In this document: positions 1-64,000 of the stretch, in pieces
Position numbering within the stretch: the stretch's first letter is position 1
How the letters are laid out: every line of letters starts with the position of its first letter
Assembly: GCA_963974355.1 (NCBI GenBank)
Contig: CAXBDS010000003.1
Location: forward strand, 8,299-72,298
Direction: 5' to 3'
Source: an uncultured Opitutaceae bacterium
GTDB taxonomy: Bacteria; Verrucomicrobiota; Verrucomicrobiia; Opitutales; Opitutaceae
Length of the DNA stretch: 64,000 nucleotides
Notes under the pieces: model-generated
Databases searched by the model: none
Told to the model about the DNA's origin: nothing
Seen by the model: the letters and a program-made list of their open reading frames with translations, nothing else
Program-made: the position numbers and the translations under genes

Positions 1-2
1 TC

Positions 3-665
3 ATGTTGAATCTGCCGTGCAATCCGACCGGCGGCACGTGCACCAAGGAGCAGCTCGAAAAGATCGCCGCCTTCTGCCGCGAAAAAGACCTGTTGGTCTT
101 GAGCGACGAAATCTACTCCGAGCTGACGTTCGACGGCGTGCACACCAGCATCGCCAGTCTGCCCGGCATGGCGGAGCGCACGATCTTCCTGCACGGCTTT
201 TCCAAGGCCTTCGCCATGACGGGCTGGCGCATCGGCTACGCCTGTGGTCCGGCGGTCCTCATCGACGCGATGATGAAGGTGCATCAATACGCCATGATGT
301 GCGCCTCGATCATCGCCCAGGAGGGCGCCCTTGAAGCGCTGAACCACGGCTGGGACAACGTGCAAAAGATGCGCGACCAATACCACCGCCGCCGCGACCT
401 CGTGGTGCGTCGCTTCAACGAGATCGGCCTCACCTGCCATTCGCCCCGCGGATCCTTCTACGCGTTTCCCAGCGTCAAGGCCCTCGGCATAACCGAAAAA
501 GAATTCGCGACCGGCCTGCTCACCGAGCACAAAGTCGCCGTCGTGCCGGGCCTCGCGTTCGGTGAAAACGGTCGCGGTCACGTCCGCGCCTGTTTTGCTA
601 CCAGCTACGAACACCTGATTGACGCCTGCGACCGCATTGAGCGGTTCGTCACGTCCCGGTGTTAG
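3..665 (+). CDS. PLP-dependent aminotransferase class I/II, 5'-truncated by the window edge
   Basis: NPTG, SDEIY and FSKAFAMTGWRIGY (PLP-lysine) motifs, C-terminal VRACFA; the N-terminal half of the fold is absent, so the gene begins upstream. Confidence 0.9.
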   Translation: MLNLPCNPTGGTCTKEQLEKIAAFCREKDLLVLSDEIYSELTFDGVHTSIASLPGMAERTIFLHGFSKAFAMTGWRIGYACGPAVLIDAMMKVHQYAMMCASIIAQEGALEALNHGWDNVQKMRDQYHRRRDLVVRRFNEIGLTCHSPRGSFYAFPSVKALGITEKEFATGLLTEHKVAVVPGLAFGENGRGHVRACFATSYEHLIDACDRIERFVTSRC

Positions 666-683
666 CCACAACCCTATTCTCCC

Positions 684-2231
684 ATGCGCACAGTAGCCAT
701 CGTCGGTCGTCCCAACGTCGGTAAGAGCCGCCTCTTCAATCGGCTCGTGCGCAAGCGCATGTCCATCGTGCACGACCAGCCCGGCATCACGCGCGACGTG
801 GTGAGCGCGTTTGTCGAGGACGGTGCGTTCACGCTGCTCGACACGGGCGGCCTCGGCTTGAAGGGCGGCGAGTCCACGCCGGAGCTCACCAAAGCCTCCG
901 AACATCAGGTCGACTTTGCCATCGATACGGCGGATTTCATTCTTTTCATCGTCGACGGCATCCACGGCATCAACGCCCTCGATACCAAAATCGCCGGCCA
1001 ACTGCGCCGCACCAAGAAGAAGGTGCAGCTCGTGATCAACAAAGCCGATTTCGGCGACGCCAAGGTGGATTACGCGGAGGTCTATCGTCTCGGACTGGGC
1101 GAACCGATTCTGTTCTCCGCGGAGCATGGCCGCGGCGAAGACGTGCTGCGCGACGCGATCCTGGCCGAACTCGGCCCTCCGCCACCGCCGCCCGAAGAGG
1201 TCATTAACCCGGCACGTCCCCGCGGACCGTTATGCATCTGCTTCATCGGTCGACCGAACGTGGGCAAGTCCTCCCTCAGCAACCGCCTGCTGGACAGCGA
1301 CCGCTTGATCGTCAGCGACACCCCCGGCACGACACGCGATGCGGTCGAGCTGCCGTTTGAATTCAAAGGCCGCGACGGCGAGATGTATCCCTTTCGCCTG
1401 ATCGATACCGCCGGCATCAAAACGCAGACAAAGGTCGCGTCGCCCGTGGAGTATTTTTCGCGGCTGCGTTCCCTTGACGCCATCGGTCGGGCAGACGTCG
1501 TTTACATGGTGCTCGATGCCATCGACGGCGTCACCCAGCAGGACAAGGCCATCGCCGGTGAAGCGGTGAAAGAGCGCAAGCCGATCATCATCGTCGTCAA
1601 TAAATGGGACGTCGTGAAAAAGTCTTTTGGCGCCGGAGGCTTCCAGGACTTCAACCCCGAAGCCGCGCTGCACGGCTACCGCAACGAACGCGAATACCGC
1701 GAAAAGTATGAACAATCGCTCTCGGGCCGCATGTTCTTCACGCCGGGGTCGCCGGTGATTTTCGTGTCGGCGACCAGTGGATACGAGGTTGACCGCATGT
1801 TGAACGCGGCGGTGAAGATCGACCGCATGCTCGACAAAAAGATTCCAACCGGTCGCCTGAACCGTCTGCTCACCGAGCTGGCGGACCGCACGCCTGCGCC
1901 GGCCATCGGGGGCAAACGCTTCCGGATCTACTACGCCACGCAAACCGGGGTCCGTCCGTTTCGTTTCAAGATTTTCTGCAACCGCGAGGAAAAGCTCACC
2001 GAGCAATACCGTCGCTACCTCGAAGCCGGTTTGGTCAAGGAGTTCGGCCTCGACGGTTGTCCGATGTATTTCGACCTCGTCGGCAAGGAAAAGCACGACG
2101 AGCACGTGAAGCCGTTCTCAGGCAAAGCGAAGCTCGCGGAGCGCGGCGATTTCAAGGCGAAGTGGAAGGTGAAGGAAGAGTCCGGCAAAGACGCCAAGGA
2201 CGACGAACGCTACGAAACGCTCGAAGATTGA
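684..2231 (+). CDS. der: Ribosome biogenesis GTPase Der (EngA)
   Basis: Two GTPase domains, each with GRPNVGKS, DTxG and NKxD, followed by a KH-like domain (RFRIYYATQ...PFRFKIFCN). Confidence 0.96.
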   Translation: MRTVAIVGRPNVGKSRLFNRLVRKRMSIVHDQPGITRDVVSAFVEDGAFTLLDTGGLGLKGGESTPELTKASEHQVDFAIDTADFILFIVDGIHGINALDTKIAGQLRRTKKKVQLVINKADFGDAKVDYAEVYRLGLGEPILFSAEHGRGEDVLRDAILAELGPPPPPPEEVINPARPRGPLCICFIGRPNVGKSSLSNRLLDSDRLIVSDTPGTTRDAVELPFEFKGRDGEMYPFRLIDTAGIKTQTKVASPVEYFSRLRSLDAIGRADVVYMVLDAIDGVTQQDKAIAGEAVKERKPIIIVVNKWDVVKKSFGAGGFQDFNPEAALHGYRNEREYREKYEQSLSGRMFFTPGSPVIFVSATSGYEVDRMLNAAVKIDRMLDKKIPTGRLNRLLTELADRTPAPAIGGKRFRIYYATQTGVRPFRFKIFCNREEKLTEQYRRYLEAGLVKEFGLDGCPMYFDLVGKEKHDEHVKPFSGKAKLAERGDFKAKWKVKEESGKDAKDDERYETLED

Positions 2232-2277
2232 GTCGGTCGCAGGCGTTGAAACGACCCGGGCGGGGGGATACGGTAAT

Positions 2278-3270
2278 ATGGCGAAGGTGATGCGATTGGT
2301 GTTCATGGGCTCCGACGGCATCGCGTTGCCGATGTTGGAACGGCTCGCGGACGAAGGGCGTGCCGTGGTCGAAATCGTCGGCGTGTTCACGCAGCCGGAT
2401 CGTCCGGTGGGACGTGGCCAACGCGTGGTGGCCAATGCCATTAAGACATGGGCCATGGCGGCGGGGGTGCCCGTCTACCAGCCCGAGAAATTCGACGACG
2501 ACGCGCGCCAGCAACTGGCTTTCCTCGAGCCGGACGTGACGCTCGTCATGGCCTATGGGCACATCCTGCGCCTCCCGGTCATCGAGACGCCGCGGCTGGG
2601 CACCTTGAACTTGCACACGTCGTTGTTGCCTCGATACCGAGGCGCGTCGCCGATCCAGACCGCGATCGCCAGCGGCGAACGCGAGACTGGCGTTTCGCTG
2701 ATGCGGATCGTGCCCGCGCTTGATGCCGGCCCCGTCGCCGACGTGGAGCGCGTGGCGGTCGGGTCGCTCGACACCGCACTCGATGTCGAGGCTAAATTGG
2801 CCGAAGCGAGCGCGACCCTCGTGTGGCGCAATCTGCCCAAATTGGCCGCGGGCTCGCTCCGTTTCCATCCGCAGGATGAGTCTCGCGTCACGTTTTGCCG
2901 TCGCCTCTCGAAGGAGGACGGAGCGTTGGATTTCTCCCGCGCCGCCGCCGAGCTTGCCGCGCGCATCAACGGTCTTTTCCCGTGGCCGACGTGCCAAGTC
3001 ATGATCGGCGATACGCCGGTAAAGTTTGGACGCGCGGACACGCTAAGTGAATCCGCCGGCGGTTCCGCAGCCGGCTCCGTGGTCGGCGCCGACGAGAACG
3101 GATTGTTGATCGCGACGGGAAGCGGCACCCTGCGCGTGCGGCAGCTGCAACGCCCCGGGGGCAAGATGTTGGCGGCGGCGGATTTCCTGCGCGGATTTCC
3201 CATCGCGACCGGCACACGCCTGCCGTCGAGCGGCCACACCGTCCTGGTCGGCGCACGTCCCCTGCGATAA
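2278..3270 (+). CDS. fmt: Methionyl-tRNA formyltransferase
   Basis: RLVFMGS, VFTQPDRPVGRG, LNLHTSLLPRYRGASPIQ and LDAGP motifs. Confidence 0.95.
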   Translation: MAKVMRLVFMGSDGIALPMLERLADEGRAVVEIVGVFTQPDRPVGRGQRVVANAIKTWAMAAGVPVYQPEKFDDDARQQLAFLEPDVTLVMAYGHILRLPVIETPRLGTLNLHTSLLPRYRGASPIQTAIASGERETGVSLMRIVPALDAGPVADVERVAVGSLDTALDVEAKLAEASATLVWRNLPKLAAGSLRFHPQDESRVTFCRRLSKEDGALDFSRAAAELAARINGLFPWPTCQVMIGDTPVKFGRADTLSESAGGSAAGSVVGADENGLLIATGSGTLRVRQLQRPGGKMLAAADFLRGFPIATGTRLPSSGHTVLVGARPLR

Positions 3271-3322
3271 GCCGCGACATGCCGCTTGTTTTCGCGGTGG
3301 GATTTGCGCAAAGTTCGCCCCC

Positions 3323-3898
3323 ATGTTGAAAGCATCCGTGTTGGGAGCGTTTGCCGCGCTTCTCGTCTCTCTCTCGTCCGCCCAAACCGCTTCGAACAAT
3401 CTCGGCTACGAGGTGGCCAACATGCGCGAGGATCTGCGTGGACTGGTGCAGCGAGTGGGGGAGCTGTCGCTCCGTATCGAGCAACTGGAGCGCGAAAACA
3501 AATCCCTGCGTTCCGCGACGGCCGGCCTCAACGAAACCTACGCCACGGTGAGCCAGCTCAACTCAGCCATCGCCGACGTGAATCAGGCCCTGCGCGCCGG
3601 GGACAACAGCACCCGCGATCAAGCCGCGAATGCCATCAAGGAGCTCGCCCGCCAAACCAACGCTGCCGTCGATTCGCTCGCCAAGGGCATGGCCCAGCGC
3701 GCCGCCATCACCACGCCCACGTTTAACGACGATTTCTCGAAGGAAGGCGGGCAATACACGATCCAGAAAGGGGATACGCTTTCCAGTATCGCCTCGCGCA
3801 CCAACACTTCGGTCAAAGACATCATCAACGCCAACCGCATCACGGATCCGACGAAAATCCAGGTTGGCCAAACGCTCTTCATTCCCGGCGCCAAGTAA
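3323..3898 (+). CDS. Secreted coiled-coil protein with a C-terminal LysM domain
   Basis: Signal peptide, coiled-coil middle, and YTIQKGDTLSSIA...IINANRITDPTKIQVGQTLFIP. Confidence 0.88.
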   Translation: MLKASVLGAFAALLVSLSSAQTASNNLGYEVANMREDLRGLVQRVGELSLRIEQLERENKSLRSATAGLNETYATVSQLNSAIADVNQALRAGDNSTRDQAANAIKELARQTNAAVDSLAKGMAQRAAITTPTFNDDFSKEGGQYTIQKGDTLSSIASRTNTSVKDIINANRITDPTKIQVGQTLFIPGAK

Positions 3899-3919
3899 CG
3901 CGTTTATTCTCTTTTATTC

Positions 3920-4864
3920 ATGGCCAATTCAAAATCCCGCCTCGGTCGCGGCCTGGGCGGTTTGATCGCCGGCGCCGGTAAAGCCGCTCCCGCCAAAACG
4001 TCGTCCACCGCATCCACGCCCGTCGCCAAAGCGCCGGCCGCCGCCCCGACCAACCCGGCCCCCGGATTCGAGGAGGTTTCGGTCAATGCGATCTCGCCCA
4101 GCCCGTTTCAGGCCCGAAAGGAAATCGCACCGGATCAGCTCACTGAACTGGCCGAAAGTATCAAAGCCGAGGGCCTGCTCCAGCCGGTCGTGGTGCGTAA
4201 ATTGAGCGAAGGTAAATACCAGCTCATCGCCGGTGAACGCCGTTGGCGCGCCTTTCAGCTGCTCAAGCTCAAGTCGATCCCGGTTCGCATCGTCGCGGCG
4301 AGTGATGCGTCCTCCGCCGCGCTCGGCCTGATCGAGAATTTGCAACGCGAGGGCCTCAACCCGATCGAAGAAGCCTATGGCTACGCCAGCCTGATCCGCG
4401 ACTTTGACCTTACCCAGGAAAAGGCCGCCGAACGGGTGGGAAAAAGCCGGGCCGGTGTCGCCAACACGCTTCGCCTGCTGTCGCTTGACGGTGAATTGCA
4501 GGGCTACCTCGCAAAGAGCCTCCTCTCGGTCGGTCACGCCAAGGTGTTGCTCGGTGTCGAGGATGCCGCTCAGCGCGCGGTTTTGGCCCGCCGGGTGATC
4601 GAAGACGCCCTCAGCGTGCGCGCCACGGAAGCCTTGGTGCAGGCAAAAAAGGCCGGAGCCAACGTGACTGCGGCCAACAAAACACCGCTCAAAGGTTCGG
4701 CGGCGGATACTGCCGCGATTCAGGGTATCGAGAAAAAACTTACCAGTCATCTCGGTTCGCGGGTCTTGGTGCAGCACCGTGGGCGTCGGGGCAAAATCGT
4801 CATCGCCTACGCGGGCAACGACGACCTGCAACGCATCTTGGAAAAGCTCGGCGTCGAAGCCTGA
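3920..4864 (+). CDS. parB: ParB/Spo0J chromosome partitioning protein
   Basis: LGRGLGGLI N-terminus, LLQPVVVR...YQLIAGERRWRA, IENLQREGLNPIEEA, HTH SRAGVANTLRLL. Confidence 0.93.
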   Translation: MANSKSRLGRGLGGLIAGAGKAAPAKTSSTASTPVAKAPAAAPTNPAPGFEEVSVNAISPSPFQARKEIAPDQLTELAESIKAEGLLQPVVVRKLSEGKYQLIAGERRWRAFQLLKLKSIPVRIVAASDASSAALGLIENLQREGLNPIEEAYGYASLIRDFDLTQEKAAERVGKSRAGVANTLRLLSLDGELQGYLAKSLLSVGHAKVLLGVEDAAQRAVLARRVIEDALSVRATEALVQAKKAGANVTAANKTPLKGSAADTAAIQGIEKKLTSHLGSRVLVQHRGRRGKIVIAYAGNDDLQRILEKLGVEA

Positions 4865-4870
4865 CCGCAC

Positions 4871-6739
4871 GTGGCTGAGTCGGGCGACAATTCGAGTTCG
4901 ACTAGAGGCGTCATCAGCGAGGCGGTGGGGGGGCTGACGGAGGTCGCCGACTACTTCCGCATGGATCCCGTGCCGCCGATTATGCGCGGCTTGGCGCGCT
5001 ATTCCTGGAGCAAACTGCGGCGCGATCTGATCGCCGCCGTGATGGTGGCGATCGTCACGATCCCGCAGTCCATCGGTTTCGCCGTCGTGGTAGGGATTCC
5101 CGTCAAAGCCGTGATCGCCACGGCGATTGTCGGGGGGTTCTTTTGCTCTCTTTTTTCGACGTCGCGGCACCTGATTTTCGGACCCACCAATACGATTTCG
5201 ATCATCCTGGCCGGGGCCTTGCTCACGGTGGCCGAGGTGCCTCTCACGCCACTGCAGAAGGTCTTGATCATCGGGTTCATGATCGGCGCGTTTCAGGTCG
5301 CGGCCGGTTTCTTTAAGCTCGGCACGCTGACGCACTTCATTTCCCGCACGGTTATCGTCGCCTACACGACCGCCGTTGGCATCCTGATCGGGGTCGGGCA
5401 GCTGAGCAATTTGCTCGGGTTGGCGCGACCGGAAGACGTCAGTCTCCCGGGAATCCTGCGCCATATTGTGACTGGCGTCGGCACGTGGACGCTCAACCCC
5501 ATGACCGCGGGGGTGGGGGTGTCCAGTTTGCTGCTAATGGTGTTGATCAAACGTCTGCGCCCCACGTGGCCCGACGGGCTGATCGTCATCGTTCTCTTCG
5601 GCGCGCTTTCACTGGGCTACCATCTCACCGATTTCGATGTGCCGCTGGTGAGCGATGCCGGCGAGTTGGCCGGCAGCATGCCGCTCTTCATCGGCTTTCC
5701 GACCAACGAAGCCGCGCTGCGTCTGATCCCAGAGGTGGCGAGCGTGGCGTTGGCGGCGGCGCTTCTCGGCATGCTCGAAACCATTTCGATCACCAAGACG
5801 ATCGCGGCGCGTTCCGGCCAAAAAGTTAACCCCAACCAGGAATTGATCGCGACGGGCTTCGGGAATTTCGCCGCAACCGCGTTCGGCGCGATGCCCGGCT
5901 CTTCGTCGTTTGTGCGCACCGCCGTGTGCTATGAATCGGGCGGCGTCACGCAGGCGGCCGGTCTGTTCAGCAGTCTCATCGTGTTGCTGATCTTGGTCGC
6001 CGTGGCTCCCGCCGTGAATTTTGTGCCCATTGCCGTGCTGGCCGCATTCCTAATCCTGATCGCGATCAAGCTCATCAATCTTCGGCAGATCAGCATCGTG
6101 CGCCGGGCCACGAAATCCGATGCGATCGTGTTTTGGGGCACGCTCATCGCGGCCCTGACGCTCCAGCTCGACACCGCCGTTTACGTCGGCATCGGCTTGT
6201 CGCTCGGCCTTTACTTAAAGAAGGCGAGCGCACCGTCACTGGTCGAATATGGCTTCAACGAGGAAGGTCAGCTCTCTCAAATCGAAGGCAAAAAGGAGCG
6301 GCGCAACGAAGCCATCTCCATCGTCCACGTGGAAGGCGAATTATTCTTTGGCGCCGCCGATCTATTTCAGGAACAGGTCAGGTATTTGTCCGACGACGAA
6401 GGCATTCGCGTGGTCATCCTGCGCTTAAAAAATGCCCGCCACCTTGATGCCACGTCGGTGCTATCGCTGCTCCAGCTCCTTGAATACTTGGAGAAAACCG
6501 GCCGGCATCTGCTGATCAGCGGGATCACCCCGGATGTCGAGCGGGTCCTGCGCGCGAGCGGCGCCGAGGCGCAGATCGGCCTCGAAAACATTTTCCCCAC
6601 CGAAGCCAATCTCACGATGAGCACCAAGCGAGCGCTCATGCGCGCCAAGCATCTCATCAAGGAAGATGGCGGCACCGGCCAAGCCGAGGTGCGCCTCTTT
6701 TACGACAAAAACCGGGCCGAGGACAATCAGGGGGCGTAA
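4871..6739 (+). CDS. SulP family anion transporter with C-terminal STAS domain
   Basis: DLIAAVMVAIVTIPQ, GPT and NQELIATG motifs, many TM segments, STAS with LFFGAAD and LDATS; GTG start. Confidence 0.92.
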   Translation: MAESGDNSSSTRGVISEAVGGLTEVADYFRMDPVPPIMRGLARYSWSKLRRDLIAAVMVAIVTIPQSIGFAVVVGIPVKAVIATAIVGGFFCSLFSTSRHLIFGPTNTISIILAGALLTVAEVPLTPLQKVLIIGFMIGAFQVAAGFFKLGTLTHFISRTVIVAYTTAVGILIGVGQLSNLLGLARPEDVSLPGILRHIVTGVGTWTLNPMTAGVGVSSLLLMVLIKRLRPTWPDGLIVIVLFGALSLGYHLTDFDVPLVSDAGELAGSMPLFIGFPTNEAALRLIPEVASVALAAALLGMLETISITKTIAARSGQKVNPNQELIATGFGNFAATAFGAMPGSSSFVRTAVCYESGGVTQAAGLFSSLIVLLILVAVAPAVNFVPIAVLAAFLILIAIKLINLRQISIVRRATKSDAIVFWGTLIAALTLQLDTAVYVGIGLSLGLYLKKASAPSLVEYGFNEEGQLSQIEGKKERRNEAISIVHVEGELFFGAADLFQEQVRYLSDDEGIRVVILRLKNARHLDATSVLSLLQLLEYLEKTGRHLLISGITPDVERVLRASGAEAQIGLENIFPTEANLTMSTKRALMRAKHLIKEDGGTGQAEVRLFYDKNRAEDNQGA

Positions 6740-6832
6740 CGGCGCACTGGTTCGATCACGCAACCTTCGCTCCCTCAGCCCGTCCCGGGCATTGACAAAC
6801 TGCCGGACCGCCTGCTGTGGTCTTCCTTTCTC

Positions 6833-7225
6833 ATGAGCATTCTCATCGGCATCTTCACTTTTATCCTGATCCTCGTCTCCCTTTTCATGATCCTTCTGGT
6901 TCTCATGCAGAAGGCGAAGAGCGACGGTGGCATGGGCGCGGCCTTGGGTGGCGGCGCGGCCGAAGCGACGTTTGGTGCCGATACGGGCAACGTGCTCACC
7001 AAGGCGACGATCAACGCTGCGGTCGCGTTTTTCGTGCTGAGCTTCCTCCTTTACTTGGGCCACATCTGGGAACGCAACCACGGCGACGCCTCGTCGGGCA
7101 CTGCGCTGCCGACCATCGAAGCGCCCGCCGCCGATCCGGTCACGTCCGCGACTCCGACCGAAGAGGCACCTGCCGTGACGTCTCCCGTCACCGCTCCGGC
7201 TCCGGCCACGACGACTCAACCGTAA
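6833..7225 (+). CDS. secG: Preprotein translocase subunit SecG
   Basis: LVLMQKAKSDGGMGAALGGG...FGADTGNVLTKAT between two TM helices. Confidence 0.9.
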   Translation: MSILIGIFTFILILVSLFMILLVLMQKAKSDGGMGAALGGGAAEATFGADTGNVLTKATINAAVAFFVLSFLLYLGHIWERNHGDASSGTALPTIEAPAADPVTSATPTEEAPAVTSPVTAPAPATTTQP

Positions 7226-7232
7226 GCTTGGC

Positions 7233-8111
7233 GTGATCGACGTCCGCCGTCGCCAGATCATTTTCAGGCAGGTCGCTTGGGCGGCCTGCCTTCTTTTTTG
7301 GCTCAATCCGCTCGGAGCCCAGCAAAAGAGCAACCGCCTGCTGCCACGCTACCTGACGGTCGGCACTCCCGATCAAGAGGCCGGAGGCAAGCGTCTGGCC
7401 GCATGGCGCGCCCAAGGTATCGGCGGGGATTATTTCCTGAGCTTCGACCTCGAAACGCTGCCACGTCGCGGGCCAGGGCGCACGATTCCCGGACAATGGT
7501 GGGGCACGCAAACGACCATGGGGCCGCTGTCGCGCGTGCATCTCACGGTCGCGGAAGGAAAATTTGAACGCTGGCTCGTCCAAAATGGCGTTGAGCCGCG
7601 GGTGTGGCGACAATCCGCCGAGGAGACGTCGGCCAACCTGTTGCCGATTGATGCTTGGTTTAACCCGATCGCGGGCACGAATCTTTCGGCCTTTGATCTG
7701 GAGATGCCGTTCACGTATTGGACGGATTGGACTTACGAAGGTGTTACGCGCGTGCGGGGTCGTGCGGCTCATGCCTTCCTGCTTTATGCACCGGCCGATC
7801 TGATCGCCGCGCACCCCGATATCGCCGGCGTGCGGGTGTTTTTAGACGATCAGTTCGATGCGTTGCTCCAAGCGACTCAGCTCAACGCGGATGAGAAACC
7901 GATCAAAACGATGACGGTGCTCGATCTGAAACGGCTTAACGACCAGTGGATCGTCAAATCAGTGGAAGTGCGGGACGAGGTCACGCGCGACAAGACGCGC
8001 TTTGTCGTCAATGGCGCGAAGCTCGGCCTTTCGTTTACCTCTGGGCTCTTCGCGCCGGCCGCCCTCGGCCAACCGGTGAAGGCCCCCGACGGCATCGAAT
8101 CCTTCCAGTAG
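7233..8111 (+). CDS. Outer membrane lipoprotein-sorting (LolA-like) family protein
   Basis: Signal peptide; GTNLSAFDL and KTMTVLDLKRLNDQWIVKSVEVRD...KTRF pattern typical of this family. Confidence 0.65.
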   Translation: MIDVRRRQIIFRQVAWAACLLFWLNPLGAQQKSNRLLPRYLTVGTPDQEAGGKRLAAWRAQGIGGDYFLSFDLETLPRRGPGRTIPGQWWGTQTTMGPLSRVHLTVAEGKFERWLVQNGVEPRVWRQSAEETSANLLPIDAWFNPIAGTNLSAFDLEMPFTYWTDWTYEGVTRVRGRAAHAFLLYAPADLIAAHPDIAGVRVFLDDQFDALLQATQLNADEKPIKTMTVLDLKRLNDQWIVKSVEVRDEVTRDKTRFVVNGAKLGLSFTSGLFAPAALGQPVKAPDGIESFQ

Positions 8112-8170
8112 AGAATCCGCCCGGCGGCGATGGCGGCTCGAAGCCGGCGGCACCGCCCACCGCGGACGAC

Positions 8171-9529
8171 TCAGATCTGGTAAGGCTGCAACGGGGTCGG
8201 GTCGACGACCTTGATCTCAGGCGACTTTTGAGCGATCTGCGCCGCGAACCAATCGCGCGCCTCTTGATCACCATGGGTGAGCACGATGGTGCGCGGCGTG
8301 GCTTGCAGGGCGAATTCAAGAAGCTCTTCGCGATCGGCGTGACCGCTGAGTTCGAAGCGTTCGACGCGTGCCTTCAGTTTGGCCCGCACGTTGATTTTTT
8401 CGAAGAGAAAGTCTTCACCCGGCTTGGCGAGTTGAAGCTGACCACCCGGGGTGTCCGGATCGCAATACCCCACGAAGCCGATCGTGTTGCGCGCGTGACC
8501 GATGAGGCCCGAGGCTAGCGTATAGCTGGGAGTGTTTTCCACCAGCATGCCGGAGCTGATGATGAAGAGCGCGTTTTGTTTCGGATCCTCGCCCGGCTTC
8601 AATTTGCGGGGCAGGGGCTTCAACTTGAGATCCTTCAGGATGCTGCGGTTGAAATTCACGTGCTTGGTCTTGCGCGAAATTTGGTCGAAATAGTCGGCCA
8701 AATCCATCCCCAAACCTGACGCATAAATCGGGCAGTCGACGAGACGACCAAACCGCCGGGCGTCATGCATGACCGAAAGAATCTCCTGCATGCGGCCCAG
8801 GGCGAAAATCGGCATCAGGAACGAGCCGCCGCGCTTGATCGTATCATTGATCGACTCGATGAGACGCGCGACTTCGTGCACGCGCTCCTTGCCGAGCGGA
8901 CGCTCGGTGGTGCCACGCGTTGTCTCGGTGACCACGGTGTCGAAGTGCTCGGCGGGGAATTTCGCGCCCGGCAAGGTGCGCTGATTCTCGAACAACACGT
9001 CACCGGTGAAAAAGATCCCGCGATGCTTGTGGCGAATCTCGAGCGCCGCCGCGCCAGCCACGTGACCGGCGGCGTGCAGAATCAAGGTGATCTCGTCCTT
9101 CGCGCCCTCGAACTTCTTGGGCTGGTTAAACGGCAGGCCGATGAAACGGTTCTTCAAGCGGTCAATATCGGCGTGCGAGAACATCGGGCCGCCGGGCAGG
9201 TTGCCTTCCGCTTGCTGGCGGATCATCACGCTGGCGGAATTCCGCAGCATGCGTTCGATGATGATGCGGCTGGACGACGACATCACGACGGGCGTGTTCG
9301 GGTGCTGCAGCATGGCGAGCATCAAGCTGCCAATATGGTCCAAGTGGCAGTGGGTGATCACGATAAGATCGAGATTCTCCCCGGCAATTTTCGCCAGATC
9401 AGGCGTCGCGTCGCGACCTGACAATTTAGGGTTCAGCCCACAATCAATCAGGATCTTGATGTGACCAATTTCTACGAACAACGCGTTGGCGCCGATGCCG
9501 CCATGGCGGTTCAGATCTAGTAGCTTCAT
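8171..9529 (-). CDS. MBL-fold beta-CASP nuclease (CPSF73/Ysh1-like)
   Basis: HCHLDH, AGHVAG, FTGD, TETTRG, SGHAD and HGD motifs. Confidence 0.9.
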   Translation of the reverse strand: MKLLDLNRHGGIGANALFVEIGHIKILIDCGLNPKLSGRDATPDLAKIAGENLDLIVITHCHLDHIGSLMLAMLQHPNTPVVMSSSSRIIIERMLRNSASVMIRQQAEGNLPGGPMFSHADIDRLKNRFIGLPFNQPKKFEGAKDEITLILHAAGHVAGAAALEIRHKHRGIFFTGDVLFENQRTLPGAKFPAEHFDTVVTETTRGTTERPLGKERVHEVARLIESINDTIKRGGSFLMPIFALGRMQEILSVMHDARRFGRLVDCPIYASGLGMDLADYFDQISRKTKHVNFNRSILKDLKLKPLPRKLKPGEDPKQNALFIISSGMLVENTPSYTLASGLIGHARNTIGFVGYCDPDTPGGQLQLAKPGEDFLFEKINVRAKLKARVERFELSGHADREELLEFALQATPRTIVLTHGDQEARDWFAAQIAQKSPEIKVVDPTPLQPYQI

Positions 9530-9641
9530 TTAGTAAACGATCAGCGGAAAGGACGGCGGGGACGGGAGCAAGCGCAAGTTTACGTCCAAAACCCGCCAAG
9601 ACGGGGGCTTGGGCGTCAAAGACCGCGACCACACCGTCCCG

Positions 9642-10043
9642 TCAGACGTCGTGCACCGCCATCTTAAAGGGCGGCAACTGCACGTGGATGCGGGCGCCGG
9701 TCTCGTCGATTCCGTGGAACGAGCCGTGCGCGGTCACCGGCCCGCCGGTGACATGGTAGCTGTTGTAGGAAAAGACCTCGCCCGGTTCGAGCCGCGGGGA
9801 TTCGCCCACGATTTTTTCGCCTTCGATGATTTCACGCCGCCCGTCGTCGTGGGCGAGCACCCACTTGCGGCCGAGGAGCGTCACGACCCGTTCAGATTCG
9901 TTGAGGATCGTGATGAAATACACGAAGGCATGCGGTTTATCCGGCGGCAGACTTTTGCCGCCGTGATGGTAAACCAATTTATCGAGCCGAGCCGAGAGGC
10001 CGGGCAGTTCCTGCGAGCCACACACATCGGCAATGGATAGCAA
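9642..10043 (-). CDS. apaG: ApaG-domain protein
   Basis: AFVYFITILN...LLGRKW...EGEKIVGESPRLEPGEVFSYNS...GSF; start position uncertain. Confidence 0.8.
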   Translation of the reverse strand: MLSIADVCGSQELPGLSARLDKLVYHHGGKSLPPDKPHAFVYFITILNESERVVTLLGRKWVLAHDDGRREIIEGEKIVGESPRLEPGEVFSYNSYHVTGGPVTAHGSFHGIDETGARIHVQLPPFKMAVHDV

Positions 10044-10084
10044 TCTCGCAGCAGTGCAACCGTCGCGGTTCTTCGGGTTTACCG

Positions 10085-10849
10085 TTGCGGGGAAAACGAG
10101 CGCGCAGAATGTTCGCGCCCATGTGGGCGGATCTGTTGCACGTTTTTCTGCTGGGACTCTTGGGAGCCGGGCATTGCGTGAGCATGTGTGGCGTGTTTGC
10201 CATCGGCGTCGCGGCGGGTGAGCGACGCGTAGGCCCGCTGTTCACGCGCCAGGTGGCGTATCAGGCGGGAAAGGCCACGTCGTATTTGTTCGTGGGAGCG
10301 TTGCTCCTCGCCGGTGGTCGTTGGTGGGACGCGCAGAACCCGGTCATGCGCTTCCAGACCACACTCGGCTGGGTGGTCGGGCTGGGCATGGTTGCCATGG
10401 GACTCGCGTATCTCACGGAGTGGCGCGGTCCGGCTTGGTGGACCCGCTGGTGGCAAGGCAGCGCAGCCTGCGGGGCGATGGCGAACCTGTGGCGATCACC
10501 GTCGCTGGGCCGCAGCGTCTTGGCGGGATGGATCAACGGATTTCTCCCCTGCGGCCTTTCCCTGATGGCGTTGTTGTATCTGGTCGGCACGAATTCCGCC
10601 GAGACTCTTGTGCTCGGTGCCTATGTCTTCGGACTGGGCACGATGCCGGCACTCGCGGCCGTGGCGTGGGCGGGACAGCGCTGGAGCGCCTCCCGTCGCC
10701 GTCGGCTGGTTCGGTGGAGCGGGGCGCTGCTGATCGCGATGGGGATTTTCACCATCGTGCGCGGCAACCCTGCGGTGCACCACTGGATGCACGACCATTT
10801 GATGCTGCCGACGGCCAACGATGGCGGTCACAGGCACGCCGGTTCCTAA
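10085..10849 (+). CDS. Sulfite exporter TauE/SafE (DsbD_2) family membrane protein
   Basis: GHCVSMCG, YQAGKATSY, GWINGFLPCGL and FGLGTMPAL motifs; true start may be a downstream ATG. Confidence 0.85.
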   Translation: MRGKRARRMFAPMWADLLHVFLLGLLGAGHCVSMCGVFAIGVAAGERRVGPLFTRQVAYQAGKATSYLFVGALLLAGGRWWDAQNPVMRFQTTLGWVVGLGMVAMGLAYLTEWRGPAWWTRWWQGSAACGAMANLWRSPSLGRSVLAGWINGFLPCGLSLMALLYLVGTNSAETLVLGAYVFGLGTMPALAAVAWAGQRWSASRRRRLVRWSGALLIAMGIFTIVRGNPAVHHWMHDHLMLPTANDGGHRHAGS

Positions 10850-10894
10850 TCGAGCCTTGCGCGCACGGGGCCGGAGTCGCAAAAAACGCGTTCC

Positions 10895-12442
10895 ATGGAA
10901 AAACTGGCCCTCCTTTCCGTCAGCGACAAACAAGGCTTGGCGGCCTTCGCCAAATCTCTCGTCGAGGTGCACGGCTTTCGCCTGCTCTCCACCGGTGGCA
11001 CCGCCAAACTGCTCGCCGGCGCGGGCCTACCCGTTACGGAGGTGAGCGAGCACACGGGCTTTCCGGAGATCATGGAAGGCCGTGTAAAGACGCTGCACCC
11101 GAAAATTCACGGTGGTCTGCTTTGTCGTCGGGACAGCGTCGAACACCGGGCGGCAGCCGAAGCGAACGCGATTCCGATGATCGATTTGGTCGTGGTTAAT
11201 CTGTATCCGTTTGAAGCGACGGTTGCGAAGCCGGACGTCGCGTTCGAAGACGCCATCGAGAACATCGACATCGGCGGACCGTCGATGCTGCGCAGCGCGG
11301 CTAAAAACCACGAAAGCGTCACCGTCGTCTGCGATCCCACCGACTACGACGCCGTGCTTGAAGCCATGGCCGCGCCCGAAAAGCTGGACACCCTGCGCCG
11401 CAAGCTCGCGTTGAAGGTTTTCCAGCGCACCGCCGCTTACGACGCGGCGATCTCCGCGTATCTGGAGAAACAGGCCGACGAACCCGACATGGCGTCACTG
11501 AGCGGCTTCCCGGAAAAACTCACGTTGAGCTACGGTAAAGCCCAGACTTTGCGCTACGGCGAAAACCCTCACCAGAAAGCCGCGCTCTACGGCACCTTCC
11601 ATGAGCACTACACGCAGCTGCAGGGCAAGGAGCTCAGCTATAACAACATCTTGGACATCACGGCCGCGACTTACCTGATCGGCGAGTTTGAGCGTCCGAC
11701 GGTCGCGATTTTGAAGCACACCAATCCCTGCGGCGTCGCCAGCGCCGACGACTTGGTCACGGCGTGGGATCAGGCCTTCGCCACGGACCGGCAGGCCCCG
11801 TTTGGTGGTATCATCATCGTCAACCAGACGGTGGGCGCCGACTTGGCCGACAAGATCAAAGACATCTTTACCGAGGTGATCATCGCCCCTCGCTTCAGCG
11901 ACGAAGCCCTCGCCATTTTCGCCAAGAAAAAGAACCTGCGCCTGATGATCGCCAAAGCCGGCATCGGGGCGGACTCGTTGCAAGAAGTCCGCTCTGTCAT
12001 CGGCGGCGTGCTCTGGCAGGACCGCGACAAGACCCTCGGTAATCCGGCCACCTTCCAGGTCGTCACGAAGCGTCAACCGACCAAGGAAGAATGGGACAGC
12101 ATGCTGTTCGGCTGGAAGATCGGCAAACACGTGAAATCCAATTCCATCGTCTACTGTGACGGCGAGCGCACCCTTGGCGTCGGGGCTGGCCAAATGGCCC
12201 GCGTCGATAGCTCGCGCATTGCGGTCTGGAAAGCGGGGGAGGCGGGCTTGAGCCTCAAGGGTTCGATCGTAGCGAGCGAAGCGCTGTTCCCGTTTGCCGA
12301 CGGCCTCATCGCCGCCGCCGACGCCGGCGCGACCTGCGCCATCCAGCCGGGGGGTTCGGTGCGCGACGCCGAGGTGATCGCCGCCGCCGATGAACGGGGC
12401 ATGGCGATGGTGTTCACCGGCATCCGGCATTTTAAGCACTAA
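10895..12442 (+). CDS. purH: Bifunctional AICAR transformylase/IMP cyclohydrolase
   Basis: [41 protein letters not shown] and KHVKSN motifs. Confidence 0.97.
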
Positions 12443-12494
12443 GCCGCGAACCGGCGGTTGCCGCCGCGGTCGATCCCTCCCTATGGTTTCCGGC

Positions 12495-13280
12495 ATGAAG
12501 CATTTACGGCTGATTCTTGCAGTCTTGGTTTTGGGATGGATGAGCGGCTGCACGACGGTCCCCGAGTCGGGCCGGCGGCAACTCATCATCATCACGCCCG
12601 CGCAGGAAGTGCAGGAGGGTTTGGCTGCGTTCGCGCAGATCAAACAGGAGGAAAAGATCTCCACCGATGCCGCCATGAACGCGCAAGTAAAGCGCATCGG
12701 CGCCCGCATCGCTGACTCCGTGGGCCGCGAGATCCCCGATGCCCAATGGGAGTTCGTCGTGTTCGAGTCGGATCAGATTAATGCTTTTGCGCTGCCGGGC
12801 GGCAAGGTTGGGGTCTACACGGGCCTCATCAAGCTCGTCGACAACGACGACCAACTGGCCGTGGTGATGGGCCACGAAATCGCGCACGTCACCTCGCGGC
12901 ACGGGGCGGAGCGCATGTCACAAGCCCAGCTGGCGGGTCTTGGCGGCGTGGCCGTAGCGGTGGCCAGCGACGACAGTGAAAACAAGCAACTCTATCAACT
13001 GGGTTACACTGCCTTGGCCACCCTCGGTACGCTCGGTTATTCCCGATTGCAGGAATCGGAGGCCGATGCGATCGGTCTGCGTTTCGCCGCCGGCGCGGGT
13101 TACGATCCACGCCAAGCCGCCCTGTTCTGGGAAAAGATGAAGAAAGCGAGCGATGGCCAGTCGAAGCCTCCCGTGCTGCTTTCGACCCACCCGTCGGATG
13201 ACTCACGTATCGCCAATTTGCGCGCGCTCGCCCCGCAGTATATGGCGCTCTACGAAGCCTCGAAGGCACGCTACCAATAG
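12495..13280 (+). CDS. M48 family zinc metalloprotease, lipoprotein
   Basis: Lipobox WMSGC after an ATG at 12495; INAFALPGG, HEIAH, ESEAD and STHPS motifs. Confidence 0.9.
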   Translation: MKHLRLILAVLVLGWMSGCTTVPESGRRQLIIITPAQEVQEGLAAFAQIKQEEKISTDAAMNAQVKRIGARIADSVGREIPDAQWEFVVFESDQINAFALPGGKVGVYTGLIKLVDNDDQLAVVMGHEIAHVTSRHGAERMSQAQLAGLGGVAVAVASDDSENKQLYQLGYTALATLGTLGYSRLQESEADAIGLRFAAGAGYDPRQAALFWEKMKKASDGQSKPPVLLSTHPSDDSRIANLRALAPQYMALYEASKARYQ

Positions 13281-13338
13281 TCCGCTCGCGACGGGTTTCC
13301 GCTAGCCGCAGGCGGTCCGATGCGCCACGTTCACGGGC

Positions 13339-14724
13339 ATGTTTGATCCCGTTGAAAAACTGAAAGCCTTCGTTCGCCACGCCAGCGTTTCCACTGAACC
13401 CACCGCGAGAGAAGGGATGCACGGCGCCCGGGAATTCCTCGCCGGCCTGTTGACCGAAATCGGGCTGGCCGTTGAGATCGTCCCAACCCCGTTGCACCCC
13501 ATCGTGTTGGCCCGGCGCGATGGCCCGGCGGAATGGCCGCATGTCATCATCTACGGCCATTACGACGTGCAACCGGCCGATCCGTTAAACCTGTGGACGT
13601 CGCCCGCCTTCGAGCCGGAAGTGCGCGAAGGTCGGATCTATGGCCGCGGCACGGCGGACAACAAGGGCCCGCTCATGGTCCATGTGACGGCCGTGGGTCG
13701 TTTGCTTGAGACAAATCCCGATCTGCCGCTGCGCATCACGTTCATGGTTGAAGGTGAAGAGGAGATGGGCAGCCCGAGCTTCCCCGGCTTTCTCGAACGC
13801 TACGCCCGCGAGCTTCGCCAGGCGGACATGGTTTACTTGTCCGACACAGGCAGTCCGACGGCCGATCAAATTGTGATCACCTGCGGTCTGCGCGGGCTCG
13901 TGCTGTGCGACGTTGAGGTGACCGGCCCCAAGTCCGACCTGCACTCCGGTCTGCACGGCGGCGTATTGCGCAACCCGATACAAGCGATCAGCGAACTCTG
14001 TGCCTCGCTGCACACCGCAGATGGTCGCGTCAACATTCCCGGATTTTACGATGACGTGCTCGATGTGGAGCCGTGGGAACGGGAGCAGCTCAAAGGCCTT
14101 GGCGGCGACACCGAAGCCTACCGCACGTTTCTCGGCGTCAAAGCCTTTCACACTCCGCCCGGTTTCAACGCGTTCGAAGCCACCCGATTTTATCCAACGC
14201 TGGAATTTAACGGCATCGGTGGTGGCTACCAGGGCGAGGGGAGCAAAACAGTGATTCCGAGCCGGGCCTTCGTGAAAATCAGCTGCCGCCTCGTGGCCAA
14301 CCAGAACCCCGACAACATCCGCGAATTGCTCTATGCCGCGATTCGCGAGCGAATGCCACAGGACGTGAATTTCCGCATCATCGATGGACATGAAGGCACG
14401 CCTTACATCGTCGTGCCGCCGGATCGGCCCAACACGCCGCCTGACCAGTCACCGGTGCTCGCCAATGCTTTTCGTGCCACTGATCAGGCCATCGCCAAGG
14501 TATTTGGCAAAGCCCCGCTCTATCTCCGCGAAGGCGGAAGTGTGCCGATCATCGCTGACATCAAACGCGTGCTGGGTCTCGACTCCGTGATGATGGGGCT
14601 CTTCTTGCCGCAGGATAATCTACACGCGCCCAACGAAAGTTTCGATCTCAGCGTCATGCAAAAAGGCATCGAAGCTTCCGGCAGGGTCTTACAGGGCATC
14701 GCCGACCGGGGACGTCAGGCGTAA
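13339..14724 (+). CDS. M20 family dipeptidase/amidohydrolase
   Basis: YGHYDVQP, GRGTADNKG, EGEEE, SD, DLHSG, GGSVP and HAPNE motifs. Confidence 0.92.
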   Translation: MFDPVEKLKAFVRHASVSTEPTAREGMHGAREFLAGLLTEIGLAVEIVPTPLHPIVLARRDGPAEWPHVIIYGHYDVQPADPLNLWTSPAFEPEVREGRIYGRGTADNKGPLMVHVTAVGRLLETNPDLPLRITFMVEGEEEMGSPSFPGFLERYARELRQADMVYLSDTGSPTADQIVITCGLRGLVLCDVEVTGPKSDLHSGLHGGVLRNPIQAISELCASLHTADGRVNIPGFYDDVLDVEPWEREQLKGLGGDTEAYRTFLGVKAFHTPPGFNAFEATRFYPTLEFNGIGGGYQGEGSKTVIPSRAFVKISCRLVANQNPDNIRELLYAAIRERMPQDVNFRIIDGHEGTPYIVVPPDRPNTPPDQSPVLANAFRATDQAIAKVFGKAPLYLREGGSVPIIADIKRVLGLDSVMMGLFLPQDNLHAPNESFDLSVMQKGIEASGRVLQGIADRGRQA

Positions 14725-14782
14725 CCGGATACGTGGCGGGTTCGGGGGGCGCGTGTGAGTCGCCCCCAGTCGCCCGAACACG

Positions 14783-14815
14783 AAAAAGGCCGGTCGCGAT
14801 TAACGTGACCGGCCT
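14783..14815 (-). terminator. Intrinsic terminator downstream of the Pal/OmpA gene
   Basis: Inverted repeat AGGCCGGTCGCG / CGTGACCGGCCT around a 5-nt loop, flanked by AAAAA (a U-tract on the minus strand), between convergent genes. Confidence 0.75.
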
Positions 14816-14840
14816 CTCGAAAAGAGAACGGGAGTCGGGC

Positions 14841-15410
14841 CTACTTCTTGAGAATCACGAGGTCCACCTTACGATCCAAAGCCATTTGGCTCTCGTTGGC
14901 GTTTTCGATGGCTTCAAGGTCACCCTTCGAAGAGGTCTCCGCGCGAGTCGCAGCAAGGCCGAGGGTCAGGATATACTGCTTGGCGGCGCCGGCGCGGCGT
15001 TCACCGAGACCAAGATTATACTCGGAAGTGCCTTTCCAGTCGCAGTGGCCCTCCAGCAAGAGGCGGTGCTGCGGGTTCTGCTGCAGGTATTCGAAGGCGG
15101 CGGCCAACTTGGCGCGCTCCGAAGCCTTGATCGAGGATTTGTCGAAATCGAAGTAAACCGGCTTGAGCAGACCGCGAATGGTGAATTCGTCTTCGAGCAC
15201 GCCATCGCGCATCTGGAGACCACTGGCGGACGGGTCGAGCAATGAAGGATCAAGCGTATTGATGCTGGACGGATTCAGGCCAGCACTGTTGCCCGCGCCC
15301 ATGCCCATGGTCGCGCTCGGGTCCGGCCGTTTCGGCTTTTTAGTGCACCCTGAAAAAACCAGGGTGGCAGCGAGAAATAGCAGAGAGGATTTCTTGGAAA
15401 AAGCGTTCAT
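14841..15410 (-). CDS. pal: Pal/OmpA-family peptidoglycan-associated lipoprotein
   Basis: Lipobox VFSGC; VYFDFDKSSI and LEGHCDWKGTSEYNLGLGERRA OmpA-C motifs. Confidence 0.85.
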   Translation of the reverse strand: MNAFSKKSSLLFLAATLVFSGCTKKPKRPDPSATMGMGAGNSAGLNPSSINTLDPSLLDPSASGLQMRDGVLEDEFTIRGLLKPVYFDFDKSSIKASERAKLAAAFEYLQQNPQHRLLLEGHCDWKGTSEYNLGLGERRAGAAKQYILTLGLAATRAETSSKGDLEAIENANESQMALDRKVDLVILKK

Positions 15411-15482
15411 GGGTCGGCGCGTAGGCAGTGATTTGACCTTATCAGGTAATGGTTTTGGGTCGGCAAGTTATTTAACGACCAC

Positions 15483-16355
15483 GTGACGACCCACAAGGAC
15501 CAACCCAGCTGTTTTTTGTTCGACAACGGTTCACTCCGTGCCGCCTCAACCTTGGGCTTACGCCGGTTGGCAACGGCGCTCGAAGCCGAGCTTCAGCACG
15601 ACGTTTACGCAGTCTCGCTGCTACATTCATCCGGTGTCGCCGCCGCTGATTTAAACGGGACGTCGGCCAGACTGCTTGAACCCGCTCTGATAGAATTTTT
15701 CGAAAGAGGCGGACAATTGGCCGTGCTGTTACCACTTTTTTTCGGTCCGAGCGCCGCGTTGACCGACTATGTGCCGGACCGTGTGACGGCACTGCGACGG
15801 CGCTTCCCGGATCGAAAGATCCAGCTGGCCGCGCCTCTCATAAACATTTCGAACCGACTCGATCAACGTATCGCTCAACTGCTGGCCGAAGCAGTCATCG
15901 CCACCTGTCGCGCCAAGCATCTCGCCCAACCTGCGGTGGTGCTTACCGATCACGGCACGCCGCAGCCCGCCGTCACGGAGGTGCGCAACCACCTTGCTCG
16001 CCAGCTACGCGAACTGCTCGCGGCCGACGGGATTGATCGCGTCGGCGTGGCCTCCATGGAACGACGCGCCGGCGACGCTTACGCGTTTAACGAGCCGCTG
16101 CTCGACCGCGCGCTGCGAACCGCTCCCTTTAACACCGGCGACGTCGTGATCGCCCTGCAATTCCTTCAGCCCGGGCGCCACGCTGGTCCCCAAGGCGATA
16201 TTGCCCGAATCTGCGAGGCCGCCGAAGCCGGGCAACCCACGCTGCGCACGTTTATGACCAGCCCGATCGGAATTCCGGATCCCCGGCTGCTCAGCCTGCT
16301 CCGGGACCGCTGGAACGAGGCCCTTACAACGATGTCGGATTCCGTGGCTCAATGA
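15483..16355 (+). CDS. CbiX/SirB-like chelatase family protein
   Basis: Duplicated chelatase-type architecture: DNGS...LPLFFGPS in the first half, DHGTP...FLQPGRHAG in the second. Confidence 0.7.
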
Positions 16356-16977
16356 GCCCGATATCCAATGCGTAGCGGGTCAAGCTGGCGACATCATGCA
16401 GGTTTAGCTTCCGCATGAGATTCGTGCGGTGATTATCGACCGTTTTGACGCTGATGCCCAACTTGCCGGCAATCTCCTTGGTGCTATGGCTCTCCGCCAC
16501 CAATTGGAGGATTTCGCGCTCCCTATCCGTGAGAAAATCAGTCGTGTTGCTGGCTGCAGGGTTGGCCACCACATTGCGCAGAAGACCCGCCACGGCCGGC
16601 CCGAAATACGTGCCGCCCCGGGCGACCGTCTCGAGCCCTTTCTTAAATTCAAACAGACCGGCCGTCTTTTCGACAAAACCATGGGCCCCGGCTTCGAGCA
16701 TCTCGCGCACCAGCACAGGATTTTCGTGCCCCGAAAAGACCAGCACTCGCAGGCGAGGGAACTGTTTGTTGAGCCGACGGAGCACGTCCACGCCATTCAG
16801 GCCCGGAAGTTTGGCATCCAGCACGATCACGTCGGGTTTGGCCTCCATGCACGTCGCAAACGCGCTCTGTCCGTCGCCGCATTCACCGACCAACTCATAA
16901 TTGGGGTCTGTGCGGAGAATTTCCACGAGCATTTCGCGGATCGCGGTTTGATCCTCGATGATTACCAGTCGATTCAT
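16324..16977 (-). CDS. NarL/LuxR-family response regulator
   Basis: REC (IIED, VLDAKLP) plus LuxR HTH (LTDREREIL...[24 protein letters not shown]); 32-bp convergent overlap with the CbiX-like gene. Confidence 0.93.
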
Positions 16978-17056
16978 GTAGTGGATTGATCGTGCCGAAG
17001 GCCGTGGAACTTAAGGAACATAAGAGTGGTGACGAAAGAAGGTCGGTAAAAAACGC

Positions 17057-17590
17057 ATGATTCGAGCGCAGAAAATTTCCATCGGGATTTTACGTTCTCT
17101 TTACAGACGAAAGCACGTCGGCGTCGGCCTCGGCACAGGGATCGTTTTCTTGTTTCTGGCGGCCTGCGAAACGCCGACGACTGCGCCTAACGGGCGGACC
17201 TCGGCGGCCGTGGGGCCGATGCCGAGTTCCGACGTTAATCGGCTGCAGGCGTGGCGGGATGCCGAGACCGTTGCCCGCGCGCGAGAGGGAGGTTCGCCGG
17301 CGGTCGGGCAGGGGCAATCGATGGCTCCGCTCTACGGAGATAACACCATGCTGGTGATCACCAAGGTGGATTATCGGGACCTCGCTCCCGGCATGACGGT
17401 CGCCTACATAAAAGACAACGGTCGGCAGGTGGTGCACCGCTTGGTCGCGAAAGACAAAAACGGGAACTGGACGGCCCAGGGATTTAACAACGACTGGATC
17501 GATTCGACCCTCGTCACCCCGTGGAATTTAATCGGCGTGATCTACGCCTCTTTCGTCCATGATTTTCCCGAAGACGAGCCTACGCCCTGA
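17057..17590 (+). CDS. Putative lipoprotein with an S24/S26 (SipW/Sec11-like) peptidase domain
   Basis: FLAAC lipobox-like motif; QSMAP and VVHRLV motifs. Confidence 0.6.
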   Translation: MIRAQKISIGILRSLYRRKHVGVGLGTGIVFLFLAACETPTTAPNGRTSAAVGPMPSSDVNRLQAWRDAETVARAREGGSPAVGQGQSMAPLYGDNTMLVITKVDYRDLAPGMTVAYIKDNGRQVVHRLVAKDKNGNWTAQGFNNDWIDSTLVTPWNLIGVIYASFVHDFPEDEPTP

Positions 17591-17606
17591 AGCGGGAGAT
17601 CGGGAA

Positions 17607-17681
17607 TGGTGGGTTGACCGGGATTCGAACCCGGGACCAACGACTTAAAAGGACGCTGCTCTACCGTTGAGCTATCAACCC
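17607..17681 (-). tRNA. tRNA-Lys (anticodon TTT)
   Basis: Reverse complement GGGTTGA-TA-GCTC-AACGGTA-GAGC-A-GCGTC-CTTTTAA-GTCGT-TGGTC-CCGGG-TTCGAAT-CCCGG-TCAACCC-ACCA folds as a cloverleaf with encoded CCA. Confidence 0.96.
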
Positions 17682-17826
17682 CCGAAACGAAAGAGGGACG
17701 GTAATACGTTTCGCTCGGCGGGCGCCGCAAGTCCTTTTTTGAACGTGCAGCGGAGTTGCGACTCCAAGGAACGAAGTTAACCTCCACTTTCCGTTCAAAT
17801 GCGCCATGATTTCCTCCAAACCTGTG

Positions 17827-17851
17827 GGAACAATTCAACACTACTCCCGTC
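17827..17851 (+). promoter_or_regulatory. Candidate ECF-sigma autoregulatory promoter
   Basis: GGAAC (17827-17831), 16-nt spacer, CGTC (17848-17851), 17 nt upstream of the sigma ATG at 17869. Confidence 0.6.
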
Positions 17852-17868
17852 ATACGAGTATAGAACGT

Positions 17869-18471
17869 ATGTCGACTAAAGCTCAGGAAGTGGCCATGGA
17901 CCGCATGTTGATCGATCGCTTTAAGGGCGGCGATCAGGGCGCCTTTGAGGAGATGGTAGGACGTTATTGGGACCGCATTTATGCGATGGTTCATCAACTT
18001 TTGCGCAATCCCCAAGACGCCGAAGAAGTCACTCAGGATGCCTTCATTCGCGCGCACCGCGGACTGGAGAACTTCCGGGGCGATTCGGCCTTTTCGACGT
18101 GGCTTTACCAGATCGCGACCAATCTAGCGCGTAATCGTTACTGGTATTGGTGGCGGCGGAAGCGGGATAAGAGCATTTCGTTCGACCAACCCATCGGTGA
18201 CGACTCGACCACGACCTTGGCCGAAGTCTTCGTCGGCGATGTCGAAACGCCGGAAGATGCCGCTGTCACGCAAGAATTGATTGATCGCATCGCCGGAGGC
18301 ATGGAGAAATTAACGCCTAAGCACCGGGAAATTCTGATTTTAAGAAACGTGAAGAATCTGTCCTACGAAGAAATCGCTGAAATTTTGAAGATTTCCGTCG
18401 GCACCGTCAAAAGTCGGATCGCTCGCGCTCGCGAAAGCCTGCGCAGCAAACTGGGGGAGGATTTTTCGTGA
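17869..18471 (+). CDS. ECF RNA polymerase sigma-70 factor
   Basis: Region 2 DAEEVTQDAF...FRGDSAFSTWLYQIATN; region 4 LSYEEIAEILKISVGTVKSRIARAR. ATG 17869 preferred over the ORF-track start at 17806. Confidence 0.93.
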   Translation: MSTKAQEVAMDRMLIDRFKGGDQGAFEEMVGRYWDRIYAMVHQLLRNPQDAEEVTQDAFIRAHRGLENFRGDSAFSTWLYQIATNLARNRYWYWWRRKRDKSISFDQPIGDDSTTTLAEVFVGDVETPEDAAVTQELIDRIAGGMEKLTPKHREILILRNVKNLSYEEIAEILKISVGTVKSRIARARESLRSKLGEDFS

Positions 18472-19265
18472 GGCATACACGATTCATCGAGTTGCTTAAC
18501 CTCTACGTCGACCAAGAGATTACGGTCGATCAGGCGGGTGAGTTGGAGGCAGAGATCCTTCGTAACCCGAAGCGCCGTCACACTTACAACCAATACTGCA
18601 AGCTGCAGCGTGCCTGTGTGAGCTTGTTCGAGTCGGAAAACGCCCAAGCCCCGGTGCCTCATTTGGGGAAACTGATGCAGGCTGTCGAAGCCGTCGATGC
18701 CAAGGTCGAGGCCTTTCCGAACGAAAAATCCTTCTCCGATCCGCAATCCTCCCCGGTCTGGTGGCAGCGCATGGCGGTCGGCGGCGCAGTAGCGGCCTCG
18801 TTCGTATTGGTCGGCACCGTCGCTTGGCGCCAGCTTGGCCCCGCGCCAGCGAGTCCGAGCGCCTCAACCGCTTCCATGCCGGCTTACGTGGCCACAAAGC
18901 CAGTGGTTGCGTCGGCACCGTCTCCCACCAGTGGCGAAATGGTCCAATTGGCCACGCTCGAACGACGCCCGGCGCGCGAGGAGACCAGCGAAAGCGCCCG
19001 CTCGGCTCTTTATCTAAAGTCGTGGTTGCAATCCGCGGCCCTCTCCGAGGGGCGTAACGGGGAATACGCGAACAACGCGACCGCACCGGTTGATCTCGAA
19101 TGGACCCGCGGCGTCGAGCTGGCGCCGATCAATTCGGTAAAGCCTGAAGAACTGCGCTTTGAATCGCGCGCCGCGTTTGCCTCCCCGAGCGAGAGTAGGA
19201 CGTTCCGCGGGCGCGGGGCTCCGGCCGCAAATGTCGAGTTAAGCGCGTTTCAGTTCCAGCGTTAA
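18468..19265 (+). CDS. Putative membrane anti-sigma factor
   Basis: GTGA overlap with the sigma gene; N-terminal ELLNLYVDQEI anti-sigma-like domain, one TM helix, low-complexity C-terminal region. Confidence 0.7.
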   Translation: MRHTRFIELLNLYVDQEITVDQAGELEAEILRNPKRRHTYNQYCKLQRACVSLFESENAQAPVPHLGKLMQAVEAVDAKVEAFPNEKSFSDPQSSPVWWQRMAVGGAVAASFVLVGTVAWRQLGPAPASPSASTASMPAYVATKPVVASAPSPTSGEMVQLATLERRPAREETSESARSALYLKSWLQSAALSEGRNGEYANNATAPVDLEWTRGVELAPINSVKPEELRFESRAAFASPSESRTFRGRGAPAANVELSAFQFQR

Positions 19266-19327
19266 GGTGGCCTGGTGCGCCTTTGAGCGCCCTCGGTTCG
19301 CAGCAAAACGGGGAGGGGCGGAGCGCT

Positions 19328-19942
19328 TCAGCTCAGCGCCTTTTTTATGAGCTGTTCCGTCGTCGCGGTCGCGCCCAATGCCAACAGAGCTTGGCGCACG
19401 GATTTATCGGCATCAGCGGTCTTGTAGCCGAGAGCGGTAAGTGCCAGCACCGCGTCTTGCAGCCGATGGTCACCGCCCAAGGAAGACCCCGCCGTATTAG
19501 CAGAGGCACTTGACCCAATCGTCGATTCCGTGCCCACGGCGCCCACCTTCGACCGTAACTCCACCACCAAACGTTCCGCCGTTTTTTTTCCGATGCCGGG
19601 ACACTTGGAAAGCGTGGCCACGTCGCCCAAGCGAATGGCACTCTCCAGCAAGGGGAGCGACAGCCGGCTCATGATACTGATCGCTACTTTGGGACCGACG
19701 CCGCTGACATTCTCAATCAACAGGCGGAAGAAATCGCGTTCCTCGATCGAGGCGAAGCCATAAAGCGTCTGTGAATCTTCCCGATAGGCGACGTAAGTGT
19801 GAAGCTTTGCCATTTTGCCGGTCGCCGGCAATTTCTCGGCCGTCGTCACCGGCATATTCACCTCGTAACCCAGGCCGTTGAGTTCAAGCACCGCCCGGAG
19901 CGGGGTGGCGGAGGCGACCACGCCTTCAATCGAGGTAATCAT
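19328..19942 (-). CDS. ruvA: Holliday junction branch migration protein RuvA
   Basis: MITSIEG, GLGYEV, YREDSQTLYGF, VSGVGPK and PGIGKKTAERLVVEL motifs. Confidence 0.96.
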   Translation of the reverse strand: MITSIEGVVASATPLRAVLELNGLGYEVNMPVTTAEKLPATGKMAKLHTYVAYREDSQTLYGFASIEERDFFRLLIENVSGVGPKVAISIMSRLSLPLLESAIRLGDVATLSKCPGIGKKTAERLVVELRSKVGAVGTESTIGSSASANTAGSSLGGDHRLQDAVLALTALGYKTADADKSVRQALLALGATATTEQLIKKALS

Positions 19943-19956
19943 AAAACGGATACTGA

Positions 19957-20688
19957 TCAGACCAATCCCAGCACGTCCTGCATGTCGTAGAGGCCGGCCG
20001 GCTGGTTGGCCACCCAATGCGCCGCTCGCACCGCTCCCCGGGCAAACACCGCGCGATCACTGGCCTTGTGTGTCAGCTCCAGTCGCTCGCCGATACCGGC
20101 ATACATCACCGTGTGATCGCCGACGACATCCCCGCCGCGAATCGCATGCACGCCGATTTCATTGGGCTGGCGTTCGCCCACGATGCCTTCGCGACCGTGA
20201 CGCAATGCGCTGGGCTGCAGCGCGCGCTCCTCCAGGATGATGTCGAGCAAGCGGGCGGCCGTGCCACTCGGGGCGTCTTTTTTGAAGCGGTGATGCATCT
20301 CAATCACCTCCGTGTCGTAGTCCGCCCCCAGCACCGCCGTGGCCCGCCGCGTGAGGGCAAAGAGCAGATTGACGCCGACCGAAAAATTACCGGCCCACAC
20401 GCAGGGGATCTGCGCGGCGTCCGCGCGCAGCTTTTCCTTTTCCGCCGCGTCATGACCGGTCGTGCCAATCACCAACGGCTTCTGGTGCTTTACGGCCAAA
20501 TCGACCACGGAGGCCGTCACGGTATGGAAGCTGAAGTCGATGATCGCATCGCACGCCGCGATGCCGGCGGCCAAGTCATCGCCTTGATCCAGCGGATAGC
20601 CTACGCGGTCGCCGGCGGCTTCCGCCGAAGCGATCACGGACTGGCCCATGCGCCCTCGAGCTCCGATTAAAGCATAAACGAGAGCCAT
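19957..20688 (-). CDS. dapB: 4-hydroxy-tetrahydrodipicolinate reductase
   Basis: GARGRMG, IDFS, VIGTTG, EMHHRFKKDAPSGTA and RGGDVVGDH motifs. Confidence 0.96.
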   Translation of the reverse strand: MALVYALIGARGRMGQSVIASAEAAGDRVGYPLDQGDDLAAGIAACDAIIDFSFHTVTASVVDLAVKHQKPLVIGTTGHDAAEKEKLRADAAQIPCVWAGNFSVGVNLLFALTRRATAVLGADYDTEVIEMHHRFKKDAPSGTAARLLDIILEERALQPSALRHGREGIVGERQPNEIGVHAIRGGDVVGDHTVMYAGIGERLELTHKASDRAVFARGAVRAAHWVANQPAGLYDMQDVLGLV

Positions 20689-20692
20689 GGCG

Positions 20693-21580
20693 TTACTTGG
20701 AAAAGGATTGGAGCACCGCGGTCAGGCGCTCGGCGCTGGCTGCGGAAAGGGGGCTCAATGGCAGACGCACCTCCGCATCGCTGATCAGTCCGGCCCGCAC
20801 CATCGCGACCTTCACCGGCACGGGATTCGGCTCGATGAAGAGCGTCTTGAAGAGCGGGTAAAGCTTGCGATGCAGCTTGGTCGCTTTCGCAAAATCGTTG
20901 GCGGCGGCATGGCGCACCATGGCGCAAACCTCGCGCGGGCGCAGGTTTGACGCGACACTGATCACGCCTTCGGCGCCGACCGACATGAAGGGCAGGGTGA
21001 GACCGTCGTCGCCGCTCAACACCACCAGATCGCGACCGAGCGCCGACTTGAGTTGGTCGACACGGTCAACGGAACCGCCCGCTTCCTTGATGTAGCACAC
21101 GTGCGGATACTTGGCACGCAGACGCACGACCACGTCGACGCCGATTTCAATCCCGCAACGGCCCGGAATCGAGTAAAGCACGATGGGCTTGTCGGTGGCC
21201 TCCGCCACGGCGGAAAAGTGCTGAAACAGACCTTCTGCGGCCGGCTTGTTGTAGTAAGGCGCCACGACAAGCATGGCATCGACGCCGGCCGCGTGAGCCT
21301 GCTTGGTCAACGCCACGGCTTCTTTCGTTGAGTTTGACCCCGTGCCGGCGATGACAGGAACCCGACCTGCGGTCGTCTCGACCACCGCGCGAATCACCTC
21401 GAGGTGTTCGTCGTGATTGAGCGTGGGGGACTCGCCCGTCGTGCCGACTGGAACAAGTCCGTCGATACCCGCGCGAATCTGGGCTTTAACAAGTTTGGCC
21501 AGATCGTCGAATGCGACCGCGCCTTGGTGGAACGGTGTTACGAGCGCAGTAATGGTGCCGGTGAGTGCGGGTCTTTTCAT
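20693..21580 (-). CDS. dapA: 4-hydroxy-tetrahydrodipicolinate synthase
   Basis: GTTGES, PYYNKP, LYSIPGR, IKEA, SGDD and PNPVPVK motifs. Confidence 0.96.
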   Translation of the reverse strand: MKRPALTGTITALVTPFHQGAVAFDDLAKLVKAQIRAGIDGLVPVGTTGESPTLNHDEHLEVIRAVVETTAGRVPVIAGTGSNSTKEAVALTKQAHAAGVDAMLVVAPYYNKPAAEGLFQHFSAVAEATDKPIVLYSIPGRCGIEIGVDVVVRLRAKYPHVCYIKEAGGSVDRVDQLKSALGRDLVVLSGDDGLTLPFMSVGAEGVISVASNLRPREVCAMVRHAAANDFAKATKLHRKLYPLFKTLFIEPNPVPVKVAMVRAGLISDAEVRLPLSPLSAASAERLTAVLQSFSK

Positions 21581-21658
21581 GGGCGCGGGGCGGAAATCAT
21601 ACCTTGCTCAGCAAACCAGTCCGTCCTACCAAATCCGCAACCCTTTTCTAGCGAGCCC

Positions 21659-22750
21659 ATGTCTGTCACCATCCACACCGAGATCTTCAACGATCTGCTT
21701 CAGCTCGCCGTCGACAGCGGGGCCAGCGACATCGTCATCAAATCCGACAAACCCGGATACGTGCGTCTGGCGGGTAGGTTGAAGCCGGTCGACATGGATC
21801 CGATCACGGGGACGGAGGCCAAGGCATTCGTCGATGAACACGTGCCGAAAGTCTTTCGCCCGGGTTGGGAAAACGATGGTCAAATCGACTTCGCTTACAC
21901 CGCCGAGGGCATCGGTCGATTCCGCATCAACGCCTTTCACCAACGCGGGACGGTGAGCCTCGTTTTTCGGCACATCAAAAACCGCGTGCCGGAATTTAAT
22001 GAACTGGGTCTGCAGGGTGAGCCCATGCTGAAATTGGCGCAGGCCAAAGACGGCATCCTGCTCATCTGCGGGGCCACGGGCTCGGGCAAAAGTTCGACGC
22101 TGGCGGCAATGCTGAATTGGATTAACCGCAATCTCGACCGGCACATCGTCACCATCGAGGACCCGATCGAATACACCTTCCTCGACGACAAATCCGTTTT
22201 CCAACAACGCGAAATCGGCCTTGATGTGCCCAGCTTCGAATTGGCGATCAAAGCGGTGCTCCGCCAAAATCCCGACATCATCTTCATCGGCGAGATGCGG
22301 GATCGCGAAACGTTTGAAACCGCCATTTCAGCGGCCGAAACGGGCCATCTCGTTTTTTCCACGATGCACGCCGCGACGGTTTCGCAGTCGTTGACCCGCC
22401 TGTTTGAATTTTTCCCGCCGGAACAACTCGCCCAAGCCCGCCGCCAGATCGCCGGCTCGCTGCGCGGTTTCATCTGCCAGAAGCTCATCCCCACCATCGA
22501 CAGCACCGGCCGCGTCCCCGCCAACGAAATCCTCAACGCCGATTCCGTCGTGCGAAACCTCATCCTCGAGGGCCAAAACGAAAAGATTAACGAGATCCTC
22601 AACAACGGCACTGATTCGCTGAGCTACTCGTTCAATCGCGACATTCTTCGCCTGATCAAGGAAGGCTTGATCAGCAAAGCCGACGGCATCCGCTTCTCGC
22701 CAAATCCGCAGGCGTTGGAGATGAACCTAAAGGGGATTTTCTTCAAATAA
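21659..22750 (+). CDS. PilT/PilU family type IV pilus ATPase
   Basis: GATGSGKSST, TIEDPIE, QREIG, LRQNPDIIFIGEMRD and TGHLVFSTMHA motifs; ATG 21659 avoids overlap with dapA. Confidence 0.9.
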   Translation: MSVTIHTEIFNDLLQLAVDSGASDIVIKSDKPGYVRLAGRLKPVDMDPITGTEAKAFVDEHVPKVFRPGWENDGQIDFAYTAEGIGRFRINAFHQRGTVSLVFRHIKNRVPEFNELGLQGEPMLKLAQAKDGILLICGATGSGKSSTLAAMLNWINRNLDRHIVTIEDPIEYTFLDDKSVFQQREIGLDVPSFELAIKAVLRQNPDIIFIGEMRDRETFETAISAAETGHLVFSTMHAATVSQSLTRLFEFFPPEQLAQARRQIAGSLRGFICQKLIPTIDSTGRVPANEILNADSVVRNLILEGQNEKINEILNNGTDSLSYSFNRDILRLIKEGLISKADGIRFSPNPQALEMNLKGIFFK

Positions 22751-22919
22751 ACGACCCTGTGAGCGCCTTCGTCGGCGCCGCTGGCGGTGGGTCGGTTCGT
22801 CCTCAATGCGTCACCCCGTCGCCGGTTCTATCACGTTCCCAACCGTTGCCTTCCTCGGGCGTGCCTGTTTTAGGGCTTGGTTTTGCCGGGGGCGGGTCTT
22901 AGCCCGTTAACCTTTACGC

Positions 22920-23834
22920 ATGGCCATCGCACTCATTTTTGCCGGACAGGGCGCCCAAAAAGTCGGCATGGGGAAGTCACTTTACGACGCCTCCGCCACC
23001 GCGCGCCGCATTTACGACGAAGCCAACCAGGTTCTGGGTTGGGATCTCGCGAAGCTCTCCTTTGGGGGCCCCGAGGCGGAACTCACGCAGACCCGCATCT
23101 GCCAACCTGCGCTCTACGTGCATGGCATGGCGCTGCATGCGATACTCGAAGAACAGGGCATGTTGACCGACGTTCAGTTCGCGTTGGGCCTCAGCTTGGG
23201 GGAAATCACCGCCATGGCCGCCGCCGGCGTGGTCGATTTTGCCACCGGCCTGAAGATCGTCGCTGAGCGCGGTCGCCTCATGCAGGATGCCTGCGAAAAA
23301 TCCGTCGGCAGTATGGCTGCGGTAATCGGCGAAGAACGCGATGCCGTCGCCGCCTTGTGCGCGGAGTTCGACGTCGAAGCAGCCAACTTCAACGCCCCGG
23401 GACAGATCATCATTTCAGGCGAAAAAGACAAAGTAGCCGCTGCGGTCGTCGCCGGTAAAGAGCGCGGCATGAAGCGCGTGATGCCGCTGAACGTCGCCGG
23501 CGCTTATCACAGCCGCCTCATGGAACCGGCTCGGGCCGCGTTCGCCGCTTTTCTGGCCGAAATCCCGTTCGCGACGCCGCAGCTCACCGTGTTCACCAAC
23601 ACCACCGGCCAAGCCATCAGCGATCCGGCGGCGATTAAGGCCGCCCTTGAGCGGCAGGTCGTCTCGTCCGTGCTATGGGAAGACTGCATGCGCGCCACCG
23701 CCGCCGCCGGGGTCACCGGATTTTACGAACTCGGGCCGGGTGGGGTGCTCGCCGGCCTCGCGCGCCGCACCGACAAGGCATGGTCCGTGCAGAGCTTCGC
23801 TGAGTTCGCCGATCTGGCACCGACTCAGGCTTAA
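22920..23834 (+). CDS. fabD: Malonyl-CoA:ACP transacylase
   Basis: FAGQGAQ, CQPAL, GLSLGE (catalytic Ser), NFNAPGQ and AGAYHS motifs. Confidence 0.95.
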   Translation: MAIALIFAGQGAQKVGMGKSLYDASATARRIYDEANQVLGWDLAKLSFGGPEAELTQTRICQPALYVHGMALHAILEEQGMLTDVQFALGLSLGEITAMAAAGVVDFATGLKIVAERGRLMQDACEKSVGSMAAVIGEERDAVAALCAEFDVEAANFNAPGQIIISGEKDKVAAAVVAGKERGMKRVMPLNVAGAYHSRLMEPARAAFAAFLAEIPFATPQLTVFTNTTGQAISDPAAIKAALERQVVSSVLWEDCMRATAAAGVTGFYELGPGGVLAGLARRTDKAWSVQSFAEFADLAPTQA

Positions 23835-23872
23835 ATTTTACCGCAATCGCTGTTTCGCATCTCACGCCCCCC

Positions 23873-25669
23873 ATGGAGGACGTTTCTCTCACTCGCAATT
23901 TCTGCATCATCGCTCACGTCGACCACGGCAAGACGACGCTTTCCGACCGGCTGCTCGAATACACCCATACGGTGGAAAACCGGGTCATGACGGCCCAGCA
24001 TCTGGACGCGATGGATCTGGAGCGCGAACGCGGCATCACGATCAAGAGCCATCCGGTCACGATGATCTACCCGGCGAAGGACGGGAAGCGCTACAAACTC
24101 AACCTCCAGGACACGCCGGGCCATGTGGACTTTTCCTACGAGGTCTCACGCAGTCTCGCCGCCTGCGAGGGCGCGGTGCTGTTGATCGACGCCGCCCAAG
24201 GGGTCGAAGCGCAGACGGTCGCCAACGCTCATCTGGCTTCCAGCCAGAACCTTAAAATCATCCCGGTCATCAACAAGATCGACCTGCCTAGCGCCGACCT
24301 CGAGTTGTGCATGAAGCAGCTGGAGGACATTTTGATGATCCCGGCCGAGGAGGCCATCCTCGCCAGCGGCAAGTCCGGTATCGGCATCGAAGATATTTTG
24401 GAAGCCGTCGTCGCACGGATCCCACCACCGCGCTGGGTGGATTATCCGGGCACCCGCGCGCTCGTGTTTGACTCGCTCTACGACGCCTACCGCGGCGTGA
24501 TCGCCTACGCCCGCGTCTTCTCCGGCGGTCTCAAGGCCGGCGACACGATGATGCTGATGAGCAATAATCAGCGCTCGGAGATCAAAGAAGTCGGCATCTT
24601 CACCCCCAAACCTGTGAAGGTGGACCGTCTGGGCGCCGGCGACATCGGCTACATCGTTTCCACGATCAAGGACACCGCCGACATCAAGACCGGCGACACC
24701 ATCACCCAAAGCATTCGCCCCGCCACCGAGATGTTGCCCGGTTACAAGGAGGTGCGTCCGATGGTGTTTTGCGGTTTATATCCACTGGAGTCCAACGACT
24801 ACGAAAAGCTTAAAGCCGCCATCGGGCGCCTGCGGCTCAACGACGCGGCGTTCGTCTATTCGTCGGAGAGCTCGGTGGCGCTCGGTTTCGGTTTCCGCTG
24901 CGGTTTCCTCGGCCTGCTCCACATGGAAATCATTCAGGAGCGTATCCGTCGCGAACACGATGTGGAGATCATCTCGACGTATCCGAGCGTGGTATACCAC
25001 ATGATCACGCACGGCGGTGAAAAACTGGAAATCGACAACCCCGTCATGATGCCGGATCCGGGCACGATCGAAGAAATTCGAGAGCCCACGATCCAAGCCA
25101 AGATCCACATTCCCAACGATGCGATGGGCGACATCATTGCGCTCGTCATGGACAAGCGCGGCACGCTCGACCACACCGACACGCTCGACGCCACACGTGT
25201 CATGCTCACGTGCACGCTGCCGCTTAACGAGATCCTCGTTGATTTCAACGACCGCCTGAAAAGCGTCACCCACGGCTATGGCTCGATGGATTACGAATTG
25301 GGCGAATACCGCGCGGCCGACTTGGTGAAGATGGACATCCTCATCAACGCCGAACCCGTTGATGCGTTTTCGAGCATCGTGCATCGCGACAAAGCCCCCG
25401 GCAAAGGCCGCGACTTGTGCGAGAAGCTGGCCGACATCATTCCGCCGCAGATGTTCAAGGTCGCCATTCAGGCGGCGATCGGCGGCAAGGTCATCGCCCG
25501 TGACAACGTGAAGGAAATGCGCAAGGACGTGACCGCGAAGTGCTACGGCGGCGACATCTCCCGCAAACGCAAGCTCCTCGATAAACAGAAGGAAGGTAAG
25601 AAGAAGATGAAACAAATCGGTCGCGTTTCGATCCCACCGGATGCTTTCATTCAAGTGCTCAAAAACTGA
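23873..25669 (+). CDS. lepA: Elongation factor 4 (LepA)
   Basis: IIAHVDHGKTTL, RERGITIK, DTPGHVDF, GFRCGFLGLLH and KCYGGDISRKRKLL motifs. Confidence 0.97.
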   Translation: MEDVSLTRNFCIIAHVDHGKTTLSDRLLEYTHTVENRVMTAQHLDAMDLERERGITIKSHPVTMIYPAKDGKRYKLNLQDTPGHVDFSYEVSRSLAACEGAVLLIDAAQGVEAQTVANAHLASSQNLKIIPVINKIDLPSADLELCMKQLEDILMIPAEEAILASGKSGIGIEDILEAVVARIPPPRWVDYPGTRALVFDSLYDAYRGVIAYARVFSGGLKAGDTMMLMSNNQRSEIKEVGIFTPKPVKVDRLGAGDIGYIVSTIKDTADIKTGDTITQSIRPATEMLPGYKEVRPMVFCGLYPLESNDYEKLKAAIGRLRLNDAAFVYSSESSVALGFGFRCGFLGLLHMEIIQERIRREHDVEIISTYPSVVYHMITHGGEKLEIDNPVMMPDPGTIEEIREPTIQAKIHIPNDAMGDIIALVMDKRGTLDHTDTLDATRVMLTCTLPLNEILVDFNDRLKSVTHGYGSMDYELGEYRAADLVKMDILINAEPVDAFSSIVHRDKAPGKGRDLCEKLADIIPPQMFKVAIQAAIGGKVIARDNVKEMRKDVTAKCYGGDISRKRKLLDKQKEGKKKMKQIGRVSIPPDAFIQVLKN

Positions 25670-25720
25670 TCGCAGTTTCGTCTCCCGCGCCCGCCATCAT
25701 AACATCTACCGCCGCCGCCC

Positions 25721-26971
25721 GTGTTTGGACCCTTTGCTTCCGTCGAAAAGAAAATGCGGCAAAACGCCGCCAACTGGCTCGAACTGGCGACCAAGATTTT
25801 TCACTACCGGCGCGACGTCCTGAGTCCGGCCGAGCTCACGGAGCTGCAACAGAAGCGCGAGCGCTTGCGTGCTTCGTTGGATGCGCGGGATGATGCCAGC
25901 AAGCTGAAGCTTTCGGTCGAAGCGCTCGAGGATACGCTGCGGCGGACCGGCGGCACGTTTTATCCGAAGTCCTCGATTGTTGAATACGTTGAGTTCTTCC
26001 TCGTTGCCGCCATCGTGATCCTCGGCATCCGGGCCTACTTCGTCCAGCCGTTCAAGATCCCGACAAATTCCATGTGGCCAAGCTACCACGGGATGACCGG
26101 TGAGGTGTTTAAGACGCCCGCCGATGAACCCGGCTTCGTGATGAACGGCGTGCGCTTCCTCACCCAACTGGCCAACCCGCAACGCATCGATTCTCCCATC
26201 GACGGCGAGGTTGTGCTCCCCGTGGCCATCCTCGATTCAAAGCGCAATGTCGTCCCTTATCGGATGGTGGACGGCCGCAAGTGGGGCGTCCTGCCCACTA
26301 AGTTGCGCGAATACGAAATCGGCGTCGGCCGCACCCCGATTACCATTCGCGTGCCGGCCGACTTTGACCTGGACCGCGTGCTGCTCGATGCGTTCTTCGA
26401 CGGCGCCGAACGCTACCCGGTTAACGGCAGCCGTGGCGCCGGCCAGACGGTGCTGTTGCGCACGGGTAAAATGGTAAAAACCGGTGATCGCATCCTCGCC
26501 TTCGATATCCTGACGGGCGATCAACTCTTCGTCGACCGGCTCACCTATCACTTTCTGAAACCGCGCGTGGGGCAGGGCTTCGTTTTCCGCACGGACCACC
26601 TCTACGATTTGCACCCGCGCATGTCGGGGCCGCACGAACAGTATTACATCAAGCGCTTGGTCGGCACGCCCGGCGACACCTTGGAGATCAAGGAACCCGT
26701 GCTCTACCGGAATGGCGCACCGATCGAGGGCGCGCCGTCCTTCGCCAAGGAAGCTCAGCAAATCGAAAACTATCCCGGTTACCGGTGGGAAGAGCGGCTG
26801 CAGCAAGGGGACACGATTACGATTCCGGAAAACCGCTACTTTGCAATGGGCGATAACTCGACCAATAGCATGGACGGACGCTACTGGGGCACCATTCCGG
26901 CAGAGGATGTCGTCGGTCGGCCGCTTTTCATCTACTATCCGTTCACGAAACGCTGGGGACCGGCGCCGTAG
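25721..26971 (+). CDS. lepB: Signal peptidase I with N-terminal extension and internal insertion
   Basis: FKIPTNSM (Ser), YIKRLVGTPGD (Lys), MGDNSTNSMDGRYWG; directly follows lepA. Confidence 0.92.
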   Translation: MFGPFASVEKKMRQNAANWLELATKIFHYRRDVLSPAELTELQQKRERLRASLDARDDASKLKLSVEALEDTLRRTGGTFYPKSSIVEYVEFFLVAAIVILGIRAYFVQPFKIPTNSMWPSYHGMTGEVFKTPADEPGFVMNGVRFLTQLANPQRIDSPIDGEVVLPVAILDSKRNVVPYRMVDGRKWGVLPTKLREYEIGVGRTPITIRVPADFDLDRVLLDAFFDGAERYPVNGSRGAGQTVLLRTGKMVKTGDRILAFDILTGDQLFVDRLTYHFLKPRVGQGFVFRTDHLYDLHPRMSGPHEQYYIKRLVGTPGDTLEIKEPVLYRNGAPIEGAPSFAKEAQQIENYPGYRWEERLQQGDTITIPENRYFAMGDNSTNSMDGRYWGTIPAEDVVGRPLFIYYPFTKRWGPAP

Positions 26972-27031
26972 CGCCGGCCGTCCCACCAGCTAGCGAATGT
27001 ATGGCTGCACCGATTTTCGGACTCCAAGCGC

Positions 27032-27985
27032 TTAACTGCGCTTGAGGTGGTGCATCGTGATTTCACCGGGGCAGTTTAGGCGGGCCGGAACGCCACACGA
27101 ACCCGTTCCCACCGAAGTGTAGCCGTGCGCGCCAGCCGCCAACCATGGTCCGCGAATTCGCTCCGAGGGCTGTCCTTTCAACGGCACATGGAGCCACCGT
27201 CCGCCCGGCAGACAGAGCTGCCCGCCGTGCGTGTGACCACAAAGCACCAGATCAAAGCGATTCTCCGGTAGCTGGTCCGCAATTTCAGGTGAGTGCGCCA
27301 ACAGCACGATGCACGCGTCCTCGGCGATCCCGCGGGTCGCGGCAACCAAGTCATGCGTCTGGTAGAAATGCGGATCGTCGATGCCCGCGAACCACAGGCG
27401 TTCGCCGTGGCGCTCGATCGAAGCGCTTTCATTGAGCAATATCGGGAGCCCATCGCGCTCAAGCGTCGGAACCTGTTCGATGAAGTCGTGGTTTCCCAAG
27501 ATACCAAACCGCGGGCGATCCGGCAGCGATTGGAGGAGGCGAGTCATGTCCGTCAACGCGGGATGGAAATCCTCGTGCGTCGAGTTGCGGAAATCGCCCG
27601 TAAAGACGACGGCATCGTAGTCCAAGCCGGCGATCCGATCAATCACCACTTGGGTAAAATCCGGGTCAAGGTCCAGATGAAGGTCGGTAAGTTGCAGCAG
27701 TCGAAAATCCTCAAACGCCGAGGGCAGGCGCGGCAGGCGCCAGACGCGCTCCACCAAGCGCGGGTTCAGGTGATTCGACCGGGCACGGGTTGCGAGTCCG
27801 GTTGCGGCCAGACAAAATGCGACCACCGCATCCAGCGGAAAATAACGCTCCAGCTGAAACAGCCCGCTGCCTTGATGCGTAAACTGCGCCCAATGTCCGG
27901 CCTGGGTGGAGAGGCGACGCTCAAGGGCGGGCAGGCCCATGCGCGAGGCCAATGATTTGTAGGGTTCCGGAAGATTGGGGTTCAT
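27032..27985 (-). CDS. Calcineurin-like metallophosphoesterase
   Basis: TDLH, FTGDF, LGNHD, LAHSP and CGHTHGGQ motifs. Confidence 0.9.
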   Translation of the reverse strand: MNPNLPEPYKSLASRMGLPALERRLSTQAGHWAQFTHQGSGLFQLERYFPLDAVVAFCLAATGLATRARSNHLNPRLVERVWRLPRLPSAFEDFRLLQLTDLHLDLDPDFTQVVIDRIAGLDYDAVVFTGDFRNSTHEDFHPALTDMTRLLQSLPDRPRFGILGNHDFIEQVPTLERDGLPILLNESASIERHGERLWFAGIDDPHFYQTHDLVAATRGIAEDACIVLLAHSPEIADQLPENRFDLVLCGHTHGGQLCLPGGRWLHVPLKGQPSERIRGPWLAAGAHGYTSVGTGSCGVPARLNCPGEITMHHLKRS

Positions 27986-28002
27986 CGCGATGATCTGGCG
28001 GT

Positions 28003-29358
28003 CTAGGATTTCGAGGGCGGAATCAGGCGATCAATCGTGATTGCCAAGCTGGCGGGCCGAATCGGCTTGTGGAGACATTCGTCGAAGCCACCGGCAAGAC
28101 ATCGCTTTACGGTTTCAACCCGCGCATCGGCGGTGAAGGCGATCAACGGGGGCAGGGCGTCCGCGACTCCTGCCGCGGATCGAAGTTTTTTAACCAAGGC
28201 AAACCCGTCCATCTCCGGCATCTGTAAATCGATGATGGCGAGGTCGGCAGAGTGTTGTTCGAAAAACGCGAACGCTTCAGCGCCGGAGCTAAAACCCGAA
28301 ACGTCATGGCCCATGCGTTTCAGCACCATGGTCAGGATATCGACGTTGTTTTTCACATCATCGACGACGACAACGCGTAACCTGCGACTATGGTCAGGGA
28401 TGCGCAGCTGTTTGGATTTTTGGACGGCTTCCGCCGGAGCAGCGGCCGGCAGCGGCAGCGTGAAACGTAGTTCTGTGCCGCGACCAAGCTCGCTCGATAA
28501 GCGCAGCGAACCACCCGCCAGCCCGACGAGACGTTCGCAGGTGACCAAGCCAAGCCCTGACCCGCGAATGCGGTCGTGCGGGTCGGTGCCGGCTTGGGCG
28601 AATGGTTGAAAAAGCAGCTTTTGCTGCGCATCGTCTAAACCCGGTCCCGTGTCGGAGATGACGAAACGATAACGGCGGATTTGCCCCGACTCGGCGGTGA
28701 TCGGTTCGGCGAGAAAGTGGACGCCCCCCGTCTCTGTAAACTTGATCGCGTTACCGATCAGATTGACGAAAACCTGCTGCAGGCGAAGCGCATCTCCCAT
28801 GACCAGGCAGGGGCCCGGCAGGCGACAATCGATTCGGAAATAGAGCCCTTTGCTCTCCGCAGCCGATTGAAACAGATTTTTGGTTCGGTTAACCGCTTCG
28901 GCTAGGTCGAAGGGGGCCACGTTAAGTTCGAGCCGCCCGGCCTCAATCCGCGAAAAATCGAGGACGTCGTTGACGAGCGAAAGCAACAGTTCGGCGGAGC
29001 TCGATATCGTGTCCAGCAAAGACGCATGACCGGGATCGCTGATTTGATCGCGGAGCAGGGCGGTCGCACCGATCACACCGTTGAGCGGCGTGCGAATCTC
29101 GTGGCTGATCCGCGCGAAAAACTCGCTCTTCGCCGCACTCGCCTTGACCGCCGTTGCGTGCGCGACTTCCAACTGCGCCGTGCGCTCGGCCACGCGCGAC
29201 TCAAGATCGGTGTTCAGCTGCGAGAGCTGTTCGTTAGCCAAATGAAGCGCCAACGATTTTTCTTCGAGCAGCCGTTCGGCCTCGATGCGGGCCCGCTGAG
29301 CTCTCGCCAAGCGGCGTGCAAGCAAAACGGGATCGGAAGGAGCGGGCGCCGGTTCCAT
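28003..29358 (-). CDS. Cytoplasmic hybrid histidine kinase (HisKA-HATPase-REC), H-NOX-associated type
   Basis: N-terminal coiled coil ARIEAERLLEEKS; [40 protein letters not shown]; TAATG overlap with the H-NOX stop. Confidence 0.93.
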   Translation of the reverse strand: MEPAPAPSDPVLLARRLARAQRARIEAERLLEEKSLALHLANEQLSQLNTDLESRVAERTAQLEVAHATAVKASAAKSEFFARISHEIRTPLNGVIGATALLRDQISDPGHASLLDTISSSAELLLSLVNDVLDFSRIEAGRLELNVAPFDLAEAVNRTKNLFQSAAESKGLYFRIDCRLPGPCLVMGDALRLQQVFVNLIGNAIKFTETGGVHFLAEPITAESGQIRRYRFVISDTGPGLDDAQQKLLFQPFAQAGTDPHDRIRGSGLGLVTCERLVGLAGGSLRLSSELGRGTELRFTLPLPAAAPAEAVQKSKQLRIPDHSRRLRVVVVDDVKNNVDILTMVLKRMGHDVSGFSSGAEAFAFFEQHSADLAIIDLQMPEMDGFALVKKLRSAAGVADALPPLIAFTADARVETVKRCLAGGFDECLHKPIRPASLAITIDRLIPPSKS

Positions 29359-29912
29359 TATTCAGCTTTCGGAGCGCGCCGAATTAGGAAACGGACAAAC
29401 GGTCCGGTGCTGTCCTCCCGTTCCGACTGATCGATCATTCCGGTCTCACCGTAGTATTTCAGGCACCCCTGAATAAGCCCCTTGGCCAAATACTCGAGAT
29501 GGCGTGAGGAGTAGTAGTCGAACCGCAGCAGATCCGGTTCTTCGCGGACCGTGACGAAACGCGGCAATTCCGCGTCCGGATACAGCTTTTTCACCTCCAC
29601 GTGAATGTAGCTTTCGACCGACTCGAGGAACTCAAACGCATCGGATCCGTTGGCAAAAAAACCCGGATAGTGTTGATGGAAAAACGTAAGAAGGTGCTCC
29701 CCAAAACGCTCCAGCAGATCCGCGGCCGGTATGCCCGACGCCTTGCTGAAGGCGGTTAACAGTGTGACCGCTTCGGCATGATCGTAGTTGCCGACCGCCG
29801 TATAGGCTCCGCCCGAAGGCAGATTGGATTCTTCGATGATCGCCTCAACCCGGTCGGGTCCTAACATTTCGTCCGCCATCGTGAGGAGTTCCGTAAAAAC
29901 CATTCCTTTCAT
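29358..29912 (-). CDS. Heme-NO/O2-binding (H-NOX) protein
   Basis: MKGMVF start, GAYTAVGNYDH, proximal His in YIHVEVKKLYP, YxSxR (YYSSR) and GLIQG motifs. Confidence 0.92.
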   Translation of the reverse strand: MKGMVFTELLTMADEMLGPDRVEAIIEESNLPSGGAYTAVGNYDHAEAVTLLTAFSKASGIPAADLLERFGEHLLTFFHQHYPGFFANGSDAFEFLESVESYIHVEVKKLYPDAELPRFVTVREEPDLLRFDYYSSRHLEYLAKGLIQGCLKYYGETGMIDQSEREDSTGPFVRFLIRRAPKAE

Positions 29913-29927
29913 CGTAGTTGCGAGGGG

Positions 29928-31430
29928 TTAGTGACGTAGGGAGCGAAGATGCTTCCAACCTCCGGCCAGCGTCGCCGCGCCGACCAACGCACCGCGCCAA
30001 GCCAAATCCGGCAAGCCGGCAGTGGAATCAATCGGCGCAAACCAAAGCAACGCGCCAAGTAAAAGAGCCGCGGGCACAGCGGCGAAAAATCCCGGAAGAT
30101 AAGCTTCCCTCAGAAGCGCGGACAACGGTCGCTCCGTAAACCGAGCCGTCAGCGGAAGTATCCAAAATACCCCGACAAGAACGGTCGGCACAAAGGTGCC
30201 GGCCGCCACCCCGGCCACGCCAAAATGACGAACCAGTAAAAAGCTGAGCGCCAGATTGGCGCAGGCGTCGACCACGCTCGCGCGGAGCAGCGGTTTCTCC
30301 CAACCGCACATCATGAGCACCCGTTTCGAACAACTGCTGGTCAGCAACGACGACAGCGTGGCCCCGATGAGCAGCCAACCGGTTTGCCGGATCGCGGGTC
30401 CGATGGTTTCCAGTCCAGTCAACAACCGCACCAAGGGTTCAAGATAGGCCGCGCATAACAGGCCCAAGGGAACCACGAGCGCGGTGGTCATCCGGGTGCT
30501 TGCGGTGAGCAAATGCAAGAGGGCCGCCCGGTCGCCCCGCGCGTGCAATTGGGCGGCCGCCGGGGTGAGCGCGTCCTGCAGTTGCACCGCAAAGAGGCCA
30601 TACATTTCCGCCGCCTTGTAGCCCGCTTGGTAAACTGCGACGAAGGCGACGCCGATCATCACACTGATCACCGCCTGATCGGTGCGCGACATGATGAGGT
30701 TGGTGAATGTGATCGTGTAAGCCACGAGTGAAAACCCCAGCACCCCCTTGATACTGGCGGGGTGAAAGTGTTGCGGAAAAAGACTCAGTCCCGGTGCCCG
30801 CTGAAATACCAGCAGCGCCGCCGTCGCATTCGGCAAAACTGCCGTCGCTACGCTGATGAGCATTACGGCCGGAAATGACCAGCCGTGGAGGAGGGCGTAA
30901 GTCAGCAGGGCCAAATTGATCGCGAGGCCACCGATCAGCAGCCAGTTGACGAGATCGATCCGCTGCAGTCCCCGCAGCATTTCGGGAAACAAACCAGCGG
31001 GCAATCCGGCGGAGAGAAATACAAAAAATACCAAGTAGGCTCGACTGAAGTCGGCGCGGTGCTCGGCAGGCACTTTGACGGCGTCAAGGAAGACGCCGCG
31101 CATCGCCAGCGCCACGACCAAGAGCAACACGCCCGCAGCGCAGAACGACCAAAATACCGTGGCAACCAGCCGACTCGCTTCGGCAAAACGACCGTGAGCG
31201 GACGCTTCGGCGACGGCTTTTTGCACCGTGAAGCCCAGTCCAAAATCGAGCAGCACGGTAAATCCGAACAGAGACCAGAGCAGCGAATAGAAGCCGAACG
31301 CGGCCGGTTCCAGATATTGATAGGTGAGCCGAAACAGCACGATCCCACCGCCCAAACGTAGGAGCACCCGCAAATAGTTAGTGGAGGTGTTGATCCAATA
31401 ACGCTTCTGCCAAGTGTCAGGCGCGGCCAT
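29928..31430 (-). CDS. Wzx-type oligosaccharide flippase
   Basis: Many TM segments with LLDFGLG, GLQRID, TDQAVIS and YQAGYK patterns, within a GT cluster. Confidence 0.85.
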   Translation of the reverse strand: MAAPDTWQKRYWINTSTNYLRVLLRLGGGIVLFRLTYQYLEPAAFGFYSLLWSLFGFTVLLDFGLGFTVQKAVAEASAHGRFAEASRLVATVFWSFCAAGVLLLVVALAMRGVFLDAVKVPAEHRADFSRAYLVFFVFLSAGLPAGLFPEMLRGLQRIDLVNWLLIGGLAINLALLTYALLHGWSFPAVMLISVATAVLPNATAALLVFQRAPGLSLFPQHFHPASIKGVLGFSLVAYTITFTNLIMSRTDQAVISVMIGVAFVAVYQAGYKAAEMYGLFAVQLQDALTPAAAQLHARGDRAALLHLLTASTRMTTALVVPLGLLCAAYLEPLVRLLTGLETIGPAIRQTGWLLIGATLSSLLTSSCSKRVLMMCGWEKPLLRASVVDACANLALSFLLVRHFGVAGVAAGTFVPTVLVGVFWILPLTARFTERPLSALLREAYLPGFFAAVPAALLLGALLWFAPIDSTAGLPDLAWRGALVGAATLAGGWKHLRSLRH

Positions 31431-32676
31431 GATGTTGAACCGTTTCGGTCAGATAGGTTTCGATTTGCCCGGTGATGGCCGCAAGGTCGTAGCGCTCTCG
31501 AACCTCCCTCAAGCCGGTCGCGGCCATTCGATTTCGCAGCTCCGGATCTTCGTCGATTCGAGCAATGGCGGCGGCGCATGCGACGTCATCGCCCGCCGGA
31601 TACACCAGCCCGTTCTCGCCGTTGCGAAACAGCTCGCGACTGCCGCCGCTCGGCGTGCCTACCACCGGCAACCCGGCGGACATTCCTTCCAACGGCGTTA
31701 ACGCAAACGGTTCCTCCCAGGCCGATGTGAAAACGAGCGCATCGTGGCGGGCATAGATTTCCGGCATCTCGGTCGAAGGCGCGCTGGTAAAGGTGACTGC
31801 GGAGGTGAGGCCGAGTTTATTAATCTCCGCCGTCAATGTCGCGACATAGTCATCGGGGCCACGGCCGTAGAGTGTCAGTGACAAGTGACGGCGGCCTTCG
31901 CCATGCAGGCGACCCAAAGCTCGAATCGCCGTCAACGGGTCTTTGTCGGGATCAAGGCGTCCCACGAAAAGAAGCTTCTCGAATCGATCCGAACCCGGGC
32001 GAGTCGTGTAGAGTTGCGTTTCAACGCCGCAATAGATCACGGCGGCATGATCGACCGCCCACCCCTTGGAGAACGTGATTTCCCGCAGCGCAGCGCTGCA
32101 AAAATAAATGCGATCAAACACAATCTCCCGCCAAGGCGCAAAGGGCGCCCGCCGGCGAATGCGTTCCGCCAAACCGGTTGCGCGCAAGACGGTGCGGAGC
32201 AGCCGGGCCCCCGAACCGCCGGTATCGCCGTTCCACCAACGCAGCCATACGTCGGCGCGCAGGCTCCGCGCAATCCAGTGGTCGGAGACGTCGAAAACGA
32301 CCGGGCCGCTCCACTGCCGAAGCGTCAGTATCAGGCTTTTGGATATTCCACCGAGATTCCAGACGTGCACCACATCCGGCGCAAACGCGGCGATCTCCTC
32401 CCGCAGAACCGTGTGATTGTGGCGTTCGAGCTGATAAAGCCGATGCACCGGCAGCCACGGATGCCCGAAAAAGCCATGCACACTCAGGCGCCGGGCGACA
32501 TGAGGGGGATCGGCCGGCAGACTGGACGGGCCAGTGGATTTCACGCGGTGGTTCGATGTGAGCACGCGAACCTCTTGGCCTCGCCCGCAAAGGCCATCCA
32601 CAACGCGGCGACAGCGCTCCTCGTAACCACCGATGGCGTGGGGCGGGTAAAGATTCGTGATGACAAGTATTTTCAT
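31417..32676 (-). CDS. GT4 glycosyltransferase
   Basis: MKILVITNLYPP...GG, FVGRL, and EPFALTPLEGM (EX7E) motifs. Confidence 0.92.
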   Translation of the reverse strand: MKILVITNLYPPHAIGGYEERCRRVVDGLCGRGQEVRVLTSNHRVKSTGPSSLPADPPHVARRLSVHGFFGHPWLPVHRLYQLERHNHTVLREEIAAFAPDVVHVWNLGGISKSLILTLRQWSGPVVFDVSDHWIARSLRADVWLRWWNGDTGGSGARLLRTVLRATGLAERIRRRAPFAPWREIVFDRIYFCSAALREITFSKGWAVDHAAVIYCGVETQLYTTRPGSDRFEKLLFVGRLDPDKDPLTAIRALGRLHGEGRRHLSLTLYGRGPDDYVATLTAEINKLGLTSAVTFTSAPSTEMPEIYARHDALVFTSAWEEPFALTPLEGMSAGLPVVGTPSGGSRELFRNGENGLVYPAGDDVACAAAIARIDEDPELRNRMAATGLREVRERYDLAAITGQIETYLTETVQHHGRA

Positions 32677-32691
32677 GGGATAGGGGGCGCG

Positions 32692-33558
32692 TCAGCCGCG
32701 GCCGAAGTGTTTCCAACCAGCGCGATAGCCGTCACGTTTACCAAGGCGTTGGGCCAGGCGCACCAGCGCGGCCCGGGGCCATTCGGCGCGACGACCTTGC
32801 GCCGCACACCACTGCCAGTCCTTGAGCGCATCTTTCGCGGTGCCGAGGGCGACAGTGTAGTGATAGTTGTAGTTGCGCGCCGGAGTGGGACTGGTCGCCG
32901 CAAGCGCGAAAGAGTCGCCGTAACACCGTCGGTAGGACTGGCGCGCGGTGTAGTTGTGTGAATGGATGGCGCGAGATTCCTCGGCGTAAGGCACAGCCCA
33001 TCCGGCGGCGACTAGCCGGCGGGACCACTCGTCGTCTTCGGCATAGGTAAGGTCGTCGCGAAAAGGAATCGTTTCCCACGCCGGACGATACACCAAACTG
33101 GAGACCATACTGAAAAAGTGCCCCCAGTTGACGGATTCACGCTCCGGACCGAAGCACCGGTCGTAGTCGTGAGCGAAGATCGCGTAACAGTCGGAGCGCG
33201 GCAGTTGCCGGGAAAACGCGGCGCCAGTCTTGGGTTGGGCAGTGCCGGCGGCGAGCAAGTTGCTTAACCATTGGTCATCGGCCGGGGTCGCGTCGGCGTT
33301 CAGGAAAACGACCCAGTCACCGGAGGTTTCACGCATCCCTTGATTCAACACGGCGCCAGCCACGTAACGGTCGATCGAGATCAAGCGTTCCACTTGGAGG
33401 GTGCGAAACAGCTCGACCGAGCCATCCGTCGAACCGGAGTCGATCACCGTCACCCGGGGCTTCCACGGTCCCTGTTGCCGACGGACCCCCTCGATGGTCG
33501 CTTGGGCATAGTGACCTTCGTTTTTAGAACGCATCACTATGTCGATGACGTTACTCAT
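32692..33558 (-). CDS. GT2 glycosyltransferase
   Basis: IVMRSKNE, VIDSGSTDG, FLNAD and AEDDEW motifs; ATG 33558 avoids overlap with the divergent gene. Confidence 0.88.
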   Translation of the reverse strand: MSNVIDIVMRSKNEGHYAQATIEGVRRQQGPWKPRVTVIDSGSTDGSVELFRTLQVERLISIDRYVAGAVLNQGMRETSGDWVVFLNADATPADDQWLSNLLAAGTAQPKTGAAFSRQLPRSDCYAIFAHDYDRCFGPERESVNWGHFFSMVSSLVYRPAWETIPFRDDLTYAEDDEWSRRLVAAGWAVPYAEESRAIHSHNYTARQSYRRCYGDSFALAATSPTPARNYNYHYTVALGTAKDALKDWQWCAAQGRRAEWPRAALVRLAQRLGKRDGYRAGWKHFGRG

Positions 33559-33584
33559 TTGCGCTTTAGCATCGTCATCAAACC

Positions 33585-33599
33585 GCAAATTTGAAACCA
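33585..33599 (-). promoter_or_regulatory. Candidate sigma54 (-24/-12) promoter for the GT2-GT4-flippase-H-NOX operon
   Basis: Minus strand TGG-TTTCAAAT-TTGC has exact GG-N10-GC spacing 27 nt upstream of the GT2 start, but lacks the CAC of the consensus -24 box. Confidence 0.4.
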
Positions 33600-33606
33600 A
33601 ATCGGC

Positions 33607-35247
33607 ATGGAAAGTGAGCGTTTTGTTCATGTTGTCGGCCATCAATGCCCCGATACCGACTCGGTGGTTTCTGCGGTGGTCGCGGCGCGACTCTTCAACA
33701 AAACGGATTCAGGAGCGCTTTATGAGGCTCTGATGCAAGGCGTGGCCAATTCTCAGACCGTGTGGCTGTTCGAACAAGCGGGCGTCCCGTTGCCACGCAT
33801 CCGGGCAGACGTGCGTCCCACCGTCGCCGAGGCCTGCTTGCCACCGCTTTCCGTCACGCCGGATCGACCGATGGGGGAGGCGCTCGATCTTCTTCATGAA
33901 CACGCGTTCAGTCTCGTTCCGGTCGCATCGGAGGAGGGGCGGTTTCTGGGCGCGGTTGGATTTTCGCTCCCGGAAGCACGCTACCTGACGCACTTCAACA
34001 TGGAGGATTTCCTCGGCTCTTTGGTGACGATCGAGGAGTTGGCTCGCGGCCTCGACTTGGTGGCAATGAATCCGGCCGCCACCACTTATCGTGATCCGGC
34101 GGAGTCCTCCCCCGCCGCATTCCGACTTTATCCTGGCGGAGGTCAGGTTAACGCCGGCGACCTGATCCTAACCGGTGCCAACGCCGCCGCAGTCACGTTT
34201 GCCGCCGAGGCCGGAGCATCTGCAGTCGTGTTCGCTGATTGTGCGGAGGCCGAGGTGCGGCGTTGGAGCCAAGGCGTCACCGTCCCCATCTATCGTTTCG
34301 CGGGATCGTTGATGGCGCTGGTCAATCAGCTGCCTCGCGCCATTCCGGTCGGCCGTTTGATGAGCCCATCCGTGCCGACCGTGCAGACGGAAGACGTCCT
34401 CGAAGATTTACGGCCGATTTTCGCCCGCACCGCCCATGCGTTGCCGGTTTTGGATGGAAACGGGCATTTATGCGGCATGATTTCGCGGCGAGAAGCACTG
34501 CAGCCGCCTCGACGTGGACTCGTGCTCGTCGATCACTTTGAACGCACCCAAACCGTCCGGGGCTGGGAAAATACCGAGATCCTGCAAATCATCGACCACC
34601 ACCGCGTGGGCGGATTGGAAACCGTCGAGCCTGCCCGTGTCGATTGCCGGCCCCTGGGCAGCACGGCCAGCATCTTGGCATTGCGCTACATCGAAGCCGG
34701 CATCGAGCCCGACGAAGCCGAGGCCACCTTGCTCTTGGGCGCATTGGTGGCCGACACCCTGTTGCTCACTTCACCCACGACCACCGCGAAAGATCGCGAG
34801 ATTGCCCGGCAACTCACGAAACTCAGCGGACTGGATCTGCCCACTTTCGGGCGGGAGGTGTTGGCTCGTAACGACGGCTTGGCCACGGACTCGGCCAGCG
34901 CGTTGGTCACGCGCGACCTCAAGGCATTTTCGCATGGCGAGGTCAGTTTCCTTCTCGGGCAAATCGAGACCGTGGACCTGTCGCTCCTCGACGCCTCCCG
35001 GGCCCGTGACTTGCGTAAGGCGCTGGACGAGGCACGCGGTCGGGCGGGTGCGGCCTTCGCCGTGACCATGGTGACGGATGTGCTGCGCGGCGTCAGCGCC
35101 TTCTTAATGGCCGATGCCGATCAAAGGCGAATGCTGCATCTTTTCGAGAATGCCGACCCATTGAATAACGTCGAATACGAGATGGTCTCACGAAAGAAAC
35201 AGCTGGTGCCCTTGGTGATGGCGCGGTTGGCCACCTATAAATCATGA
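33607..35247 (+). CDS. Family II Mn-dependent inorganic pyrophosphatase with CBS-DRTGG-CBS insert
   Basis: GHQCPDTDS, LVDH, IIDHH, DLKAF and SRKKQLVP motifs, with a central CBS/DRTGG-like region. Confidence 0.88.
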   Translation: MESERFVHVVGHQCPDTDSVVSAVVAARLFNKTDSGALYEALMQGVANSQTVWLFEQAGVPLPRIRADVRPTVAEACLPPLSVTPDRPMGEALDLLHEHAFSLVPVASEEGRFLGAVGFSLPEARYLTHFNMEDFLGSLVTIEELARGLDLVAMNPAATTYRDPAESSPAAFRLYPGGGQVNAGDLILTGANAAAVTFAAEAGASAVVFADCAEAEVRRWSQGVTVPIYRFAGSLMALVNQLPRAIPVGRLMSPSVPTVQTEDVLEDLRPIFARTAHALPVLDGNGHLCGMISRREALQPPRRGLVLVDHFERTQTVRGWENTEILQIIDHHRVGGLETVEPARVDCRPLGSTASILALRYIEAGIEPDEAEATLLLGALVADTLLLTSPTTTAKDREIARQLTKLSGLDLPTFGREVLARNDGLATDSASALVTRDLKAFSHGEVSFLLGQIETVDLSLLDASRARDLRKALDEARGRAGAAFAVTMVTDVLRGVSAFLMADADQRRMLHLFENADPLNNVEYEMVSRKKQLVPLVMARLATYKS

Positions 35248-36493
35248 CGAAAAATCGCCGAATCCTGCATGTGCCACGTCGTTTTGTAGAACACGAGTGG
35301 GGCGGCACCGAGTCCGTGCTTGCCAACCTGCTGGCCGCGCAACGGCGCCTTGGGTTCGAGCCGGAAATCCATACCTCGCTCGCACTCAGCACGGTGCGAC
35401 GGGAAACCTGGCGCGAGATCGAAGTCAGACGCTATCCCTACGTGTATCCGTTTCTTGGACTTTCGGCGGAGCAGAAGGCGGCGATGGACAAGAAAGGGGG
35501 TAACCTCCTGTCATGGTCCTTGCTGTGGGGCCTTTGGCGCCGGAAACACGTTCGCCTCCTGCACGCTCACGTGCTGAAGCGCCCCGGCGGGGTGGTGCGC
35601 ACGGCGGCGCGCCTTCGGAAACTGCCTTATGTCGTAACCCTTCACGGCGGTATCTTTGATGTGCCGACGGCGGAAATGGCTTCGTTGACGGAAGCCCAAG
35701 CGGGCAAATTTGAGTGGGGCCGTATTGCCGGCGCCTTGCTCGGATCTCGTCGCGTGTTGGAAGACGCCGGGGCGGTGATCTGTGTGGGAAGAAATGAAGC
35801 CGAAAAAGCCCGCGCCAGCCTGGGCCATGATCGGGTTCATCACATCGGCAACGGGGTCGATTGTGCATTCTTTTCCCAAGGCGACGGTGCAGTCTTTAGG
35901 GCACGCCACGAGCTACCACAGAACGCGCGGATCGTTTTGTGTGTCAGTCGCTTTGATCCGCAAAAGGACCAAATGCTGTTGATTCACGCGTTTGACGCCG
36001 TCGCAGACCGCCAACCCGACGTGCACCTCGTGCTCGCGGGGCCGGCGACCCTGGTTGACTACGTTGCTAAAATCGACGCGCGCATCGCAGCCATGCCTCA
36101 AGGATTCGCCGCCTGGGCTCCCTCGCCCCGGGGTCGGTTGAACTGGCCGGCGCGTTCCAAGCGGCGGACATCTTCATGATCGGCTCCCGCCACGAGCCTT
36201 TCGGGATTGTCGTGCTGGAAGCCTGGAGCGCGGGACTCGGCGTAGTGGCGAGCACGGCGGGCGGCTTGGCCGATCTCGTGCGCGGCCAGGAGACGGGCTT
36301 CACATTCCCCCCGGGGGATCAGGTCGCGGCCGCTGCGGCGCTGAACGCGGCGTTGGACAATCGCGAACTGACCCAACGGTGTGCCGCGGCGGGACGCGCG
36401 CGTGCGATCAAAGAATTTTCATGGGAGCGAATCGCGGAGCAGACGGAACACGCCTACCAAGCCGCCGAGACGTGGAATGCCGGCAATGCCTAG
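35244..36493 (+). pseudogene. GT4 glycosyltransferase interrupted by a frameshift near 36085-36095
   Basis: The 35244 frame drifts into non-GT sequence after KIDARIAA. The shifted frame reads RIRRLGSLAPGSVELAGAFQAADIFMIGSRHEPFGIVVLEAW (EX7E) to a stop at 36493. Could be a sequencing error. Confidence 0.8.
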
Positions 36494-36583
36494 CGCGAAC
36501 GCGAACGGAGGCATGATCGGAGGGGCGCACGAACCGATCACGCCGCCCCCCGGTCGTCCGCTTGTGGCTGCGGAGGACCGCGC

Positions 36584-37924
36584 ATGATGGATGTAATCAA
36601 ATTTATGATACTGTTCGGCCTCCATGCCGTGGCCGCGCCGGTCGTGGGTGTATGGATGTCCGGGCACCGGAAGCGCCAGCGGTGGGGTCTTGCCGTGTTG
36701 GTATTCATGACATCGTGGCACATCAACAAGCTCACGTTGATGGTTAATTCGGTCGAAATGTATCGCGGCCACACGAAGGGATTCGAGGGCAGCTTGCTTA
36801 CGGTGGTCGCGCTGGCGTTGCTGGTGGCCCGGTGGTGGGAAAAGACGGCCGACTTCCGCTGGCTGCCCAGCTGCGTGGTGTTCTGGCTGCTTTATTGCGC
36901 CGCTTCGACGTTGTCGATTTTCGCCGCGCCCAACGCGACCTATGTTTTGATGTCAGCATGGAAATTCACCTCGGTCGCCGTCATCCTCGCCGCAGGCTGG
37001 AACTGCGTGCGAAACGATGAGGATCTCCAATGGTTGGCGCGAGGAACCGCGGCCACGCTCGCGATCCAAGCTGCGGTCGTGATGAAAATGAGATATGTTG
37101 ACGGCTTTTACCAAGTGCGCGGCTGGTTCGAGCACCAGAACCCGCTCGCGATGTGGGCTTACATGCTGGGACTGCCCCTGCTCGCCCTGGCCATGAGCCC
37201 GGTTTCGGCGCGCGACACGCGCTGGTATGCGGTGGGGTTCTTCGGCGCGGCATTGGCGGTTTACGGATCATTGTCGAGAGCCGCGCTCGCGATGTTCGCC
37301 GCCGGCACCGTTGCGGTCGCCGGTTGGAGTTTGGTCTTGGATAAATTCACTGGTAAACGACTGCGTGTGATCGGAGCGATGGCAGGCATGGGATTGCTCG
37401 GACTTCCCTTGGTGGTCGATACCGTCATCGCTCGATTCAACGATGAAGGCAACGCGGCCAGCGGCGAGACCCGCGACGTGATGAACCTCGCGTCGAAGGC
37501 CATGTTGGACGATTCGTTCGTCGGAATCGGTTGGAACAATTTCGCCCTCACCATCAACGCCCCATGGACCTACGGTGATGTGATCAATGACTGGGAACGC
37601 GACCGCGGCCATAAGGTCGACGAGGACTACGCCAAGGGGGTGGTGGAAAGCCACTATTGGCTGCTGCTGGCGGAGAATGGCTGGCCGGGGTTCATCACCT
37701 ACATGTGGTTTCTGATCGCCGCCCAGTTTAGCCTGCTAATCGGTTGGTGGCGTCACCGAGGAACGCCGCGCGGCGCATTCATGCTGGGGCTGCTTGTGGC
37801 GTTGACCCTGATTTACGTGCACAGCAATCTTGAACGCGTGTTGACGCAGACAAAGAACCTCGCGGCTTACATGTTGATTCTTGGAGCGGGGATTCGGCTC
37901 GCGCGAAGAACCTCTGCCGCCTGA
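36584..37924 (+). CDS. O-antigen ligase / Wzy polymerase family membrane protein
   Basis: Multi-TM protein with HQNPL, LSRAAL and a large loop GIGWNNF...YWLLLAENGWPG. Confidence 0.75.
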   Translation: MMDVIKFMILFGLHAVAAPVVGVWMSGHRKRQRWGLAVLVFMTSWHINKLTLMVNSVEMYRGHTKGFEGSLLTVVALALLVARWWEKTADFRWLPSCVVFWLLYCAASTLSIFAAPNATYVLMSAWKFTSVAVILAAGWNCVRNDEDLQWLARGTAATLAIQAAVVMKMRYVDGFYQVRGWFEHQNPLAMWAYMLGLPLLALAMSPVSARDTRWYAVGFFGAALAVYGSLSRAALAMFAAGTVAVAGWSLVLDKFTGKRLRVIGAMAGMGLLGLPLVVDTVIARFNDEGNAASGETRDVMNLASKAMLDDSFVGIGWNNFALTINAPWTYGDVINDWERDRGHKVDEDYAKGVVESHYWLLLAENGWPGFITYMWFLIAAQFSLLIGWWRHRGTPRGAFMLGLLVALTLIYVHSNLERVLTQTKNLAAYMLILGAGIRLARRTSAA

Positions 37925-37955
37925 TTCCCTTTTGCGACTTAGCCCCCAAAAAAAG

Positions 37956-38324
37956 ATGCCCGATCACGATCAAAATCAGACCGTAAACTGGGTTCAATTG
38001 AGCGAGTTGATCGGAGACGAAGACGATCAGTCCCAACGTGAGCTGCTCGGCGAAATGTGGCGCGACATGGTTAAGGATGTTCACGCTGGCTGGAATCAGG
38101 TTGACTCGCAGGCCGACCCTCAGGAGCTGAAACGCGACCTACATCGAATTCGCGGCCTAATCTCGATGTGGGGGGTCGACGCGCTGGCCCAAATACTCCT
38201 GGCCATCGAGCATGATCCCGATCCTGTAAATGCGTCGGCCCGCCAAGCGGCAAACATCGGCACGCTTTGGGCCGAGACTCGCGGAGGCATCGAACAGCGA
38301 TACCCATGGTTGGCGGCGATGTGA
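37956..38324 (+). CDS. Stand-alone Hpt phosphotransfer protein
   Basis: About 120 aa, helical, with LKRDLHRIRGLISMWG matching the Hpt H-x-x-K/R-G motif. Confidence 0.72.
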   Translation: MPDHDQNQTVNWVQLSELIGDEDDQSQRELLGEMWRDMVKDVHAGWNQVDSQADPQELKRDLHRIRGLISMWGVDALAQILLAIEHDPDPVNASARQAANIGTLWAETRGGIEQRYPWLAAM

Positions 38325-38334
38325 AAGGCGCAGT

Positions 38335-38751
38335 ATGAGCAACACGGTTGCCGATACTCGCCGGCCCGGTCGGCGCTTGCTGGTCGGCGTAGTTGGGGTG
38401 ATTATTCTGCTCGCCTTCGAGACGTGGGGAATCGCCCGCAACGCGAACCGGGTGCGGGCCGTGGTCTACAACGACGGCCCCGGCGCCTTGGCCGAAGTGA
38501 CGGTCGCATGCGGGGACGACTCCCGGCTGATCGGCGATTTCCCGGAGGAGTCGAGTCATTACCTGTGGTTTCAACCGGAGGATCGGTCCGCCATGATCGC
38601 AGTCGCGTGGTTTGGCGCCCAAGAAGCCCACCGGGATTTTTGGCGAGTAGAAAAAGGAGAACGACTCACGGTGCGGATCGGGGCAGGCGGCGAAACCACG
38701 GTGACACGCGAACGGTCGATCGGTCGTCGTTTGGTGGACGCCCTGAACTGA
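38335..38751 (+). CDS. Hypothetical membrane-anchored protein
   Basis: N-terminal TM helix then a beta-rich domain; sits tightly between the Hpt and kinase genes. Confidence 0.6.
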   Translation: MSNTVADTRRPGRRLLVGVVGVIILLAFETWGIARNANRVRAVVYNDGPGALAEVTVACGDDSRLIGDFPEESSHYLWFQPEDRSAMIAVAWFGAQEAHRDFWRVEKGERLTVRIGAGGETTVTRERSIGRRLVDALN

Positions 38752-38766
38752 TTGCGCCGAAACTCA

Positions 38767-40650
38767 ATGAATCTGCGCGATGCTAAAAGACGATCTCTAG
38801 GCGAGGGATTGTTGGCCGCATTCGTCTGCTTAGCAATCGCCGGTGCCGCTCTGGTGATCGTCTATCGCGAGGCCCAGGTAGCATTGATCGGGAACATCCG
38901 CCAGCGCCTCGAAGACCTTGCCGCGATCAGTGCGGAAACGATGGATGCGGCGCTCCACGAGACCCTGAGCGATCCTGCTCAGATGGGTTCGGCCAGCTAT
39001 CATGAAGCGGTGGAGCCGCTCCTGCATCTGCGGCAAACCGTGCCCGAGATTTTTTATGCCTACACCACGGTGATCAATGAAGGCAAAGTCACCTTCGTTC
39101 TGGACACATCTTACTATCTCAAAAACGCGGGCGATGAAACGGCCGTGGCCGGCCTGGGGGAAGTTTACGACGAAGCTCCGATGGAATTGCTGGAGGCCGG
39201 GCAAAGCGGCCGAGTGGTGTCGAGCAGCGAAGCCTACACCGACAAGTGGGGCACGTTTCTTAGCGGATACGCTCCGATCAAAGACGCGGTCTCGGGCGAG
39301 GTGATCGCCGTCGTAGGAGTCGATCTGTCGCTGGCGGATTTCAAGCTCCGGGAACGTCCGCTCATCTGGGCGTTGATCTCCGCAGCCGGATTGAGCATCC
39401 TCGGCGGAGCAGCGGCCGGGATCACCCGATATCGTTCAAGCCTGCGGCGATCGATCGTGGCGATCGAATTGGAACAGGCCCGCGAAAGAGCGGAAATAGC
39501 CGCTGAAACCGCGCGCGCGGCCGACCGGGCAAAAAGCACTTTTCTGGCGACGATGAGTCACGAAATCCGCACGCCGATGAATGGCGTGCTCGGCACCGCG
39601 GAGCTGCTCAGCTACACCGCGTTGAGTGAAGAACAGGCGGAACACGTCAGCGCCATCCGCGGTTCGGCTGAATCCCTGCTGCGGGTGTTAAACGACATTC
39701 TCGACTACTCTAAAATCGAAGCAGGCGCGATGGAGGTTCATCTTGAAGAAATCGACGTCGCGCGATGTATTGACGATTCGATTACATTGTTCCGCGCCGA
39801 GGCGCAACGAAAGGGGCTTGAACTGAGTGTGGAACGAGTCGCGGGCGCGCCGGCGACGGCGATGGCCGACCCGGGACGACTGGGCCAAATTCTCGCAAAC
39901 CTGGTGAGCAACGCGGTTAAATTTTCGGAGCACGGTTCGGTGCAGATCTCAACCACCGCCAATCAGTTGAATGGCCGCACCGCCGTGGCGATCACCGTGG
40001 TCGACACCGGAGTCGGTATTCCGCCAGATCAGATTCACTATGTCGGCAGCGCCTTTCGACAACTCGATGACTCGTCGACCCGGCGCCAAGGCGGCACGGG
40101 CCTGGGGCTCGCGATTTCGTGGCGCTTGGCTAAGTTGATGGGCGCCACGCTTGACGTCGAAAGCACTGTGGGCAAAGGCAGCACGTTTCGACTGCTTCTG
40201 GTCGCCGGCACGGGCGGGGTCACGGAAAAGATTTCTTCGGAACCGACAACGAGGCGGTCCGTTCCGGACCGGCGGAGCGTCCTCGTGGCCGAGGATATCG
40301 CGGGCAATCGCCGCGTAGTCGACCTGCTGTTACGCCGAATCGGTTATCACGCTGCGTTCGCGAACGATGGAGCCGATGCAGTATCGCAGTGGCGGGAGAA
40401 GGGGCCTGACGTGATCTTCATGGATGTGCAGATGCCGCAGATGGACGGCTGCGAAGCAACGCGCGCCATCCGCCGAGAAGCGAACCATCCCACGCGACCG
40501 TGGATTATCGCACTTACGGCCGGAGTTCTCGCCAACGAGCGTGAACTGGCGCTCGCGGCCGGCATGAACGACTTCATCACGAAGCCGATCACTGGAGAGG
40601 TCTTGGCGACGGCGCTGGCACGCGTGCAGCTCCCGCCAACCGCGCAGTAA
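38767..40650 (+). CDS. Membrane hybrid histidine kinase with periplasmic Cache-like sensor
   Basis: TM, then YTDKWGTFLSGYAPIKD, then TM; SHEIRTPMN, NLVSNAVKF, GTGLGL and REC FMDVQMP. Confidence 0.92.
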   Translation: MNLRDAKRRSLGEGLLAAFVCLAIAGAALVIVYREAQVALIGNIRQRLEDLAAISAETMDAALHETLSDPAQMGSASYHEAVEPLLHLRQTVPEIFYAYTTVINEGKVTFVLDTSYYLKNAGDETAVAGLGEVYDEAPMELLEAGQSGRVVSSSEAYTDKWGTFLSGYAPIKDAVSGEVIAVVGVDLSLADFKLRERPLIWALISAAGLSILGGAAAGITRYRSSLRRSIVAIELEQARERAEIAAETARAADRAKSTFLATMSHEIRTPMNGVLGTAELLSYTALSEEQAEHVSAIRGSAESLLRVLNDILDYSKIEAGAMEVHLEEIDVARCIDDSITLFRAEAQRKGLELSVERVAGAPATAMADPGRLGQILANLVSNAVKFSEHGSVQISTTANQLNGRTAVAITVVDTGVGIPPDQIHYVGSAFRQLDDSSTRRQGGTGLGLAISWRLAKLMGATLDVESTVGKGSTFRLLLVAGTGGVTEKISSEPTTRRSVPDRRSVLVAEDIAGNRRVVDLLLRRIGYHAAFANDGADAVSQWREKGPDVIFMDVQMPQMDGCEATRAIRREANHPTRPWIIALTAGVLANERELALAAGMNDFITKPITGEVLATALARVQLPPTAQ

Positions 40651-41829
40651 CTAATCCCCTCCGCCGGAGGCCGCTCGGTCGCAGGCGGCTCGCATCACCC
40701 GATAAATCTGTTCGATGCGTTCGGGCGGTTCATCGACCGGATGACTCGTGAGCCAACACGCGCGCGAATTGGGCAAATCAGGATCGAATCCATGCATGCC
40801 CGGCACCCGACGTTGATTCATAAACGAAGGGGCGAAAATCACGCCTTCATTGAGCAGATAAAAGAGTTCTCCGTAGCGACGATCAGGGAACAGGCATCCC
40901 CAGCGCTTGAGCTCGTCGTCCGTGACGATTCGACCTTCGTTTCGTTGGCTGAGCCAGGCCTCAATCCGACTCCGCACGGACTGACCTCCAGGAAACCAGA
41001 AGCGAACCATCGTCGAGTCCCAGGCGGCAGCATAGTCTTTACCGTAACGCAGACCAAGCGCGTCGAAGTCCACCATCATGCGACTACAGCTCCGGGTGTC
41101 GGCCATGCCGTGATCGCTGAACACATGCCACCGCACCTCCGCATAGTGCGCGATCGCGATTGCGTTCAGCTCCCGCAACCACGTCTCGAGTCGCCCGAAC
41201 GCCGCGTCGACGGCTGCGCCGTTCGTCGTATGCGCATGCATGGTGGCGTCGAGTCCCGCGTTGAAAAGATAGGCCAAGCGAATTTCACCAGCCCGCAAGT
41301 CGCGCGCCAACGCCTCGATATTGGCCGGATCACCCGCTCGCCAATCAGACCGCACCCAAGGCAGACCCGATGCTTTCCAGTGTTCAAAAATGGCGGGTTG
41401 TCCCCCCATGATTCCGCCAGGTTCGTAGAGGTCACGTTTCTCGGTATAGTCCAGCTGGGGCAGGCGCTTGAAAGGTGTGCTATAGAGCTGAAAATATCCC
41501 GTATAGCCCTGTCGGCGCGCGACCCATCGACTGATCCGATTGCGCACCCGGTGGTGCGCCGCGACAGTTTCCGGCAGCCAGCTCAACCACCGCGCCCAGC
41601 GAAAGGGTGAGCGCGGTGGATCGTAGGCGAAAAACGAAAAATGCCCGTGTTGATATGGCAGGGTGCCGGTAAGGATGCTCGGATCGCAGGTGCAGGAGTA
41701 ACCGAACAACGTGTCGCAAGGCTGACGATACGGCAGAAGATCCGAGAGGAACTGACGACGTTGGGCCAGTTCCCAACCGAGGGCATCGACGAAGACGAAG
41801 AGATCGATTGACGGGGTGAGAGGTTTCAT
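40651..41829 (-). CDS. Alkaline phosphatase superfamily (NPP/phosphodiesterase-like) protein, no signal peptide
   Basis: FVDALG, GYSCTCDPSILTG, LDATMH, FSDHGM and GMHG metal-binding motifs. Confidence 0.8.
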   Translation of the reverse strand: MKPLTPSIDLFVFVDALGWELAQRRQFLSDLLPYRQPCDTLFGYSCTCDPSILTGTLPYQHGHFSFFAYDPPRSPFRWARWLSWLPETVAAHHRVRNRISRWVARRQGYTGYFQLYSTPFKRLPQLDYTEKRDLYEPGGIMGGQPAIFEHWKASGLPWVRSDWRAGDPANIEALARDLRAGEIRLAYLFNAGLDATMHAHTTNGAAVDAAFGRLETWLRELNAIAIAHYAEVRWHVFSDHGMADTRSCSRMMVDFDALGLRYGKDYAAAWDSTMVRFWFPGGQSVRSRIEAWLSQRNEGRIVTDDELKRWGCLFPDRRYGELFYLLNEGVIFAPSFMNQRRVPGMHGFDPDLPNSRACWLTSHPVDEPPERIEQIYRVMRAACDRAASGGGD

Positions 41830-42458
41830 CGCTGGGCGAGGGAGCGCTCAATCCGCTTGCGCAGCCGGGCAGGGAAGCGGAGGTCGCTCTCCTGGTTCCA
41901 AATCAGATCGGCATGCCGACGAGAGGGCTCGACATAACGCTCATGACCCGGTCGGGCCGCCGAAGCGTAACGAGAAATGACCTCAGCGACCGAATATCCG
42001 CGCTCCGTCGTGTCTCTTTGAATACGACGGATCAGTCGGAGATCAGCCGGCGTATGGACGAAGATTTTGAGGTCGAGCACGCGGCGCAGTTTCGCATCGG
42101 CGAGCACAAACAGTCCTTCGATCACCACCACCGAGGCCGGAGGCACGAGCGTGGTTTTCCTCGCCCGACGGTAACGGGCGAAATCGTAGTGCGGCATGGC
42201 GACCTCGTTGCCGCGGCGCAGGGAACGAACCTGTTTGAGGAGGAGCGAGGTCTCGAATGCCGCCGGGCAATCAAAGTCGATTTTCCGTCGCGCCGCGGCC
42301 GTGAGGGTGGGATGGTCGCGATAGTAGCAATCATGCGACAAGATCACGCAGCGTTCCGCCCCGAGCTCCCCCGCCAACTGGGCGGCCAAACGGCTCTTGC
42401 CCGAGGCGGTGCCTCCGGCAATCCCCACCACCAGAAGAGGACTCGCGGCGCTTTTCAC
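41826..42458 (-). CDS. udk: Uridine/cytidine kinase family protein (Tyr-type, predicted cytidine-preferring)
   Basis: GIAGGTASGKS, HDCYY, YDFARY, VIEG, RLIRRIQRD...ERG and YVEPS...ADLI motifs. Confidence 0.88.
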   Translation of the reverse strand: MKSAASPLLVVGIAGGTASGKSRLAAQLAGELGAERCVILSHDCYYRDHPTLTAAARRKIDFDCPAAFETSLLLKQVRSLRRGNEVAMPHYDFARYRRARKTTLVPPASVVVIEGLFVLADAKLRRVLDLKIFVHTPADLRLIRRIQRDTTERGYSVAEVISRYASAARPGHERYVEPSRRHADLIWNQESDLRFPARLRKRIERSLAQR

Positions 42459-42844
42459 TCGGTGGGGTGCGCCGCGAGCAATTCGCGCACGCGCGCGGCC
42501 AGTTGGGCGGGGCTGAAAGGTTTGCGAAAGAACGCCTGCACGCCAAGCGCCCGTCCCTCGGCTTCGATATGGGTTTCGCCCGCACCAGTGAGGAAAATGA
42601 TCGGGAGCAGGCGGTGGGCCGAATCTTGTCGAATCTCAGCCACCGCCGTGAGGCCGTCGACGTCCTTCATGTGCACGTCAAAAATGCCCAGCGCGACCGG
42701 TCGGGTCCGGATAATTTCCAACGCATCCAGGCCGCTGGTTGCGGTGATGATGGTCGCATCGATCGTGCGAAGGGTGAAGCCGACCAAACGCAGCATATGC
42801 GGTTCGTCGTCGACGATAAGGATGGTGGGGAGCTGCTTGGTCAT
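42455..42844 (-). CDS. Single-domain response regulator (REC)
   Basis: ILIVDDE, IFDVHM, FLTG and RKPF motifs; ATGA overlaps on both sides. Confidence 0.9.
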   Translation of the reverse strand: MTKQLPTILIVDDEPHMLRLVGFTLRTIDATIITATSGLDALEIIRTRPVALGIFDVHMKDVDGLTAVAEIRQDSAHRLLPIIFLTGAGETHIEAEGRALGVQAFFRKPFSPAQLAARVRELLAAHPTE

Positions 42845-44559
42845 CGGCAAAGAGAGGCCACCAACACGGTGCGGTCGTCGGCGATCGTGGCGGGGTCGAG
42901 TTTCAGCGCAATTGGATCCAGCAGGGCGGCGATGAACTCCGGCGGATTCAGTTCGAAACGGGATACCGCGAACTTCAGATAGATTTCCGGTCCGAGCATC
43001 AGCTCTCCATCGGGGCCGGGCAGTTCGTAACAACCATCGGTGTAAAGGACGAGTCGATCCCCCGTATCCATCGGTAAAGGCAATGCCTCATACTGGGTGT
43101 CGGGGAGGATCCCGAGTGGCACGTTTCCACCGCTAGGTTCAATGAAACGTCCATCCGGGCGAAGAATGGCGGGAGCGCAGTGCCCGGCATTCGAGAAGCT
43201 CGGGAGCGCCCCCGGCGTCGGCGGTAGAATCACCAAAATCGCGGTGATGAACATTCCGAGGCGCACGAGATCGGGAAATAATTGGCGGTTGAGGTCGCTT
43301 AGAATTACACTCGGAGACGATTCCACGGCTGAGAGGGCCCGCAACGAGCTTCGTAGCATGGCCGCAAGCAAAGCTGCGGGCACGCCTTTGCCCATCACGT
43401 CCGCCACGAGCACCATCAGCGTGCCATCATGCAAGGTCACCACATCGAAGTAGTCTCCGCCAACCTCCCGCGCCGGGCGACATTCGCCGTGAACCCACCA
43501 CCGCTCGGGGGGCGGAAAAACATCCGGCAGCAACGAGCGTTGGATACCGGACGCGACCTTGATCTCCTGTTCGAGGCGAAGCTGCTGATTACGTTCCTGC
43601 CAAAGGTTGTCCGTCGCTTTCGCGATGCCCACAAAGTCCGCCACGGCTTGGAGCAACTCCACCTCGCCACCAGAAAACGACTGCCGTTGCGCGCCGCGCA
43701 CCACCACCAGCGTCCCTAGTGTCTTGCCTCCAAACTCCACCGGCAGGACGCACAGATGACACGTATTGGCCATGGCGGCGAGAGGGTCGCCATCGGGGAG
43801 CCGATCAACGCCGCCAACCAGTGGGCGACCATCACGCACGCAGACACTCTCCGCAAAATCGCCTGACAACGGGAGCTCGGCCGGCAGGCCGATATCCAAA
43901 CCGAGCGCGTGAAGTTGCAAGGTGTCGCCGACGGTAAATCGCACAAACAGCGAATCGTGCAGGAGCATCGTCTCCAACCGCTCCCGGACCTGAGCCAGCA
44001 GCTGGTCAAAGGTCGAGCTGGTGGCGAGCAGGCCGGTGAAATGAGTCAGGCAAAGCAGCGTCTCAAAGCTGTTGGCCAAATCCTCCGTCAGGCGACCCAT
44101 GTCGTTTTCGGCGTCGGCGGCGGATTCGATACTCATGCCCGGCTGCCGCTCCACGTTCCAGCGGAGAGTCAAAGTGTGGCCGCCATCCGTATTGGAATGC
44201 TCCCAGCCGTCGGTGTTGGAATCGATAATGAAACCACCTCGGCCTCCTTCGGCGAGCGGATCTTCGGGCAGCTCAGCCCAGTTCGCCGGAGGCTGAAAAT
44301 TGCCGGGATCGCAGACCGTGACAACGACGTGATCCGACGCGACCCGCACCGAAAGCTGCACGGTCGTTTCCGGGTTTCCGGCGCAACCATGTTCGATCGC
44401 ATTGTTAACCGCCTCCACCAAGGGCAGCTCGATTCCGGAAAGTTTCTTTGCATCGACCCCGTGGATACGGCACCAGGCCAGCACACGCTTCACGGCCGGC
44501 CGGATCGACGTGAGACGCGGGGGAAGGGCGAGCTGCAACGCCTCGTCGAGTTCGTTCAT
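42841..44559 (-). CDS. RsbW-type Ser kinase / GAF-like / SpoIIE (PP2C) phosphatase fusion
   Basis: EAVNNAIEHG, CDPG and EGGRG (HATPase_c_2); central GAF-like region; VGGDYFD, VADVMGKG, YTDG and DDRT (PP2C). Confidence 0.9.
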   Translation of the reverse strand: MNELDEALQLALPPRLTSIRPAVKRVLAWCRIHGVDAKKLSGIELPLVEAVNNAIEHGCAGNPETTVQLSVRVASDHVVVTVCDPGNFQPPANWAELPEDPLAEGGRGGFIIDSNTDGWEHSNTDGGHTLTLRWNVERQPGMSIESAADAENDMGRLTEDLANSFETLLCLTHFTGLLATSSTFDQLLAQVRERLETMLLHDSLFVRFTVGDTLQLHALGLDIGLPAELPLSGDFAESVCVRDGRPLVGGVDRLPDGDPLAAMANTCHLCVLPVEFGGKTLGTLVVVRGAQRQSFSGGEVELLQAVADFVGIAKATDNLWQERNQQLRLEQEIKVASGIQRSLLPDVFPPPERWWVHGECRPAREVGGDYFDVVTLHDGTLMVLVADVMGKGVPAALLAAMLRSSLRALSAVESSPSVILSDLNRQLFPDLVRLGMFITAILVILPPTPGALPSFSNAGHCAPAILRPDGRFIEPSGGNVPLGILPDTQYEALPLPMDTGDRLVLYTDGCYELPGPDGELMLGPEIYLKFAVSRFELNPPEFIAALLDPIALKLDPATIADDRTVLVASLCR

Positions 44560-45761
44560 GGCGCGGGATGAGTCAGGCAAAGTTTAAGCAAGGAACGCCG
44601 GACCAGGCGGTCATTTTGCGGCAAGGCGGCTTGGTAAAGCGCGTGGGCCAACTCGTCGGGTTCCTCCGGCGTATGCGAACCGTGAAGATCGGCGAGCGAG
44701 AAAACGCCCGGCGGTGTGTGTGCGAGCAGCGTCCGCGTTTCCTCGGGGACCTGCGGAGCTATTTCACTCCGGGGTAAAATCCCGACCAACCTAAGGCGAC
44801 CCGCGACCACCGCGCCGAGCCAGCGAGCTCGGCGGGCCAGCAACGAACCTCGAGACCCCGTGCTCAAACGAAGCGTTCCGCCTCCCGGCAGTAAAACCTC
44901 CCGTGATATCGCCGCCCCCGCACCCAACGCCAAGAGTTGCGCCGGCAACCAGAGCAGCAGCGCCCACGCGCGTTCCCGCATCGGGGTAGACTGCGGCTGC
45001 TGCTGCATCGCAGCCGCGATAAAATCGTCGGTCAGGTCGGCCCGACCTCCGCTCATCGGGTCGAGCAACGTGGCCCCCAGTAACAGCTTATTGTGCACAT
45101 CCAAATGCGCGCCCACGAAGGTGCCTCCCGCGACCAAAGCATGTTGCAAATGGACATCGGAGCTGAGGACGCAGCCGGGCCCAACCAATGCACCGGGTCC
45201 GATCGTGCAGCCCGACTCGATCAAGGTGCCGGCCCCGATCCAATACGGCGGCACCAGCTTAATGCCGGGGGCCAGCGTGACGCGCGGACCGAGCCAGCCT
45301 TGCGGCTCGCGCTGCGTATCGAGATGAACACGTTCCGGATCACGCTTCGCCAGCCAAGCGAGGTTGAGCGCAAGCCACCATCGCACCAACGATGCGCCGT
45401 CCATCGGCGAGGCGTCGCCGGGATCGCATGCCGGCATGCGATCCATCATCTCGGCAACCAGGCCCAGCGGCGGCGACACGGGCAGTAGGCTGAGTTCTAC
45501 GGACCAATAGGCGCCGCCTTCGAGGGCCGCCCGCACCGCCGCCGGACGGTCCGGGCAATAGAGGGTGACCTGCTTGCAGCCCTGCTGCACAGCATGGTCA
45601 AGCCAGTGGGCGGCCAGCGATTGATTTCCGACTTCCCACAAAATAGGCGGGAGATCACGACGCGCTAGCGAATCGAGCACGCTCCAATCCGGCGCGACGA
45701 GCACCAATGCGGGCGCAGGCGATGAGGCGACCGCGACATCTGCGGAGGCAGTCGAACTCAC
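44556..45761 (-). CDS. Degenerate NTP-transferase + left-handed beta-helix + degenerate sugar-transferase fusion
   Basis: PILWEVGNQSLAAHWLDHA, hexapeptide repeats (WIGAGTLIESGCTIGPGALVGPGCVL), C-terminal VVAGRLRLVGILPR; GTGA start overlap inferred. Confidence 0.65.
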   Translation of the reverse strand: MSSTASADVAVASSPAPALVLVAPDWSVLDSLARRDLPPILWEVGNQSLAAHWLDHAVQQGCKQVTLYCPDRPAAVRAALEGGAYWSVELSLLPVSPPLGLVAEMMDRMPACDPGDASPMDGASLVRWWLALNLAWLAKRDPERVHLDTQREPQGWLGPRVTLAPGIKLVPPYWIGAGTLIESGCTIGPGALVGPGCVLSSDVHLQHALVAGGTFVGAHLDVHNKLLLGATLLDPMSGGRADLTDDFIAAAMQQQPQSTPMRERAWALLLWLPAQLLALGAGAAISREVLLPGGGTLRLSTGSRGSLLARRARWLGAVVAGRLRLVGILPRSEIAPQVPEETRTLLAHTPPGVFSLADLHGSHTPEEPDELAHALYQAALPQNDRLVRRSLLKLCLTHPAP

Positions 45762-46474
45762 ATCGCGCCTTTCCCCAGCAACACCGCTGGCACCGTCATC
45801 ACGAGTAACTTGAGATCCAGCCACACGCTGGAGGATTGGATATAGGCCACGTCGAGCCGGACCTGACCGGCGAAGTCGATGTCACTGCGTCCGCCAACTT
45901 GCCAGAAGCAGGTAAGGCCCGGTTGGGCCAGCAGACGCTGGCGATCCTCCGGCGTATAGAGCGCCACTTCGCGCGGCACGGGCGGTCGCGGCCCGACCAA
46001 GGACATATCACCGCGAAACACATTCCAAAACTGCGGAAGCTCATCGATGGAGAATTTGCGAATGAATTTCCCCACGCGAGTGATACGCGGGTCATCCTTC
46101 ATCTTGAAGGTGACACCGCCCTGCATCTGATTTTGCGCAAGCAGCTTGTCCTTCACTTGGTCGGCGTTAGGAATCATCGAGCGGAATTTCCACATCTTGA
46201 ACAGGCGCCCGCGGTAACCGACGCGTTGTTGCCCGAAGAACAGAGCGCCGGGTCCTTCCAGTCGAATGGCGAGAGACGTGGCGGCAAAGATGGGCGTGAG
46301 CGCGACGAGCGCGCAAAACGAGACCACCAGATCCAGCGCCCGCTTCAGCACGCGGGTGGCGCCGAGGGTGATGTTCCACAGCCACCGTTTACGCGAGGCA
46401 CGCCAACGCAGCCGGGCGCGGCCAAGCGGCGTGCCGGCGTGGCTCCAATAGGCAACGATGTCCTTTTCAGTCAT
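45758..46474 (-). CDS. Priming phosphoglycosyl transferase (Bac_transf / sugar transferase)
   Basis: KRALDL, RVGYRGRLFKMWKFRSM, DDPRITRVGKFIRKFSIDELPQ and MSLVGPRP motifs. Confidence 0.95.
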   Translation of the reverse strand: MTEKDIVAYWSHAGTPLGRARLRWRASRKRWLWNITLGATRVLKRALDLVVSFCALVALTPIFAATSLAIRLEGPGALFFGQQRVGYRGRLFKMWKFRSMIPNADQVKDKLLAQNQMQGGVTFKMKDDPRITRVGKFIRKFSIDELPQFWNVFRGDMSLVGPRPPVPREVALYTPEDRQRLLAQPGLTCFWQVGGRSDIDFAGQVRLDVAYIQSSSVWLDLKLLVMTVPAVLLGKGAM

Positions 46475-47679
46475 GCGGAGTCGGATTCGGCGTTCGCGAG
46501 GGGCGTTTCAGCGACCGCCAGTCCGCCCAAGGTGCGTGTGAGTCGCTCGAGATAGTCCTCAAAGTCGTAGTGTTTGTTCACATACGTTCGGCCTTGGGCG
46601 CCAAGGCGGCGAGCCAACGATTTGTCGGCCAGCAAACCATCGATCGCCCGTGCAAATGCCGGCACATCACCCCATGGCACCAACCGGCCGGTTTCGCCAT
46701 CGTGCAACCAATCCGGGATGCCACCGGCATCGAACGCCACCACGGGCAGTCCGTAACGCATCACTTCAAGCCCGATCGTGGCGATGGGCTCGGGCCAGAC
46801 TGAGGAAACCGCCACCACGGAAGCATCCCGGTAATAGCCCTTCAATTCCTCTTGGGGAATGAAACCGGGGAAACGCACCCGATCCTGCAGCCCGAGTTCA
46901 CGACAGAGCTTTTCGCAAGCCGCCTGATGATTGCCTGAGCCAAGAATCACCGCTTCAAATGGACGCTCGAGGCGGGCGAGGGCGCGGAGCAGTAGATCCA
47001 CGCCTTTACCGCGGATGATTTGGCCTGCGTAAAGAATAAGATTTCGCTCGGAAAAGCTCGATTCGAGCGGATCTCCCGGACGCGGCACCGGCGGGAAGAT
47101 TTCGATTTTTTCAGACGCGAAGCCGTTGATCTCGAGCTCGTGCTGCATGTAGTGCGTGACCACAAACATTCGGTCAAAACGCCGGGTGAGTGCCAGCTCC
47201 CTGAGCTTGTCGAAGTAAGACACCCACTTGATCGGGAAACCGCCGGAGCGGTCACGCTTAATCGGGGCGAGGCAGGGGAAAACGCAATAGCCGGAGGCCG
47301 GTCGATGGCATACTTTGCGGGTCAACGGATGGTAACGATAGCTCCGCAAACAATAGATGTCGTGGTCGTGCACCATACGGGCAAGCGGAAGGTCCGATTC
47401 GACCAATGCCTCCAACGTCGGCAGATGATCCCACTTATGCACGTAGGCGACCTGGGGCGAAAATCGAGTGCGCACCGTAGCGAGGTCACATTCCGCTTCG
47501 TAGAAGACATGTTCACCGAACAGCGCCCGCCACTTTTCCTCGCCCTTTCCCGTGGCTCGGCGAGTCCAGAGCCCCACGGTGACCCCGCGTCGTTGAAGCT
47601 CGGTGGCTGTGATCAGCACATTAGCCTCGGCGCCGCCCAGGTTTCCGAATGACTCATGAACATAGAGCAGGCGGAACAT
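46471..47679 (-). CDS. GT4 glycosyltransferase
   Basis: GGAE, YAGQIIRGKG and WPEPIATIGLEVM (EX7E) motifs. Confidence 0.92.
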   Translation of the reverse strand: MFRLLYVHESFGNLGGAEANVLITATELQRRGVTVGLWTRRATGKGEEKWRALFGEHVFYEAECDLATVRTRFSPQVAYVHKWDHLPTLEALVESDLPLARMVHDHDIYCLRSYRYHPLTRKVCHRPASGYCVFPCLAPIKRDRSGGFPIKWVSYFDKLRELALTRRFDRMFVVTHYMQHELEINGFASEKIEIFPPVPRPGDPLESSFSERNLILYAGQIIRGKGVDLLLRALARLERPFEAVILGSGNHQAACEKLCRELGLQDRVRFPGFIPQEELKGYYRDASVVAVSSVWPEPIATIGLEVMRYGLPVVAFDAGGIPDWLHDGETGRLVPWGDVPAFARAIDGLLADKSLARRLGAQGRTYVNKHYDFEDYLERLTRTLGGLAVAETPLANAESDSA

Positions 47680-47787
47680 CTTGAACCGAACTCTGACGAC
47701 TGCGCGCTTCGGTTACAACCGGGCAAATCGCGAATTGCAAAAAATCTGCTTCGCAAATCCGGTGGAGCAACGATAGGAAGTTTGCTC

Positions 47788-48102
47788 ATGAGTCTCGTAA
47801 TTCAGACAGCGCTCACTGACGGTTGCCTCAAAGTTGTCCCCACGGTGTCGCGACTGGACGCGGCGGTCGCCCGTGACTTCAAAGCGGAAATTGAGAAAGC
47901 GTGGACCGCCGGGGTTTCGTCCGTGGAAATCGATATGACGGCCGTCGAGTTCGTCGACAGTTCGGGCGTCGGGGCACTGTTAAGCGTGTATCGCAAACTT
48001 CCGCCGGGGGCAGGCGTGACCCGCCTCGTCGGCATTCGTCCCGGCGTGCTCGCGGTGCTGGAGCTGCTCCGCCTCCATCGCGTATTCGAACTGGGCAACT
48101 AA
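47788..48102 (+). CDS. STAS anti-sigma-factor antagonist (SpoIIAA/RsbV-like)
   Basis: RLDAAVA, IDMTAVEFVDSSGVGALL and VLELLRLHRVF motifs. Confidence 0.9.
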   Translation: MSLVIQTALTDGCLKVVPTVSRLDAAVARDFKAEIEKAWTAGVSSVEIDMTAVEFVDSSGVGALLSVYRKLPPGAGVTRLVGIRPGVLAVLELLRLHRVFELGN

Positions 48103-48103
48103 G

Positions 48104-49228
48104 ATGATGTCGCCCGCGGATTCAGGGCGCTATTTCGTCGATGACGAACCGGCTTTGGCCGCGAAGTTGGATCAATTTCTGTCGACTTTGGCGACCGATC
48201 TCGGCGCTCAACCGTGGCGCGAAGATGTCGCTGCGTTGGTTTTGGCCGGCGGATACGGTCGCGGTGAGGGAGGCGTTTTCCGCGCGAGCGAAAAGGCTGA
48301 AGCAGACCTCTACAACGACCTCGAATTTTTCCTCTTTTTGAAAAGCGGTGCCTCCACCCCGCCAGCCGCGGCGTGGTGCGAGCGATGGGAACGGGATGGC
48401 ACCGTCAAGTTGGGGATCGACGTCGAGTTCAAGCGGGATGCCGCCACCGGGCTGCAGCACGGTGCCCCGACGATGTTTTTGTATGACTTATTGCAGGGGC
48501 ATCGCGTCATTTGGGGGGATCCCGGTTGTCTCGCGCGTGCTCCGGCGCGTTTGCGTGATCCTGCCGCAATCCCGGCGGAAGAAGCGACTCGACTGCTTTT
48601 CAATCGTGGCAGCGGGTTGTGGTTTGCCCAAATGAAATTGGCCGCCGATGCGATCGACGAACTCGGTTTCGTTGAGCGAAACCAGCAAAAAGCGAAGTTG
48701 GCGATGGGCGATGCGGTGTTGGCGTTGAGCGGCCGGCATCACGCTATGTGCGAGGAACGCGACCGACGCATCGCAAGCGGCGGGTTCGCCACCCCGCCGG
48801 ACTGGGCCAAGTTGGTCGCATGGCACGACGAAGGCACGGCGTTCAAACTGCGTCCCCGCCATCGGGCGACCGGACTCGAACACCTCAAAGCGAGCCAGAC
48901 CGCATTGGTCGCGGCATGGTTGAAAACGTTTTTATGGGTGGAAGGGCGACGTCTGGACCACGTCTTTACTCAACCGCTCGATTACGTGGCCTGGGACCGT
49001 CGCTTATTTCCCAACCGTGCTCGTTGGCGCAACGTCGCGGTGCATGCGCGTGATCGATTCAAACGCGGCGAAATGTTGCGCGCGGTCACTGACTATCCGC
49101 GAGCCACATTGCAACGCGCGTTGGTCGCCGCGTTGGTCGATGGCACCGCGGCGGGAGCCCGTTGCATGGGGGTAACGGCCACTGATTTCGACACCACTTA
49201 CGCCCGCTGGTGGGCACGCTACAACTAG
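48104..49228 (+). CDS. Pol-beta superfamily nucleotidyltransferase-like protein of unknown function
   Basis: LVLAGGYGRGEG followed by YNDLEF and DVEF acidic motifs, then a helical domain; 1 nt after the STAS stop. Confidence 0.6.
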   Translation: MMSPADSGRYFVDDEPALAAKLDQFLSTLATDLGAQPWREDVAALVLAGGYGRGEGGVFRASEKAEADLYNDLEFFLFLKSGASTPPAAAWCERWERDGTVKLGIDVEFKRDAATGLQHGAPTMFLYDLLQGHRVIWGDPGCLARAPARLRDPAAIPAEEATRLLFNRGSGLWFAQMKLAADAIDELGFVERNQQKAKLAMGDAVLALSGRHHAMCEERDRRIASGGFATPPDWAKLVAWHDEGTAFKLRPRHRATGLEHLKASQTALVAAWLKTFLWVEGRRLDHVFTQPLDYVAWDRRLFPNRARWRNVAVHARDRFKRGEMLRAVTDYPRATLQRALVAALVDGTAAGARCMGVTATDFDTTYARWWARYN

Positions 49229-49278
49229 CGCCGCATCACTGCCGCCCGTCGCGCCGAGGACGCGCAACGCGAGGGTCT

Positions 49279-51228
49279 CTAACCCTTGGGGTCGGTCGCT
49301 GGATTCTGTTGCAGCCAAGCATGCGCACGGAGCAAGGCGTCAACGAGATCCTTCGCGCGCAGAGGCTTGGCCAAATAGTCCTGCATGCCACTGGAACGGG
49401 CGGCAGTATGGTGCTCGATCAGCACATTCGCGGTCAGTGCGATGATGTAGGGGTGGTTCTCACAACCGGGGCGTTCGCGAATGCGGCGGGTCGCTTCGAG
49501 ACCGTCGATCCCTGGCATTTGAAGATCCATTAGCACGACATCGTATTTTTCTTGGGCAGTCGCATCGATCGCCTCCTGACCGTTGTCCACCGATGTCCCG
49601 TGATAACCCAGTCGATTCAGATAAAGGAGGATGACTTTGCGGTTCACTGCGATGTCTTCCACGACCAATACCCGCAATGGGTGGAGTCGGGCAAAATCCT
49701 TATCGACCTGTTTGGTCGGCGCGGACTTCACGACCGCCGCGGGCAGCGAGGTAAACAGGCCTCCAAGCACCTGCAACAGCTCGCTCGGTTTGACGGGCTT
49801 CGTCAGTCGGCGGTGAATCAAGTTGCCCGCCTCATCCGATTCGATCCCGCGTGAGGAGAGCAACACCATGGGCGGAAGATCCGGGCCATGGCGTTTCGCC
49901 AATTCACACGCGAGCGCCGCGCCGCTCATTTCCGGCATATTGAAATCGAGGACGACCAAATCAAATGGGGCGGCGGAAGCGTAACGCTCAAGAGCCTCGG
50001 AAGGAGAAGCCACGAGATCGACGTTCAGCCCCCAACCGGAAAGTTGTTGGTCAAGGATGCGCCGATTGATCGCGATATCATCCACCACGAGCACCCGACG
50101 CCCCTGCAACGCGCTCGGGTCAGGCGTGGTCCCGATTTCATCCAGCGGGCATTCCCGGGCGAGAATATGAAAACGGAAACAACTGCCTTCGCCCGGTCGA
50201 CTTGTCACATCAATCGTTCCACCGAGGAGGCCGACGAGACGATCGGTGATCGCGAGTCCCAATCCGGAACCGCCGAACTTCCGGGTGGTGGAGCTATCGA
50301 CCTGACTGAAGGCTTTAAAGAGGCGATCAATCCGCTCCCGAGGAATGCCTACGCCCGTATCTTCGACGCGGAATTCGATTTTCCAGAGGTCGTTGATTTG
50401 CTCGGCCGCGACAAAAATCCCGACCCCGCCTTCGCCGGTAAATTTCAACGCATTCCCGACCAGATTGATCATGATCTGACGTAGCCGCGTCGGGTCGGTG
50501 AACACATGTTGAGGCACCGACGGCGCGAATGAGGTGCCCAGATCCAGACCCGCTTTTGTCGCACTCTCGGAAAACAGATCCAAGACTTGCTCCACGGAAG
50601 AAACGAGGTCGCACGGAATCGTTTCCACCTCAAGATGTCCGGCCTCGATCTTCGAAAAATCGAGGATGTCGTTGATCGTATCGAGCAGGGTGTCGCCGCC
50701 TTGCCGGATGAGTTCGACGTATTCGTGGTGAGCTTTGTCGAGTGGCGCATCGAGCAGCATGCTGGTCATCCCGATGATGGCATTGAGCGGCGTGCGAATC
50801 TCGTGACTCATATTGGCGACGAACTCGCTCTTCGCCCGATTGGCATTGTCGGCGGCGTCCTTCGCGGTGCGCAGCGCCGTCTCCGTTTCCTGCCGTTCCG
50901 CCACCAGACGTTCGATCTCTTCGGTAAGGTGAAGCATATCCTGATCGCTCGTGGAAATCGTCGCTTCGGGATGCAGTCGATTCACGGTTTGGCGGAGCCG
51001 CACGAGGATCTGTTCGTTACTTTGGTTTTGCTCAAGCAGCGAAGCGTTTGCCGCGCTCAGTTCCCGGGAACTCATCTCCATCACGTGATCGCTCAATCGC
51101 CGGTCTTGGTCGAACTGCGTGTAGGAGGCCGACACACGTTCAAGCAATTCCGCCACCCCCGCAGGCAGGTTCTCGGGTGATCCCAATGAGCGCTTGACCT
51201 GTCGCAGCAACAGGGGATGCAAGCTCAT
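49279..51228 (-). CDS. Cytoplasmic hybrid histidine kinase with two REC domains, FIST-associated
   Basis: [11 protein letters not shown]-terminus, [25 protein letters not shown], RECs VLDFNMP and LMDLQMP; ATGA overlap with the FIST gene. Confidence 0.93.
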
Positions 51229-52355
51229 GCGAGTTCCTCGGCGAGGCTGGTTATCGTCATCGTCTGGTTGTGCAACTGACACGCATGCTCATGACCGGAA
51301 GGGGCGAGTTCGCCATAAGAATAAAAGCCCGTGAGCACGGGCGTCTGCCCAAAGATAGAACGCACGCCCTCGAGTTCCTCCTCGGTCCGTTCCCCCAGAA
51401 CTACCCGACGTCCCACGCAACTCACGCAGATGACCAATTCGGACGCTTGCACCGCCTGCCGCGCCGCCTCTTCGGCTCCATTCACGAGCTCTTCATAAGA
51501 CGCTCGCATAAAACGAACCGAAGCCCCCTTCGGAATGTCCCCTGCAAAGGTCATCGTGCCAGCGTCATCATCAATCGACAAGATGGTGCGCACGACGGCC
51601 TTGGTTTGATGGGGTGGCACGACAGAAAGCGGAAAACGTAACGCCGCTGCGGGTAGCGCATCGGCTTCTGGACCGAGATACGCGCGATAGAGTTCAAGCG
51701 CTGGTTGGCCATCGAGTTCGCTCAACACGTTGTTCGCCGACGCCGTGACGGTGCGGGAGGGTCCGAACGTGGACCAACCGCCTGCGCTGCCAAATCCGAG
51801 GCGAAGCGACTCGCCATAAAGTCCCACCGCGACGACCACACCGGTAGTCGGCGGGCTGTCGAGACCGACCAAGGTGCTCGCAAAATCAGTGCCGTCGCCA
51901 GCCAAGCCTCCACTGAGCGTGACCCCCTCGGGCAGACATTGGTTGAAGGCCGCGATCAGCGTGCTACCGTTCACGAGACTACCGTCCGAAAAAACCAAAA
52001 CGTGCCGGAGGTCCGGGGCATTCAATTGCGAACCAAGCAACTGGCAAAGCGTATCCAAATTGGCTCCCGTTTCTAGCCGAGCGGACGCGCAACGCAGTGT
52101 CGCCCGCTCCAAACAAAGGGCCGTGCACACCAGTTGCTCATCTTCGATTCGAATGTCAGCCAAGTTTCCAGCCGTGGACACCATCACCACCCGCGCGTTC
52201 GGAAAACGCTTTCGAACTTCATCAAACAGGGCTGGCTTGGCCAGTGTCGCCCGCAGGCCAAAAACGAGGACGAGGCCGGCGTCCTCCGGGGACAGGTCGC
52301 CGGTAAGGTCAGTCCAGCTGGCTTCGGTCGACAGGAGGGTTTGAAGCAATTTCAT
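51225..52355 (-). CDS. FIST_N/FIST_C domain protein (NosP-like sensor)
   Basis: STAG, FSDG...[38 protein letters not shown] and LHNQTM motifs. Confidence 0.9.
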
Positions 52356-52423
52356 GAGACGAGCGGATTGAGGTTTCGGGCCGATGAGTGAATGCGAAAA
52401 AAGGGTAGGGGGGAGACCGCAGG

Positions 52424-53482
52424 CTAGGGGCCCGAGACGGGCGTGACGAGGTTTGCCTTGCCATCAGGAACCGCAAAATTCCCGCCCTCATTGGCCGCGA
52501 GCGTGCGCACGAACGTCTGTAGCACGGTGCGGGCGTATTTCTGAAGATTCCCCCACGGCACGTCGGGAACCCAGACGATGTCGCGCGGTTCGAGATCGAC
52601 ATCGGGCACTTGGCCCCGACGGATCGCGTCGTAGTCGACGAGGTAAACGGCCGGCTCTTGCAGCGAACCGCGTAAAATCAACACCTGGCCCGTGCGAGCA
52701 CCGGGCCGCACGTCCCGCGCCGCAGCGATGGCCGAGACCAATGTCACTCGATCTCGGAAGCCGACCGCTTTCGGTTGGTTGACCGCGCCAAGGACATAAA
52801 TCTCCTGTGCCAGCGCGGACGGCAGATAAATGTAATCTCCCGGCTCTAGGGCCACGTTTTGGCTGAGGTCGCCTTGGTTAAAAAGACGCACGAAATCCAC
52901 CGGCACCATCTCGCCCTCCCGCACAAGAAAGCTGTGACGCAGGTCCGCCAGTTCTTCGGTGGTGCCGGAAAACCGCGACGTGAACAATCCGCCCGCCCGC
53001 CCCACGCCTTCCAGCAAAGTCAGCGGCTGGTCCAGAGGATAGAGCCCCGGCGTGTTCACCCGACCGAGAATCCAAACCCGCCGACTGCGAACGCGCCGTA
53101 ACGTGAGCCCGACCTGCGGATCCCGGTAGTAAGTCGTCAATCCCTTGACCAGCTGTTGACGGAATTCGTCAAGGGTGAGGCCCTCTGCCCGTTGAGCGGG
53201 CAAGAGATCGTAGTAGACCTTACCGTCGGGCATGACGAGGCATAGTCGACGGGTGTTGGGCAGGCCTAGGATATCCACCTCGACCGCGTCACCCGGCCCG
53301 AGGATAAACGGTTTGGGCACCAACGCTTCAGCCGGAAGCGCAGCCGCATCAAGCACGGTCGTCGGCTGCGTGAGCGGTTGGGAATCTGGCACCGAACGCG
53401 CGGGCGGGCGTCGACTTTGACAGCCCGTTAAAAGCAGCATGCCACCGAGCACGACCATCAAGCGTAAGCGCGCGGTCGTCAT
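52424..53482 (-). CDS. Polysaccharide export (OPX/Wza-like, SLBB) lipoprotein
   Basis: Lipobox LLLTGC, LGPGD, PDGKVYY, VWILGRVNTPG and YVLGAVNQP motifs. Confidence 0.88.
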   Translation of the reverse strand: MTTARLRLMVVLGGMLLLTGCQSRRPPARSVPDSQPLTQPTTVLDAAALPAEALVPKPFILGPGDAVEVDILGLPNTRRLCLVMPDGKVYYDLLPAQRAEGLTLDEFRQQLVKGLTTYYRDPQVGLTLRRVRSRRVWILGRVNTPGLYPLDQPLTLLEGVGRAGGLFTSRFSGTTEELADLRHSFLVREGEMVPVDFVRLFNQGDLSQNVALEPGDYIYLPSALAQEIYVLGAVNQPKAVGFRDRVTLVSAIAAARDVRPGARTGQVLILRGSLQEPAVYLVDYDAIRRGQVPDVDLEPRDIVWVPDVPWGNLQKYARTVLQTFVRTLAANEGGNFAVPDGKANLVTPVSGP

Positions 53483-54519
53483 CGCACTTGTGGCAACGAT
53501 CCACTCGGCAACCACGGTCCGAGATTTTGATCCGTCCAGGTCGATGTCATGCTGCTGAGAAACGTGGTGATCGCCATGTCGACGAGTTCCTCTCCGAGCC
53601 GCCACGGCCGCTTGGAAACGTAAACGATGTCCTTGGGTTGAAGCGGCACGTCGCGCGTCTTCCCCTGCAGCACCGATTCAACATCCACCACGATCGTTTC
53701 CGGATGCTCCAGGGACCCACGAATGATGAGCACGCGGCTCCGGTAGGCCTGCCGACTAAAACTGCCGCGAACCGTGATCGCTCCGATGGCGGTAAGCTGC
53801 GGCGTGAATCCCAGCACCCCCGGCTGGCCGACCTCGCCGAGCACGTAAACGTCGTTGCTCACCGCGGAGGCGAAATAAATGAAATCGCCGGGCTCGATCT
53901 GCACATTTTGCGACAAATCGCCTTCAAAAAAGAGCTTCTCCAAGTCGATGGGCAGGCGTTTCTCATGACGCACGACAAAGGAGCGGGGGAGGTCGGCCAA
54001 CTCCACGGTGTTACCCTCAAACAAGCCGGTCTCCACCCCGCGGGCGCGCGCCACGGCTTCAATTAGGGTGATCGGATATTCGAGCGAAAACACCCCCTTG
54101 TCGACCACCTTGCCGAGCAGCACATAGCGTTTGCTGCGCAGTTCGACCGGGGTGATGATCACCCGCGGGTGGTTGTAGAAATCCTTCAAAAGCACCTCGA
54201 TAGCGGCGCGCAACTCGTCAATCGTTCGGCCGCTCGCCATCACCTCCGAGGCCTGCAGGTAACCGATGCGCCCGTCAGGCCGGACGAACACCTGCGCCCG
54301 TTCCAACTCCGGTTGTCCGTAGAGTGAAAAATCCAGAATGTCGCCAGGGCCCAACGTGTAGTTGTCCCGCCATGACGGCGGCGCAGAAGGGACGTTCGCC
54401 GCAACGCCCTTCGCCCCCGCCGGCGCAGCGCCCTGACCCGTCGCAACTGGTGCATCGACGCCAACCAGCGGCGTGAGGCTCGCGAAAAGCCAGACCGAGA
54501 ACAGCGTAATCGCGCGCAT
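53479..54519 (-). CDS. Second polysaccharide export (OPX/Wza-like, SLBB) protein
   Basis: Non-lipoprotein signal peptide; YTLGPGD, VRPDGRIGY, YVLLGKVVDKG and VYVLGEVGQPG motifs. Confidence 0.88.
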   Translation of the reverse strand: MRAITLFSVWLFASLTPLVGVDAPVATGQGAAPAGAKGVAANVPSAPPSWRDNYTLGPGDILDFSLYGQPELERAQVFVRPDGRIGYLQASEVMASGRTIDELRAAIEVLLKDFYNHPRVIITPVELRSKRYVLLGKVVDKGVFSLEYPITLIEAVARARGVETGLFEGNTVELADLPRSFVVRHEKRLPIDLEKLFFEGDLSQNVQIEPGDFIYFASAVSNDVYVLGEVGQPGVLGFTPQLTAIGAITVRGSFSRQAYRSRVLIIRGSLEHPETIVVDVESVLQGKTRDVPLQPKDIVYVSKRPWRLGEELVDMAITTFLSSMTSTWTDQNLGPWLPSGSLPQVR

Positions 54520-56405
54520 CAACTGGATCGACGACGTTTCCACCACGGCAGCGCATCGGTGACGATAAGGCCGTGCAACCGGATCCCGGCGTCGCGCAAA
54601 AGGCGGGCCTGGCGTTGCCACGTTGAAATTGAGGCATGATCCGCCGAGATCACCAGCACGGCGCCCCCCCATTCCCGCGCGAGAGTGAGGGCCGGCTCCA
54701 CCGTGTCGCCCGATAGCCGAGCCCAGAAATCGGAAGGCGCGGAGTTGTGGGCTGCGGCTTGCGCCGAAGCGAGGGTCAACGCAGCAGGATCGAGCCGAAT
54801 CGCCCCCGGCAACGACGGGTGTGCGCTCGTGCCGGCGTCGACCGTGATCAACTCCGGTTGCAGGCGAAAGGCTTCCGCCAAGAGGGCGCCCCAAAGCCGA
54901 CCTTCCGAGGGAGTTGCAGCCGGAGCCCAAAGCACCGCCGGGCGATTCTCCGCCGCGGCCGGTGTGGCCCATGTCACCCAAAGCGAACGCACGGTGGAGG
55001 CGGGATTCGCTCCCGGCTCGAGCGTGGCCAGCAAGGGTGCCTTGAAAATCCGCCGGGCTTCAAAAGCGGAGCGTAACCGTTGATCGAATACCTCGCGCAC
55101 AATCACCAGGAACACTCCGAAACCACCGCCCAGCACCAATCCGGCGGCGGCGTAAACAAACAATTTCAAAGTGCGCGAGGTGGACGCAACCGACTGAGGT
55201 GTCGCCGTGCTGAAAATCTGGTAATACCCGGGAGCACGTTCGCTATAGAGCGTTGCCTCTCGCAACCGACTGGCCAGCAACTGCCGCGCCGTTTCCAAGC
55301 CCCTTTGCACGAGTTTTTGGCGAGCCAAGGCCGCCACTTTTTCCGGCAGCTCTTCCACCCGGGCCCGGGCGGAGTCGCGCAGCTCTGTCAATCCAGCCAG
55401 TTGTTTTTCGGCCCCGTCACGCCGCGCCCGCAGATCGATTAGCTCGAGATAGAGCGTTCCTCCGATGGCGGTCGACGCATAGTCAGCCAACGACAGTTCG
55501 CGACCCTTGTCAGCCGCCGCCGATTCCAACGCCGCGACCTTGGCCTGCAGGTTTTGCACGATCGGGTTCTTCTCGGTGAAGCGTCCCAATGCGTCCTGCA
55601 GTTCGGCACGTGCCGTGATGAGGCGATCGTCGTTCGCCGAGTAGCGCGCAAGTTCCGATTCGAGTGCCTTCAGCTTAAACTCGACCGTCTGGAGATCGAT
55701 GCGCGCGGTCTCGTAGCGGAGGTCGAGATCGGCCAACTGACGCAAAAACACGTCGGTCTGTTTTTCGGCGTCGACCAGATTTTCGCGTCGCGAAAACGCG
55801 AGCATCTCTTGGTTGATGCGATTCAGATCCGCATCGGTGGTCTCGATCTGCTGCTGAAGGTAAGTGCGAACCTCGCGGCTTTCCCGCGTCTGCAACTCGC
55901 GCGAAAATTCTACGATCTCCGCCGCCCATAGATTCACCAGATCGGCCGCTGCTTGGGCTGATTCCGTTCGCCGAGCCGTGAGTTGCAGAAAGTCGGTGTT
56001 CCGGATTTCGACGGCGTCGGTGTTGAGCCGCAGCATACCCACGGATATCGGTGGATCGGCCTGCGCGGAGACTCGCGTAAGCACATTGTCGGACAGGGCC
56101 GAGGTGATCAGCGTCGCGGTGCTAAGTGATCGTGGCTTGTAGGGATCACCGATCTCACCGGCTCTAAATGTGGTTGAGGGTTCGCGCTTGATAAGCCGTG
56201 CCATCGCCTCGTAGCGGTCACTCGCCCGGAAGTGCCCCGCAGCGAGGAACAGCATGAGCCCCAACACCGCGCTGAGGATAACCCAGCGATACCGTTCGAG
56301 TAATGATCCCGCGAGCCGGAATGGATCGAAGACGATGTCGAGTCCTATTCCCCCTGGGGCCGGCGCCGGCGCTGGGTGAGGGGAGGACGTTGTATCAGCG
56401 TTCAT
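54519..56405 (-). CDS. Polysaccharide co-polymerase (Wzc/GumC-like) with degenerate kinase domain
   Basis: TM, long coiled coil containing FTEKNPIV, second TM, then REVFDQRLRS and a C-terminal domain without a GK(S/T) Walker A. Confidence 0.8.
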   Translation of the reverse strand: MNADTTSSPHPAPAPAPGGIGLDIVFDPFRLAGSLLERYRWVILSAVLGLMLFLAAGHFRASDRYEAMARLIKREPSTTFRAGEIGDPYKPRSLSTATLITSALSDNVLTRVSAQADPPISVGMLRLNTDAVEIRNTDFLQLTARRTESAQAAADLVNLWAAEIVEFSRELQTRESREVRTYLQQQIETTDADLNRINQEMLAFSRRENLVDAEKQTDVFLRQLADLDLRYETARIDLQTVEFKLKALESELARYSANDDRLITARAELQDALGRFTEKNPIVQNLQAKVAALESAAADKGRELSLADYASTAIGGTLYLELIDLRARRDGAEKQLAGLTELRDSARARVEELPEKVAALARQKLVQRGLETARQLLASRLREATLYSERAPGYYQIFSTATPQSVASTSRTLKLFVYAAAGLVLGGGFGVFLVIVREVFDQRLRSAFEARRIFKAPLLATLEPGANPASTVRSLWVTWATPAAAENRPAVLWAPAATPSEGRLWGALLAEAFRLQPELITVDAGTSAHPSLPGAIRLDPAALTLASAQAAAHNSAPSDFWARLSGDTVEPALTLAREWGGAVLVISADHASISTWQRQARLLRDAGIRLHGLIVTDALPWWKRRRSS

Positions 56406-57535
56406 GAGTGGGCGGCGGCGCGATAGATTTCGGCGGTGGCCTGAGCGCAATGAGTCCAAGCGAATTGTTGGGCCCGCGCGAGCCCGCGTTGTCGCCAATC
56501 ATCGGGCGATGACAGCACGTCAAGGAGGCCGGCAACCATGGCGTCGGGGTTTTCCGGATCGACGATCCGGGCCGCGTCAGCCACGACCTCGCCGAGTGAA
56601 CCGCGATCCGAGCACACCACGGGGCAACCACAGGCCATTGCCTCTATCGGCGGCAGTCCGAATCCCTCAAAGAGCGACGGATATGCCAAAAGATCGGCCC
56701 CGGCATACCACAGGGGCAAATCTTCGGCGGTGACAAAACCCGTCGTGCGAATCCGGTCCCGCAGCGGCGATGCCGCCACGCGGGCATGAATCACCTCTGC
56801 TCCATGCCAATCCGCACCGGCCAGCACGAGGTCGTGGGGCAGGCCCGGCTGGATAATCGCCAGACGTTCAAACGCCTCGATCAAGCGCACGTGGTTTTTC
56901 GCCGGGTGCTCCAAGCGAGCGAGATAAACCATGTAAGGGCGCGGCAGATTCTGACGGAGCCGAAACTCCGCCAACGCGCCATCGTCAGCGGGGCGAAAGC
57001 GGCGATGATCAATACCGTTCCAGACCACATCGATCTTGTCCACGGGCCAATGAAAGAACCGTTCCACATCCGACGCGGTCGCCTGGCTCACGGTAACCAG
57101 ACGGCGCGCCTTCCGAGCCAATCGCGGAACCACGTGGCGCCCGTAAGCCATCCGGGCGGCATCGTATTTTCCCCGCACGTGAAACGCCGCGCAGTCGTGA
57201 ACCGTAACCACCTGCGCGCACGGAGGTCGAAACAAGATGCGGCGGTAGCTGGGGATGTGCACCACATCGGCGTTGATCGCGCGTAAGCGTCCCGGGAAAA
57301 GGACCTGATGCCACCAAATGTCCCTGACCGCGGGTCGCCACTTTTCTGATACCTCCTCCCAGGAAACACGATCAAGCCACGGCTCGAAGTGAATGCGGTC
57401 ATTCCGCAGGCCAAAAAGTGTCAGTCGAATATCCGGGCACGTGCTGACAAGCCCCTCTATCAGGCCAAACAAATATGCGGCTACGCCCGACTTCCCCCGC
57501 TGGTTGACACTGGTGCTGATCGCGACGTGAGGCAT
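56402..57535 (-). CDS. GT4 glycosyltransferase
   Basis: VVTVHD, VWNGID, KNHVRL and YPSLFEGFGLPPIEAMACG motifs. Confidence 0.94.
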   Translation of the reverse strand: MPHVAISTSVNQRGKSGVAAYLFGLIEGLVSTCPDIRLTLFGLRNDRIHFEPWLDRVSWEEVSEKWRPAVRDIWWHQVLFPGRLRAINADVVHIPSYRRILFRPPCAQVVTVHDCAAFHVRGKYDAARMAYGRHVVPRLARKARRLVTVSQATASDVERFFHWPVDKIDVVWNGIDHRRFRPADDGALAEFRLRQNLPRPYMVYLARLEHPAKNHVRLIEAFERLAIIQPGLPHDLVLAGADWHGAEVIHARVAASPLRDRIRTTGFVTAEDLPLWYAGADLLAYPSLFEGFGLPPIEAMACGCPVVCSDRGSLGEVVADAARIVDPENPDAMVAGLLDVLSSPDDWRQRGLARAQQFAWTHCAQATAEIYRAAAHS

Positions 57536-57540
57536 GGATT

Positions 57541-58953
57541 TCAGGACGTTTCAAACAAGCGGTCGAGATGGGTCTGGCGCAGCAATAAATCAGGTTGGCC
57601 GGTGACACCGCGGAGGGAAAGTTCACCGCCGCGTTTACGCGTGAGTCGGCGGATTTTCAGCAGCCAGCCGATGCCGGAACTGTCGATCAGACGGACGTGG
57701 CTGAGGTTGAGGCTGAGATGATTTGAGGTCGGGTGTCGGCGCCACGCCTCGTTGAGCCAACGGCTGGCGGCCGCGAGACGAGGTGCCGTAAGATCGCCCT
57801 GGCACGAAAGCACCAACTCCCCCGGACCGGACGGTTCCAAGTGCGGGGTCATCCCCGGTGTTTGTTGACGGCACTGTTCGACTGCCGAGTCCACCGTGGT
57901 GGCGCAGACGAAGAGTCGGTCGAGATGGACCGCCGCAAGGAGATTCAACACGTAGGGCGACGGGGCCAATAGCACCAAACCTGCGCCTTGGTTTTTCACC
58001 TCACGATAGAGGGAAACCAAACGTCCGAGTCCAAAACTATCCATGAACACCACCGCCCGTAGATCGAGTAAGAGACCGCTGGGCGTCTCCGCGATCTCAC
58101 AAGCCGGTAGTGACTCCACTGTGCCACTTTCAATTCGCCCGGCCCAAACCACGAGTCTCAAGTCGGCGGGTATCGTCGGAGTTCCAGCGGAAACGACGTC
58201 GCGCGAATCGAGCCCGCGTGACTGATCCTTGAAACGCCTAATGAAAAAAACGAGTTGGGCCGAGTATTTCAGGGTTCGCGCCCAAGGATGATGGAGCCAC
58301 CAATGAACCCAGGCGAGCCCGCGACGCCCCCAAGCTGTAGGCACGCGGCTGACCCGACCGGCCGTCACGGCCAGACCGTCGCCGATACCGATCAACAGGG
58401 GCGTATCCAACCACGGCAATTGACGATAGACCCACTCGGTTTCGATGGCCGGGGGTAATCCCACGAGCAGCACTTGAAGATTCGCGTTTCGGATTTGCTC
58501 TCGCTGCCAGTCCTCGTCGGCGACCGGGCCGTGTAAGAGGGTCGGGGGAGAGAGCGTCGGATGCGCTACCGACAACCGCGCCGCTGCGGCCGTGAGGTCT
58601 TCTTTTTGGGGGCCGAGCAGACCGAGTCGCCATCCCTTTTCCGCCACGAGTTTCGCCACGATATCCGCGATTTCGCCCCCCGTAAACGGAGCCGGAATCG
58701 CCACCCCCAGCCGACCAGCGGCCCATGCCAGCGCGGAACTCGCGCACAGCACTGCGGTGCATTCGGCCAAGATCGTCTGGCGCAACACGTCGCGGTCGCA
58801 AGTCACGGCCTCGGACATCGTGCCAAGCGCGATTTGGTTCGGGCGCCGGGACGCGACACAATCAGCCAACAAATCGGGCAAGGCGGCACGCTCAATCGCG
58901 AGCAAGGGCAGGCCGAGGACGACGGATTGCTGACCTAGGGCAGCTACGGTCAT
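57541..58953 (-). CDS. Degenerate WecG/TagA (GT26) domain fused to two STAS domains
   Basis: Colinear with the upstream paralog but with eroded catalytic motifs; STAS motifs FMDSFGLG and LIDSSGIG. Confidence 0.75.
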   Translation of the reverse strand: MTVAALGQQSVVLGLPLLAIERAALPDLLADCVASRRPNQIALGTMSEAVTCDRDVLRQTILAECTAVLCASSALAWAAGRLGVAIPAPFTGGEIADIVAKLVAEKGWRLGLLGPQKEDLTAAAARLSVAHPTLSPPTLLHGPVADEDWQREQIRNANLQVLLVGLPPAIETEWVYRQLPWLDTPLLIGIGDGLAVTAGRVSRVPTAWGRRGLAWVHWWLHHPWARTLKYSAQLVFFIRRFKDQSRGLDSRDVVSAGTPTIPADLRLVVWAGRIESGTVESLPACEIAETPSGLLLDLRAVVFMDSFGLGRLVSLYREVKNQGAGLVLLAPSPYVLNLLAAVHLDRLFVCATTVDSAVEQCRQQTPGMTPHLEPSGPGELVLSCQGDLTAPRLAAASRWLNEAWRRHPTSNHLSLNLSHVRLIDSSGIGWLLKIRRLTRKRGGELSLRGVTGQPDLLLRQTHLDRLFETS

Positions 58954-60401
58954 TCGATCGAAAACAGGTTATCCATCTTTGCCAGACGGAATACATTGCG
59001 CACGTTTTCCGTGGGCTGGCTGATAATGAGTTTGGCGCCGGGGCGCGCCGCCGTCAGGCGGTGGACATGCAACAGGAGCCCAAGTCCGCTGCTGTCCATA
59101 AAACGCACCGCAGACATATCGACGACCACGCGCTTCGCCGTGGGACGGGCCGCCCAAAGATCATCGATCCAACGCAACAGACCGGGAGTGCGCGTGGCAG
59201 TAAGTTCGCCTTGGATCGGGAGCATCAAGTCCTCCGCACTACTCGCCGCAGCTGAAGTCGGTCGCGTCAATCCTAGCGCCGCCCGAGCTCGCGCCGGCTC
59301 GTCGATGATCGGAAATAATCGCGCCAGCTTCATGGCGTCGAGCAAACCGGCCACGGCCGGCGACGGATTCACCAAGGCGAGACCGCCCCCCCCGGCGATG
59401 GCGCGCCGATAGGCCGCGAGCATAAAGCCCAGACCGCTGCTATCGAGAAAGCTCACTGCGGAGGTATCGAGCGCGATGGCGGTGCCCGCCGACAAATCAG
59501 CGGAGGGATCGACTATTTGGGCGCCTGCAATCGCCGCCGCATCGACCCGGCCGGACCAGCGCACGGAACGCACATCGCCGGACAGCATCGGGGCAGCCGG
59601 CGGCGGGACATTCGGGCTGGATACCGCGGCCTCGGGGCGCACGGCCAACGCCCGGCGTTGCGCGCGAAGTGCCCGCACAAAGAACAGCAAATCGACGAGG
59701 TAACGACTAAAGAGACGACGCGGCTCCTGCATGAGCCGAAACACCCATTCCGCACCGACCACCTGCATCCACCGTGGCGCACGCTTAAATTTACCCGCGA
59801 GAAAATCCACCGTCGCGCCGACACCCACGCTCATCGGCACGCCGAGGCGACGATGATGCATAAAGATCCACTTCTCTTGTTTCGGACAGCCGAAGGCGAC
59901 GAAAAGCACGTCAGGACGAGCGCTTGTGATGCGTTGCTTGATCGTGTTGAAGTCCATTTCGAGCAACTTTGCAAACGAGGGCGAGTAGCCATCGATTTGC
60001 AACCCGGGGTGGCTCGCCCGCAAATTGGCCAAAGCCAGCGGAAGCGTTTCTTCTCCGCCCCCGAGCAGGAAAATCTTCCACCCCTTCTCCGCCGCCTCAG
60101 CCGCGAGGCGAGGCACCAGATCCGAGCCGGCCACGCGCTCCCGCAGTGGTGCGCCCAACGCCTTCGACGCCCACACCAACGGTGTGCCGTCGCACAACAC
60201 CAAATCGGCCTCGACGAGGATGCGTTGCAGTTCGACATCCTCACTCGCCTGAAACGTGAAGTCCAGATTGGCGGTCGCCCAATAACACGGCTGACGCCGC
60301 TCGATCAATTGGCCGAGGCGAGTGACGGTCTCATCCATCGTGACGTCGTGAAACGGAACTCCGAGGATCACGACCGAGCGGGGTGGGGCGAGGTTAGCCA
60401 T
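58950..60401 (-). CDS. WecG/TagA (GT26) glycosyltransferase fused to two STAS domains
   Basis: TANLD, LCDGTP, RVAGSDL, FGCPKQEKW and EWVFRLMQEPRRL; STAS motifs FLDSSGLG and FMDSSGLG. Confidence 0.9.
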   Translation of the reverse strand: MANLAPPRSVVILGVPFHDVTMDETVTRLGQLIERRQPCYWATANLDFTFQASEDVELQRILVEADLVLCDGTPLVWASKALGAPLRERVAGSDLVPRLAAEAAEKGWKIFLLGGGEETLPLALANLRASHPGLQIDGYSPSFAKLLEMDFNTIKQRITSARPDVLFVAFGCPKQEKWIFMHHRRLGVPMSVGVGATVDFLAGKFKRAPRWMQVVGAEWVFRLMQEPRRLFSRYLVDLLFFVRALRAQRRALAVRPEAAVSSPNVPPPAAPMLSGDVRSVRWSGRVDAAAIAGAQIVDPSADLSAGTAIALDTSAVSFLDSSGLGFMLAAYRRAIAGGGGLALVNPSPAVAGLLDAMKLARLFPIIDEPARARAALGLTRPTSAAASSAEDLMLPIQGELTATRTPGLLRWIDDLWAARPTAKRVVVDMSAVRFMDSSGLGLLLHVHRLTAARPGAKLIISQPTENVRNVFRLAKMDNLFSIE

Positions 60402-61605
60402 GGCGGGAAATCAGCGTTTCGTAGTGGGCGTGAAGGTGTCGGGTGAGGCTGGGCCAGCCGTAGCGTTCGAGGATACGCCGGCGGCCAGCGACGCGCAGAC
60501 GGGCCCGCAGAGCCGCATCGCTCGCCAAGCGCTGGATGGCGGTCGCAAATTCGTCCGGCGTATCCGCAAGAAGGATATGCTCGTCATGGGTCAGCTCAAG
60601 CCCCTGCGCGCCAAGCGTGGTGGAGATCACCGGGCAACCAATGGCCAGCGATTCGACGATCTTCAGCCGGGTGCCACCGCCGATCCGGAGCGGCACGATC
60701 TGAAAGTGGGCAGTCTGGTAGTGGGGCCGCACATCGGGCACTTCCCCCGTGACCATCACCCCCGTCAGTTCGCCATGGGCCTGAACGGCCGCCAAGGGAT
60801 TGCGCCCAACAATCTGCACCCGGCGTTGCGGCACCAGCGCCCGCACCAGCGGATCAATCGCGGCAAAATACCAACCCAAGGCATCCACGTTGGGCGAATA
60901 ATCCATCGCGCCGCAAAAAAGCCACGTCGGCGCCTCGGGCTCGCGGGGAGGGAAGCTGTCTTGGTCAAAAAAAGTCGTATCGCACCCGTTGGGTAAAACG
61001 AAGACCGGCGCATTTGAGCTGACGTGTTCCCGCATGAAATCCGCATCATCGGGGCCGCAGACCACAATACTCGCGAGATCGCGCGCGGCCGCCCGTTCGA
61101 CCCGGCGTAGTTTCCAAAGATTTTCCCGGCGCAGCCAACGCTCCTTGGTGGAGAGCTGGAGGGTTCTCAGCTCCTCGGTTTGGAACAATAGATCGACTCG
61201 GCTGCGATCCATTGATCGCGGCACAGGATGGGGCAGGCGGCGCACATAGGGCCAAAGGACGAGATCACAGAAATGGATGAGCCCGTAGTCATGCCCGTCT
61301 GCAAATCGGGCCAGGGCATCGTGAGCCGACGGATCCTCCCAATGCCGGATGGTCGTCGGACAGAGGTTGAGCAGCCGGTCCGGAAACAGACGCGGCCAGG
61401 ACGGATGGCGAAACCGATGGAAGTGAACGCGCCGACAAAAGCCCTCAAAAACCGGAAGCTGCGCTTCGGCCTCCCCATTTTCGTCGAGGCAAAAGAGATC
61501 GATCTCGTAATAGCGGGCGAGTTCACGAAGCAGATGAAACGTGCGCTGGAAAGTCCCTCGGGTTACGGGATAAGGAGCGTAAGGATAAACAACGAGGACG
61601 CGCAT
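60394..61605 (-). CDS. GT4 glycosyltransferase
   Basis: FCGAMDYSPNVDA, IVGRNP, and PLRIGGGTRLKIVESLAIG motifs. Confidence 0.92.
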   Translation of the reverse strand: MRVLVVYPYAPYPVTRGTFQRTFHLLRELARYYEIDLFCLDENGEAEAQLPVFEGFCRRVHFHRFRHPSWPRLFPDRLLNLCPTTIRHWEDPSAHDALARFADGHDYGLIHFCDLVLWPYVRRLPHPVPRSMDRSRVDLLFQTEELRTLQLSTKERWLRRENLWKLRRVERAAARDLASIVVCGPDDADFMREHVSSNAPVFVLPNGCDTTFFDQDSFPPREPEAPTWLFCGAMDYSPNVDALGWYFAAIDPLVRALVPQRRVQIVGRNPLAAVQAHGELTGVMVTGEVPDVRPHYQTAHFQIVPLRIGGGTRLKIVESLAIGCPVISTTLGAQGLELTHDEHILLADTPDEFATAIQRLASDAALRARLRVAGRRRILERYGWPSLTRHLHAHYETLISRHG

Positions 61606-61701
61606 AGAGTCGTGCAGAATGACTATCTAACCGCCAAAATCTCGGTCTGCCGGATGTTTCGCGAGGGCGAGCAAACCACGACTCGCAACGTGTTACTTAA
61701 A

Positions 61702-61727
61702 CGCATTTGCGTAAACACGTAAATGCG
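61702..61727. repeat. Inverted repeat: terminator of the activator gene or a DNA-binding site
   Basis: CGCATTTGCGT-AAAC-ACGTAAATGCG (11-bp arms, one mismatch); followed on the minus strand by TTTAAGT. Confidence 0.55.
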
Positions 61728-61742
61728 GGTCGGGCCGCGAAA

Positions 61743-63149
61743 TTACGAGCCGCTGATCCGATCACGCGCGGCTTTGGTCCGCCAGCGATAGAGCGTCGTC
61801 GGGTGAATGCCGAGTTGCGAGGCGACCCATGAGTGGTCTCCGTCGCTTTGGGCCAACAGCGTTTCGGCCAACTCACGCCGTTGGCGCTTGTTGAGGGTCG
61901 TGGTCGCCCCGGGAACGGAGACCGGGGCAGCGTTAGCGACCGCCGGCGCAATCGCGGCCGCGGGCGGTGACCAAGCGCCGTCGCGCAGGACGGGGCCGTG
62001 CGCCAACAGGACCAAACGCTCGATCGTGCTGCGCAACTCGCGCACGTTCCCCGGCCACGTCCAAGCCTGCAGGCGCTGCAGCAACGCGGGTTCCATACTT
62101 GTAACCAAACGCCCGTGGTGCTCCGCCGCGACCTGCAGGAAATGACGACAGAGCAGGGGAATATCGTCCGCGCGCGCACGCAGAGGCGCGAGTTCGAGGG
62201 TAATATCCGCCAGCCGGTAGTAGAGGTCTTCGCGAAAGGTTCCGGCCGCGACTCGGGCGAGAAGATTGGCGTTGGTCGCCGCGATGATGCGGACGCTTAC
62301 GGCGTAGTCGGTGCGCGCCCCGAGACGACGCGCCCGGCGAGTTTCAAGAAAGCGCAACAGCTTGGGTTGTAGCGTGCGGTCGAGATCGCCAATTTCATCC
62401 AAAAACAGGGTGCCTCCGTCGGCTTGCTCAACTAGTCCGGGCCGATCAGTCACGGCGCCGGTGTAGGCGCCCTTGGTTGCCCCAAACAGCTCCGCCTCAA
62501 GCAGCTCCCGCGGCAGGGCGGTGCAATTGATCGCGACGAAAGGACGTTGTGGTTCGGTTCCCGTGGCGTGCAAAGCCTCGGCCACCCGCTCCTTGCCCGT
62601 GCCTGACTCGCCCAGCACCAGCACCGTGGCAGAGGTCGGCCCCACGCGAGCAATCATCTCGCGCAAGCGCTGCCATGATTGAGACTGACCAATGAGGCCA
62701 TCGGGGGGCGGAGCGACCGGCTTGGGAAACAGCTGTGCCCACGCATGCTCGGCCGCCGCCGCCGCTTCCAATGCGGAACGCCAACGCCCGGCCGATTCAT
62801 CCACCGCGACCGCATCATAAGCGCCCTCGCGCAAAGCCGTCGTCGTCTCCGCCGTGCGTGCCCCAGCCGGAAGGAGCACGACAAAAAACCGTCCTGATTC
62901 CGCCAGACGCACGCGGACAAAACGCCACGCCTCGGTCGTCAGCTCGGCGGCCCCGATCAGAAGAACAGGGGTCGCCGTCGAGTCTTGGCCAGCTGCGGTC
63001 GCGGGCCATTCCATCCAGGCTTCGAGCGAAGAAAAGAGCGGCGACGGATCACCCCGGCTGGCGGCAGCTTGAAGGAGGTTACGGCGGATCGCCTCAGTCG
63101 CTCCACCGACAAATATGCATTGAATATGCATGGTAAATGCAATGCACAT
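61743..63149 (-). CDS. Sigma54-dependent activator (bEBP) with atypical N-terminal domain
   Basis: GESGTGKE, INC, ELFGATKGAYTGA, TLFLDEIG, QPKLLRFL, FREDLYYRL, WPGNVREL and a Fis-type HTH; start is 63149 or 63131. Confidence 0.93.
   Translation of the reverse strand: MCIAFTMHIQCIFVGGATEAIRRNLLQAAASRGDPSPLFSSLEAWMEWPATAAGQDSTATPVLLIGAAELTTEAWRFVRVRLAESGRFFVVLLPAGARTAETTTALREGAYDAVAVDESAGRWRSALEAAAAAEHAWAQLFPKPVAPPPDGLIGQSQSWQRLREMIARVGPTSATVLVLGESGTGKERVAEALHATGTEPQRPFVAINCTALPRELLEAELFGATKGAYTGAVTDRPGLVEQADGGTLFLDEIGDLDRTLQPKLLRFLETRRARRLGARTDYAVSVRIIAATNANLLARVAAGTFREDLYYRLADITLELAPLRARADDIPLLCRHFLQVAAEHHGRLVTSMEPALLQRLQAWTWPGNVRELRSTIERLVLLAHGPVLRDGAWSPPAAAIAPAVANAAPVSVPGATTTLNKRQRRELAETLLAQSDGDHSWVASQLGIHPTTLYRWRTKAARDRISGS
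63112..63146. repeat. Helically phased ATGCA repeats
   Basis: AATATGCAT (63112), AATATGCAT (63123) and TAAATGCAA (63134) at an 11-nt period, plus ATGCA at 63142. Confidence 0.55.
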
Positions 63150-63268
63150 TGGGTTTCAGAAAGCGAGATGTGAATTCAAAATTGACGTCGATATATTTTA
63201 AACTCCTTGCTATAAGCAGGTAAATGAAGCTACCGCTTCACTGGCATGAATCGTGTTAACAAAGAGCC

Positions 63269-64000
63269 ATGCATCACTTGTTCCTCCCGACTTTCCTCGT
63301 CCGCTCCGCCCCTCTGGCGATCACGACCCTGGCCCTGCTCAGCCTCAGTTCGATCGCCTCAGCCCAAATCGACAGCCCGGTTCAATCTTATGCACGCACC
63401 TACGGCCTGAGCATCGTCGACGATGTCCAACTGGCCGGCTCCGACGCCGCCGCGGCCAGTTTCCAGACCGGGGTGCTCCCGTCGATCACCGAGCTGATCA
63501 ATACCAACCTGAGCGAGACCTCTCAATTTTCTCAGTCCAGTGCCTACATGCTGGACCCGACTAAGCTCCAGATGTCGGTCGAATCCAACGCGCGCGTCTA
63601 CTTCGTGGGGGAGGGCGCCGGTTACCACAACACCCTCGGTTTTAACACCCTTGCACCAGGCGAAAGCACGCCCACCGCGTCGATCACCAATTCGGCGCAA
63701 CTGATCTTCCCTGATGTTTCGAGTTCGGTGTCGACCTACGATCCGGGATCTACAGCAAATCGGAGCTATTGGGCGCCCTTGCTGCCGGGCGACTTCACTA
63801 ATCTCGGAAGCTTCGCGGCGGGAACGACCTTGGATTTCTTCTTGGTCGCCAACGGCGCCAATACTTGGGGTGACGTCTGGCCCGCGCCCGCCACACGCAA
63901 TTCTGACGGCATCAACCATGTGGTCGCCTTCGCGGTGCCGGACAGCCCGTTTCTGATTCTCGCCTTTGAGGATCTCGCCGGGGGCGGCGACCGCGACTAC
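63269..64000 (+). CDS. Secreted DUF4114-like protein, 3'-truncated by the window edge (absent from the ORF track)
   Basis: Manual translation is open to the end: signal peptide MHHLFLPTFLVRSAPLAITTLALLSLSSIASA, RVYFVGEGAGYHNTLG, and terminal AFEDLAGGGDRDY. Confidence 0.8.
   Translation, partial: MHHLFLPTFLVRSAPLAITTLALLSLSSIASAQIDSPVQSYARTYGLSIVDDVQLAGSDAAAASFQTGVLPSITELINTNLSETSQFSQSSAYMLDPTKLQMSVESNARVYFVGEGAGYHNTLGFNTLAPGESTPTASITNSAQLIFPDVSSSVSTYDPGSTANRSYWAPLLPGDFTNLGSFAAGTTLDFFLVANGANTWGDVWPAPATRNSDGINHVVAFAVPDSPFLILAFEDLAGGGDRDY

Follow-up and report, generated by a model that had tools for sequence, protein, structure and literature searches.

The closest described systems

Direct partner-switch control of a STAS-fused exopolysaccharide (EPS) transferase, All4160, has been reported for Anabaena (bioRxiv 10.64898/2026.04.08.717354; PMC13555669). 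In the All4160/HenR/Alr3423 module of Anabaena sp. PCC 7120, the transferase carries a fused STAS domain with a phosphorylatable serine, whose state depends on a PP2C phosphatase and an RsbW-type kinase, a receiver domain connects the phosphatase to two-component input, and the output is direct control of an enzyme, not of a sigma factor. XssP and All2285 are related cyanobacterial STAS-glycosyltransferases. The Syp system of Vibrio fischeri combines an hnoX-hybrid kinase operon, several hybrid kinases that share one Hpt as their target, a bifunctional RsbW-kinase/PP2C protein (SypE) that acts on a single-domain STAS protein (SypA), and a sigma54 activator (SypG) with a Wzx/Wzy-type EPS locus; no STAS-fused transferase has been described for syp. 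In the NosP/NahK-HptB-HsbR-HsbA pathway of Pseudomonas aeruginosa, which controls the biofilm lifestyle, a lone Hpt receives input from several hybrid kinases without Hpt domains, including an NO-responsive one, and this Hpt acts through a receiver-controlled PP2C/RsbW-kinase protein on a STAS protein. These arrangements have counterparts in the locus described here, where the connections between them, and direct enzyme control as the output, are presumed.

Organisation of the locus

Positions 28003-63149 of the window (the whole 64,000-nucleotide stretch analysed) hold a 35-kb polysaccharide gene cluster with kinase/phosphatase switch genes inside it. The host is a marine Opitutaceae-like verrucomicrobium, and the locus is a Wzx/Wzy-dependent EPS cluster with a PEP-CTERM/exosortase-associated flavour. 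We lean towards the view that the cluster carries a built-in phospho-switch resembling partner switching, in which a relay acts on a kinase/phosphatase, the latter sets the state of STAS domains, and that state controls a GT26 glycosyltransferase; the phosphorylation, the gating by NO and the effect on the enzyme are what we infer from sequence. Every domain and gene that an earlier note had listed was recovered by Pfam scans with strong scores, and the short overlaps that it reported, which link most of the genes, persist after refinement of the start codons, the junctions within operons overlapping by 1-14 nt, mostly 4 nt. A comparison set of about 170 related loci (L numbers below) separates a conserved core of the locus from parts that vary. 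The EPS genes encode a Wzx-like flippase, a Wzy-like protein, two OPX proteins, a Wzz-like protein, a priming Bac_transf enzyme and seven GT4/GT2 proteins; with the accessory genes, the features are as follows.

29928..31430, - strand: Wzx-type flippase (Pfam MatE/Polysacc_synt_3; kept in the verrucomicrobial cluster)
31417..32676, - strand: GT4 glycosyltransferase GT4a (Pfam; syntenic in L010, L016, L017 and L018)
32692..33642, - strand: GT2 glycosyltransferase (Pfam; syntenic)
33607..35247, + strand: CBS-DHH family (Mn-dependent) inorganic pyrophosphatase (Pfam; kept in L089 and L091)
35244..36493, + strand: GT4 glycosyltransferase GT4b (Pfam; broken by a -1 frameshift near 36091)
36584..37924, + strand: polytopic Wzy/O-antigen-ligase-like protein (conserved across the phylum)
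38335..38751, + strand: small predicted membrane protein (positional equivalent in L089 and L091)
40651..41829, - strand: type I phosphodiesterase/nucleotide pyrophosphatase-family protein (PF01663)
41826..42458, - strand: uridine kinase, PRK family (PF00485, 129 bits)
44556..45761, - strand: left-handed beta-helix (hexapeptide) protein, LbH (Pfam)
45758..46474, - strand: priming phosphoglycosyl transferase (Bac_transf), PGT (PF02397, 219 bits)
46471..47679, - strand: GT4 glycosyltransferase GT4c (Pfam)
52424..53482, - strand: outer-membrane polysaccharide export protein OPX1 (Poly_export+SLBB)
53479..54519, - strand: outer-membrane polysaccharide export protein OPX2 (Poly_export+SLBB)
54519..56405, - strand: Wzz/PCP-like chain-length determinant (weak Wzz match)
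56402..57535, - strand: GT4 glycosyltransferase GT4d (Pfam; near-constant downstream neighbour of GT26-STAS)
60394..61605, - strand: GT4 glycosyltransferase GT4e (Pfam; comparison of related loci)
63269..64000, + strand: DUF4114 secreted protein with a PEP-CTERM sorting signal (truncated by the window end)

The frameshift in GT4b is absent from an independent contig (run X1), in which 7 additional nt at 36091 restore a 418-aa ORF, and the L089 orthologue is likewise unbroken (420 aa). The pyrophosphatase scores 327.8 bits with NCBIfam NF011443, slightly under the cutoff of 335, and the top NCBIfam match of the Wzz-like protein, TIGR03007 (pepcterm_ChnLen), is also under its cutoff. The Wzy-like protein has no Pfam match in the window sequence, and its L089 orthologue gives a weak match to Wzy_C; family searches with the small membrane protein gave no match.

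The kinase/phosphatase, the receiver and the STAS domains

The genes of the putative switch, two of which lie mid-operon among EPS genes (GT4-PGT-LbH-RsbW/PP2C-REC-uridine kinase-phosphodiesterase), are:

42841..44559, - strand: bifunctional RsbW-like Ser kinase-GAF-PP2C phosphatase (Pfam)
42455..42844, - strand: single-domain REC with canonical DD/D/T/K residues (PF00072, 74 bits)
47788..48102, + strand: stand-alone STAS protein, DSSG (PF01740, 58.7 bits)
48104..49228, + strand: conserved 374-aa protein, Pol-beta/MNT nucleotidyltransferase-like, partner of the lone STAS (motif GGYGRGEGG...YNDLEF)
58950..60401, - strand: GT26 (WecB/TagA/CpsF) glycosyltransferase with a C-terminal appendage and tandem STAS domains (WecG 200 bits, STAS x2)
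57541..58953, - strand: GT26 paralogue, predicted to be catalytically dead, with two intact STAS domains (WecG just 74.6 bits)

The RsbW-GAF-PP2C protein scores 75 bits for HATPase_c_2, 31 bits for GAF and 137 bits for SpoIIE, and across 40 homologues the N-box residues E49/N53, G106-R-G108 and the PP2C residues D369, D387, D508 and D561/D562 are invariant. The REC gene overlaps the end of its gene by 4 nt, suggesting that the two are translationally coupled. In 42 of 64 metagenome loci, REC directly follows the gene for the RsbW-PP2C homologue. Upstream, LbH is found in 25 of 46 loci and the priming PGT in 22 of 41. The phosphodiesterase gene follows REC directly in L016, L018, L027, L040, L093-L095, L111 and L161; in the window, L089 and L091, the uridine kinase gene sits between them.

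All five STAS domains retain the Asp-Ser phospho-motif (four DSSG, one DSFG), in agreement with the serines noted earlier. The lone STAS is present in 26 of the 34 loci with adequate flanks; its 374-aa partner, which has no match in Pfam, NCBIfam or the PDB, is conserved phylum-wide. The other four domains, said to be fused to glycosyltransferases, do belong to two WecG-STAS-STAS proteins, although the WecG domain of one of these (57541..58953) is degenerate.

The N-terminal 250 residues of the intact protein (58950..60401) match the wall-teichoic-acid ManNAc transferase TagA/TarA (GT26; PDB 5WB4/7MPK; E 9e-42 with 7MPK, TM 0.91-0.93), and all of the TagA catalytic residues are aligned and retained: T37, N39, D65, R83, Q167 and E168 are conserved, as is the Arg-rich C-terminal appendage. 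The activity of TagA depends on this appendage (PMC6493773); here, it is followed directly by some 230 extra residues that form the two STAS domains and, unlike TagA, the protein is Gram-negative and EPS-associated. In the AF2 model (pLDDT 91.2, pTM 0.89), Foldseek matches the STAS domains to SpoIIAA/RsbV with TM 0.72-0.83; these are their closest structures, and include entries solved in complex with their kinases. All of the 42 homologues compared (46-71% identical to the window protein) have D320 and D436, and conservation of S321 and S437 is 90% or higher. In the paralogue, by contrast, the equivalents of TagA T37, N39, D65, R83, Q167, E168, R214 and R221 (PMC6493773) are all replaced; as judged from these residues it is catalytically dead, and it is absent from L004, L005 and L090.

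Putative sensor inputs

Three hybrid kinases, two sensor proteins and a phosphotransfer protein are encoded in the locus:

28003..29358, - strand: hybrid histidine kinase HisKA-HATPase-REC, partner of H-NOX (Pfam; no Hpt domain)
29358..29912, - strand: H-NOX haem NO/O2-binding protein (PF07700, 134.7 bits)
49279..51228, - strand: hybrid histidine kinase with two REC domains, partner of FIST (Pfam; 4-nt overlap with the FIST gene)
51225..52355, - strand: FIST_N+FIST_C sensor protein (Pfam, 126.5 and 121 bits)
38767..40650, + strand: membrane hybrid histidine kinase with a periplasmic PDC-like region (Pfam; weak MCP-like_PDC_1, E 0.013)
37956..38324, + strand: stand-alone Hpt phosphotransfer protein (PF01627, 26.7 bits against a cutoff of 24.6; E 6.9e-6)

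The locus has the chemistry required for a His-Asp-His-Asp relay: the three hybrid kinases are Hpt-less, the lone Hpt carries the motif HRIRGxxxxxG, and there is one canonical single-domain REC. Small ORFs of matching size occupy the Hpt position in L089 and L091. The H-NOX protein matches PDB H-NOX entries (6OCV, E 5e-35; 6BDE, E 3e-34), with which its proximal His (IHVEV) and YxSxR motif align; its gene starts just 15 nt downstream of the Wzx gene and overlaps by 1 nt that of its kinase, in which the H-box (SHEIRTPLN) and the REC Asp are present.

The circuit had been called NO-gated. The H-NOX/kinase pair, however, is at the edge of the locus, H-NOX is not in the locus of the two closest, fully syntenic relatives (L089/L090 and L091), and in the closest H-NOX homologues the same two-gene pair is surrounded by unrelated genes. 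Yet in L161 and L167 the same module adjoins H-NOX genes of two further lineages (45% and 26% identity), so that H-NOX from three different lineages is found beside it. Since H-NOX is missing from the closest relatives while other lineages recur, NO looks like an optional plug-in input of this lineage and not a feature by which the system is defined. FIST is limited to a close clade (L001, L002 and L089-L091), and the idea that it senses redox has no basis in the data.

Proposed mechanism and comparison with known systems

We propose that the hybrid kinases would feed the lone Hpt, which would then phosphorylate the lone REC; phosphorylated REC, together with a GAF ligand, would set the balance between kinase and phosphatase activities, paralleling the internal REC of SypE or HsbR. 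The switch would determine the phosphorylation of the lone STAS and of both STAS domains behind GT26, and the latter, which are fused to a key sugar-adding enzyme, are its likely targets. By analogy with TagA, GT26 is assumed to attach the second sugar to the lipid-linked primer from the adjacent PGT, the first step that would be specific to the pathway. If SypA and All4160 are a guide, the STAS domains would permit activity when unphosphorylated, and phosphorylation would keep GT26 inactive, plausibly by disturbing the appendage on which TagA relies to bind the membrane and to catalyse its reaction. In this lineage, H-NOX would add NO as one optional input, and the dead paralogue may be a decoy or a regulatory subunit. 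Post-translational switching of a STAS-fused biosynthetic enzyme, as first suggested in the earlier note, is the reading that best suits the anatomy.

The same note presented this as a new system. Because a partner switch acting directly on a STAS-fused EPS transferase has already been published for Anabaena (in 2026), it is not; rather, the locus looks like another version of the mode of control that cyanobacteria were first shown to use in that year, and the route from an NO-responsive kinase through a lone Hpt to PP2C-RsbW and STAS is known in Pseudomonas. The differences from the All4160 module, which belongs to a different phylum, are nevertheless several: All4160 is a Bac_transf priming transferase with a single, N-terminal STAS, whereas the enzyme here is a second-step GT26 (TagA/WecG) with a duplicated, C-terminal one; kinase, GAF domain and phosphatase are in a single polypeptide, with REC encoded on its own; and the EPS locus contains the genes for every part, whereas all4160 is not in the HEP island. 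The parallel that had been drawn with syp breaks at SypG, whose receiver is functional whereas that of the activator here is degenerate, and at SypE, which is RsbW-REC-PP2C in one chain whereas the locus has GAF in place of REC and a separate receiver. Furthermore, the V. fischeri Hpt lies within SypF, in contrast to the stand-alone Hpt here, and hnoX-hahK is unlinked to syp. In P. aeruginosa, HsbR combines REC, PP2C and kinase, in that order, in a single chain, NO is sensed by NosP rather than H-NOX, the outputs are FlgM, HsbD and RpoS regulation rather than a biosynthetic enzyme, and no EPS locus surrounds the pathway genes.

The sigma54 activator

61743..63149, - strand: sigma54-dependent activator with an N-terminal pseudo-receiver (Pfam, 213.8 bits)

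This gene raises the alternative, which we regard as quite improbable, that the main output is Syp-like transcription, the phosphorelay acting through the activator on the EPS operons with the STAS/PP2C layer as a minor component. The activator does head the GT4e...HK operon, it is kept beside GT26-STAS in L004, L008 and L134, and its top NCBIfam match is a PEP-CTERM-box regulator (PEP_resp_reg, 288 bits, under the cutoff of 502.6). However, its N-terminus gives no REC match in Pfam at E<=10, and in an alignment the acidic pair, the phospho-Asp and the conserved Thr and Lys are all missing from it; such a domain cannot be a phosphorelay acceptor. The phospho-Asp is also missing from the orthologues in L004, L008 and L134, and the activator itself is absent from a syntenic 188-kb relative. 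Moreover, matches to the -24/-12 consensus are no more frequent than chance predicts (66 against 72.8 expected), and none is in an intergenic region.

Conservation across the Verrucomicrobiota

The conserved core comprises the Wzx/Wzy-type EPS cluster, RsbW-GAF-PP2C, the single-domain REC, the lone STAS with the 374-aa protein, and GT26-STAS-STAS; the sensor kinases, Hpt, FIST, H-NOX and the sigma54 activator are variable, the last four not being conserved beyond close relatives among the related loci. Synteny of signalling and EPS genes was borne out: RsbW-GAF-PP2C with REC, the lone STAS and GT26-STAS recur in the same EPS cluster across the phylum, at times as adjacent genes (HK-RsbW/PP2C-REC-GT26-STAS). 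Two contigs from close relatives are fully syntenic, at 56-71% identity. Distant Opitutales keep the core order GT4d-Wzz-OPX-OPX-unk374/STAS-GT4c-PGT-LbH-RsbW/PP2C-REC-phosphodiesterase, and in other verrucomicrobial orders (L016, L027 and L040) the core is rearranged but complete (LbH-RsbW/PP2C-REC-phosphodiesterase-...-unk374-GT4e-GT26-STAS-GT4d-Wzz-OPX). Nine pairs of GT26-STAS and RsbW-PP2C homologues come from contigs of equal size, suggesting that each pair shares a contig.

That the signalling genes are chance neighbours or the product of genome-island accretion, regulating unrelated processes, is very hard to credit given that the synteny spans Opitutales to Verrucomicrobiales and Lentisphaerales despite rearrangement, that 4-nt overlaps join signalling with biosynthetic genes, and that STAS is physically fused to a biosynthetic enzyme. 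What speaks for it, besides the surroundings of the closest H-NOX homologues, is L092 (Opitutus sp.), where RsbW/PP2C and REC lie amid housekeeping genes. That locus also weighs against the main reading, as EPS clusters are then not the only setting of the two genes, and so do the more distant RsbW-GAF-PP2C homologues (~30% identity), of which about half have no recognisable EPS genes nearby.

It is unlikely, but less so, that the switch works only via the lone STAS on another target (the 374-aa nucleotidyltransferase-like protein, the sigma54 pseudo-receiver or an unlinked sigma/anti-sigma pair), with the fused domains structural (serving dimerisation, docking, or the binding of membrane or nucleotide) and not phospho-regulated. 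Many loci have a lone STAS directly upstream of RsbW/PP2C, like classical rsbV-rsbW operons, and in others it pairs with the 374-aa protein; the conserved pseudo-receiver needs control other than Asp phosphorylation, and the activator adjoins GT26-STAS in L004, L008 and L134. Additionally, GT26 occurs without STAS in the same cluster of L032, L036 and L044, and the fusion is, therefore, dispensable. A purely structural role is, however, hard to square with retention of Asp-Ser-x-Gly in both fused domains over 42 diverse sequences, and All4160 provides a precedent for direct control of a STAS-fused enzyme. In L114, moreover, GT26-STAS comes directly after RsbW/PP2C-REC, and a lone STAS was not detected there.

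L114 (HK-RsbW/PP2C-REC-GT26-STAS) is one of the compact loci, together with L134 (STAS-STAS-RsbW/PP2C-REC-GT26-STAS-sigma54) and the similar L124; these place the switch directly beside its proposed target.

Composition of the locus

The signalling genes embedded in the exopolysaccharide (EPS) locus at 28003-63149 form a feature that is real and conserved; the principle behind it was established recently, and it appears here in a new form. The genes on which the argument turns are the following:

42455-42844 (-), lone receiver (REC)
42841-44559 (-), RsbW-GAF-PP2C fusion (RsbW/PP2C)
47788-48102 (+), free STAS domain
48104-49228 (+), 374-aa protein
57541-58953 (-), paralogue of the GT26-STAS-STAS protein
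58950-60401 (-), GT26-STAS-STAS protein
61743-63149 (-), sigma54 activator

A Pfam scan of the 31 long ORFs in this interval recovered every domain that the earlier note had listed: an H-NOX domain (134.7 bits) paired with a hybrid kinase; FIST_N and FIST_C paired with a hybrid kinase having two receivers; a third hybrid kinase, which is membrane-bound; a lone Hpt with an HRIRG motif, which at 26.7 bits only just clears its cutoff of 24.6; a canonical lone REC; the RsbW-GAF-PP2C fusion; the STAS domains; and the sigma54 activator. The five Ser-bearing STAS domains that it had counted, four of them fused, are accounted for by the free STAS and two WecG-STAS-STAS proteins, and the reported overlaps of 1-14 nt are seen inside the operons after start-codon refinement, 4 nt being the commonest. 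The Wzx/Wzy-pathway set is complete (flippase, Wzy-like protein, two OPX proteins, Wzz-like protein, priming Bac_transf (PGT) and seven GT4/GT2 genes). As judged from gene overlaps, the switch genes occupy the centre of a predicted biosynthetic operon, GT4c-PGT-LbH-RsbW/PP2C-REC-uridine kinase-phosphodiesterase (where LbH is a beta-helix protein), and the H-NOX/kinase pair comes after the Wzx gene with a gap of just 15 nt.

On the left the locus ends abruptly at the housekeeping genes lepA, lepB, fabD and dapAB, which lie upstream. Genes for tRNA-Lys(TTT) and an ECF sigma factor (17607-18471) lie ~10 kb upstream of the locus, with housekeeping genes between. In an Rfam scan, nothing in the locus matched a riboswitch or any other RNA family, the sole hit being the tRNA-Lys at 17607-17681, and a search for metatranscriptome RNA runs containing the locus returned none. 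The closest named relatives of the window are Opitutaceae MAGs, and the window itself belongs to a scaffold from a TARA Oceans metagenome (ENA ERZ2783015 scaffold_329, 113,981 bp).

The GT26-STAS enzyme and its paralogue

Residues 1-250 of the 58950-60401 product align to TagA (7MPK, E 9e-42), and the protein keeps the equivalents of T37, N39, D65, R83, Q167 and E168 (TagA numbering), together with the Arg-rich C-terminal appendage, as befits a member of GT26. In TagA, this appendage is needed for both catalysis and membrane association (PMC6493773). The AlphaFold model, made with 42 homologues, has a pLDDT of 91.2 and a pTM of 0.89, scoring low only in the 254-271 linker; it superposes on TagA with a TM of 0.91-0.93, and on SpoIIAA/RsbV with a TM of 0.72-0.83. 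Automated annotation labels the fusion 'WecB/TagA/CpsF family protein/anti-anti-sigma factor', and our literature search found no paper on the verrucomicrobial GT26-STAS fusion.

The paralogue at 57541-58953 retains the Ser motif in both of its STAS domains, and none of the eight TagA residues that were compared (the equivalents are T37L, N39T, D65A, R83P, Q167E, E168T, R214W and R221A); it is, therefore, a pseudo-enzyme. It was found only in the species-level lineage of the window and is missing in relatives at ≤72% identity, which points to a recent, dead and regulatory-looking duplicate.

Proteins of the proposed switch

All five STAS domains have the Ser after the conserved Asp that typifies partner-switching (as DSSG or DSFG), the motif is kept in 42 homologues, and the domains resemble SpoIIAA and RsbV structurally. 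The N-terminal part of the fusion is an RsbW-type GHKL Ser kinase (HATPase_c_2, 75 bits), in which E49, N53 and G106-R107-G108 are invariant across 40 homologues; similarly, D369, D387, D508, D561 and D562 of the PP2C domain (SpoIIE, 137 bits) are invariant across 40 homologues. Residues required by both the kinase and the phosphatase are present (N-box, G-boxes and PP2C aspartates), as are those for a His-Asp-His-Asp relay (H-boxes, receiver Asp and Hpt His). Three HisKA-HATPase-REC proteins without an Hpt match, plus one stand-alone Hpt, have the composition of a putative multikinase relay. We use the wording 'partner-switching-like' because the locus has no sigma factor as the switched partner, the nearest being the ECF sigma factor at 17806-18471, outside it.

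The 374-aa protein (48104-49228, +) occurs in this cluster throughout the Verrucomicrobiota, with the free STAS as a frequent partner. Invariant in it is GGYGRGEGG...(Y)ND, usually followed by LEF, a motif similar to the nucleotidyltransferase signature of Pol-beta/MNT; the protein gave no match to Pfam, NCBIfam or PDB profiles, and its single-sequence AF2 model was unusable (pLDDT 36.6). Our guess, made at the level of this motif, is that it may be a nucleotidyltransferase.

Conservation of the core

The GT26-STAS-STAS query found more than 2,500 relatives, and the WecG+STAS architecture is present in all of the best 120. In a one-genome-per-species scan, the full-length fusion was found in Opitutaceae, Chthoniobacterales, Verrucomicrobia subdivision 3, Limisphaerales, Verrucomicrobiales, Phragmitibacter and Lentisphaerales, and also in one Desulfonatronospira MAG; the equivalent cluster of Prosthecobacter-like genomes has a plain GT26 without STAS. 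When the tandem STAS alone was the query, 112 proteins, each representing a 50%-identity cluster, matched at E ≤ 1e-10; among the best 150 matches, ~39 were proteins of 450-520 aa matched at residues ~270-480.

When the window proteins were mapped to the regions flanking GT26-STAS, a recurrent order emerged: LbH-RsbW/GAF/PP2C-REC-phosphodiesterase-GT4-Wzx-GT2-GT4-374-aa protein-GT4-GT26-STAS-GT4-Wzz-OPX-OPX-Wzy-like. Whether the signalling and EPS genes are syntenic in relatives was the check proposed at the outset, and the answer is affirmative: two closer contigs (56-71% identity) have the same genes in the window order all the way from GT4e to GT2, including FIST and its kinase, the third kinase, the STAS and 374-aa genes, and RsbW/PP2C with REC (where the Hpt would be, there are two small ORFs, a positional match only). 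The core order extends to three more distant Opitutales contigs, as GT4d-Wzz-OPX-OPX-[exosortase]-374-aa/STAS-GT4c-PGT-LbH-RsbW/PP2C-REC-phosphodiesterase, without FIST, H-NOX or Hpt.

A metagenome scan anchored on the RsbW/PP2C homologue gave the counts tabulated here, which are approximate, and probably undercounts, because they come from phmmer searches of stop-to-stop ORFs, each with one window protein as query.

Table. Neighbours of the RsbW/PP2C homologue; denominators are loci with enough flank
REC immediately downstream: 42/64
LbH gene upstream: 25/46
PGT upstream: 22/41
Free STAS present at the locus: 26/34

Among these related loci are several compact versions in which the switch is immediately next to GT26-STAS, HK-RsbW/PP2C-REC-GT26-STAS in L114 (HK, histidine kinase) and STAS-STAS-RsbW/PP2C-REC-GT26-STAS-sigma54 in L134, with L124 alike. 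For three loci scored as 'GT26 without STAS' (L032, L036 and L044), which bear on any phyletic correlation with a missing RsbW-PP2C, the 10-kb flanks end inside the relevant region. A counter-example is an Opitutus MAG in which the RsbW/PP2C and REC pair sits among housekeeping genes.

Nitric oxide as a possible accessory input

When aligned to 6OCV and 6BDE, the predicted H-NOX carries both the proximal haem His and the YxSxR haem-propionate motif. Its three closest homologues (58-66% identity) keep the kinase partner and operon, and the surrounding genes are unrelated; no H-NOX from the two syntenic contigs was among the top matches of the H-NOX search. For these reasons, we reject the notion that the NO sensor is a conserved part of the locus. 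FIST and its kinase are confined to the close clade.

H-NOX genes of other lineages do occur beside the same module on two unrelated metagenome contigs. In L161, an H-NOX 45% identical to that of the window, with a large kinase, lies between LbH and RsbW/PP2C (6792-9895), and in L167 a soluble guanylate cyclase (sGC)-like H-NOX of 26% identity, again with a large kinase, lies upstream of the same operon (2003-6459). The simplest interpretation is that NO sensing was recruited more than once to the RsbW/PP2C-REC switch. Of the proposal that the circuit is NO-gated, what survives is the adjacency of H-NOX to the locus here, and of two other H-NOX lineages to the same module elsewhere; a conserved NO gate does not. 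NO would be an accessory input, and gene adjacency is the sole basis for the label.

The sigma54 activator and the right side of the locus

Residues 1-150 of the sigma54 activator (61743-63149, -) constitute a pseudo-receiver that lacks the acidic pair, phospho-Asp, Thr and Lys, and there was no Pfam REC match at E ≤ 10. A pseudo-receiver without the phospho-acceptor Asp is also found in the orthologues of the related loci L004, L008 and L134, where the activator adjoins GT26-STAS; the gene is missing in L090, one of the closest syntenic relatives. Sigma54 promoters at the locus are unsupported: TGGCAC-N5-TTGC with ≤2 mismatches occurs 66 times against 72.8 expected, with no match in the intergenic regions of the locus, and upstream of the PEP-CTERM gene there is only a three-mismatch TGGCAT-N5-GTGT. 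Within 61606-61742, the 137 nt upstream of the GT4e operon, is an imperfect palindrome, ACGTGTTTAC ... GTAACACGT, a candidate binding site for a regulator; a search of this region for a sigma54 -24/-12 element found none.

Divergent from the activator, on the right side of the locus, is a gene for a secreted DUF4114 protein (63269-64000, +; complete in the related contig L001 at 6240-7133) with a PEP-CTERM signal at its end (TPEP, hydrophobic helix, RRR). An EpsI-like gene lies further along L001, and the exosortase EpsH lies inside the equivalent locus of L095; together with the PEP-CTERM protein, these suggest a link between the cluster and the PEP-CTERM/exosortase type of EPS system. No exosortase was found in the window, and the activator scores 288 bits against TIGR02915 (PrsR), for which the cutoff is 502.6.

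Comparison with known systems and a proposed mechanism

The closest known system in principle is the Anabaena All4160/HenR/Alr3423 module, where a partner-switching-like module acts directly on a STAS-fused EPS transferase (bioRxiv 10.64898/2026.04.08.717354; PMC13555669). That study also reports that STAS-transferase fusions are common in cyanobacteria (PMC13555669). Its publication in 2026 removes the claim of a new system; in the window, too, STAS is covalently fused to an EPS biosynthetic transferase. The two differ in enzyme family (GT26 here), STAS position and STAS number; moreover, the kinase and phosphatase of the window are fused, and all parts are co-localized in one locus.

In signalling logic, the closest systems are Pseudomonas HptB-HsbR-HsbA, with the NO-responsive NahK, and Vibrio fischeri HnoX-HahK/SypF/SypE/SypA. 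Several Hpt-less hybrid kinases with one stand-alone Hpt are reminiscent of the HptB relay, and, likened by domain type, the single-domain STAS and the hnoX-hybrid kinase operon recall Syp. However, the centre of the window fusion is a GAF domain, and its REC is a separate downstream gene, whereas SypE joins RsbW kinase, REC and PP2C in one polypeptide; HsbR has the order REC-PP2C-kinase, in contrast to the kinase-GAF-PP2C and separate REC seen here; and SypG has a phosphorylatable receiver, unlike the sigma54 activator described here. The suggested parallel to Syp therefore holds for signalling logic, but not for membership, given the departures from the SypE and SypG architectures.

We envisage that the three kinases would phosphorylate the Hpt and, through it, the lone REC; that the REC and the GAF domain would set the balance between kinase and phosphatase, which in turn would govern how far the free STAS and the GT26 STAS pair are phosphorylated; and that STAS phosphorylation would gate the pathway-specific step that comes first once priming is done, the addition of a sugar. 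If SypA and All4160 are a guide, the unphosphorylated STAS would be the active form. A fuller version, which we offer tentatively and regard as more doubtful than probable, is that an EPS switch found across the verrucomicrobial (PVC) phylum has GT26-(STAS)2 as its direct, phospho-regulated output: Ser phosphorylation by the operon-encoded RsbW-GAF-PP2C/REC pair would make the tandem STAS gate the TagA-like, membrane-activated C-terminal appendage; lineages would plug in different sensor kinases, with H-NOX drawn from three lineages (window, L161 and L167); and the dead GT26-(STAS)2 paralogue would serve here as a decoy or inhibitory subunit. If true, then by Rosetta-stone logic SypA and other orphan STAS proteins that regulate EPS may act by binding a biosynthetic transferase, a concrete hypothesis for the target of SypA-type regulators.

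In oceans, soils and guts, Verrucomicrobiota are abundant and specialize in polysaccharides, and we know of almost nothing on how they control production of their own capsule or EPS. Here one conserved, self-contained locus encodes the regulator (kinase/phosphatase and receiver) together with the domains that are its probable substrates and the enzyme that bears them, such that the wiring should be reconstitutable from a handful of proteins. The locus would extend the 2026 cyanobacterial finding of direct action on EPS enzymes to another enzyme family and another phylum, and to STAS in tandem, and it provides a natural case of modular sensor swapping (H-NOX, FIST and PDC-like) onto a single output.

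Accessory genes

Also embedded in the cluster are genes for a phosphodiesterase/nucleotide pyrophosphatase-family protein and a uridine kinase (40651-42458, -) and for a CBS-DHH pyrophosphatase (33607-35247, +). The phosphodiesterase gene lies close behind the REC gene, and directly behind it in many relatives. These genes suggest that the recycling of nucleotide by-products is tied to EPS synthesis.

GT4b (35244-36493, +) is split by a frameshift near 36091 into ORFs of 311 and 105 aa. We reject a pseudogene, as an independent marine-metagenome contig has a 7-nt insertion, CATGCCT, at 36091 and two substitutions, giving a 418-aa ORF like the intact orthologue of L089, a close syntenic relative; the split thus reflects a difference between assemblies or strains and not a fixed loss.

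Follow-up and report, generated by a model that had tools for sequence, protein, structure and literature searches.

A Tyr-type Udk/UCK kinase with an Arg/Gln-swapped base pocket in an Opitutaceae polysaccharide locus

The closest described systems to the kinase considered here are the Thermus thermophilus enzyme ttCK and human UCK2, for which the use of uridine follows a single-residue rule. Wild-type ttCK has undetectable activity on uridine, and its Y93H mutant reaches 2.6e4 M-1 s-1 on this nucleoside; conversely, UCK2 H117Y falls from 9.0e4 to 9.6e2 M-1 s-1 on uridine, a loss of about 100-fold, and retains its cytidine activity (PMC5614712). The rule of His versus Tyr, which the first-pass annotation of the present DNA had invoked, is thus borne out by the published values. 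Among 19 replacements tested, uridine use was allowed by His only, plus weakly by Gln, and Arg or Lys at position 93 of ttCK abolished all activity; the authors add that why loss of the His abolishes uridine binding is not fully explicable (PMC5614712). The same paper mentions, as data not shown, that ttCK R152L had lowered cytidine activity (PMC5614712). The role of UCK2 Asp62 as the catalytic base has been described (PMC9163393), as have the roles of the other UCK active-site residues whose equivalents are discussed below (PMC9163393, PMC8217354), and in PMC8217354 five residues of UCK2 are called crucial, among them His117, Arg176 and Gln184.

The window, i.e. the whole 64,000-nucleotide stretch of an uncultured Opitutaceae bacterium that was analysed, encodes a genuine relative of the uridine/cytidine kinases (Table 1), on the minus strand, which the first-pass annotation had left unstated. 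The protein passes the cut-offs of Pfam PF00485 (129 bits, cut-off 22) and of the NCBIfam uridine kinase model NF004018 (215 bits, cut-off 180), and with 201 bits it lies below the cut-off of 220 for TIGR00235. In a phmmer search of the PDB sequences, residues 4-187 matched residues 3-184 of the T. thermophilus uridine kinase 3asy (E 5e-45), and residues 7-192 matched human UCK2 (E 4e-35). A search of its own genome returned one match, which makes it the sole PRK/Udk-family gene there and rules out that it is an EPS-dedicated paralogue kept beside a housekeeping copy. Family searches found cytidine deaminase (cdd) and UPRT (upp) in the same genome, so uridine or uracil could be salvaged by another route; both searches also match the control genome of Thermus thermophilus. 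The cmk search of the own genome gave two adjacent sub-threshold matches, of 96 and 36 bits, for which a frameshift or an assembly error could account.

Table 1. Kinase gene, its marker residues and neighbouring genes (positions in the window)
Feature	Position	Strand	Details	Basis
Udk/UCK-family nucleoside kinase CDS	41826..42458	minus	210 aa, GTG start	Pfam PF00485 2e-37
P-loop GGTASGKS	42393..42416	minus	residues 15-22	fits GxxxxGK[ST]
Asp43	42330..42332	minus	homologue of catalytic base UCK2 Asp62	alignment
FDCP	42264..42275	minus	residues 62-65; Asp63 corresponds to ribose-binding UCK2 Asp84	alignment
YDFARY beta-hairpin motif	42171..42188	minus	residues 91-96; Tyr96 codon TAC 42171-42173	
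Tyr155 (TAT)	41994..41996	minus	place of base-contacting Arg (UCK2 Arg176, ttCK Arg152)	Arg in 232/269 relatives
Arg163 (CGT)	41970..41972	minus	place of UCK2 Gln184	Gln in 220/269 relatives
Cytoplasmic NPP-like (alkaline-phosphatase superfamily) phosphodiesterase/pyrophosphatase	40651..41829	minus	392 aa; ATG overlaps udk stop (ATGA)	Pfam PF01663
Stand-alone receiver-domain (REC) gene	42455..43033	minus	TGA overlaps udk GTG (GTGA)	
HATPase_c_2 - GAF - SpoIIE(PP2C) kinase/phosphatase	42841..44580	minus		domain search
Pol-beta-fold nucleotidyltransferase-like (ANT-like) p48104	48104..49228	plus	invariant GGYGRGEG and ND.D	fold search

The first-pass annotation had placed the last residue of YDFARY at the position of ttCK Tyr93 and UCK2 His117, and had proposed an alignment to these two enzymes as a check. 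In that alignment Tyr96 falls exactly there, without gaps (MPHYDFARYRR in the window kinase, MPVYDFRAYTR in ttCK, IPVYDFVSHSR in UCK2, and RAHTR in the Y93H mutant 3w8r), and the His that UCK2 requires for uridine is absent. The residue is not a sequencing slip, since it is shared by two homologues that are 99% and 66% identical (P0003, which represents the 90% cluster of the window protein itself, and P0004). At position 96 the near matches have His 95 times, Tyr 16 times (13%), Ser 9 times and Asn once; among 50%-identity cluster representatives there are 118 His, 7 Cys, 5 Ser, 5 Tyr (about 3%), 4 Asp, 3 Phe and others. Tyr at the specificity position is therefore a recurrent minority variant, already known, and by itself would not surprise a specialist. 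The annotation had also drawn attention to FDCP in place of the usual FDHP, and this motif is indeed present; in the column of Cys64, 218 of the 269 relatives aligned have His and 7 have Cys. As a signal of specificity it was rejected, being uninformative: relatives with His96 have C, E, Q, D, S, R or I in this column, and Udks from the same genus combine FDCP with His96.

The residues for ATP, ribose and phosphate binding and for catalysis are intact. The P-loop, Asp43 (unchanged in all 121 near relatives), Tyr46 at the end of the SHDCYY motif (residues 41-46), Asp63, Tyr91, Phe93, Arg98, Arg145, Arg148 and Arg153 are all conserved. In the gap-free alignment to UCK2 (offset 21), the ligands of the ribose 2'/3'-OH, Asp84 and Arg166, become Asp63 and Arg145, the phosphate-binding Arg169 and Arg174 become Arg148 and Arg153, and Tyr112 and Phe114 of the base-binding hairpin are kept as Tyr91 and Phe93.

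The base pocket itself is changed at more than the hairpin, as three of the five crucial UCK2 residues (His117, Arg176 and Gln184) are replaced. The first-pass annotation had missed the replacement of the Arg176 and Gln184 equivalents, by Tyr155 and Arg163. Positions 155 and 163 together form an Arg/Gln-swap signature, which marks a divergent clade of Opitutaceae Udks whose genes are coupled to that of a cytoplasmic NPP-like phosphodiesterase. Throughout the 26 members of this clade Arg155, Gln163, Met171 and Asn61 are replaced, and position 96 is His, Tyr or Ser; Gln155 and Arg163 occur together in 13-14 rows of the alignment. This clade-wide rearrangement may be a simple move of an arginine or a reshaped specificity. 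A strict coupling of Tyr96 to the loss of Arg155 was ruled out, since 18 relatives with Tyr96 retain both Arg and Gln. The end branch of the window protein (0.49) is the longest of its 8-member sub-clade, the others measuring 0.03-0.24, and its sisters there have Ser at position 96 and a hairpin rewritten as YRFDISRR, which suggests an ongoing change of specificity and not a settled cytidine kinase. The Tyr96/Tyr155/Arg163 triple is also found in a second Opitutaceae EPS-locus Udk (G423; L114:1357-2043, minus strand). An AU test rejected a common origin of the triple (p 0.0004 and 9e-6, for groups that were named after the tree had been seen), and as judged from these trees the triple has evolved twice independently among the EPS-locus Udks of Opitutaceae, which was unexpected.

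The udk gene is overlapped by 4 nt on both sides, in a chain running from the receiver gene through the kinase to the phosphodiesterase, and from this arrangement it is read as translationally coupled within a large polysaccharide/signalling locus, in line with the EPS operon proposed in the first-pass annotation. The receiver gene probably starts near 42844, since its REC domain begins at residue 71 of the longest open reading frame. The downstream phosphodiesterase has no signal peptide and is hence cytoplasmic. Sequence searches with it gave no match in the PDB or NCBIfam, and Foldseek with its AF2 model (pLDDT 94) returned the Xanthomonas NPP (2gsn/7mw8, E 3e-17) as best match, followed by ENPP1/3/5/6 and PhnA. 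Seven residues are invariant in its family (D15, T40, D194, H198, D239, H240 and H346), and these Asp, His and Thr would occupy the two-metal site and the Thr nucleophile position of NPP. For p48104, sequence searches gave no PDB match, and no Pfam match even at E 1.

Gene context was compared across GTDB representative genomes, and there the EPS context of udk is real and wider than the first-pass annotation had claimed. Adjacency of udk and the phosphodiesterase gene recurs in six other Opitutaceae genomes (L010-L014 and L018); in three of these (L012-L014) a udk-phosphodiesterase fusion was considered and rejected, the long spanning ORFs being open alternative frames of GC-rich DNA. Of the 49 genomes that have udk, 33 also have the phosphodiesterase gene, compared with 96 of 401 genomes overall, and the coupled phosphodiesterase is far more conserved than Udk (77-80% versus 57-60% identity). 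Homologues of p48104 lie directly upstream of the phosphodiesterase gene in many other Verrucomicrobiota. With the window protein as query, udk matches were found in 4 of 16 genomes of the same genus, and the SpoIIE-REC-phosphodiesterase unit is conserved in genomes of the same genus and order without udk at that place. Across the order and the phylum udk lies inside homologous polysaccharide/signalling loci, and the orthologues there are mostly His/Arg/Gln (His-type in G326, G341, G133, G201, G270 and L044). Within 1.5 kb of the phylum's canonical Tyr-type Udks, none of the EPS-locus genes of the window has a homologue. That udk is linked to the polysaccharide locus is a trait conserved among the Udk genes of Verrucomicrobiota generally, and is independent of the Tyr.

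The best explanation for these findings as a whole, on which we stand evenly divided, is that the sole pyrimidine-ribonucleoside kinase of the Udk/UCK type in this genome is, by virtue of Tyr96, a predicted cytidine kinase without uridine use and with a local salvage role. Such an enzyme would be a pyrimidine-ribonucleoside kinase with an intact predicted catalytic set, in which Tyr96 would leave no productive binding of uridine and cytidine would be converted to CMP, as by ttCK and UCK2 H117Y. Because position 96 is Tyr and not His, uridine would be excluded and cytidine is probably preferred. The most economical role would be pyrimidine salvage and nucleotide housekeeping local to the locus, next to the NPP-like enzyme, a CBS-pyrophosphatase, a metallophosphoesterase and the ANT-like nucleotidyltransferase of the locus. 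The cytidine preference proposed in the first-pass annotation is accordingly plausible as far as the Tyr lies at the right place, but three of the listed key pocket positions differ and not one. It is less secure than for ttCK because Arg176/Arg152 is here Tyr155 and Gln184 is Arg163, and the transfer of the rule is weakened because the enzymes from which it was derived retain Arg152/Arg176 and Gln184. Since ttCK R152L was reported with lower cytidine activity, the binding of cytidine itself may also be altered.

The same pocket could instead mean that the clade has shifted its substrate altogether, to a nucleoside that is modified or non-canonical, or else to some other ribosyl compound connected with the NPP-like and nucleotidyltransferase-like enzymes encoded nearby, bound through an aromatic pocket (Tyr46, Tyr91, Phe93, Tyr96 and Tyr155) and the relocated Arg163. 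The replacement of all four residues in the whole clade, the drift of position 96 between His, Tyr and Ser beside a far more conserved phosphodiesterase, the second origin of the triple and the position of udk next to the ANT-like gene in L110 and L121 all point in this direction. We nevertheless regard it as unlikely, since the ribose residues Asp63 and Arg145 and the hairpin Tyr91 and Phe93 are intact, the uridine-kinase cut-off of NF004018 is passed, the co-occurrence of Gln155 with Arg163 makes the Arg/Gln exchange look compensatory, and no particular substrate suggests itself. An ordinary dual uridine/cytidine kinase, in which another donor such as Arg163 replaces the hydrogen bond of His117 to uracil O4, would suit the only Udk-family gene of a genome, and with Arg163 a basic side chain has indeed been gained close to where the base binds; the incompletely explained loss of uridine use upon removal of the His also leaves room for it. 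Yet basic residues at ttCK position 93 abolished activity, uridine use was restored by His or Gln only, and H117Y alone cost UCK2 about two orders of magnitude, which makes dual use improbable. That the gene is a decaying or non-catalytic copy retained by its position in the operon would fit its long terminal branch and the dispensability of udk in most genomes of the genus, but with an open reading frame, an intact P-loop, catalytic Asp and full set of phosphate-binding Arg, and the same pocket in the near-identical and the 66%-identical homologue, this is the remotest of the explanations.

It was further proposed in the first-pass annotation that a cytidine-preferring kinase serves CMP- or CDP-activated building blocks of the polysaccharide pathway. 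The translational coupling of the kinase within the locus and the nucleotidyltransferase-fold protein encoded there would speak for such a role. Among the 52 ORFs of the window that were scanned, we found no cytidylyltransferase (PF02348, PF01128, PF01467), no TagF/LicD, no Kdo- or sialyl-transferase and no CDP-alcohol or CMP-sugar transferase family, which argues against it. The transferases that do occur belong to GT4, GT2 and GT26 (WecG), alongside a priming enzyme of the Bac_transf type, and members of these families are known to use UDP-, GDP- or ADP-sugars. Loci of the same genus have the SpoIIE-REC-phosphodiesterase unit with no udk at all. Because the EPS-locus Udks are mostly His/Arg/Gln, with His-type enzymes in the orthologous loci listed above, the canonical Tyr-types are not EPS-linked and the window lacks these CMP/CDP families, the proposal finds no support here and we consider it very improbable. 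A more complex scheme could be envisioned where the kinase is no housekeeping salvage enzyme but a dedicated part of a conserved nucleotide circuit of Verrucomicrobial polysaccharide loci, with the ANT-like nucleotidyltransferase as writer, the NPP-like phosphodiesterase as eraser, and Udk, the CBS-pyrophosphatase and the metallophosphoesterase for supply and recycling. The triple would then mark a switch of this circuit, either to nucleotides of cytidine or to some non-canonical nucleoside, for tagging the polymer or a regulatory protein; we hold this scheme to be rather doubtful.

If the cytidine kinase prediction is true, the enzyme would be the second case in nature, after ttCK, on which the single-residue uridine rule is put to the test, this time in a different pocket background, and the twice-evolved Tyr/Tyr/Arg pocket would offer a clean mutational series for the other determinants of pyrimidine choice in UCK enzymes, a choice that bears on the activation of nucleoside analogues and on enzymatic NTP synthesis. 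At the level of the locus, a nucleoside kinase, an NPP-like enzyme and an ANT-like nucleotidyltransferase accompany a polysaccharide/partner-switching locus across the phylum, and these co-travelling genes point to a link between the way Verrucomicrobiota handle nucleotides and their production of slime.

Among known systems, the best PDB sequence match is ttCK of T. thermophilus HB8 (TTHA0578; 3ASY, 3ASZ and 3W34, with Y93H as 3W8R), which has a Km of about 70 uM, is similar in length and fold class and shares the Tyr of the hairpin, the P-loop, the catalytic Asp and the ribose and phosphate ligands. It differs in keeping Arg152 and the following Gln (ERGR...QY), where the window kinase has Tyr155 and Arg163 (ERGY...RY), and in the window kinase Met at position 171 is moreover replaced by Gly, and the His of FDHP by Cys. 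The ttCK gene is not known to lie in a polysaccharide locus. Human UCK2 (1UDW, 1UEJ and 6PWZ) reproduces the Tyr state in its H117Y mutant, whereas wild-type UCK2 carries His117, Arg176 and Gln184 and, being extended at both the N- and the C-terminus, exceeds the window kinase by about 40 aa. The canonical Tyr-type Udks (such as the Kiritimatiellia/Opitutae MAG proteins P0084 and P0091, and the Verrucomicrobial L095-L098) share the Tyr at the specificity position but, unlike the window kinase, retain Arg155, Gln163 and Met171 as in ttCK, and they belong to separate clades. The phosphodiesterase downstream has its fold in common with the NPP of Xanthomonas axonopodis (2GSN; TM 0.63-0.65), from which it differs by an identity of only 13-19% and by its cytoplasmic location.

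The window kinase, encoded by udk (see the table), is matched by the Pfam PRK/uridine kinase profile PF00485 (2e-37) and by the NCBIfam uridine-kinase equivalog NF004018 (215 bits against a cut-off of 180), and scores 201 bits, under the cut-off of 220, with the older profile TIGR00235. A profile search found it to be the sole PRK/Udk-family gene of its own genome (5.57 Mb in 385 contigs, estimated completeness 96%). Its product carries the motifs GGTASGKS (15-22), SHDCYY (41-46), FDCP (62-65) and YDFARY (91-96). When all PDB sequences were searched with phmmer, the top match was the Thermus thermophilus uridine kinase ttCK (3asy, E 5e-45), followed by its Y93H mutant (3w8r) and then by human UCK2 (E 4e-35). 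The hairpin region reads MPHYDFARYRR in the window kinase, MPVYDFRAYTR in ttCK, RAHTR in 3w8r and IPVYDFVSHSR in UCK2, and because no gap lies near it, Tyr96 is the homologue of ttCK Tyr93 and UCK2 His117. The first-pass annotation had put the Tyr of YDFARY at this very position, and the gap-free alignments to UCK2 and the Thermus enzyme agree.

Features of the kinase gene and of the surrounding locus, in window coordinates
Feature	Coordinates	Strand	Remarks
udk	41826-42458	minus	open frame, GTG start, 210 codons, TGA stop
Tyr96 codon	42171-42173	minus	TAC; placed by phmmer alignment
Phosphodiesterase-like gene (PDE)	40651-41829	minus	
p48104	48104-49228	plus	374 aa; GGYGRGEG and ND.D invariant in family
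CBS-domain DHH/DHHA2 protein (family II pyrophosphatase type)	33607-35247	plus	conserved locus member
Calcineurin-like metallophosphoesterase	27032-27985	minus	conserved locus member
Locus transferases	27-63 kb		GT4 genes, GT2, two WecG-STAS fusions, Bac_transf priming enzyme
Other polysaccharide genes	27-63 kb		hexapeptide-repeat protein, flippase, two Wza-like exporters, weak Wzz-like protein
Signalling genes	27-63 kb		HATPase_c_2-GAF-SpoIIE, three hybrid kinases, H-NOX, FIST, sigma-54 activator

A Tyr at the specificity position is not very unusual. The column holds His in 95, Tyr in 16, Ser in 9 and Asn in 1 of 121 near relatives (90%-identity collection), and across 148 cluster representatives at 50% identity His in 118, Cys in 7, Ser and Tyr in 5 each, Asp in 4, Phe in 3 and single others. 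Tyr is scattered over several separate places in the tree of near relatives, and a canonical Tyr-type Udk occurs in four Verrucomicrobial species representatives (L095-L098). FDCP, which had been picked out as an oddity, lies in a variable column (the His of FDHP is present in 218 of 269 aligned relatives) and is paired with His96 in Udks of the same genus, so it is uninformative on specificity.

In ttCK, Tyr93 was exchanged for all 19 other residues, and His alone gave uridine activity comparable to that on cytidine, with Gln giving about 1/30 (Tomoike et al. 2017, PMC5614712). The H117Y mutant of UCK2 kept its cytidine activity (4.7e4 M-1 s-1), and its uridine activity went from 9.0e4 to 9.6e2 M-1 s-1; the authors proposed that specificity in the family is predictable from this single residue (PMC5614712). 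They also report that ttCK Arg152 hydrogen-bonds the base and that cytidine activity is lower in R152L (PMC5614712), while the residues named as crucial in UCK2 are His117, Arg166, Arg169, Arg176 and Gln184 (PMC8217354). Three of these five are replaced in the window kinase, which departs from its 269 relatives at conserved columns 61, 64, 76, 155, 163, 168 and 171. By gap-free alignment, residue 155 corresponds to UCK2 Arg176 and ttCK Arg152, and residue 163 to UCK2 Gln184; the former is Tyr (Arg in 232 of the 269) and the latter Arg (Gln in 220). Further departures are Asp for Asn at 61, Cys for His at 64 and Gly for Met at 171. The earlier reading of Tyr96 as a mark of cytidine specificity thus applied the published rule correctly (PMC5614712), but is weakened by Tyr155 and Arg163; with Tyr96 set in a changed pocket, cytidine specificity becomes less secure, and we regard it as a fair prediction, though not a secure one.

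A clade of 26 proteins (SH-aLRT 99) shares the substitutions at 155, 163, 171 and 61, with Arg at 163 and either Gln, His or Tyr at 155. Its largest subgroup has a literal Arg/Gln exchange between the two positions, which suggests that the arginine was relocated rather than lost. His96 is gone in an eight-member sub-clade within it (support 98), where Tyr96 occurs in the window protein, which has the longest terminal branch, in its 99% twin and in the relative P0004. Six others have Ser at 96 and a hairpin rewritten to YRFDISRR. In these sisters (P0010, P0011, P0012, P0014, P0016 and P0017; also L018:3-365), where the specificity residue is thus Ser, Arg also replaces the hairpin Asp, making them another putative pocket variant. 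All 18 of the other Tyr96 relatives have Arg and Gln as in ttCK.

The phylum sample contained a second case of Tyr96, Tyr155 and Arg163, in the Udk of genome G423, also of the Opitutaceae (L114:1357-2043, minus), which shares only 38% identity with the window protein but 47.5% with the enzyme of G270. The latter (L116:1477-2181, plus) is its positional orthologue, both lying in the order GT4-udk-Bac_transf, and carries His/Arg/Gln; in the tree the two cluster together. The AU test rejected a common origin, both for placement of the G423 protein with the window's clade (p 0.0004) and with the Tyr/Tyr/Arg rows (p 9e-6), the G423 branch being long and the groups having been named once the tree was known. 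The triple thus arose independently in G423, and its recurrence suggests that the three residues may form one functional configuration.

The udk gene overlaps both neighbours by 4 nt, its GTG overlapping the stop of an upstream receiver-domain gene (GTGA) and its stop the ATG of the downstream 392-aa PDE gene (ATGA). The PDE has a weak Pfam Phosphodiest match and no match in PDB or NCBIfam by sequence, and its family is strongly conserved (top 120 matches 57-82% identical). Its AF2 model (pLDDT 94) resembles Xanthomonas NPP, ENPP1/3/5/6 and phosphonoacetate hydrolase (E down to 3e-17, TM ~0.65). The invariant columns D15, T40, D194, H198, D239, H240 and H346 we take to be the NPP two-metal site and Thr nucleophile. 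Since the first strand begins at residue 5, there is no signal peptide, and the PDE is predicted to be a cytoplasmic NPP-fold enzyme. Same-genus NPP-like copies in G005, G012 and G003 (L050, L059, L058) have in-frame stops or are fragments, which suggests that the gene may be under loss in part of the genus.

Housekeeping genes fill window positions 1-27 kb, and 27-63 kb is a polysaccharide/signalling locus, five of whose enzymes handle nucleotides or phosphate and play no obvious part in Wzx/Wzy synthesis. The udk-PDE pair, with ends touching or overlapping, is found again in L010-L014 and L018, six species representatives of the Opitutaceae, at 77-80% identity for PDE and 57-60% for udk. In polysaccharide loci of same-genus and same-order (Opitutales) genomes, SpoIIE(PP2C)-REC-PDE forms a conserved unit without an intervening udk (L050-L054, L056, L067-L072), so udk was inserted upstream of PDE in one lineage. 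It is dispensable in the genus, a search with the window kinase finding it in 4 of 16 genomes, in copies from another Udk lineage. Four genomes of another Opitutales family (G326, G341, G133, G201; L124, L125, L127, L128) share the order H-NOX, hybrid kinase, SpoIIE, NPP-like PDE, CBS-DHH pyrophosphatase, GT4, GT2, GT4, homologue of the window locus gene p36584, udk, sometimes followed by the metallophosphoesterase; in the window, the genes of this block are dispersed over 27-48 kb. The order is GT4-udk-Bac_transf-hexapeptide-PDE in G270 and kinase-udk-Bac_transf...SpoIIE-REC-flippase in a Limisphaerales genome. Within 1.5-kb flanks, 15 of 29 Verrucomicrobial udk loci have a homologue of a window-locus gene, and in 401 genomes sampled evenly from the phylum udk was present in 49, PDE in 96 and both in 33, counts inflated by kinship. 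The placement of udk in an EPS operon therefore holds, and the association is broader than first supposed.

From a cytidine-preferring kinase in this placement the first-pass annotation had taken a hint of CMP/CDP-linked chemistry, which is not supported here. His96, Arg155 and Gln163 are present in every one of the EPS-linked Udks of G326, G341, G133, G201, G270 and L044, so the udk-locus association is older than the Tyr and independent of it; no locus gene was found within 1.5 kb of the phylum's canonical Tyr-type Udks. A scan of 52 window ORFs found no cytidylyltransferase, CDP-alcohol transferase, TagF/LicD or Kdo/sialyl-transferase family, and enzymes of the GT4, GT2, GT26 and Bac_transf types are known to work with UDP-, GDP- or ADP-sugars. 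An opening is left by p48104, which had no sequence match in Pfam or PDB. Its AF2 model (pLDDT 90) resembles kanamycin/aminoglycoside nucleotidyltransferases, LinB, HalB and MntA, and it is predicted to be a Pol-beta-fold nucleotidyltransferase. Many other families of the phylum (L075, L076, L083, L086, L087 and others) have a homologue immediately upstream of PDE, and the two proteins look like a functional pair; homologues also adjoin udk in L110 and L121, yet nothing ties p48104 to cytidine. A plain reason for a salvage kinase in a polysaccharide locus is that pyrimidine supply is reported to limit capsule synthesis in other bacteria (PMC5863508).

The window's own genome encodes a tetrameric-type cytidine deaminase (cdd, 137 bits, over cut-off) and a uracil phosphoribosyltransferase (upp, 224 bits). 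Its cytidylate kinase gene (cmk), outside the window (G000:C6:56226-56845), gave two adjacent matches in different frames, both under the family cut-off, which may reflect a frameshift or an assembly error. A cytidine-only kinase alongside cdd and upp would match the arrangement of Thermus, whose control genome both profiles also hit. The putative NPP-coupled Udk clade with the Arg/Gln swap, the Tyr/Tyr/Arg pocket, apparently evolved twice, and the recurrent linkage of Udk to such loci across Verrucomicrobiota are new, the papers searched holding no prior account of any of the three. The window lineage shares with ttCK the known Tyr, but in the window lineage this Tyr sits in an unstudied pocket formed with Tyr155 and Arg163.

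Follow-up and report, generated by a model that had tools for sequence, protein, structure and literature searches.

What do a predicted Pol-beta nucleotidyltransferase (NTase) and a predicted cytoplasmic enzyme of the NPP fold do in a Wzx/Wzy-type slime-polysaccharide locus? The question is raised by a 64,000-nucleotide stretch of DNA (the window, meaning the whole stretch that was analysed) from an uncultured Opitutaceae bacterium, in which the two genes lie in divergent units. The locus also includes WecG–STAS glycosyltransferases and a CBS-DHH pyrophosphatase-like gene. In the HenR / All4160 system of Anabaena, a polysaccharide glycosyltransferase carries a STAS domain that is the target of a kinase and a PP2C phosphatase (PMC13555669), and a switch of this type explains the STAS, kinase–GAF–PP2C and WecG–STAS parts of the locus; it has no NTase or NPP component, and the pair is therefore unaccounted for by that switch.

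Gene content of the locus

All of the features named in the initial annotation are present in the window (Table 1), and the architecture of the locus is conserved among related loci. The minus-strand operon runs from 47679 to 40651 with the GT4 gene first and the NPP gene last, the start of the latter being overlapped by Udk by 4 nt. Between the divergent units lies an intergenic region of 108 bp (47680–47787), taking the ATG at 47788 as the realistic start of the STAS gene rather than 47656, and no sigma-70-like promoter was found in it, a search which is uninformative for this phylum. The STAS protein carries a DSSG phospho-site motif, and the HATPase_c_2–GAF–PP2C protein is the partner-switch enzyme for STAS domains.

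Table 1. Genes of the window considered here, with the matches on which their assignment is based.
Feature	Position	Strand	Evidence
GT2 glycosyltransferase	32692-33645	-	PF00535
Phosphodiest-family NPP-fold protein, 392 aa	40651-41829	-	PF01663, 32.8 bits vs cut-off 23
Uridine/cytidine kinase (Udk)	41826-42458	-	NF004018, 215 bits vs cut-off 180
Receiver-only response regulator (RR)	42455-~42844	-	PF00072
HATPase_c_2-GAF-SpoIIE: fused RsbW-type kinase, GAF and PP2C phosphatase	42841-~44559	-	PF13581, PF01590, PF07228
LbH/GMPPB-like protein, degenerate nucleotidyltransferase N-terminus	44556-~45761	-	Hexapep, LbH_EIF2B
Small PGT (Bac_transf), polyprenyl-phosphate sugar-phosphate transferase, priming	45758-46474	-	PF02397, 219 bits; TIGR03025
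GT4 glycosyltransferase, first gene of the minus-strand operon	46471-47679	-	PF00534, PF13692
Stand-alone STAS protein, 104 aa	47788-48102	+	PF01740
Predicted Pol-beta nucleotidyltransferase (NTase), 374 aa	48104-49228	+	AlphaFold/Foldseek; motifs

Udk is the only PRK-family gene of the genome, where it is single copy, and it is absent from 21/31 genomes of the family; for this bacterial family it does not count among the housekeeping genes, although it sits in the operon. Its association with the NTase–NPP pair is weak, as it occurs in 18 of 84 related loci, where it was recruited at several different positions, and without the NTase in three genomes of the family. The initial annotation had suggested that the transferred nucleotide was perhaps CMP, and this hint lost its footing: the Tyr at the position of UCK2 His117 is confined to the Udk of the window, with His found there in 13 of the 18 further Udk homologues that are linked to the cluster and whose motif could be read.

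Predicted folds of the two enzymes

No Pfam or NCBIfam family matches the NTase. The motifs noted in the initial annotation, GGYGRGEG and NDLE, were located at residues 48–55 and 70–73, ahead of a C-terminal helical domain, and G48–G56 (GGYGRGEGG), D71, E73, E107 and K109 do not vary among 33 homologues with 45–68% identity. In some more distant orthologues and in the fused family described below, DxE is replaced by DxD; DxE is shared with the best structural match, for which PDB titles include ‘E52D mutant of ANT-4'’. The AF2 model (pLDDT 95.2) found kanamycin NTase (1kny; E 2e-4, prob 1.0), AadA, 3c18, HalB and MntA as the top Foldseek matches, confirming at the level of the model the anticipated Pol-beta fold and placing the NTase with the kanamycin-NTase/AadA type. 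Similarity to CdnC and OAS on the CD-NTase side is weak (prob 0.08–0.16, TM ~0.2), and the modelled fold is ANT-like rather than CD-NTase-like. More than 514 species genomes encode a relative of the NTase and the locus architecture is conserved, and for these reasons the observation is not due to chance.

ANT(4') (1kny, 6nmk) and AadA ANT(3'')(9) (5g4a, 5luh), the best Foldseek matches (prob 1.0), share with the NTase the order of a Pol-beta domain followed by a helical substrate-binding domain, as well as the G-rich loop, the D-x-E pair and a third carboxylate, and transfer NMP to hydroxyls of amino-sugar compounds. They differ in sequence (10–13% identity, TM 0.35–0.50 and no sequence-profile match), in having a helical domain shorter by ~100 residues, and in their context, which is antibiotic resistance rather than polysaccharide assembly, with no counterpart of the NPP or GT2 partners.

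The NPP model (pLDDT 94.1) matches best with Xac NPP (7mw8/2gsn; E 4e-16, TM 0.61–0.66), ENPP6/1/3/5/7 and PhnA, which agrees with the NPP-family assignment made earlier from the sequence. The full set of metal ligands which that assignment had noted (D15, D194, H198, D239, H240 and H346) is invariant and all six align with ENPP6, while Ser45 (GYS), kept in 71/71 orthologues, aligns with the nucleophile position of ENPP7 at the N-terminus of the same helix as in Xac NPP and the ENPPs. There is no signal peptide, as also noted earlier; in the AF2 model residues 5–14 make up the first beta-strand of the core, with ligand D15 at its end. We therefore regard the protein as a cytoplasmic, phosphodiesterase-like enzyme of the NPP fold and alkaline-phosphatase superfamily, with Ser45 the predicted nucleophile. 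In contrast, Xac NPP and the ENPPs are not cytoplasmic, share only 12–20% identity with it, use Thr and not Ser as the nucleophile, and are neither paired nor fused with an NTase; the fused relatives of the window's enzyme have no such nucleophile at all.

Inheritance of the pair and its glycosyltransferase partner

Among 201 high-quality genomes of the phylum, each at least 90% complete, the NTase was found in 44 and the NPP in 43, and as these overlap in 43 genomes the NPP never occurs alone. Where the NPP was >10 kb distant or missing from the fetched locus, it was nonetheless found in 10/11 NTase genomes. In 12 of 14 loci retrieved from distant families the two genes lie side by side in the same orientation (the other two show one reverse and one divergent order), and several of these adjacent pairs have overlapping stop and start codons. 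Finally, clustering at 90% identity leaves at least 161 clusters of NPP–NTase fusion proteins (~780–830 aa) from several phyla, including Betaproteobacteria, Anaerolineales and WOR-3. The A1 and A2 profiles verified both domains of the fusions, nearly all of which keep G[SG]FGRGE, ND[YF]D and DHGM. The fused NPP domain, however, lacks the canonical Ser/Thr nucleophile; it may catalyse a different reaction from the split enzyme or do no more than bind substrate. The co-occurrence that the initial annotation had proposed as a check was thus observed, and because it is joined by translationally coupled adjacency and fusion in a single polypeptide the link is the stronger: the NTase and NPP are a conserved functional pair, specifically linked to one another.

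The alternative is that the two are functionally unrelated, being independent passengers of one mobile polysaccharide cluster. The whole cluster is indeed accessory (it is absent from a complete genome of the same genus and from most of the family) and its other genes likewise co-occur broadly. However, both genes are kept in about a third of genomes even though they are >25 kb apart or on separate contigs, and in distant lineages they are adjacent with overlapping codons while the rest of the cluster is elsewhere. Because of the fusions found across several phyla this reading is close to refuted, and we find it scarcely credible.

The constant neighbour or fusion partner of the pair is a GT2 glycosyltransferase and not STAS. 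A GT2 gene is directly upstream of the NTase in 16–18 loci, GT2–NTase fusion proteins occur (P0305, P0381 and P0295), and a GT2 of one orthogroup (190–374 bits) lies directly downstream of every fused NPP–NTase gene examined. The GT2 of the window scores 112 bits against the NTase-adjoining GT2 of locus L096 and 207 bits against the corresponding part of P0305; it is an orthologue of the adjacent and fused GT2s of other lineages, and is likely to complete the module as its third component. All of the contexts examined are clusters for the assembly of polysaccharides or glycoconjugates. Loci L114 and L115 run from wzm through wzt (with Wzt_C), NPP–NTase and GT2 to a GT2/GT4 polymerase; the genes overlap at their ends, and none of those called is a methyltransferase or a kinase. 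Other fused genes lie in flagellar regions with FliW–CsrA–flagellin, MotAB, NeuB and Maf-like genes. No kinase genes were found beside the fused form in the O-antigen ABC-transporter and flagellar glycosylation clusters examined.

These contexts bear on two regulatory readings, both of which are weakened. In the first, which builds on the signalling nucleotide suggested in the initial annotation, the NTase would make a linear or cyclic nucleotide under STAS/REC control which the NPP would degrade, the signal controlling the glycosyltransferases. According to PDB titles NPPs degrade cGAMP, Ap4A and oligonucleotides; PorX, which combines REC with a phosphodiesterase of the alkaline-phosphatase superfamily, acts on signals that are oligonucleotides (PMC9757075), diguanylate cyclases of Pseudomonas are switched on by STAS-like proteins (PMC8457831), and HalB and, weakly, CdnC and OAS are in the Foldseek list. 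However, the CD-NTase/OAS matches fall far below those to ANT, PADLOC gave no matches, no receptor candidate is apparent, and the genes occur within glycosyltransferase operons, fused to GT2, or after wzt in O-antigen clusters without signalling genes. The ANT-like fold, GT2 partner and glycan clusters make a signalling nucleotide very unlikely.

In the second, the NTase would add NMP to a STAS, receiver, glycosyltransferase or glycan end and the NPP would remove it, switching polysaccharide synthesis. The STAS stop is 1 nt ahead of the NTase start in the window, a coupling echoed by a small STAS ORF directly upstream of the NTase in 52/77 related loci, and the receiver-only RR adjoins the NPP gene in most related loci of both types, the second type being compact NTase–NPP–RR loci. 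Pairing and fusion are expected of opposing activities, and STAS–glycosyltransferase phospho-switches exist (PMC13555669). The NTase shares its GGYGRGE loop exactly with GlnD, the PII uridylyltransferase / uridylyl-removing enzyme, in which an NTase is also combined with a phosphohydrolase acting on the same phosphodiester, but the similarity is confined to 14 aligned columns (prob 23%), the remover is an HD domain and not an NPP, the target is a protein, and there is no glycosyltransferase context. Furthermore, the STAS domains are already served by the kinase/PP2C pair, no STAS gene was detected beside the pair in the compact loci or in any of seven fused contexts examined, the NTase fold is closest to small-molecule ANT enzymes, and NPP enzymes are not known to act as protein de-nucleotidylases. 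Of the original writer/eraser idea, the functional link and the intact catalytic residues stand, but the regulatory role fits poorly with a GT2 partner in place of STAS and with a fused NPP domain without its nucleophile, and we consider it quite unlikely.

A possible role in glycan tailoring

The best explanation, and one to which we give slightly better than even chances, is that the GT2, NTase and NPP form a module which equips a glycan with a decoration or cap that contains phosphate. Beyond functional coupling and the association with glycans, the features of this module are ones that we infer. The ANT-like NTase would spend an NTP, releasing PPi, to attach a nucleotidyl-phosphate to a hydroxyl group on the sugar that GT2 had added (or its acceptor might be a small phospho-substituent precursor), and the NPP-fold enzyme would next resolve the nucleoside phosphodiester so made, leaving a phosphate or phosphodiester-linked decoration. 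If the NPP step frees a nucleoside, the Udk of the operon could recycle it. Two consecutive biosynthetic steps are thus favoured over opposed activities, and a phosphate-linked glycan decoration is most likely when compared with a regulatory on/off switch. We note that the option in the initial annotation of adding and removing NMP on a sugar overlaps with glycan tailoring.

In favour of tailoring, the closest folds of the NTase, ANT(4') and AadA, nucleotidylate sugar hydroxyls, and catalytic residues are invariant in both NTase and NPP. Against it, opposing writer/eraser pairs, among them GlnD (NTase and HD) and SpoT, are just as typically co-inherited and fused, the positions of STAS and receiver genes would also fit a regulatory target, the nucleophile is missing from the fused NPP domain, the tie to Udk is weak, the contexts of the fused family that were examined number only eight, and Pol-beta NTases have no known part in glycan phosphorylation.

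A different biosynthetic role, which we judge unlikely, would be precursor supply, with the NPP a sugar-phosphate phosphomutase and the NTase an unconventional sugar-1-phosphate nucleotidylyltransferase providing an NDP-sugar donor for the partner GT2. Mutase, pyrophosphorylase and glycosyltransferase make up a classic three-gene logic and are often fused; several fused proteins have a precomputed match to PF01676 (Metalloenzyme: phosphopentomutase/iPGM) beside PF01663, the split NPP has the Ser nucleophile needed by a mutase, in one genome (L110:6201-8519) the NTase domain is joined in a single protein to a homologue of the LbH/GMPPB-like pseudo-pyrophosphorylase, and the CBS-DHH and Udk genes lie within the locus. 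However, structural comparison places the enzyme beside NPPs, ENPP6 and PhnA and not beside DeoB or iPGM, the fused family lacks the nucleophile required of a phosphomutase, the closest NTase folds move NMP to hydroxyls and not to phosphates, and the known sugar-1-phosphate nucleotidylyltransferases all adopt another fold.

Two known systems offer parallels for a tailoring module. WbdD, the chain terminator of the O9a O-antigen, is a methyltransferase and kinase (PMC3482155), and the fused gene of L114 and L115 occupies the slot of WbdD-type terminators (PMC3482155; PMC9445017), between wzt (with Wzt_C) and the polymerising glycosyltransferases. Some fusions also have an N-terminal SAM methyltransferase, and both proteins would modify a hydroxyl of a sugar with a phosphate-based group, capping by NPP–NTase being our proposal. 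Unlike WbdD, the NPP–NTase folds are entirely different, with no kinase domain or coiled coil, and the Wzx/Wzy-type locus of the window needs no cap. In the flagellin glycan pathways of C. difficile (CD0240–CD0244) and P. aeruginosa (PA1088–PA1091), a GT2, a nucleotidyltransferase, an enzyme handling a phospho-group (phosphotransferase) and a methyltransferase produce a phosphodiester-linked sugar decoration (PMC10714395, PMC11833859), and several fused NPP–NTase genes similarly sit in flagellar regions. The enzymes of those pathways are a Rossmann-type cytidylyltransferase, a TagF-like transferase and a HAD-type phosphotransferase, none of them homologous to the proteins of the window.

As a tailoring module, GT2–NTase–NPP would serve different ends in different clusters. 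In those with ABC transporters the decoration would be a non-reducing-end cap read by Wzt_C, and in the Wzx/Wzy-type locus of the window it would be a decoration of the repeat unit. In the Verrucomicrobiota, the module would have been placed under the STAS / kinase–PP2C / receiver phospho-switch which also governs the WecG–STAS glycosyltransferases.

Folds and active sites of the NTase and NPP

The NTase gene belongs to a two-gene plus-strand unit and the NPP gene to a seven-gene minus-strand operon, with 108 bp between the two (coordinates are collected in the table below). They lie in a Wzx/Wzy-type polysaccharide locus which also includes a flippase, GT2 and GT4 genes, two Poly_export genes, tandem WecG-STAS-STAS genes, three hybrid kinases, a FIST gene and a sigma-54 activator. 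The names of homologues assign the organism to the Opitutaceae (Verrucomicrobiota). The NTase (374 aa) starts one base past the stop codon of the STAS gene, and an alternative longer STAS ORF from 47656 would overlap the start of the GT4 gene. A scan for sigma-70 promoters in the divergent region found none and was uninformative.

Features of the window and of related loci (L numbers) discussed in the text
Feature	Position	Strand	Remarks
STAS protein	start plausibly ATG 47788	+	
NTase	48104-49228	+	
GT4	46471-47679	-	
Bac_transf priming transferase, small	45758-46474	-	
LbH/GMPPB-like protein (LbH)	44556-~45761	-	degenerate nucleotide-binding N-terminus
HATPase_c_2-GAF-SpoIIE fusion	42841-~44559	-	
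Receiver-only response regulator (RR)	42455-~42844	-	
Uridine kinase (Udk)	41826-42458	-	NF004018, 215 bits, exceeds cut-off
'Phosphodiest' protein (NPP)	40651-41829	-	PF01663
GT2	32692-33645		
DHH-CBS-DHHA2 protein	33607-35247	+	
Large protein, 659 aa	54519-56498	-	no Pfam match
Large protein, 446 aa	36584-37924	+	no Pfam match
Calcineurin-like metallophosphoesterase	27032-27985	-	at locus edge
RR with C-terminal extension, compact locus	L096:7675-8352	-	225 aa
LbH-NTase fusion	L110:6201-8519	+	772 aa
REC-PP2C-HATPase_c_2 (HsbR-like)	L110:4304-6094	+	upstream of LbH-NTase fusion
Fused NPP-NTase	L111:6597-8984	-	
Fused NPP-NTase	L112:5047-7533	+	
wzt(Wzt_C)/fused NPP-NTase/GT2 stretch	L114:6912-12263		gene ends overlap
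wzt(Wzt_C)/fused NPP-NTase/GT2 stretch	L115:1655-7114		gene ends overlap

The Pol-beta fold that the initial annotation proposed for the NTase was recovered by a fold search, and its other computable points (motifs, metal ligands and the absence of a signal peptide from the NPP) hold as well. The AlphaFold model (pLDDT 95.2, pTM 0.91) has the kanamycin nucleotidyltransferase ANT(4') (1kny) as its top Foldseek match in the PDB (E 2.2e-4, prob 1.00), followed by AadA, the 3c18 NTase-like protein, Hailong HalB and the MntA antitoxins. The sequence LAGGYGRGEGG (residues 45-56) is invariant in 33 NTase sequences and includes the hG[GS] loop of the Pol-beta superfamily, which is modelled between strand 41-47 and helix 48-52. 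D71 and E73, which open strand 72-78, and E107, within strand 106-112, are also invariant and provide the [DE]x[DE] motif and third carboxylate. In the predicted structure the G-loop follows beta1, and beta2 carries D71/E73 and beta3 carries E107, an arrangement which is the signature of a Pol-beta nucleotidyltransferase. The segments kept across the 33 homologues (45-68% identity) are L44-G56, L68-Y-N-D71-x-E73-F, E107 and K109, and the conserved polar residues of the C-terminal half are E159, R162, N166, R167, R191, K195, D202, H240, K247, H252 and D329-YPR, the first seven of which are invariant and candidates for an acceptor pocket in the helical domain. The DxE motif, earlier remarked upon as replacing DxD, is indeed present; it is nonetheless normal for this branch, since ANT(4') has DxE as well (PDB entry 'E52D mutant'), and DxD is found in some distant split orthologues (those with NTase and NPP as separate genes) and in the fused family described below. 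The closest structural relatives, the ANT-type enzymes, transfer NMP onto sugar hydroxyls.

The NTase has no Pfam match even at E<=10, none in NCBIfam and none in PADLOC, and sequence and profile searches against the PDB returned nothing meaningful. Although Escherichia coli GlnD has the same GGYGRGE loop, membership of the GlnD/GlnE type was rejected, as hhalign aligned only the 14 columns of this loop (prob 22.8%). A CD-NTase or OAS-type synthase was rejected on Foldseek probabilities of 0.08-0.16 and TM scores of ~0.2 to CdnC and OAS, together with the lack of a PADLOC match, and we regard the proposal that the NTase and NPP make and degrade a second messenger as highly improbable.

The NPP (392 aa) scores 32.8 bits against PF01663 (gathering cut-off 23), its homologues have precomputed matches to the same family, and 33 sequences share 56-81% identity. 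The two-metal ligands D15, D194/H198, D239/H240 and H346 are invariant and align with the ENPP6 motifs, and the model (pLDDT 94.1) matches a Xanthomonas NPP (E 4e-16, TM 0.61-0.66), ENPP6, ENPP1/3/5/7 and phosphonoacetate hydrolase. Ser45 (GYS) is found in 71/71 split-family NPPs, where it caps the N-terminus of helix 45-54 and aligns with the position of the nucleophilic Thr of ENPP7 in a segment of the alignment that scores weakly. Unlike characterised NPPs, which are secreted or ecto-located, the window NPP has no signal peptide, because residues 5-14 form a core strand, and its homologues begin at the same position. Enzymes of the NPP fold split phosphodiesters of nucleosides or alcohols, and either side may keep the phosphate; ENPP6, for example, yields phosphocholine.

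Pairing and fusion of the NTase and NPP

The NTase and NPP are a pair beyond their common membership of a cluster. The initial annotation had linked them as a possible writer and eraser, and the pairing itself is borne out by a survey of 201 genomes from the phylum (>=90% complete), where the NTase was found in 44, the NPP in 43 and both in 43, such that every genome with the NPP (43/43) also carries the NTase. The cluster is accessory, with both genes absent from a complete genome of the same genus and from most of the family, and about one-third of carriers have retained both genes despite a separation of >25 kb or a location on different contigs. We consider coincidence to be an extremely improbable explanation of these patterns. 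In related loci from distant families (L095-L108) the NTase gene adjoins the NPP gene, most commonly in the order GT4-GT2-NTase-NPP-RR and often with stop/start overlaps of 1-4 nt. The LbH protein was tried as a cluster-wide control for co-occurrence, and proved too noisy because both single-sequence and profile searches caught unrelated LbH proteins; however, a 1.8 Mb genome from the same order (G194) has a clear LbH orthologue (E 4.5e-112) without either NTase or NPP, so that LbH and the pair are not strictly linked.

Two genomes from the window's own family (G221 and G233) encode a single ORF of ~800 aa with an N-terminal NPP and a C-terminal NTase, which scores E 7e-45 with our NPP profile and E 2e-20 with our NTase profile. 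This fused architecture (P0388-P0507, ~780-830 aa) is labelled in databases only as 'alkaline phosphatase family protein' and was found with full-length coverage in at least 161 clusters at 90% identity, including proteins labelled as Betaproteobacteria, Anaerolineales (Chloroflexota) and WOR-3, among others. Both domains were verified in 10/10 fused proteins tested. The motifs G[SG]FGRGE, ND[YF]D and DHGM are kept in nearly all fused proteins, and the helical-domain motifs LLxNRxxG, NxxxKxxLAxGD and FKLxP are common to the split and fused NTases. All metal ligands are kept in the fused NPP domain, in which GFVPRAAYFGG takes the place of the GYSCTCDPSILTG of the split enzyme, and it is therefore without the canonical Ser/Thr nucleophile. 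An additional SAM methyltransferase is found at the N-terminus of two fused proteins. We also note a different fusion in G205 (locus L110), in which an LbH/GMPPB-like protein and an NTase domain share one ORF downstream of an HsbR-like gene.

The NTase family is large (2,078 representative clusters at 50% identity, E<=1e-3) and present in roughly a fifth of the genomes sampled from the phylum. Its cultured carriers include Luteolibacter pohnpeiensis KCTC 22041, Cerasicoccus maritimus NBRC 105382 and Prosthecobacter fluviatilis KACC 12649. Pfam, NCBIfam, PADLOC and the literature searched contain no description of either the family or its pairing with the NPP.

The GT2 partner, glycan contexts and regulatory genes

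A GT2 glycosyltransferase is the constant partner of the pair. It is encoded directly upstream of the NTase in 16-18 loci and immediately downstream of every fused NPP-NTase gene examined, and six of these downstream GT2s fall into a single tight orthogroup that spans phyla (190-374 bits). P0305 and P0381 are GT2-NTase fusions, and in P0295 a GT2 is attached to the NTase helical domain with no catalytic domain; all three may be genuine or may reflect errors of gene calling or assembly. Sequence similarity places the window GT2 in the orthogroup of NTase-adjacent and fused GT2s, with scores of 112 bits against the L096 GT2 that neighbours the NTase and 207 bits against the GT2 portion of P0305. 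We think it rather unlikely that the NTase and NPP act as a mutase/pyrophosphorylase pair which supplies the donor for this GT2.

The fused genes of a betaproteobacterial MAG (L114) and an Anaerolineales MAG (L115) are found in clusters of wzm, wzt(+Wzt_C), NPP-NTase, GT2 and a GT2/GT4 polymerase, with no methyltransferase or kinase among the called genes. The Wzt_C of ABC-transporter pathways recognises glycans whose non-reducing end has been chemically modified; in E. coli O9a WbdD introduces this modification, phosphorylating the terminal mannose and then methylating the phosphate (PMC3482155, PMC9445017). In L114 and L115 the fused gene lies where an O-antigen chain terminator would be expected. 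This linkage with wzm and wzt(Wzt_C) is seen for the fused relatives in L114 and L115, and is absent from the Wzx/Wzy locus of the window and from flagellar contexts. Other fused genes are found in flagellar regions near FliW-CsrA-flagellin, MotAB, NeuB/CMP-synthetase or Maf-like genes. The flagellin glycans of Clostridioides difficile and Pseudomonas aeruginosa carry phosphodiester-linked substituents which are added by GT2, nucleotidyltransferase, phosphotransferase and methyltransferase enzymes (PMC10714395, PMC11833859), although the folds of these enzymes are unrelated to those of the NTase and NPP.

A small STAS ORF lies directly 5' of the NTase in 52/77 loci, and Prosthecobacter-type loci have the STAS gene together with the kinase-PP2C gene instead; no STAS gene was detected adjoining the NTase in L095-L108, and neither a STAS nor a kinase-PP2C gene was found in the seven fused-gene contexts examined. 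When the fused kinase-GAF-PP2C was searched for in compact-type genomes only PP2C-domain matches were returned, and in several of these genomes one such match lies beside an LbH match on another contig or >20 kb from the pair. Both locus types have a receiver-only RR gene beside the NPP gene. A PorX-type regulator joining REC and PglZ/AlkP domains was considered and rejected, as here the RR and NPP are separate genes, there is no PglZ match in Pfam and only the adjacency is conserved. In the compact loci, the RR downstream of the NPP in L096 consists of a receiver and ~95 C-terminal residues without assignment. HenR/All4160, a switch acting on a STAS-bearing glycosyltransferase, provides an analogue for the STAS, kinase-PP2C and WecG-STAS part of the locus (PMC13555669). 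We read the STAS/REC layer in the Verrucomicrobiota as regulation added onto the module and not as its core function, and find it improbable that the NTase and NPP work in a genuine writer/eraser cycle whose target is STAS, REC, a glycosyltransferase or the end of the glycan.

Udk is the sole PRK-family gene in the genome and 21/31 family genomes have none, and it is therefore not a housekeeping gene in this family; pyrimidine nucleoside salvage seems to have come in here with the polysaccharide cluster. Udk was found in 18/84 related loci in several positions, often adjoining the NPP gene, but it is not a strict member of the module as three family genomes have Udk without the NTase. The earlier suggestion of CMP as the transferred nucleotide was rejected: the Tyr at the specificity residue which would suggest a preference for cytidine is unique to the window Udk, with 18 other readable cluster-linked homologues having His (13), Ser (4) or Lys (1). 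The presence of Udk is compatible, in a weak sense, with the release of a nucleoside by the module.

Four further proteins of the locus may be noted here. The DHH-CBS-DHHA2 protein (a CBS-type family II pyrophosphatase or nanoRNase-like) is encoded within the polysaccharide locus and has homologues <=10 kb from the NTase in seven other loci; it could remove PPi produced by nucleotidyl transfer. The 659-aa protein is kept beside Poly_export genes in ~30 related loci and is possibly a chain-length or polymerase component, and a 446-aa protein likewise has no Pfam match. Homologues of the calcineurin-like metallophosphoesterase are found near the NTase in four other loci.

A GT2-NTase-NPP module for glycan assembly

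The GT2, NTase and NPP constitute a conserved module dedicated to glycan assembly. We lean towards consecutive action by the three enzymes, and the simplest scheme for their chemistry, as we infer it, is as follows. The GT2 would add a sugar, which the NTase would then nucleotidylate, or the NTase would activate a phospho-substituent, after which the NPP would resolve the phosphodiester and leave a phosphate or phosphodiester-linked group. In the Wzm/Wzt_C clusters the group left may serve as a cap, and in the window's Wzx/Wzy locus it may decorate the repeat unit. The variant of this scheme in which the sugar is nucleotidylated and then trimmed is in our estimation unlikely.

Phosphate-linked caps and decorations set chain length, export and antigenicity in bacterial surface glycans. 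The machineries known for this task rely on kinases (WbdD), on Kennedy-type cytidylyltransferases combined with TagF- or LicD-type transferases, or on lipid-derived donors (EptA, LtaS). The logic of the module is alike, but a Pol-beta NTase, an NPP-fold enzyme and a dedicated GT2 represent different enzyme folds. It is a speculative proposal, to which we attach a low likelihood, that the pair writes and possibly rewrites a phosphate-based mark on the growing glycan independently of a kinase. The NTase would cap a sugar hydroxyl with a nucleotide, and the NPP would either trim this to a phosphate, with the freed nucleoside recycled by Udk, or remove the nucleotide again; the mark might act in ABC-transporter clusters as an export and chain-length signal read by Wzt_C, and in the Verrucomicrobiota the step might be gated by the STAS/REC phospho-switch. 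If true, this would amount to a new enzymatic route to glycan capping, with possibly the first nucleotidylated polysaccharide intermediate. Once assigned, the chemistry of the GT2-NTase-NPP module would provide an annotation for thousands of genes, would indicate what the STAS/REC switch controls in Verrucomicrobial slime loci, and may account for cargo recognition by Wzt_C-type transporters where a cluster has no recognisable terminator.
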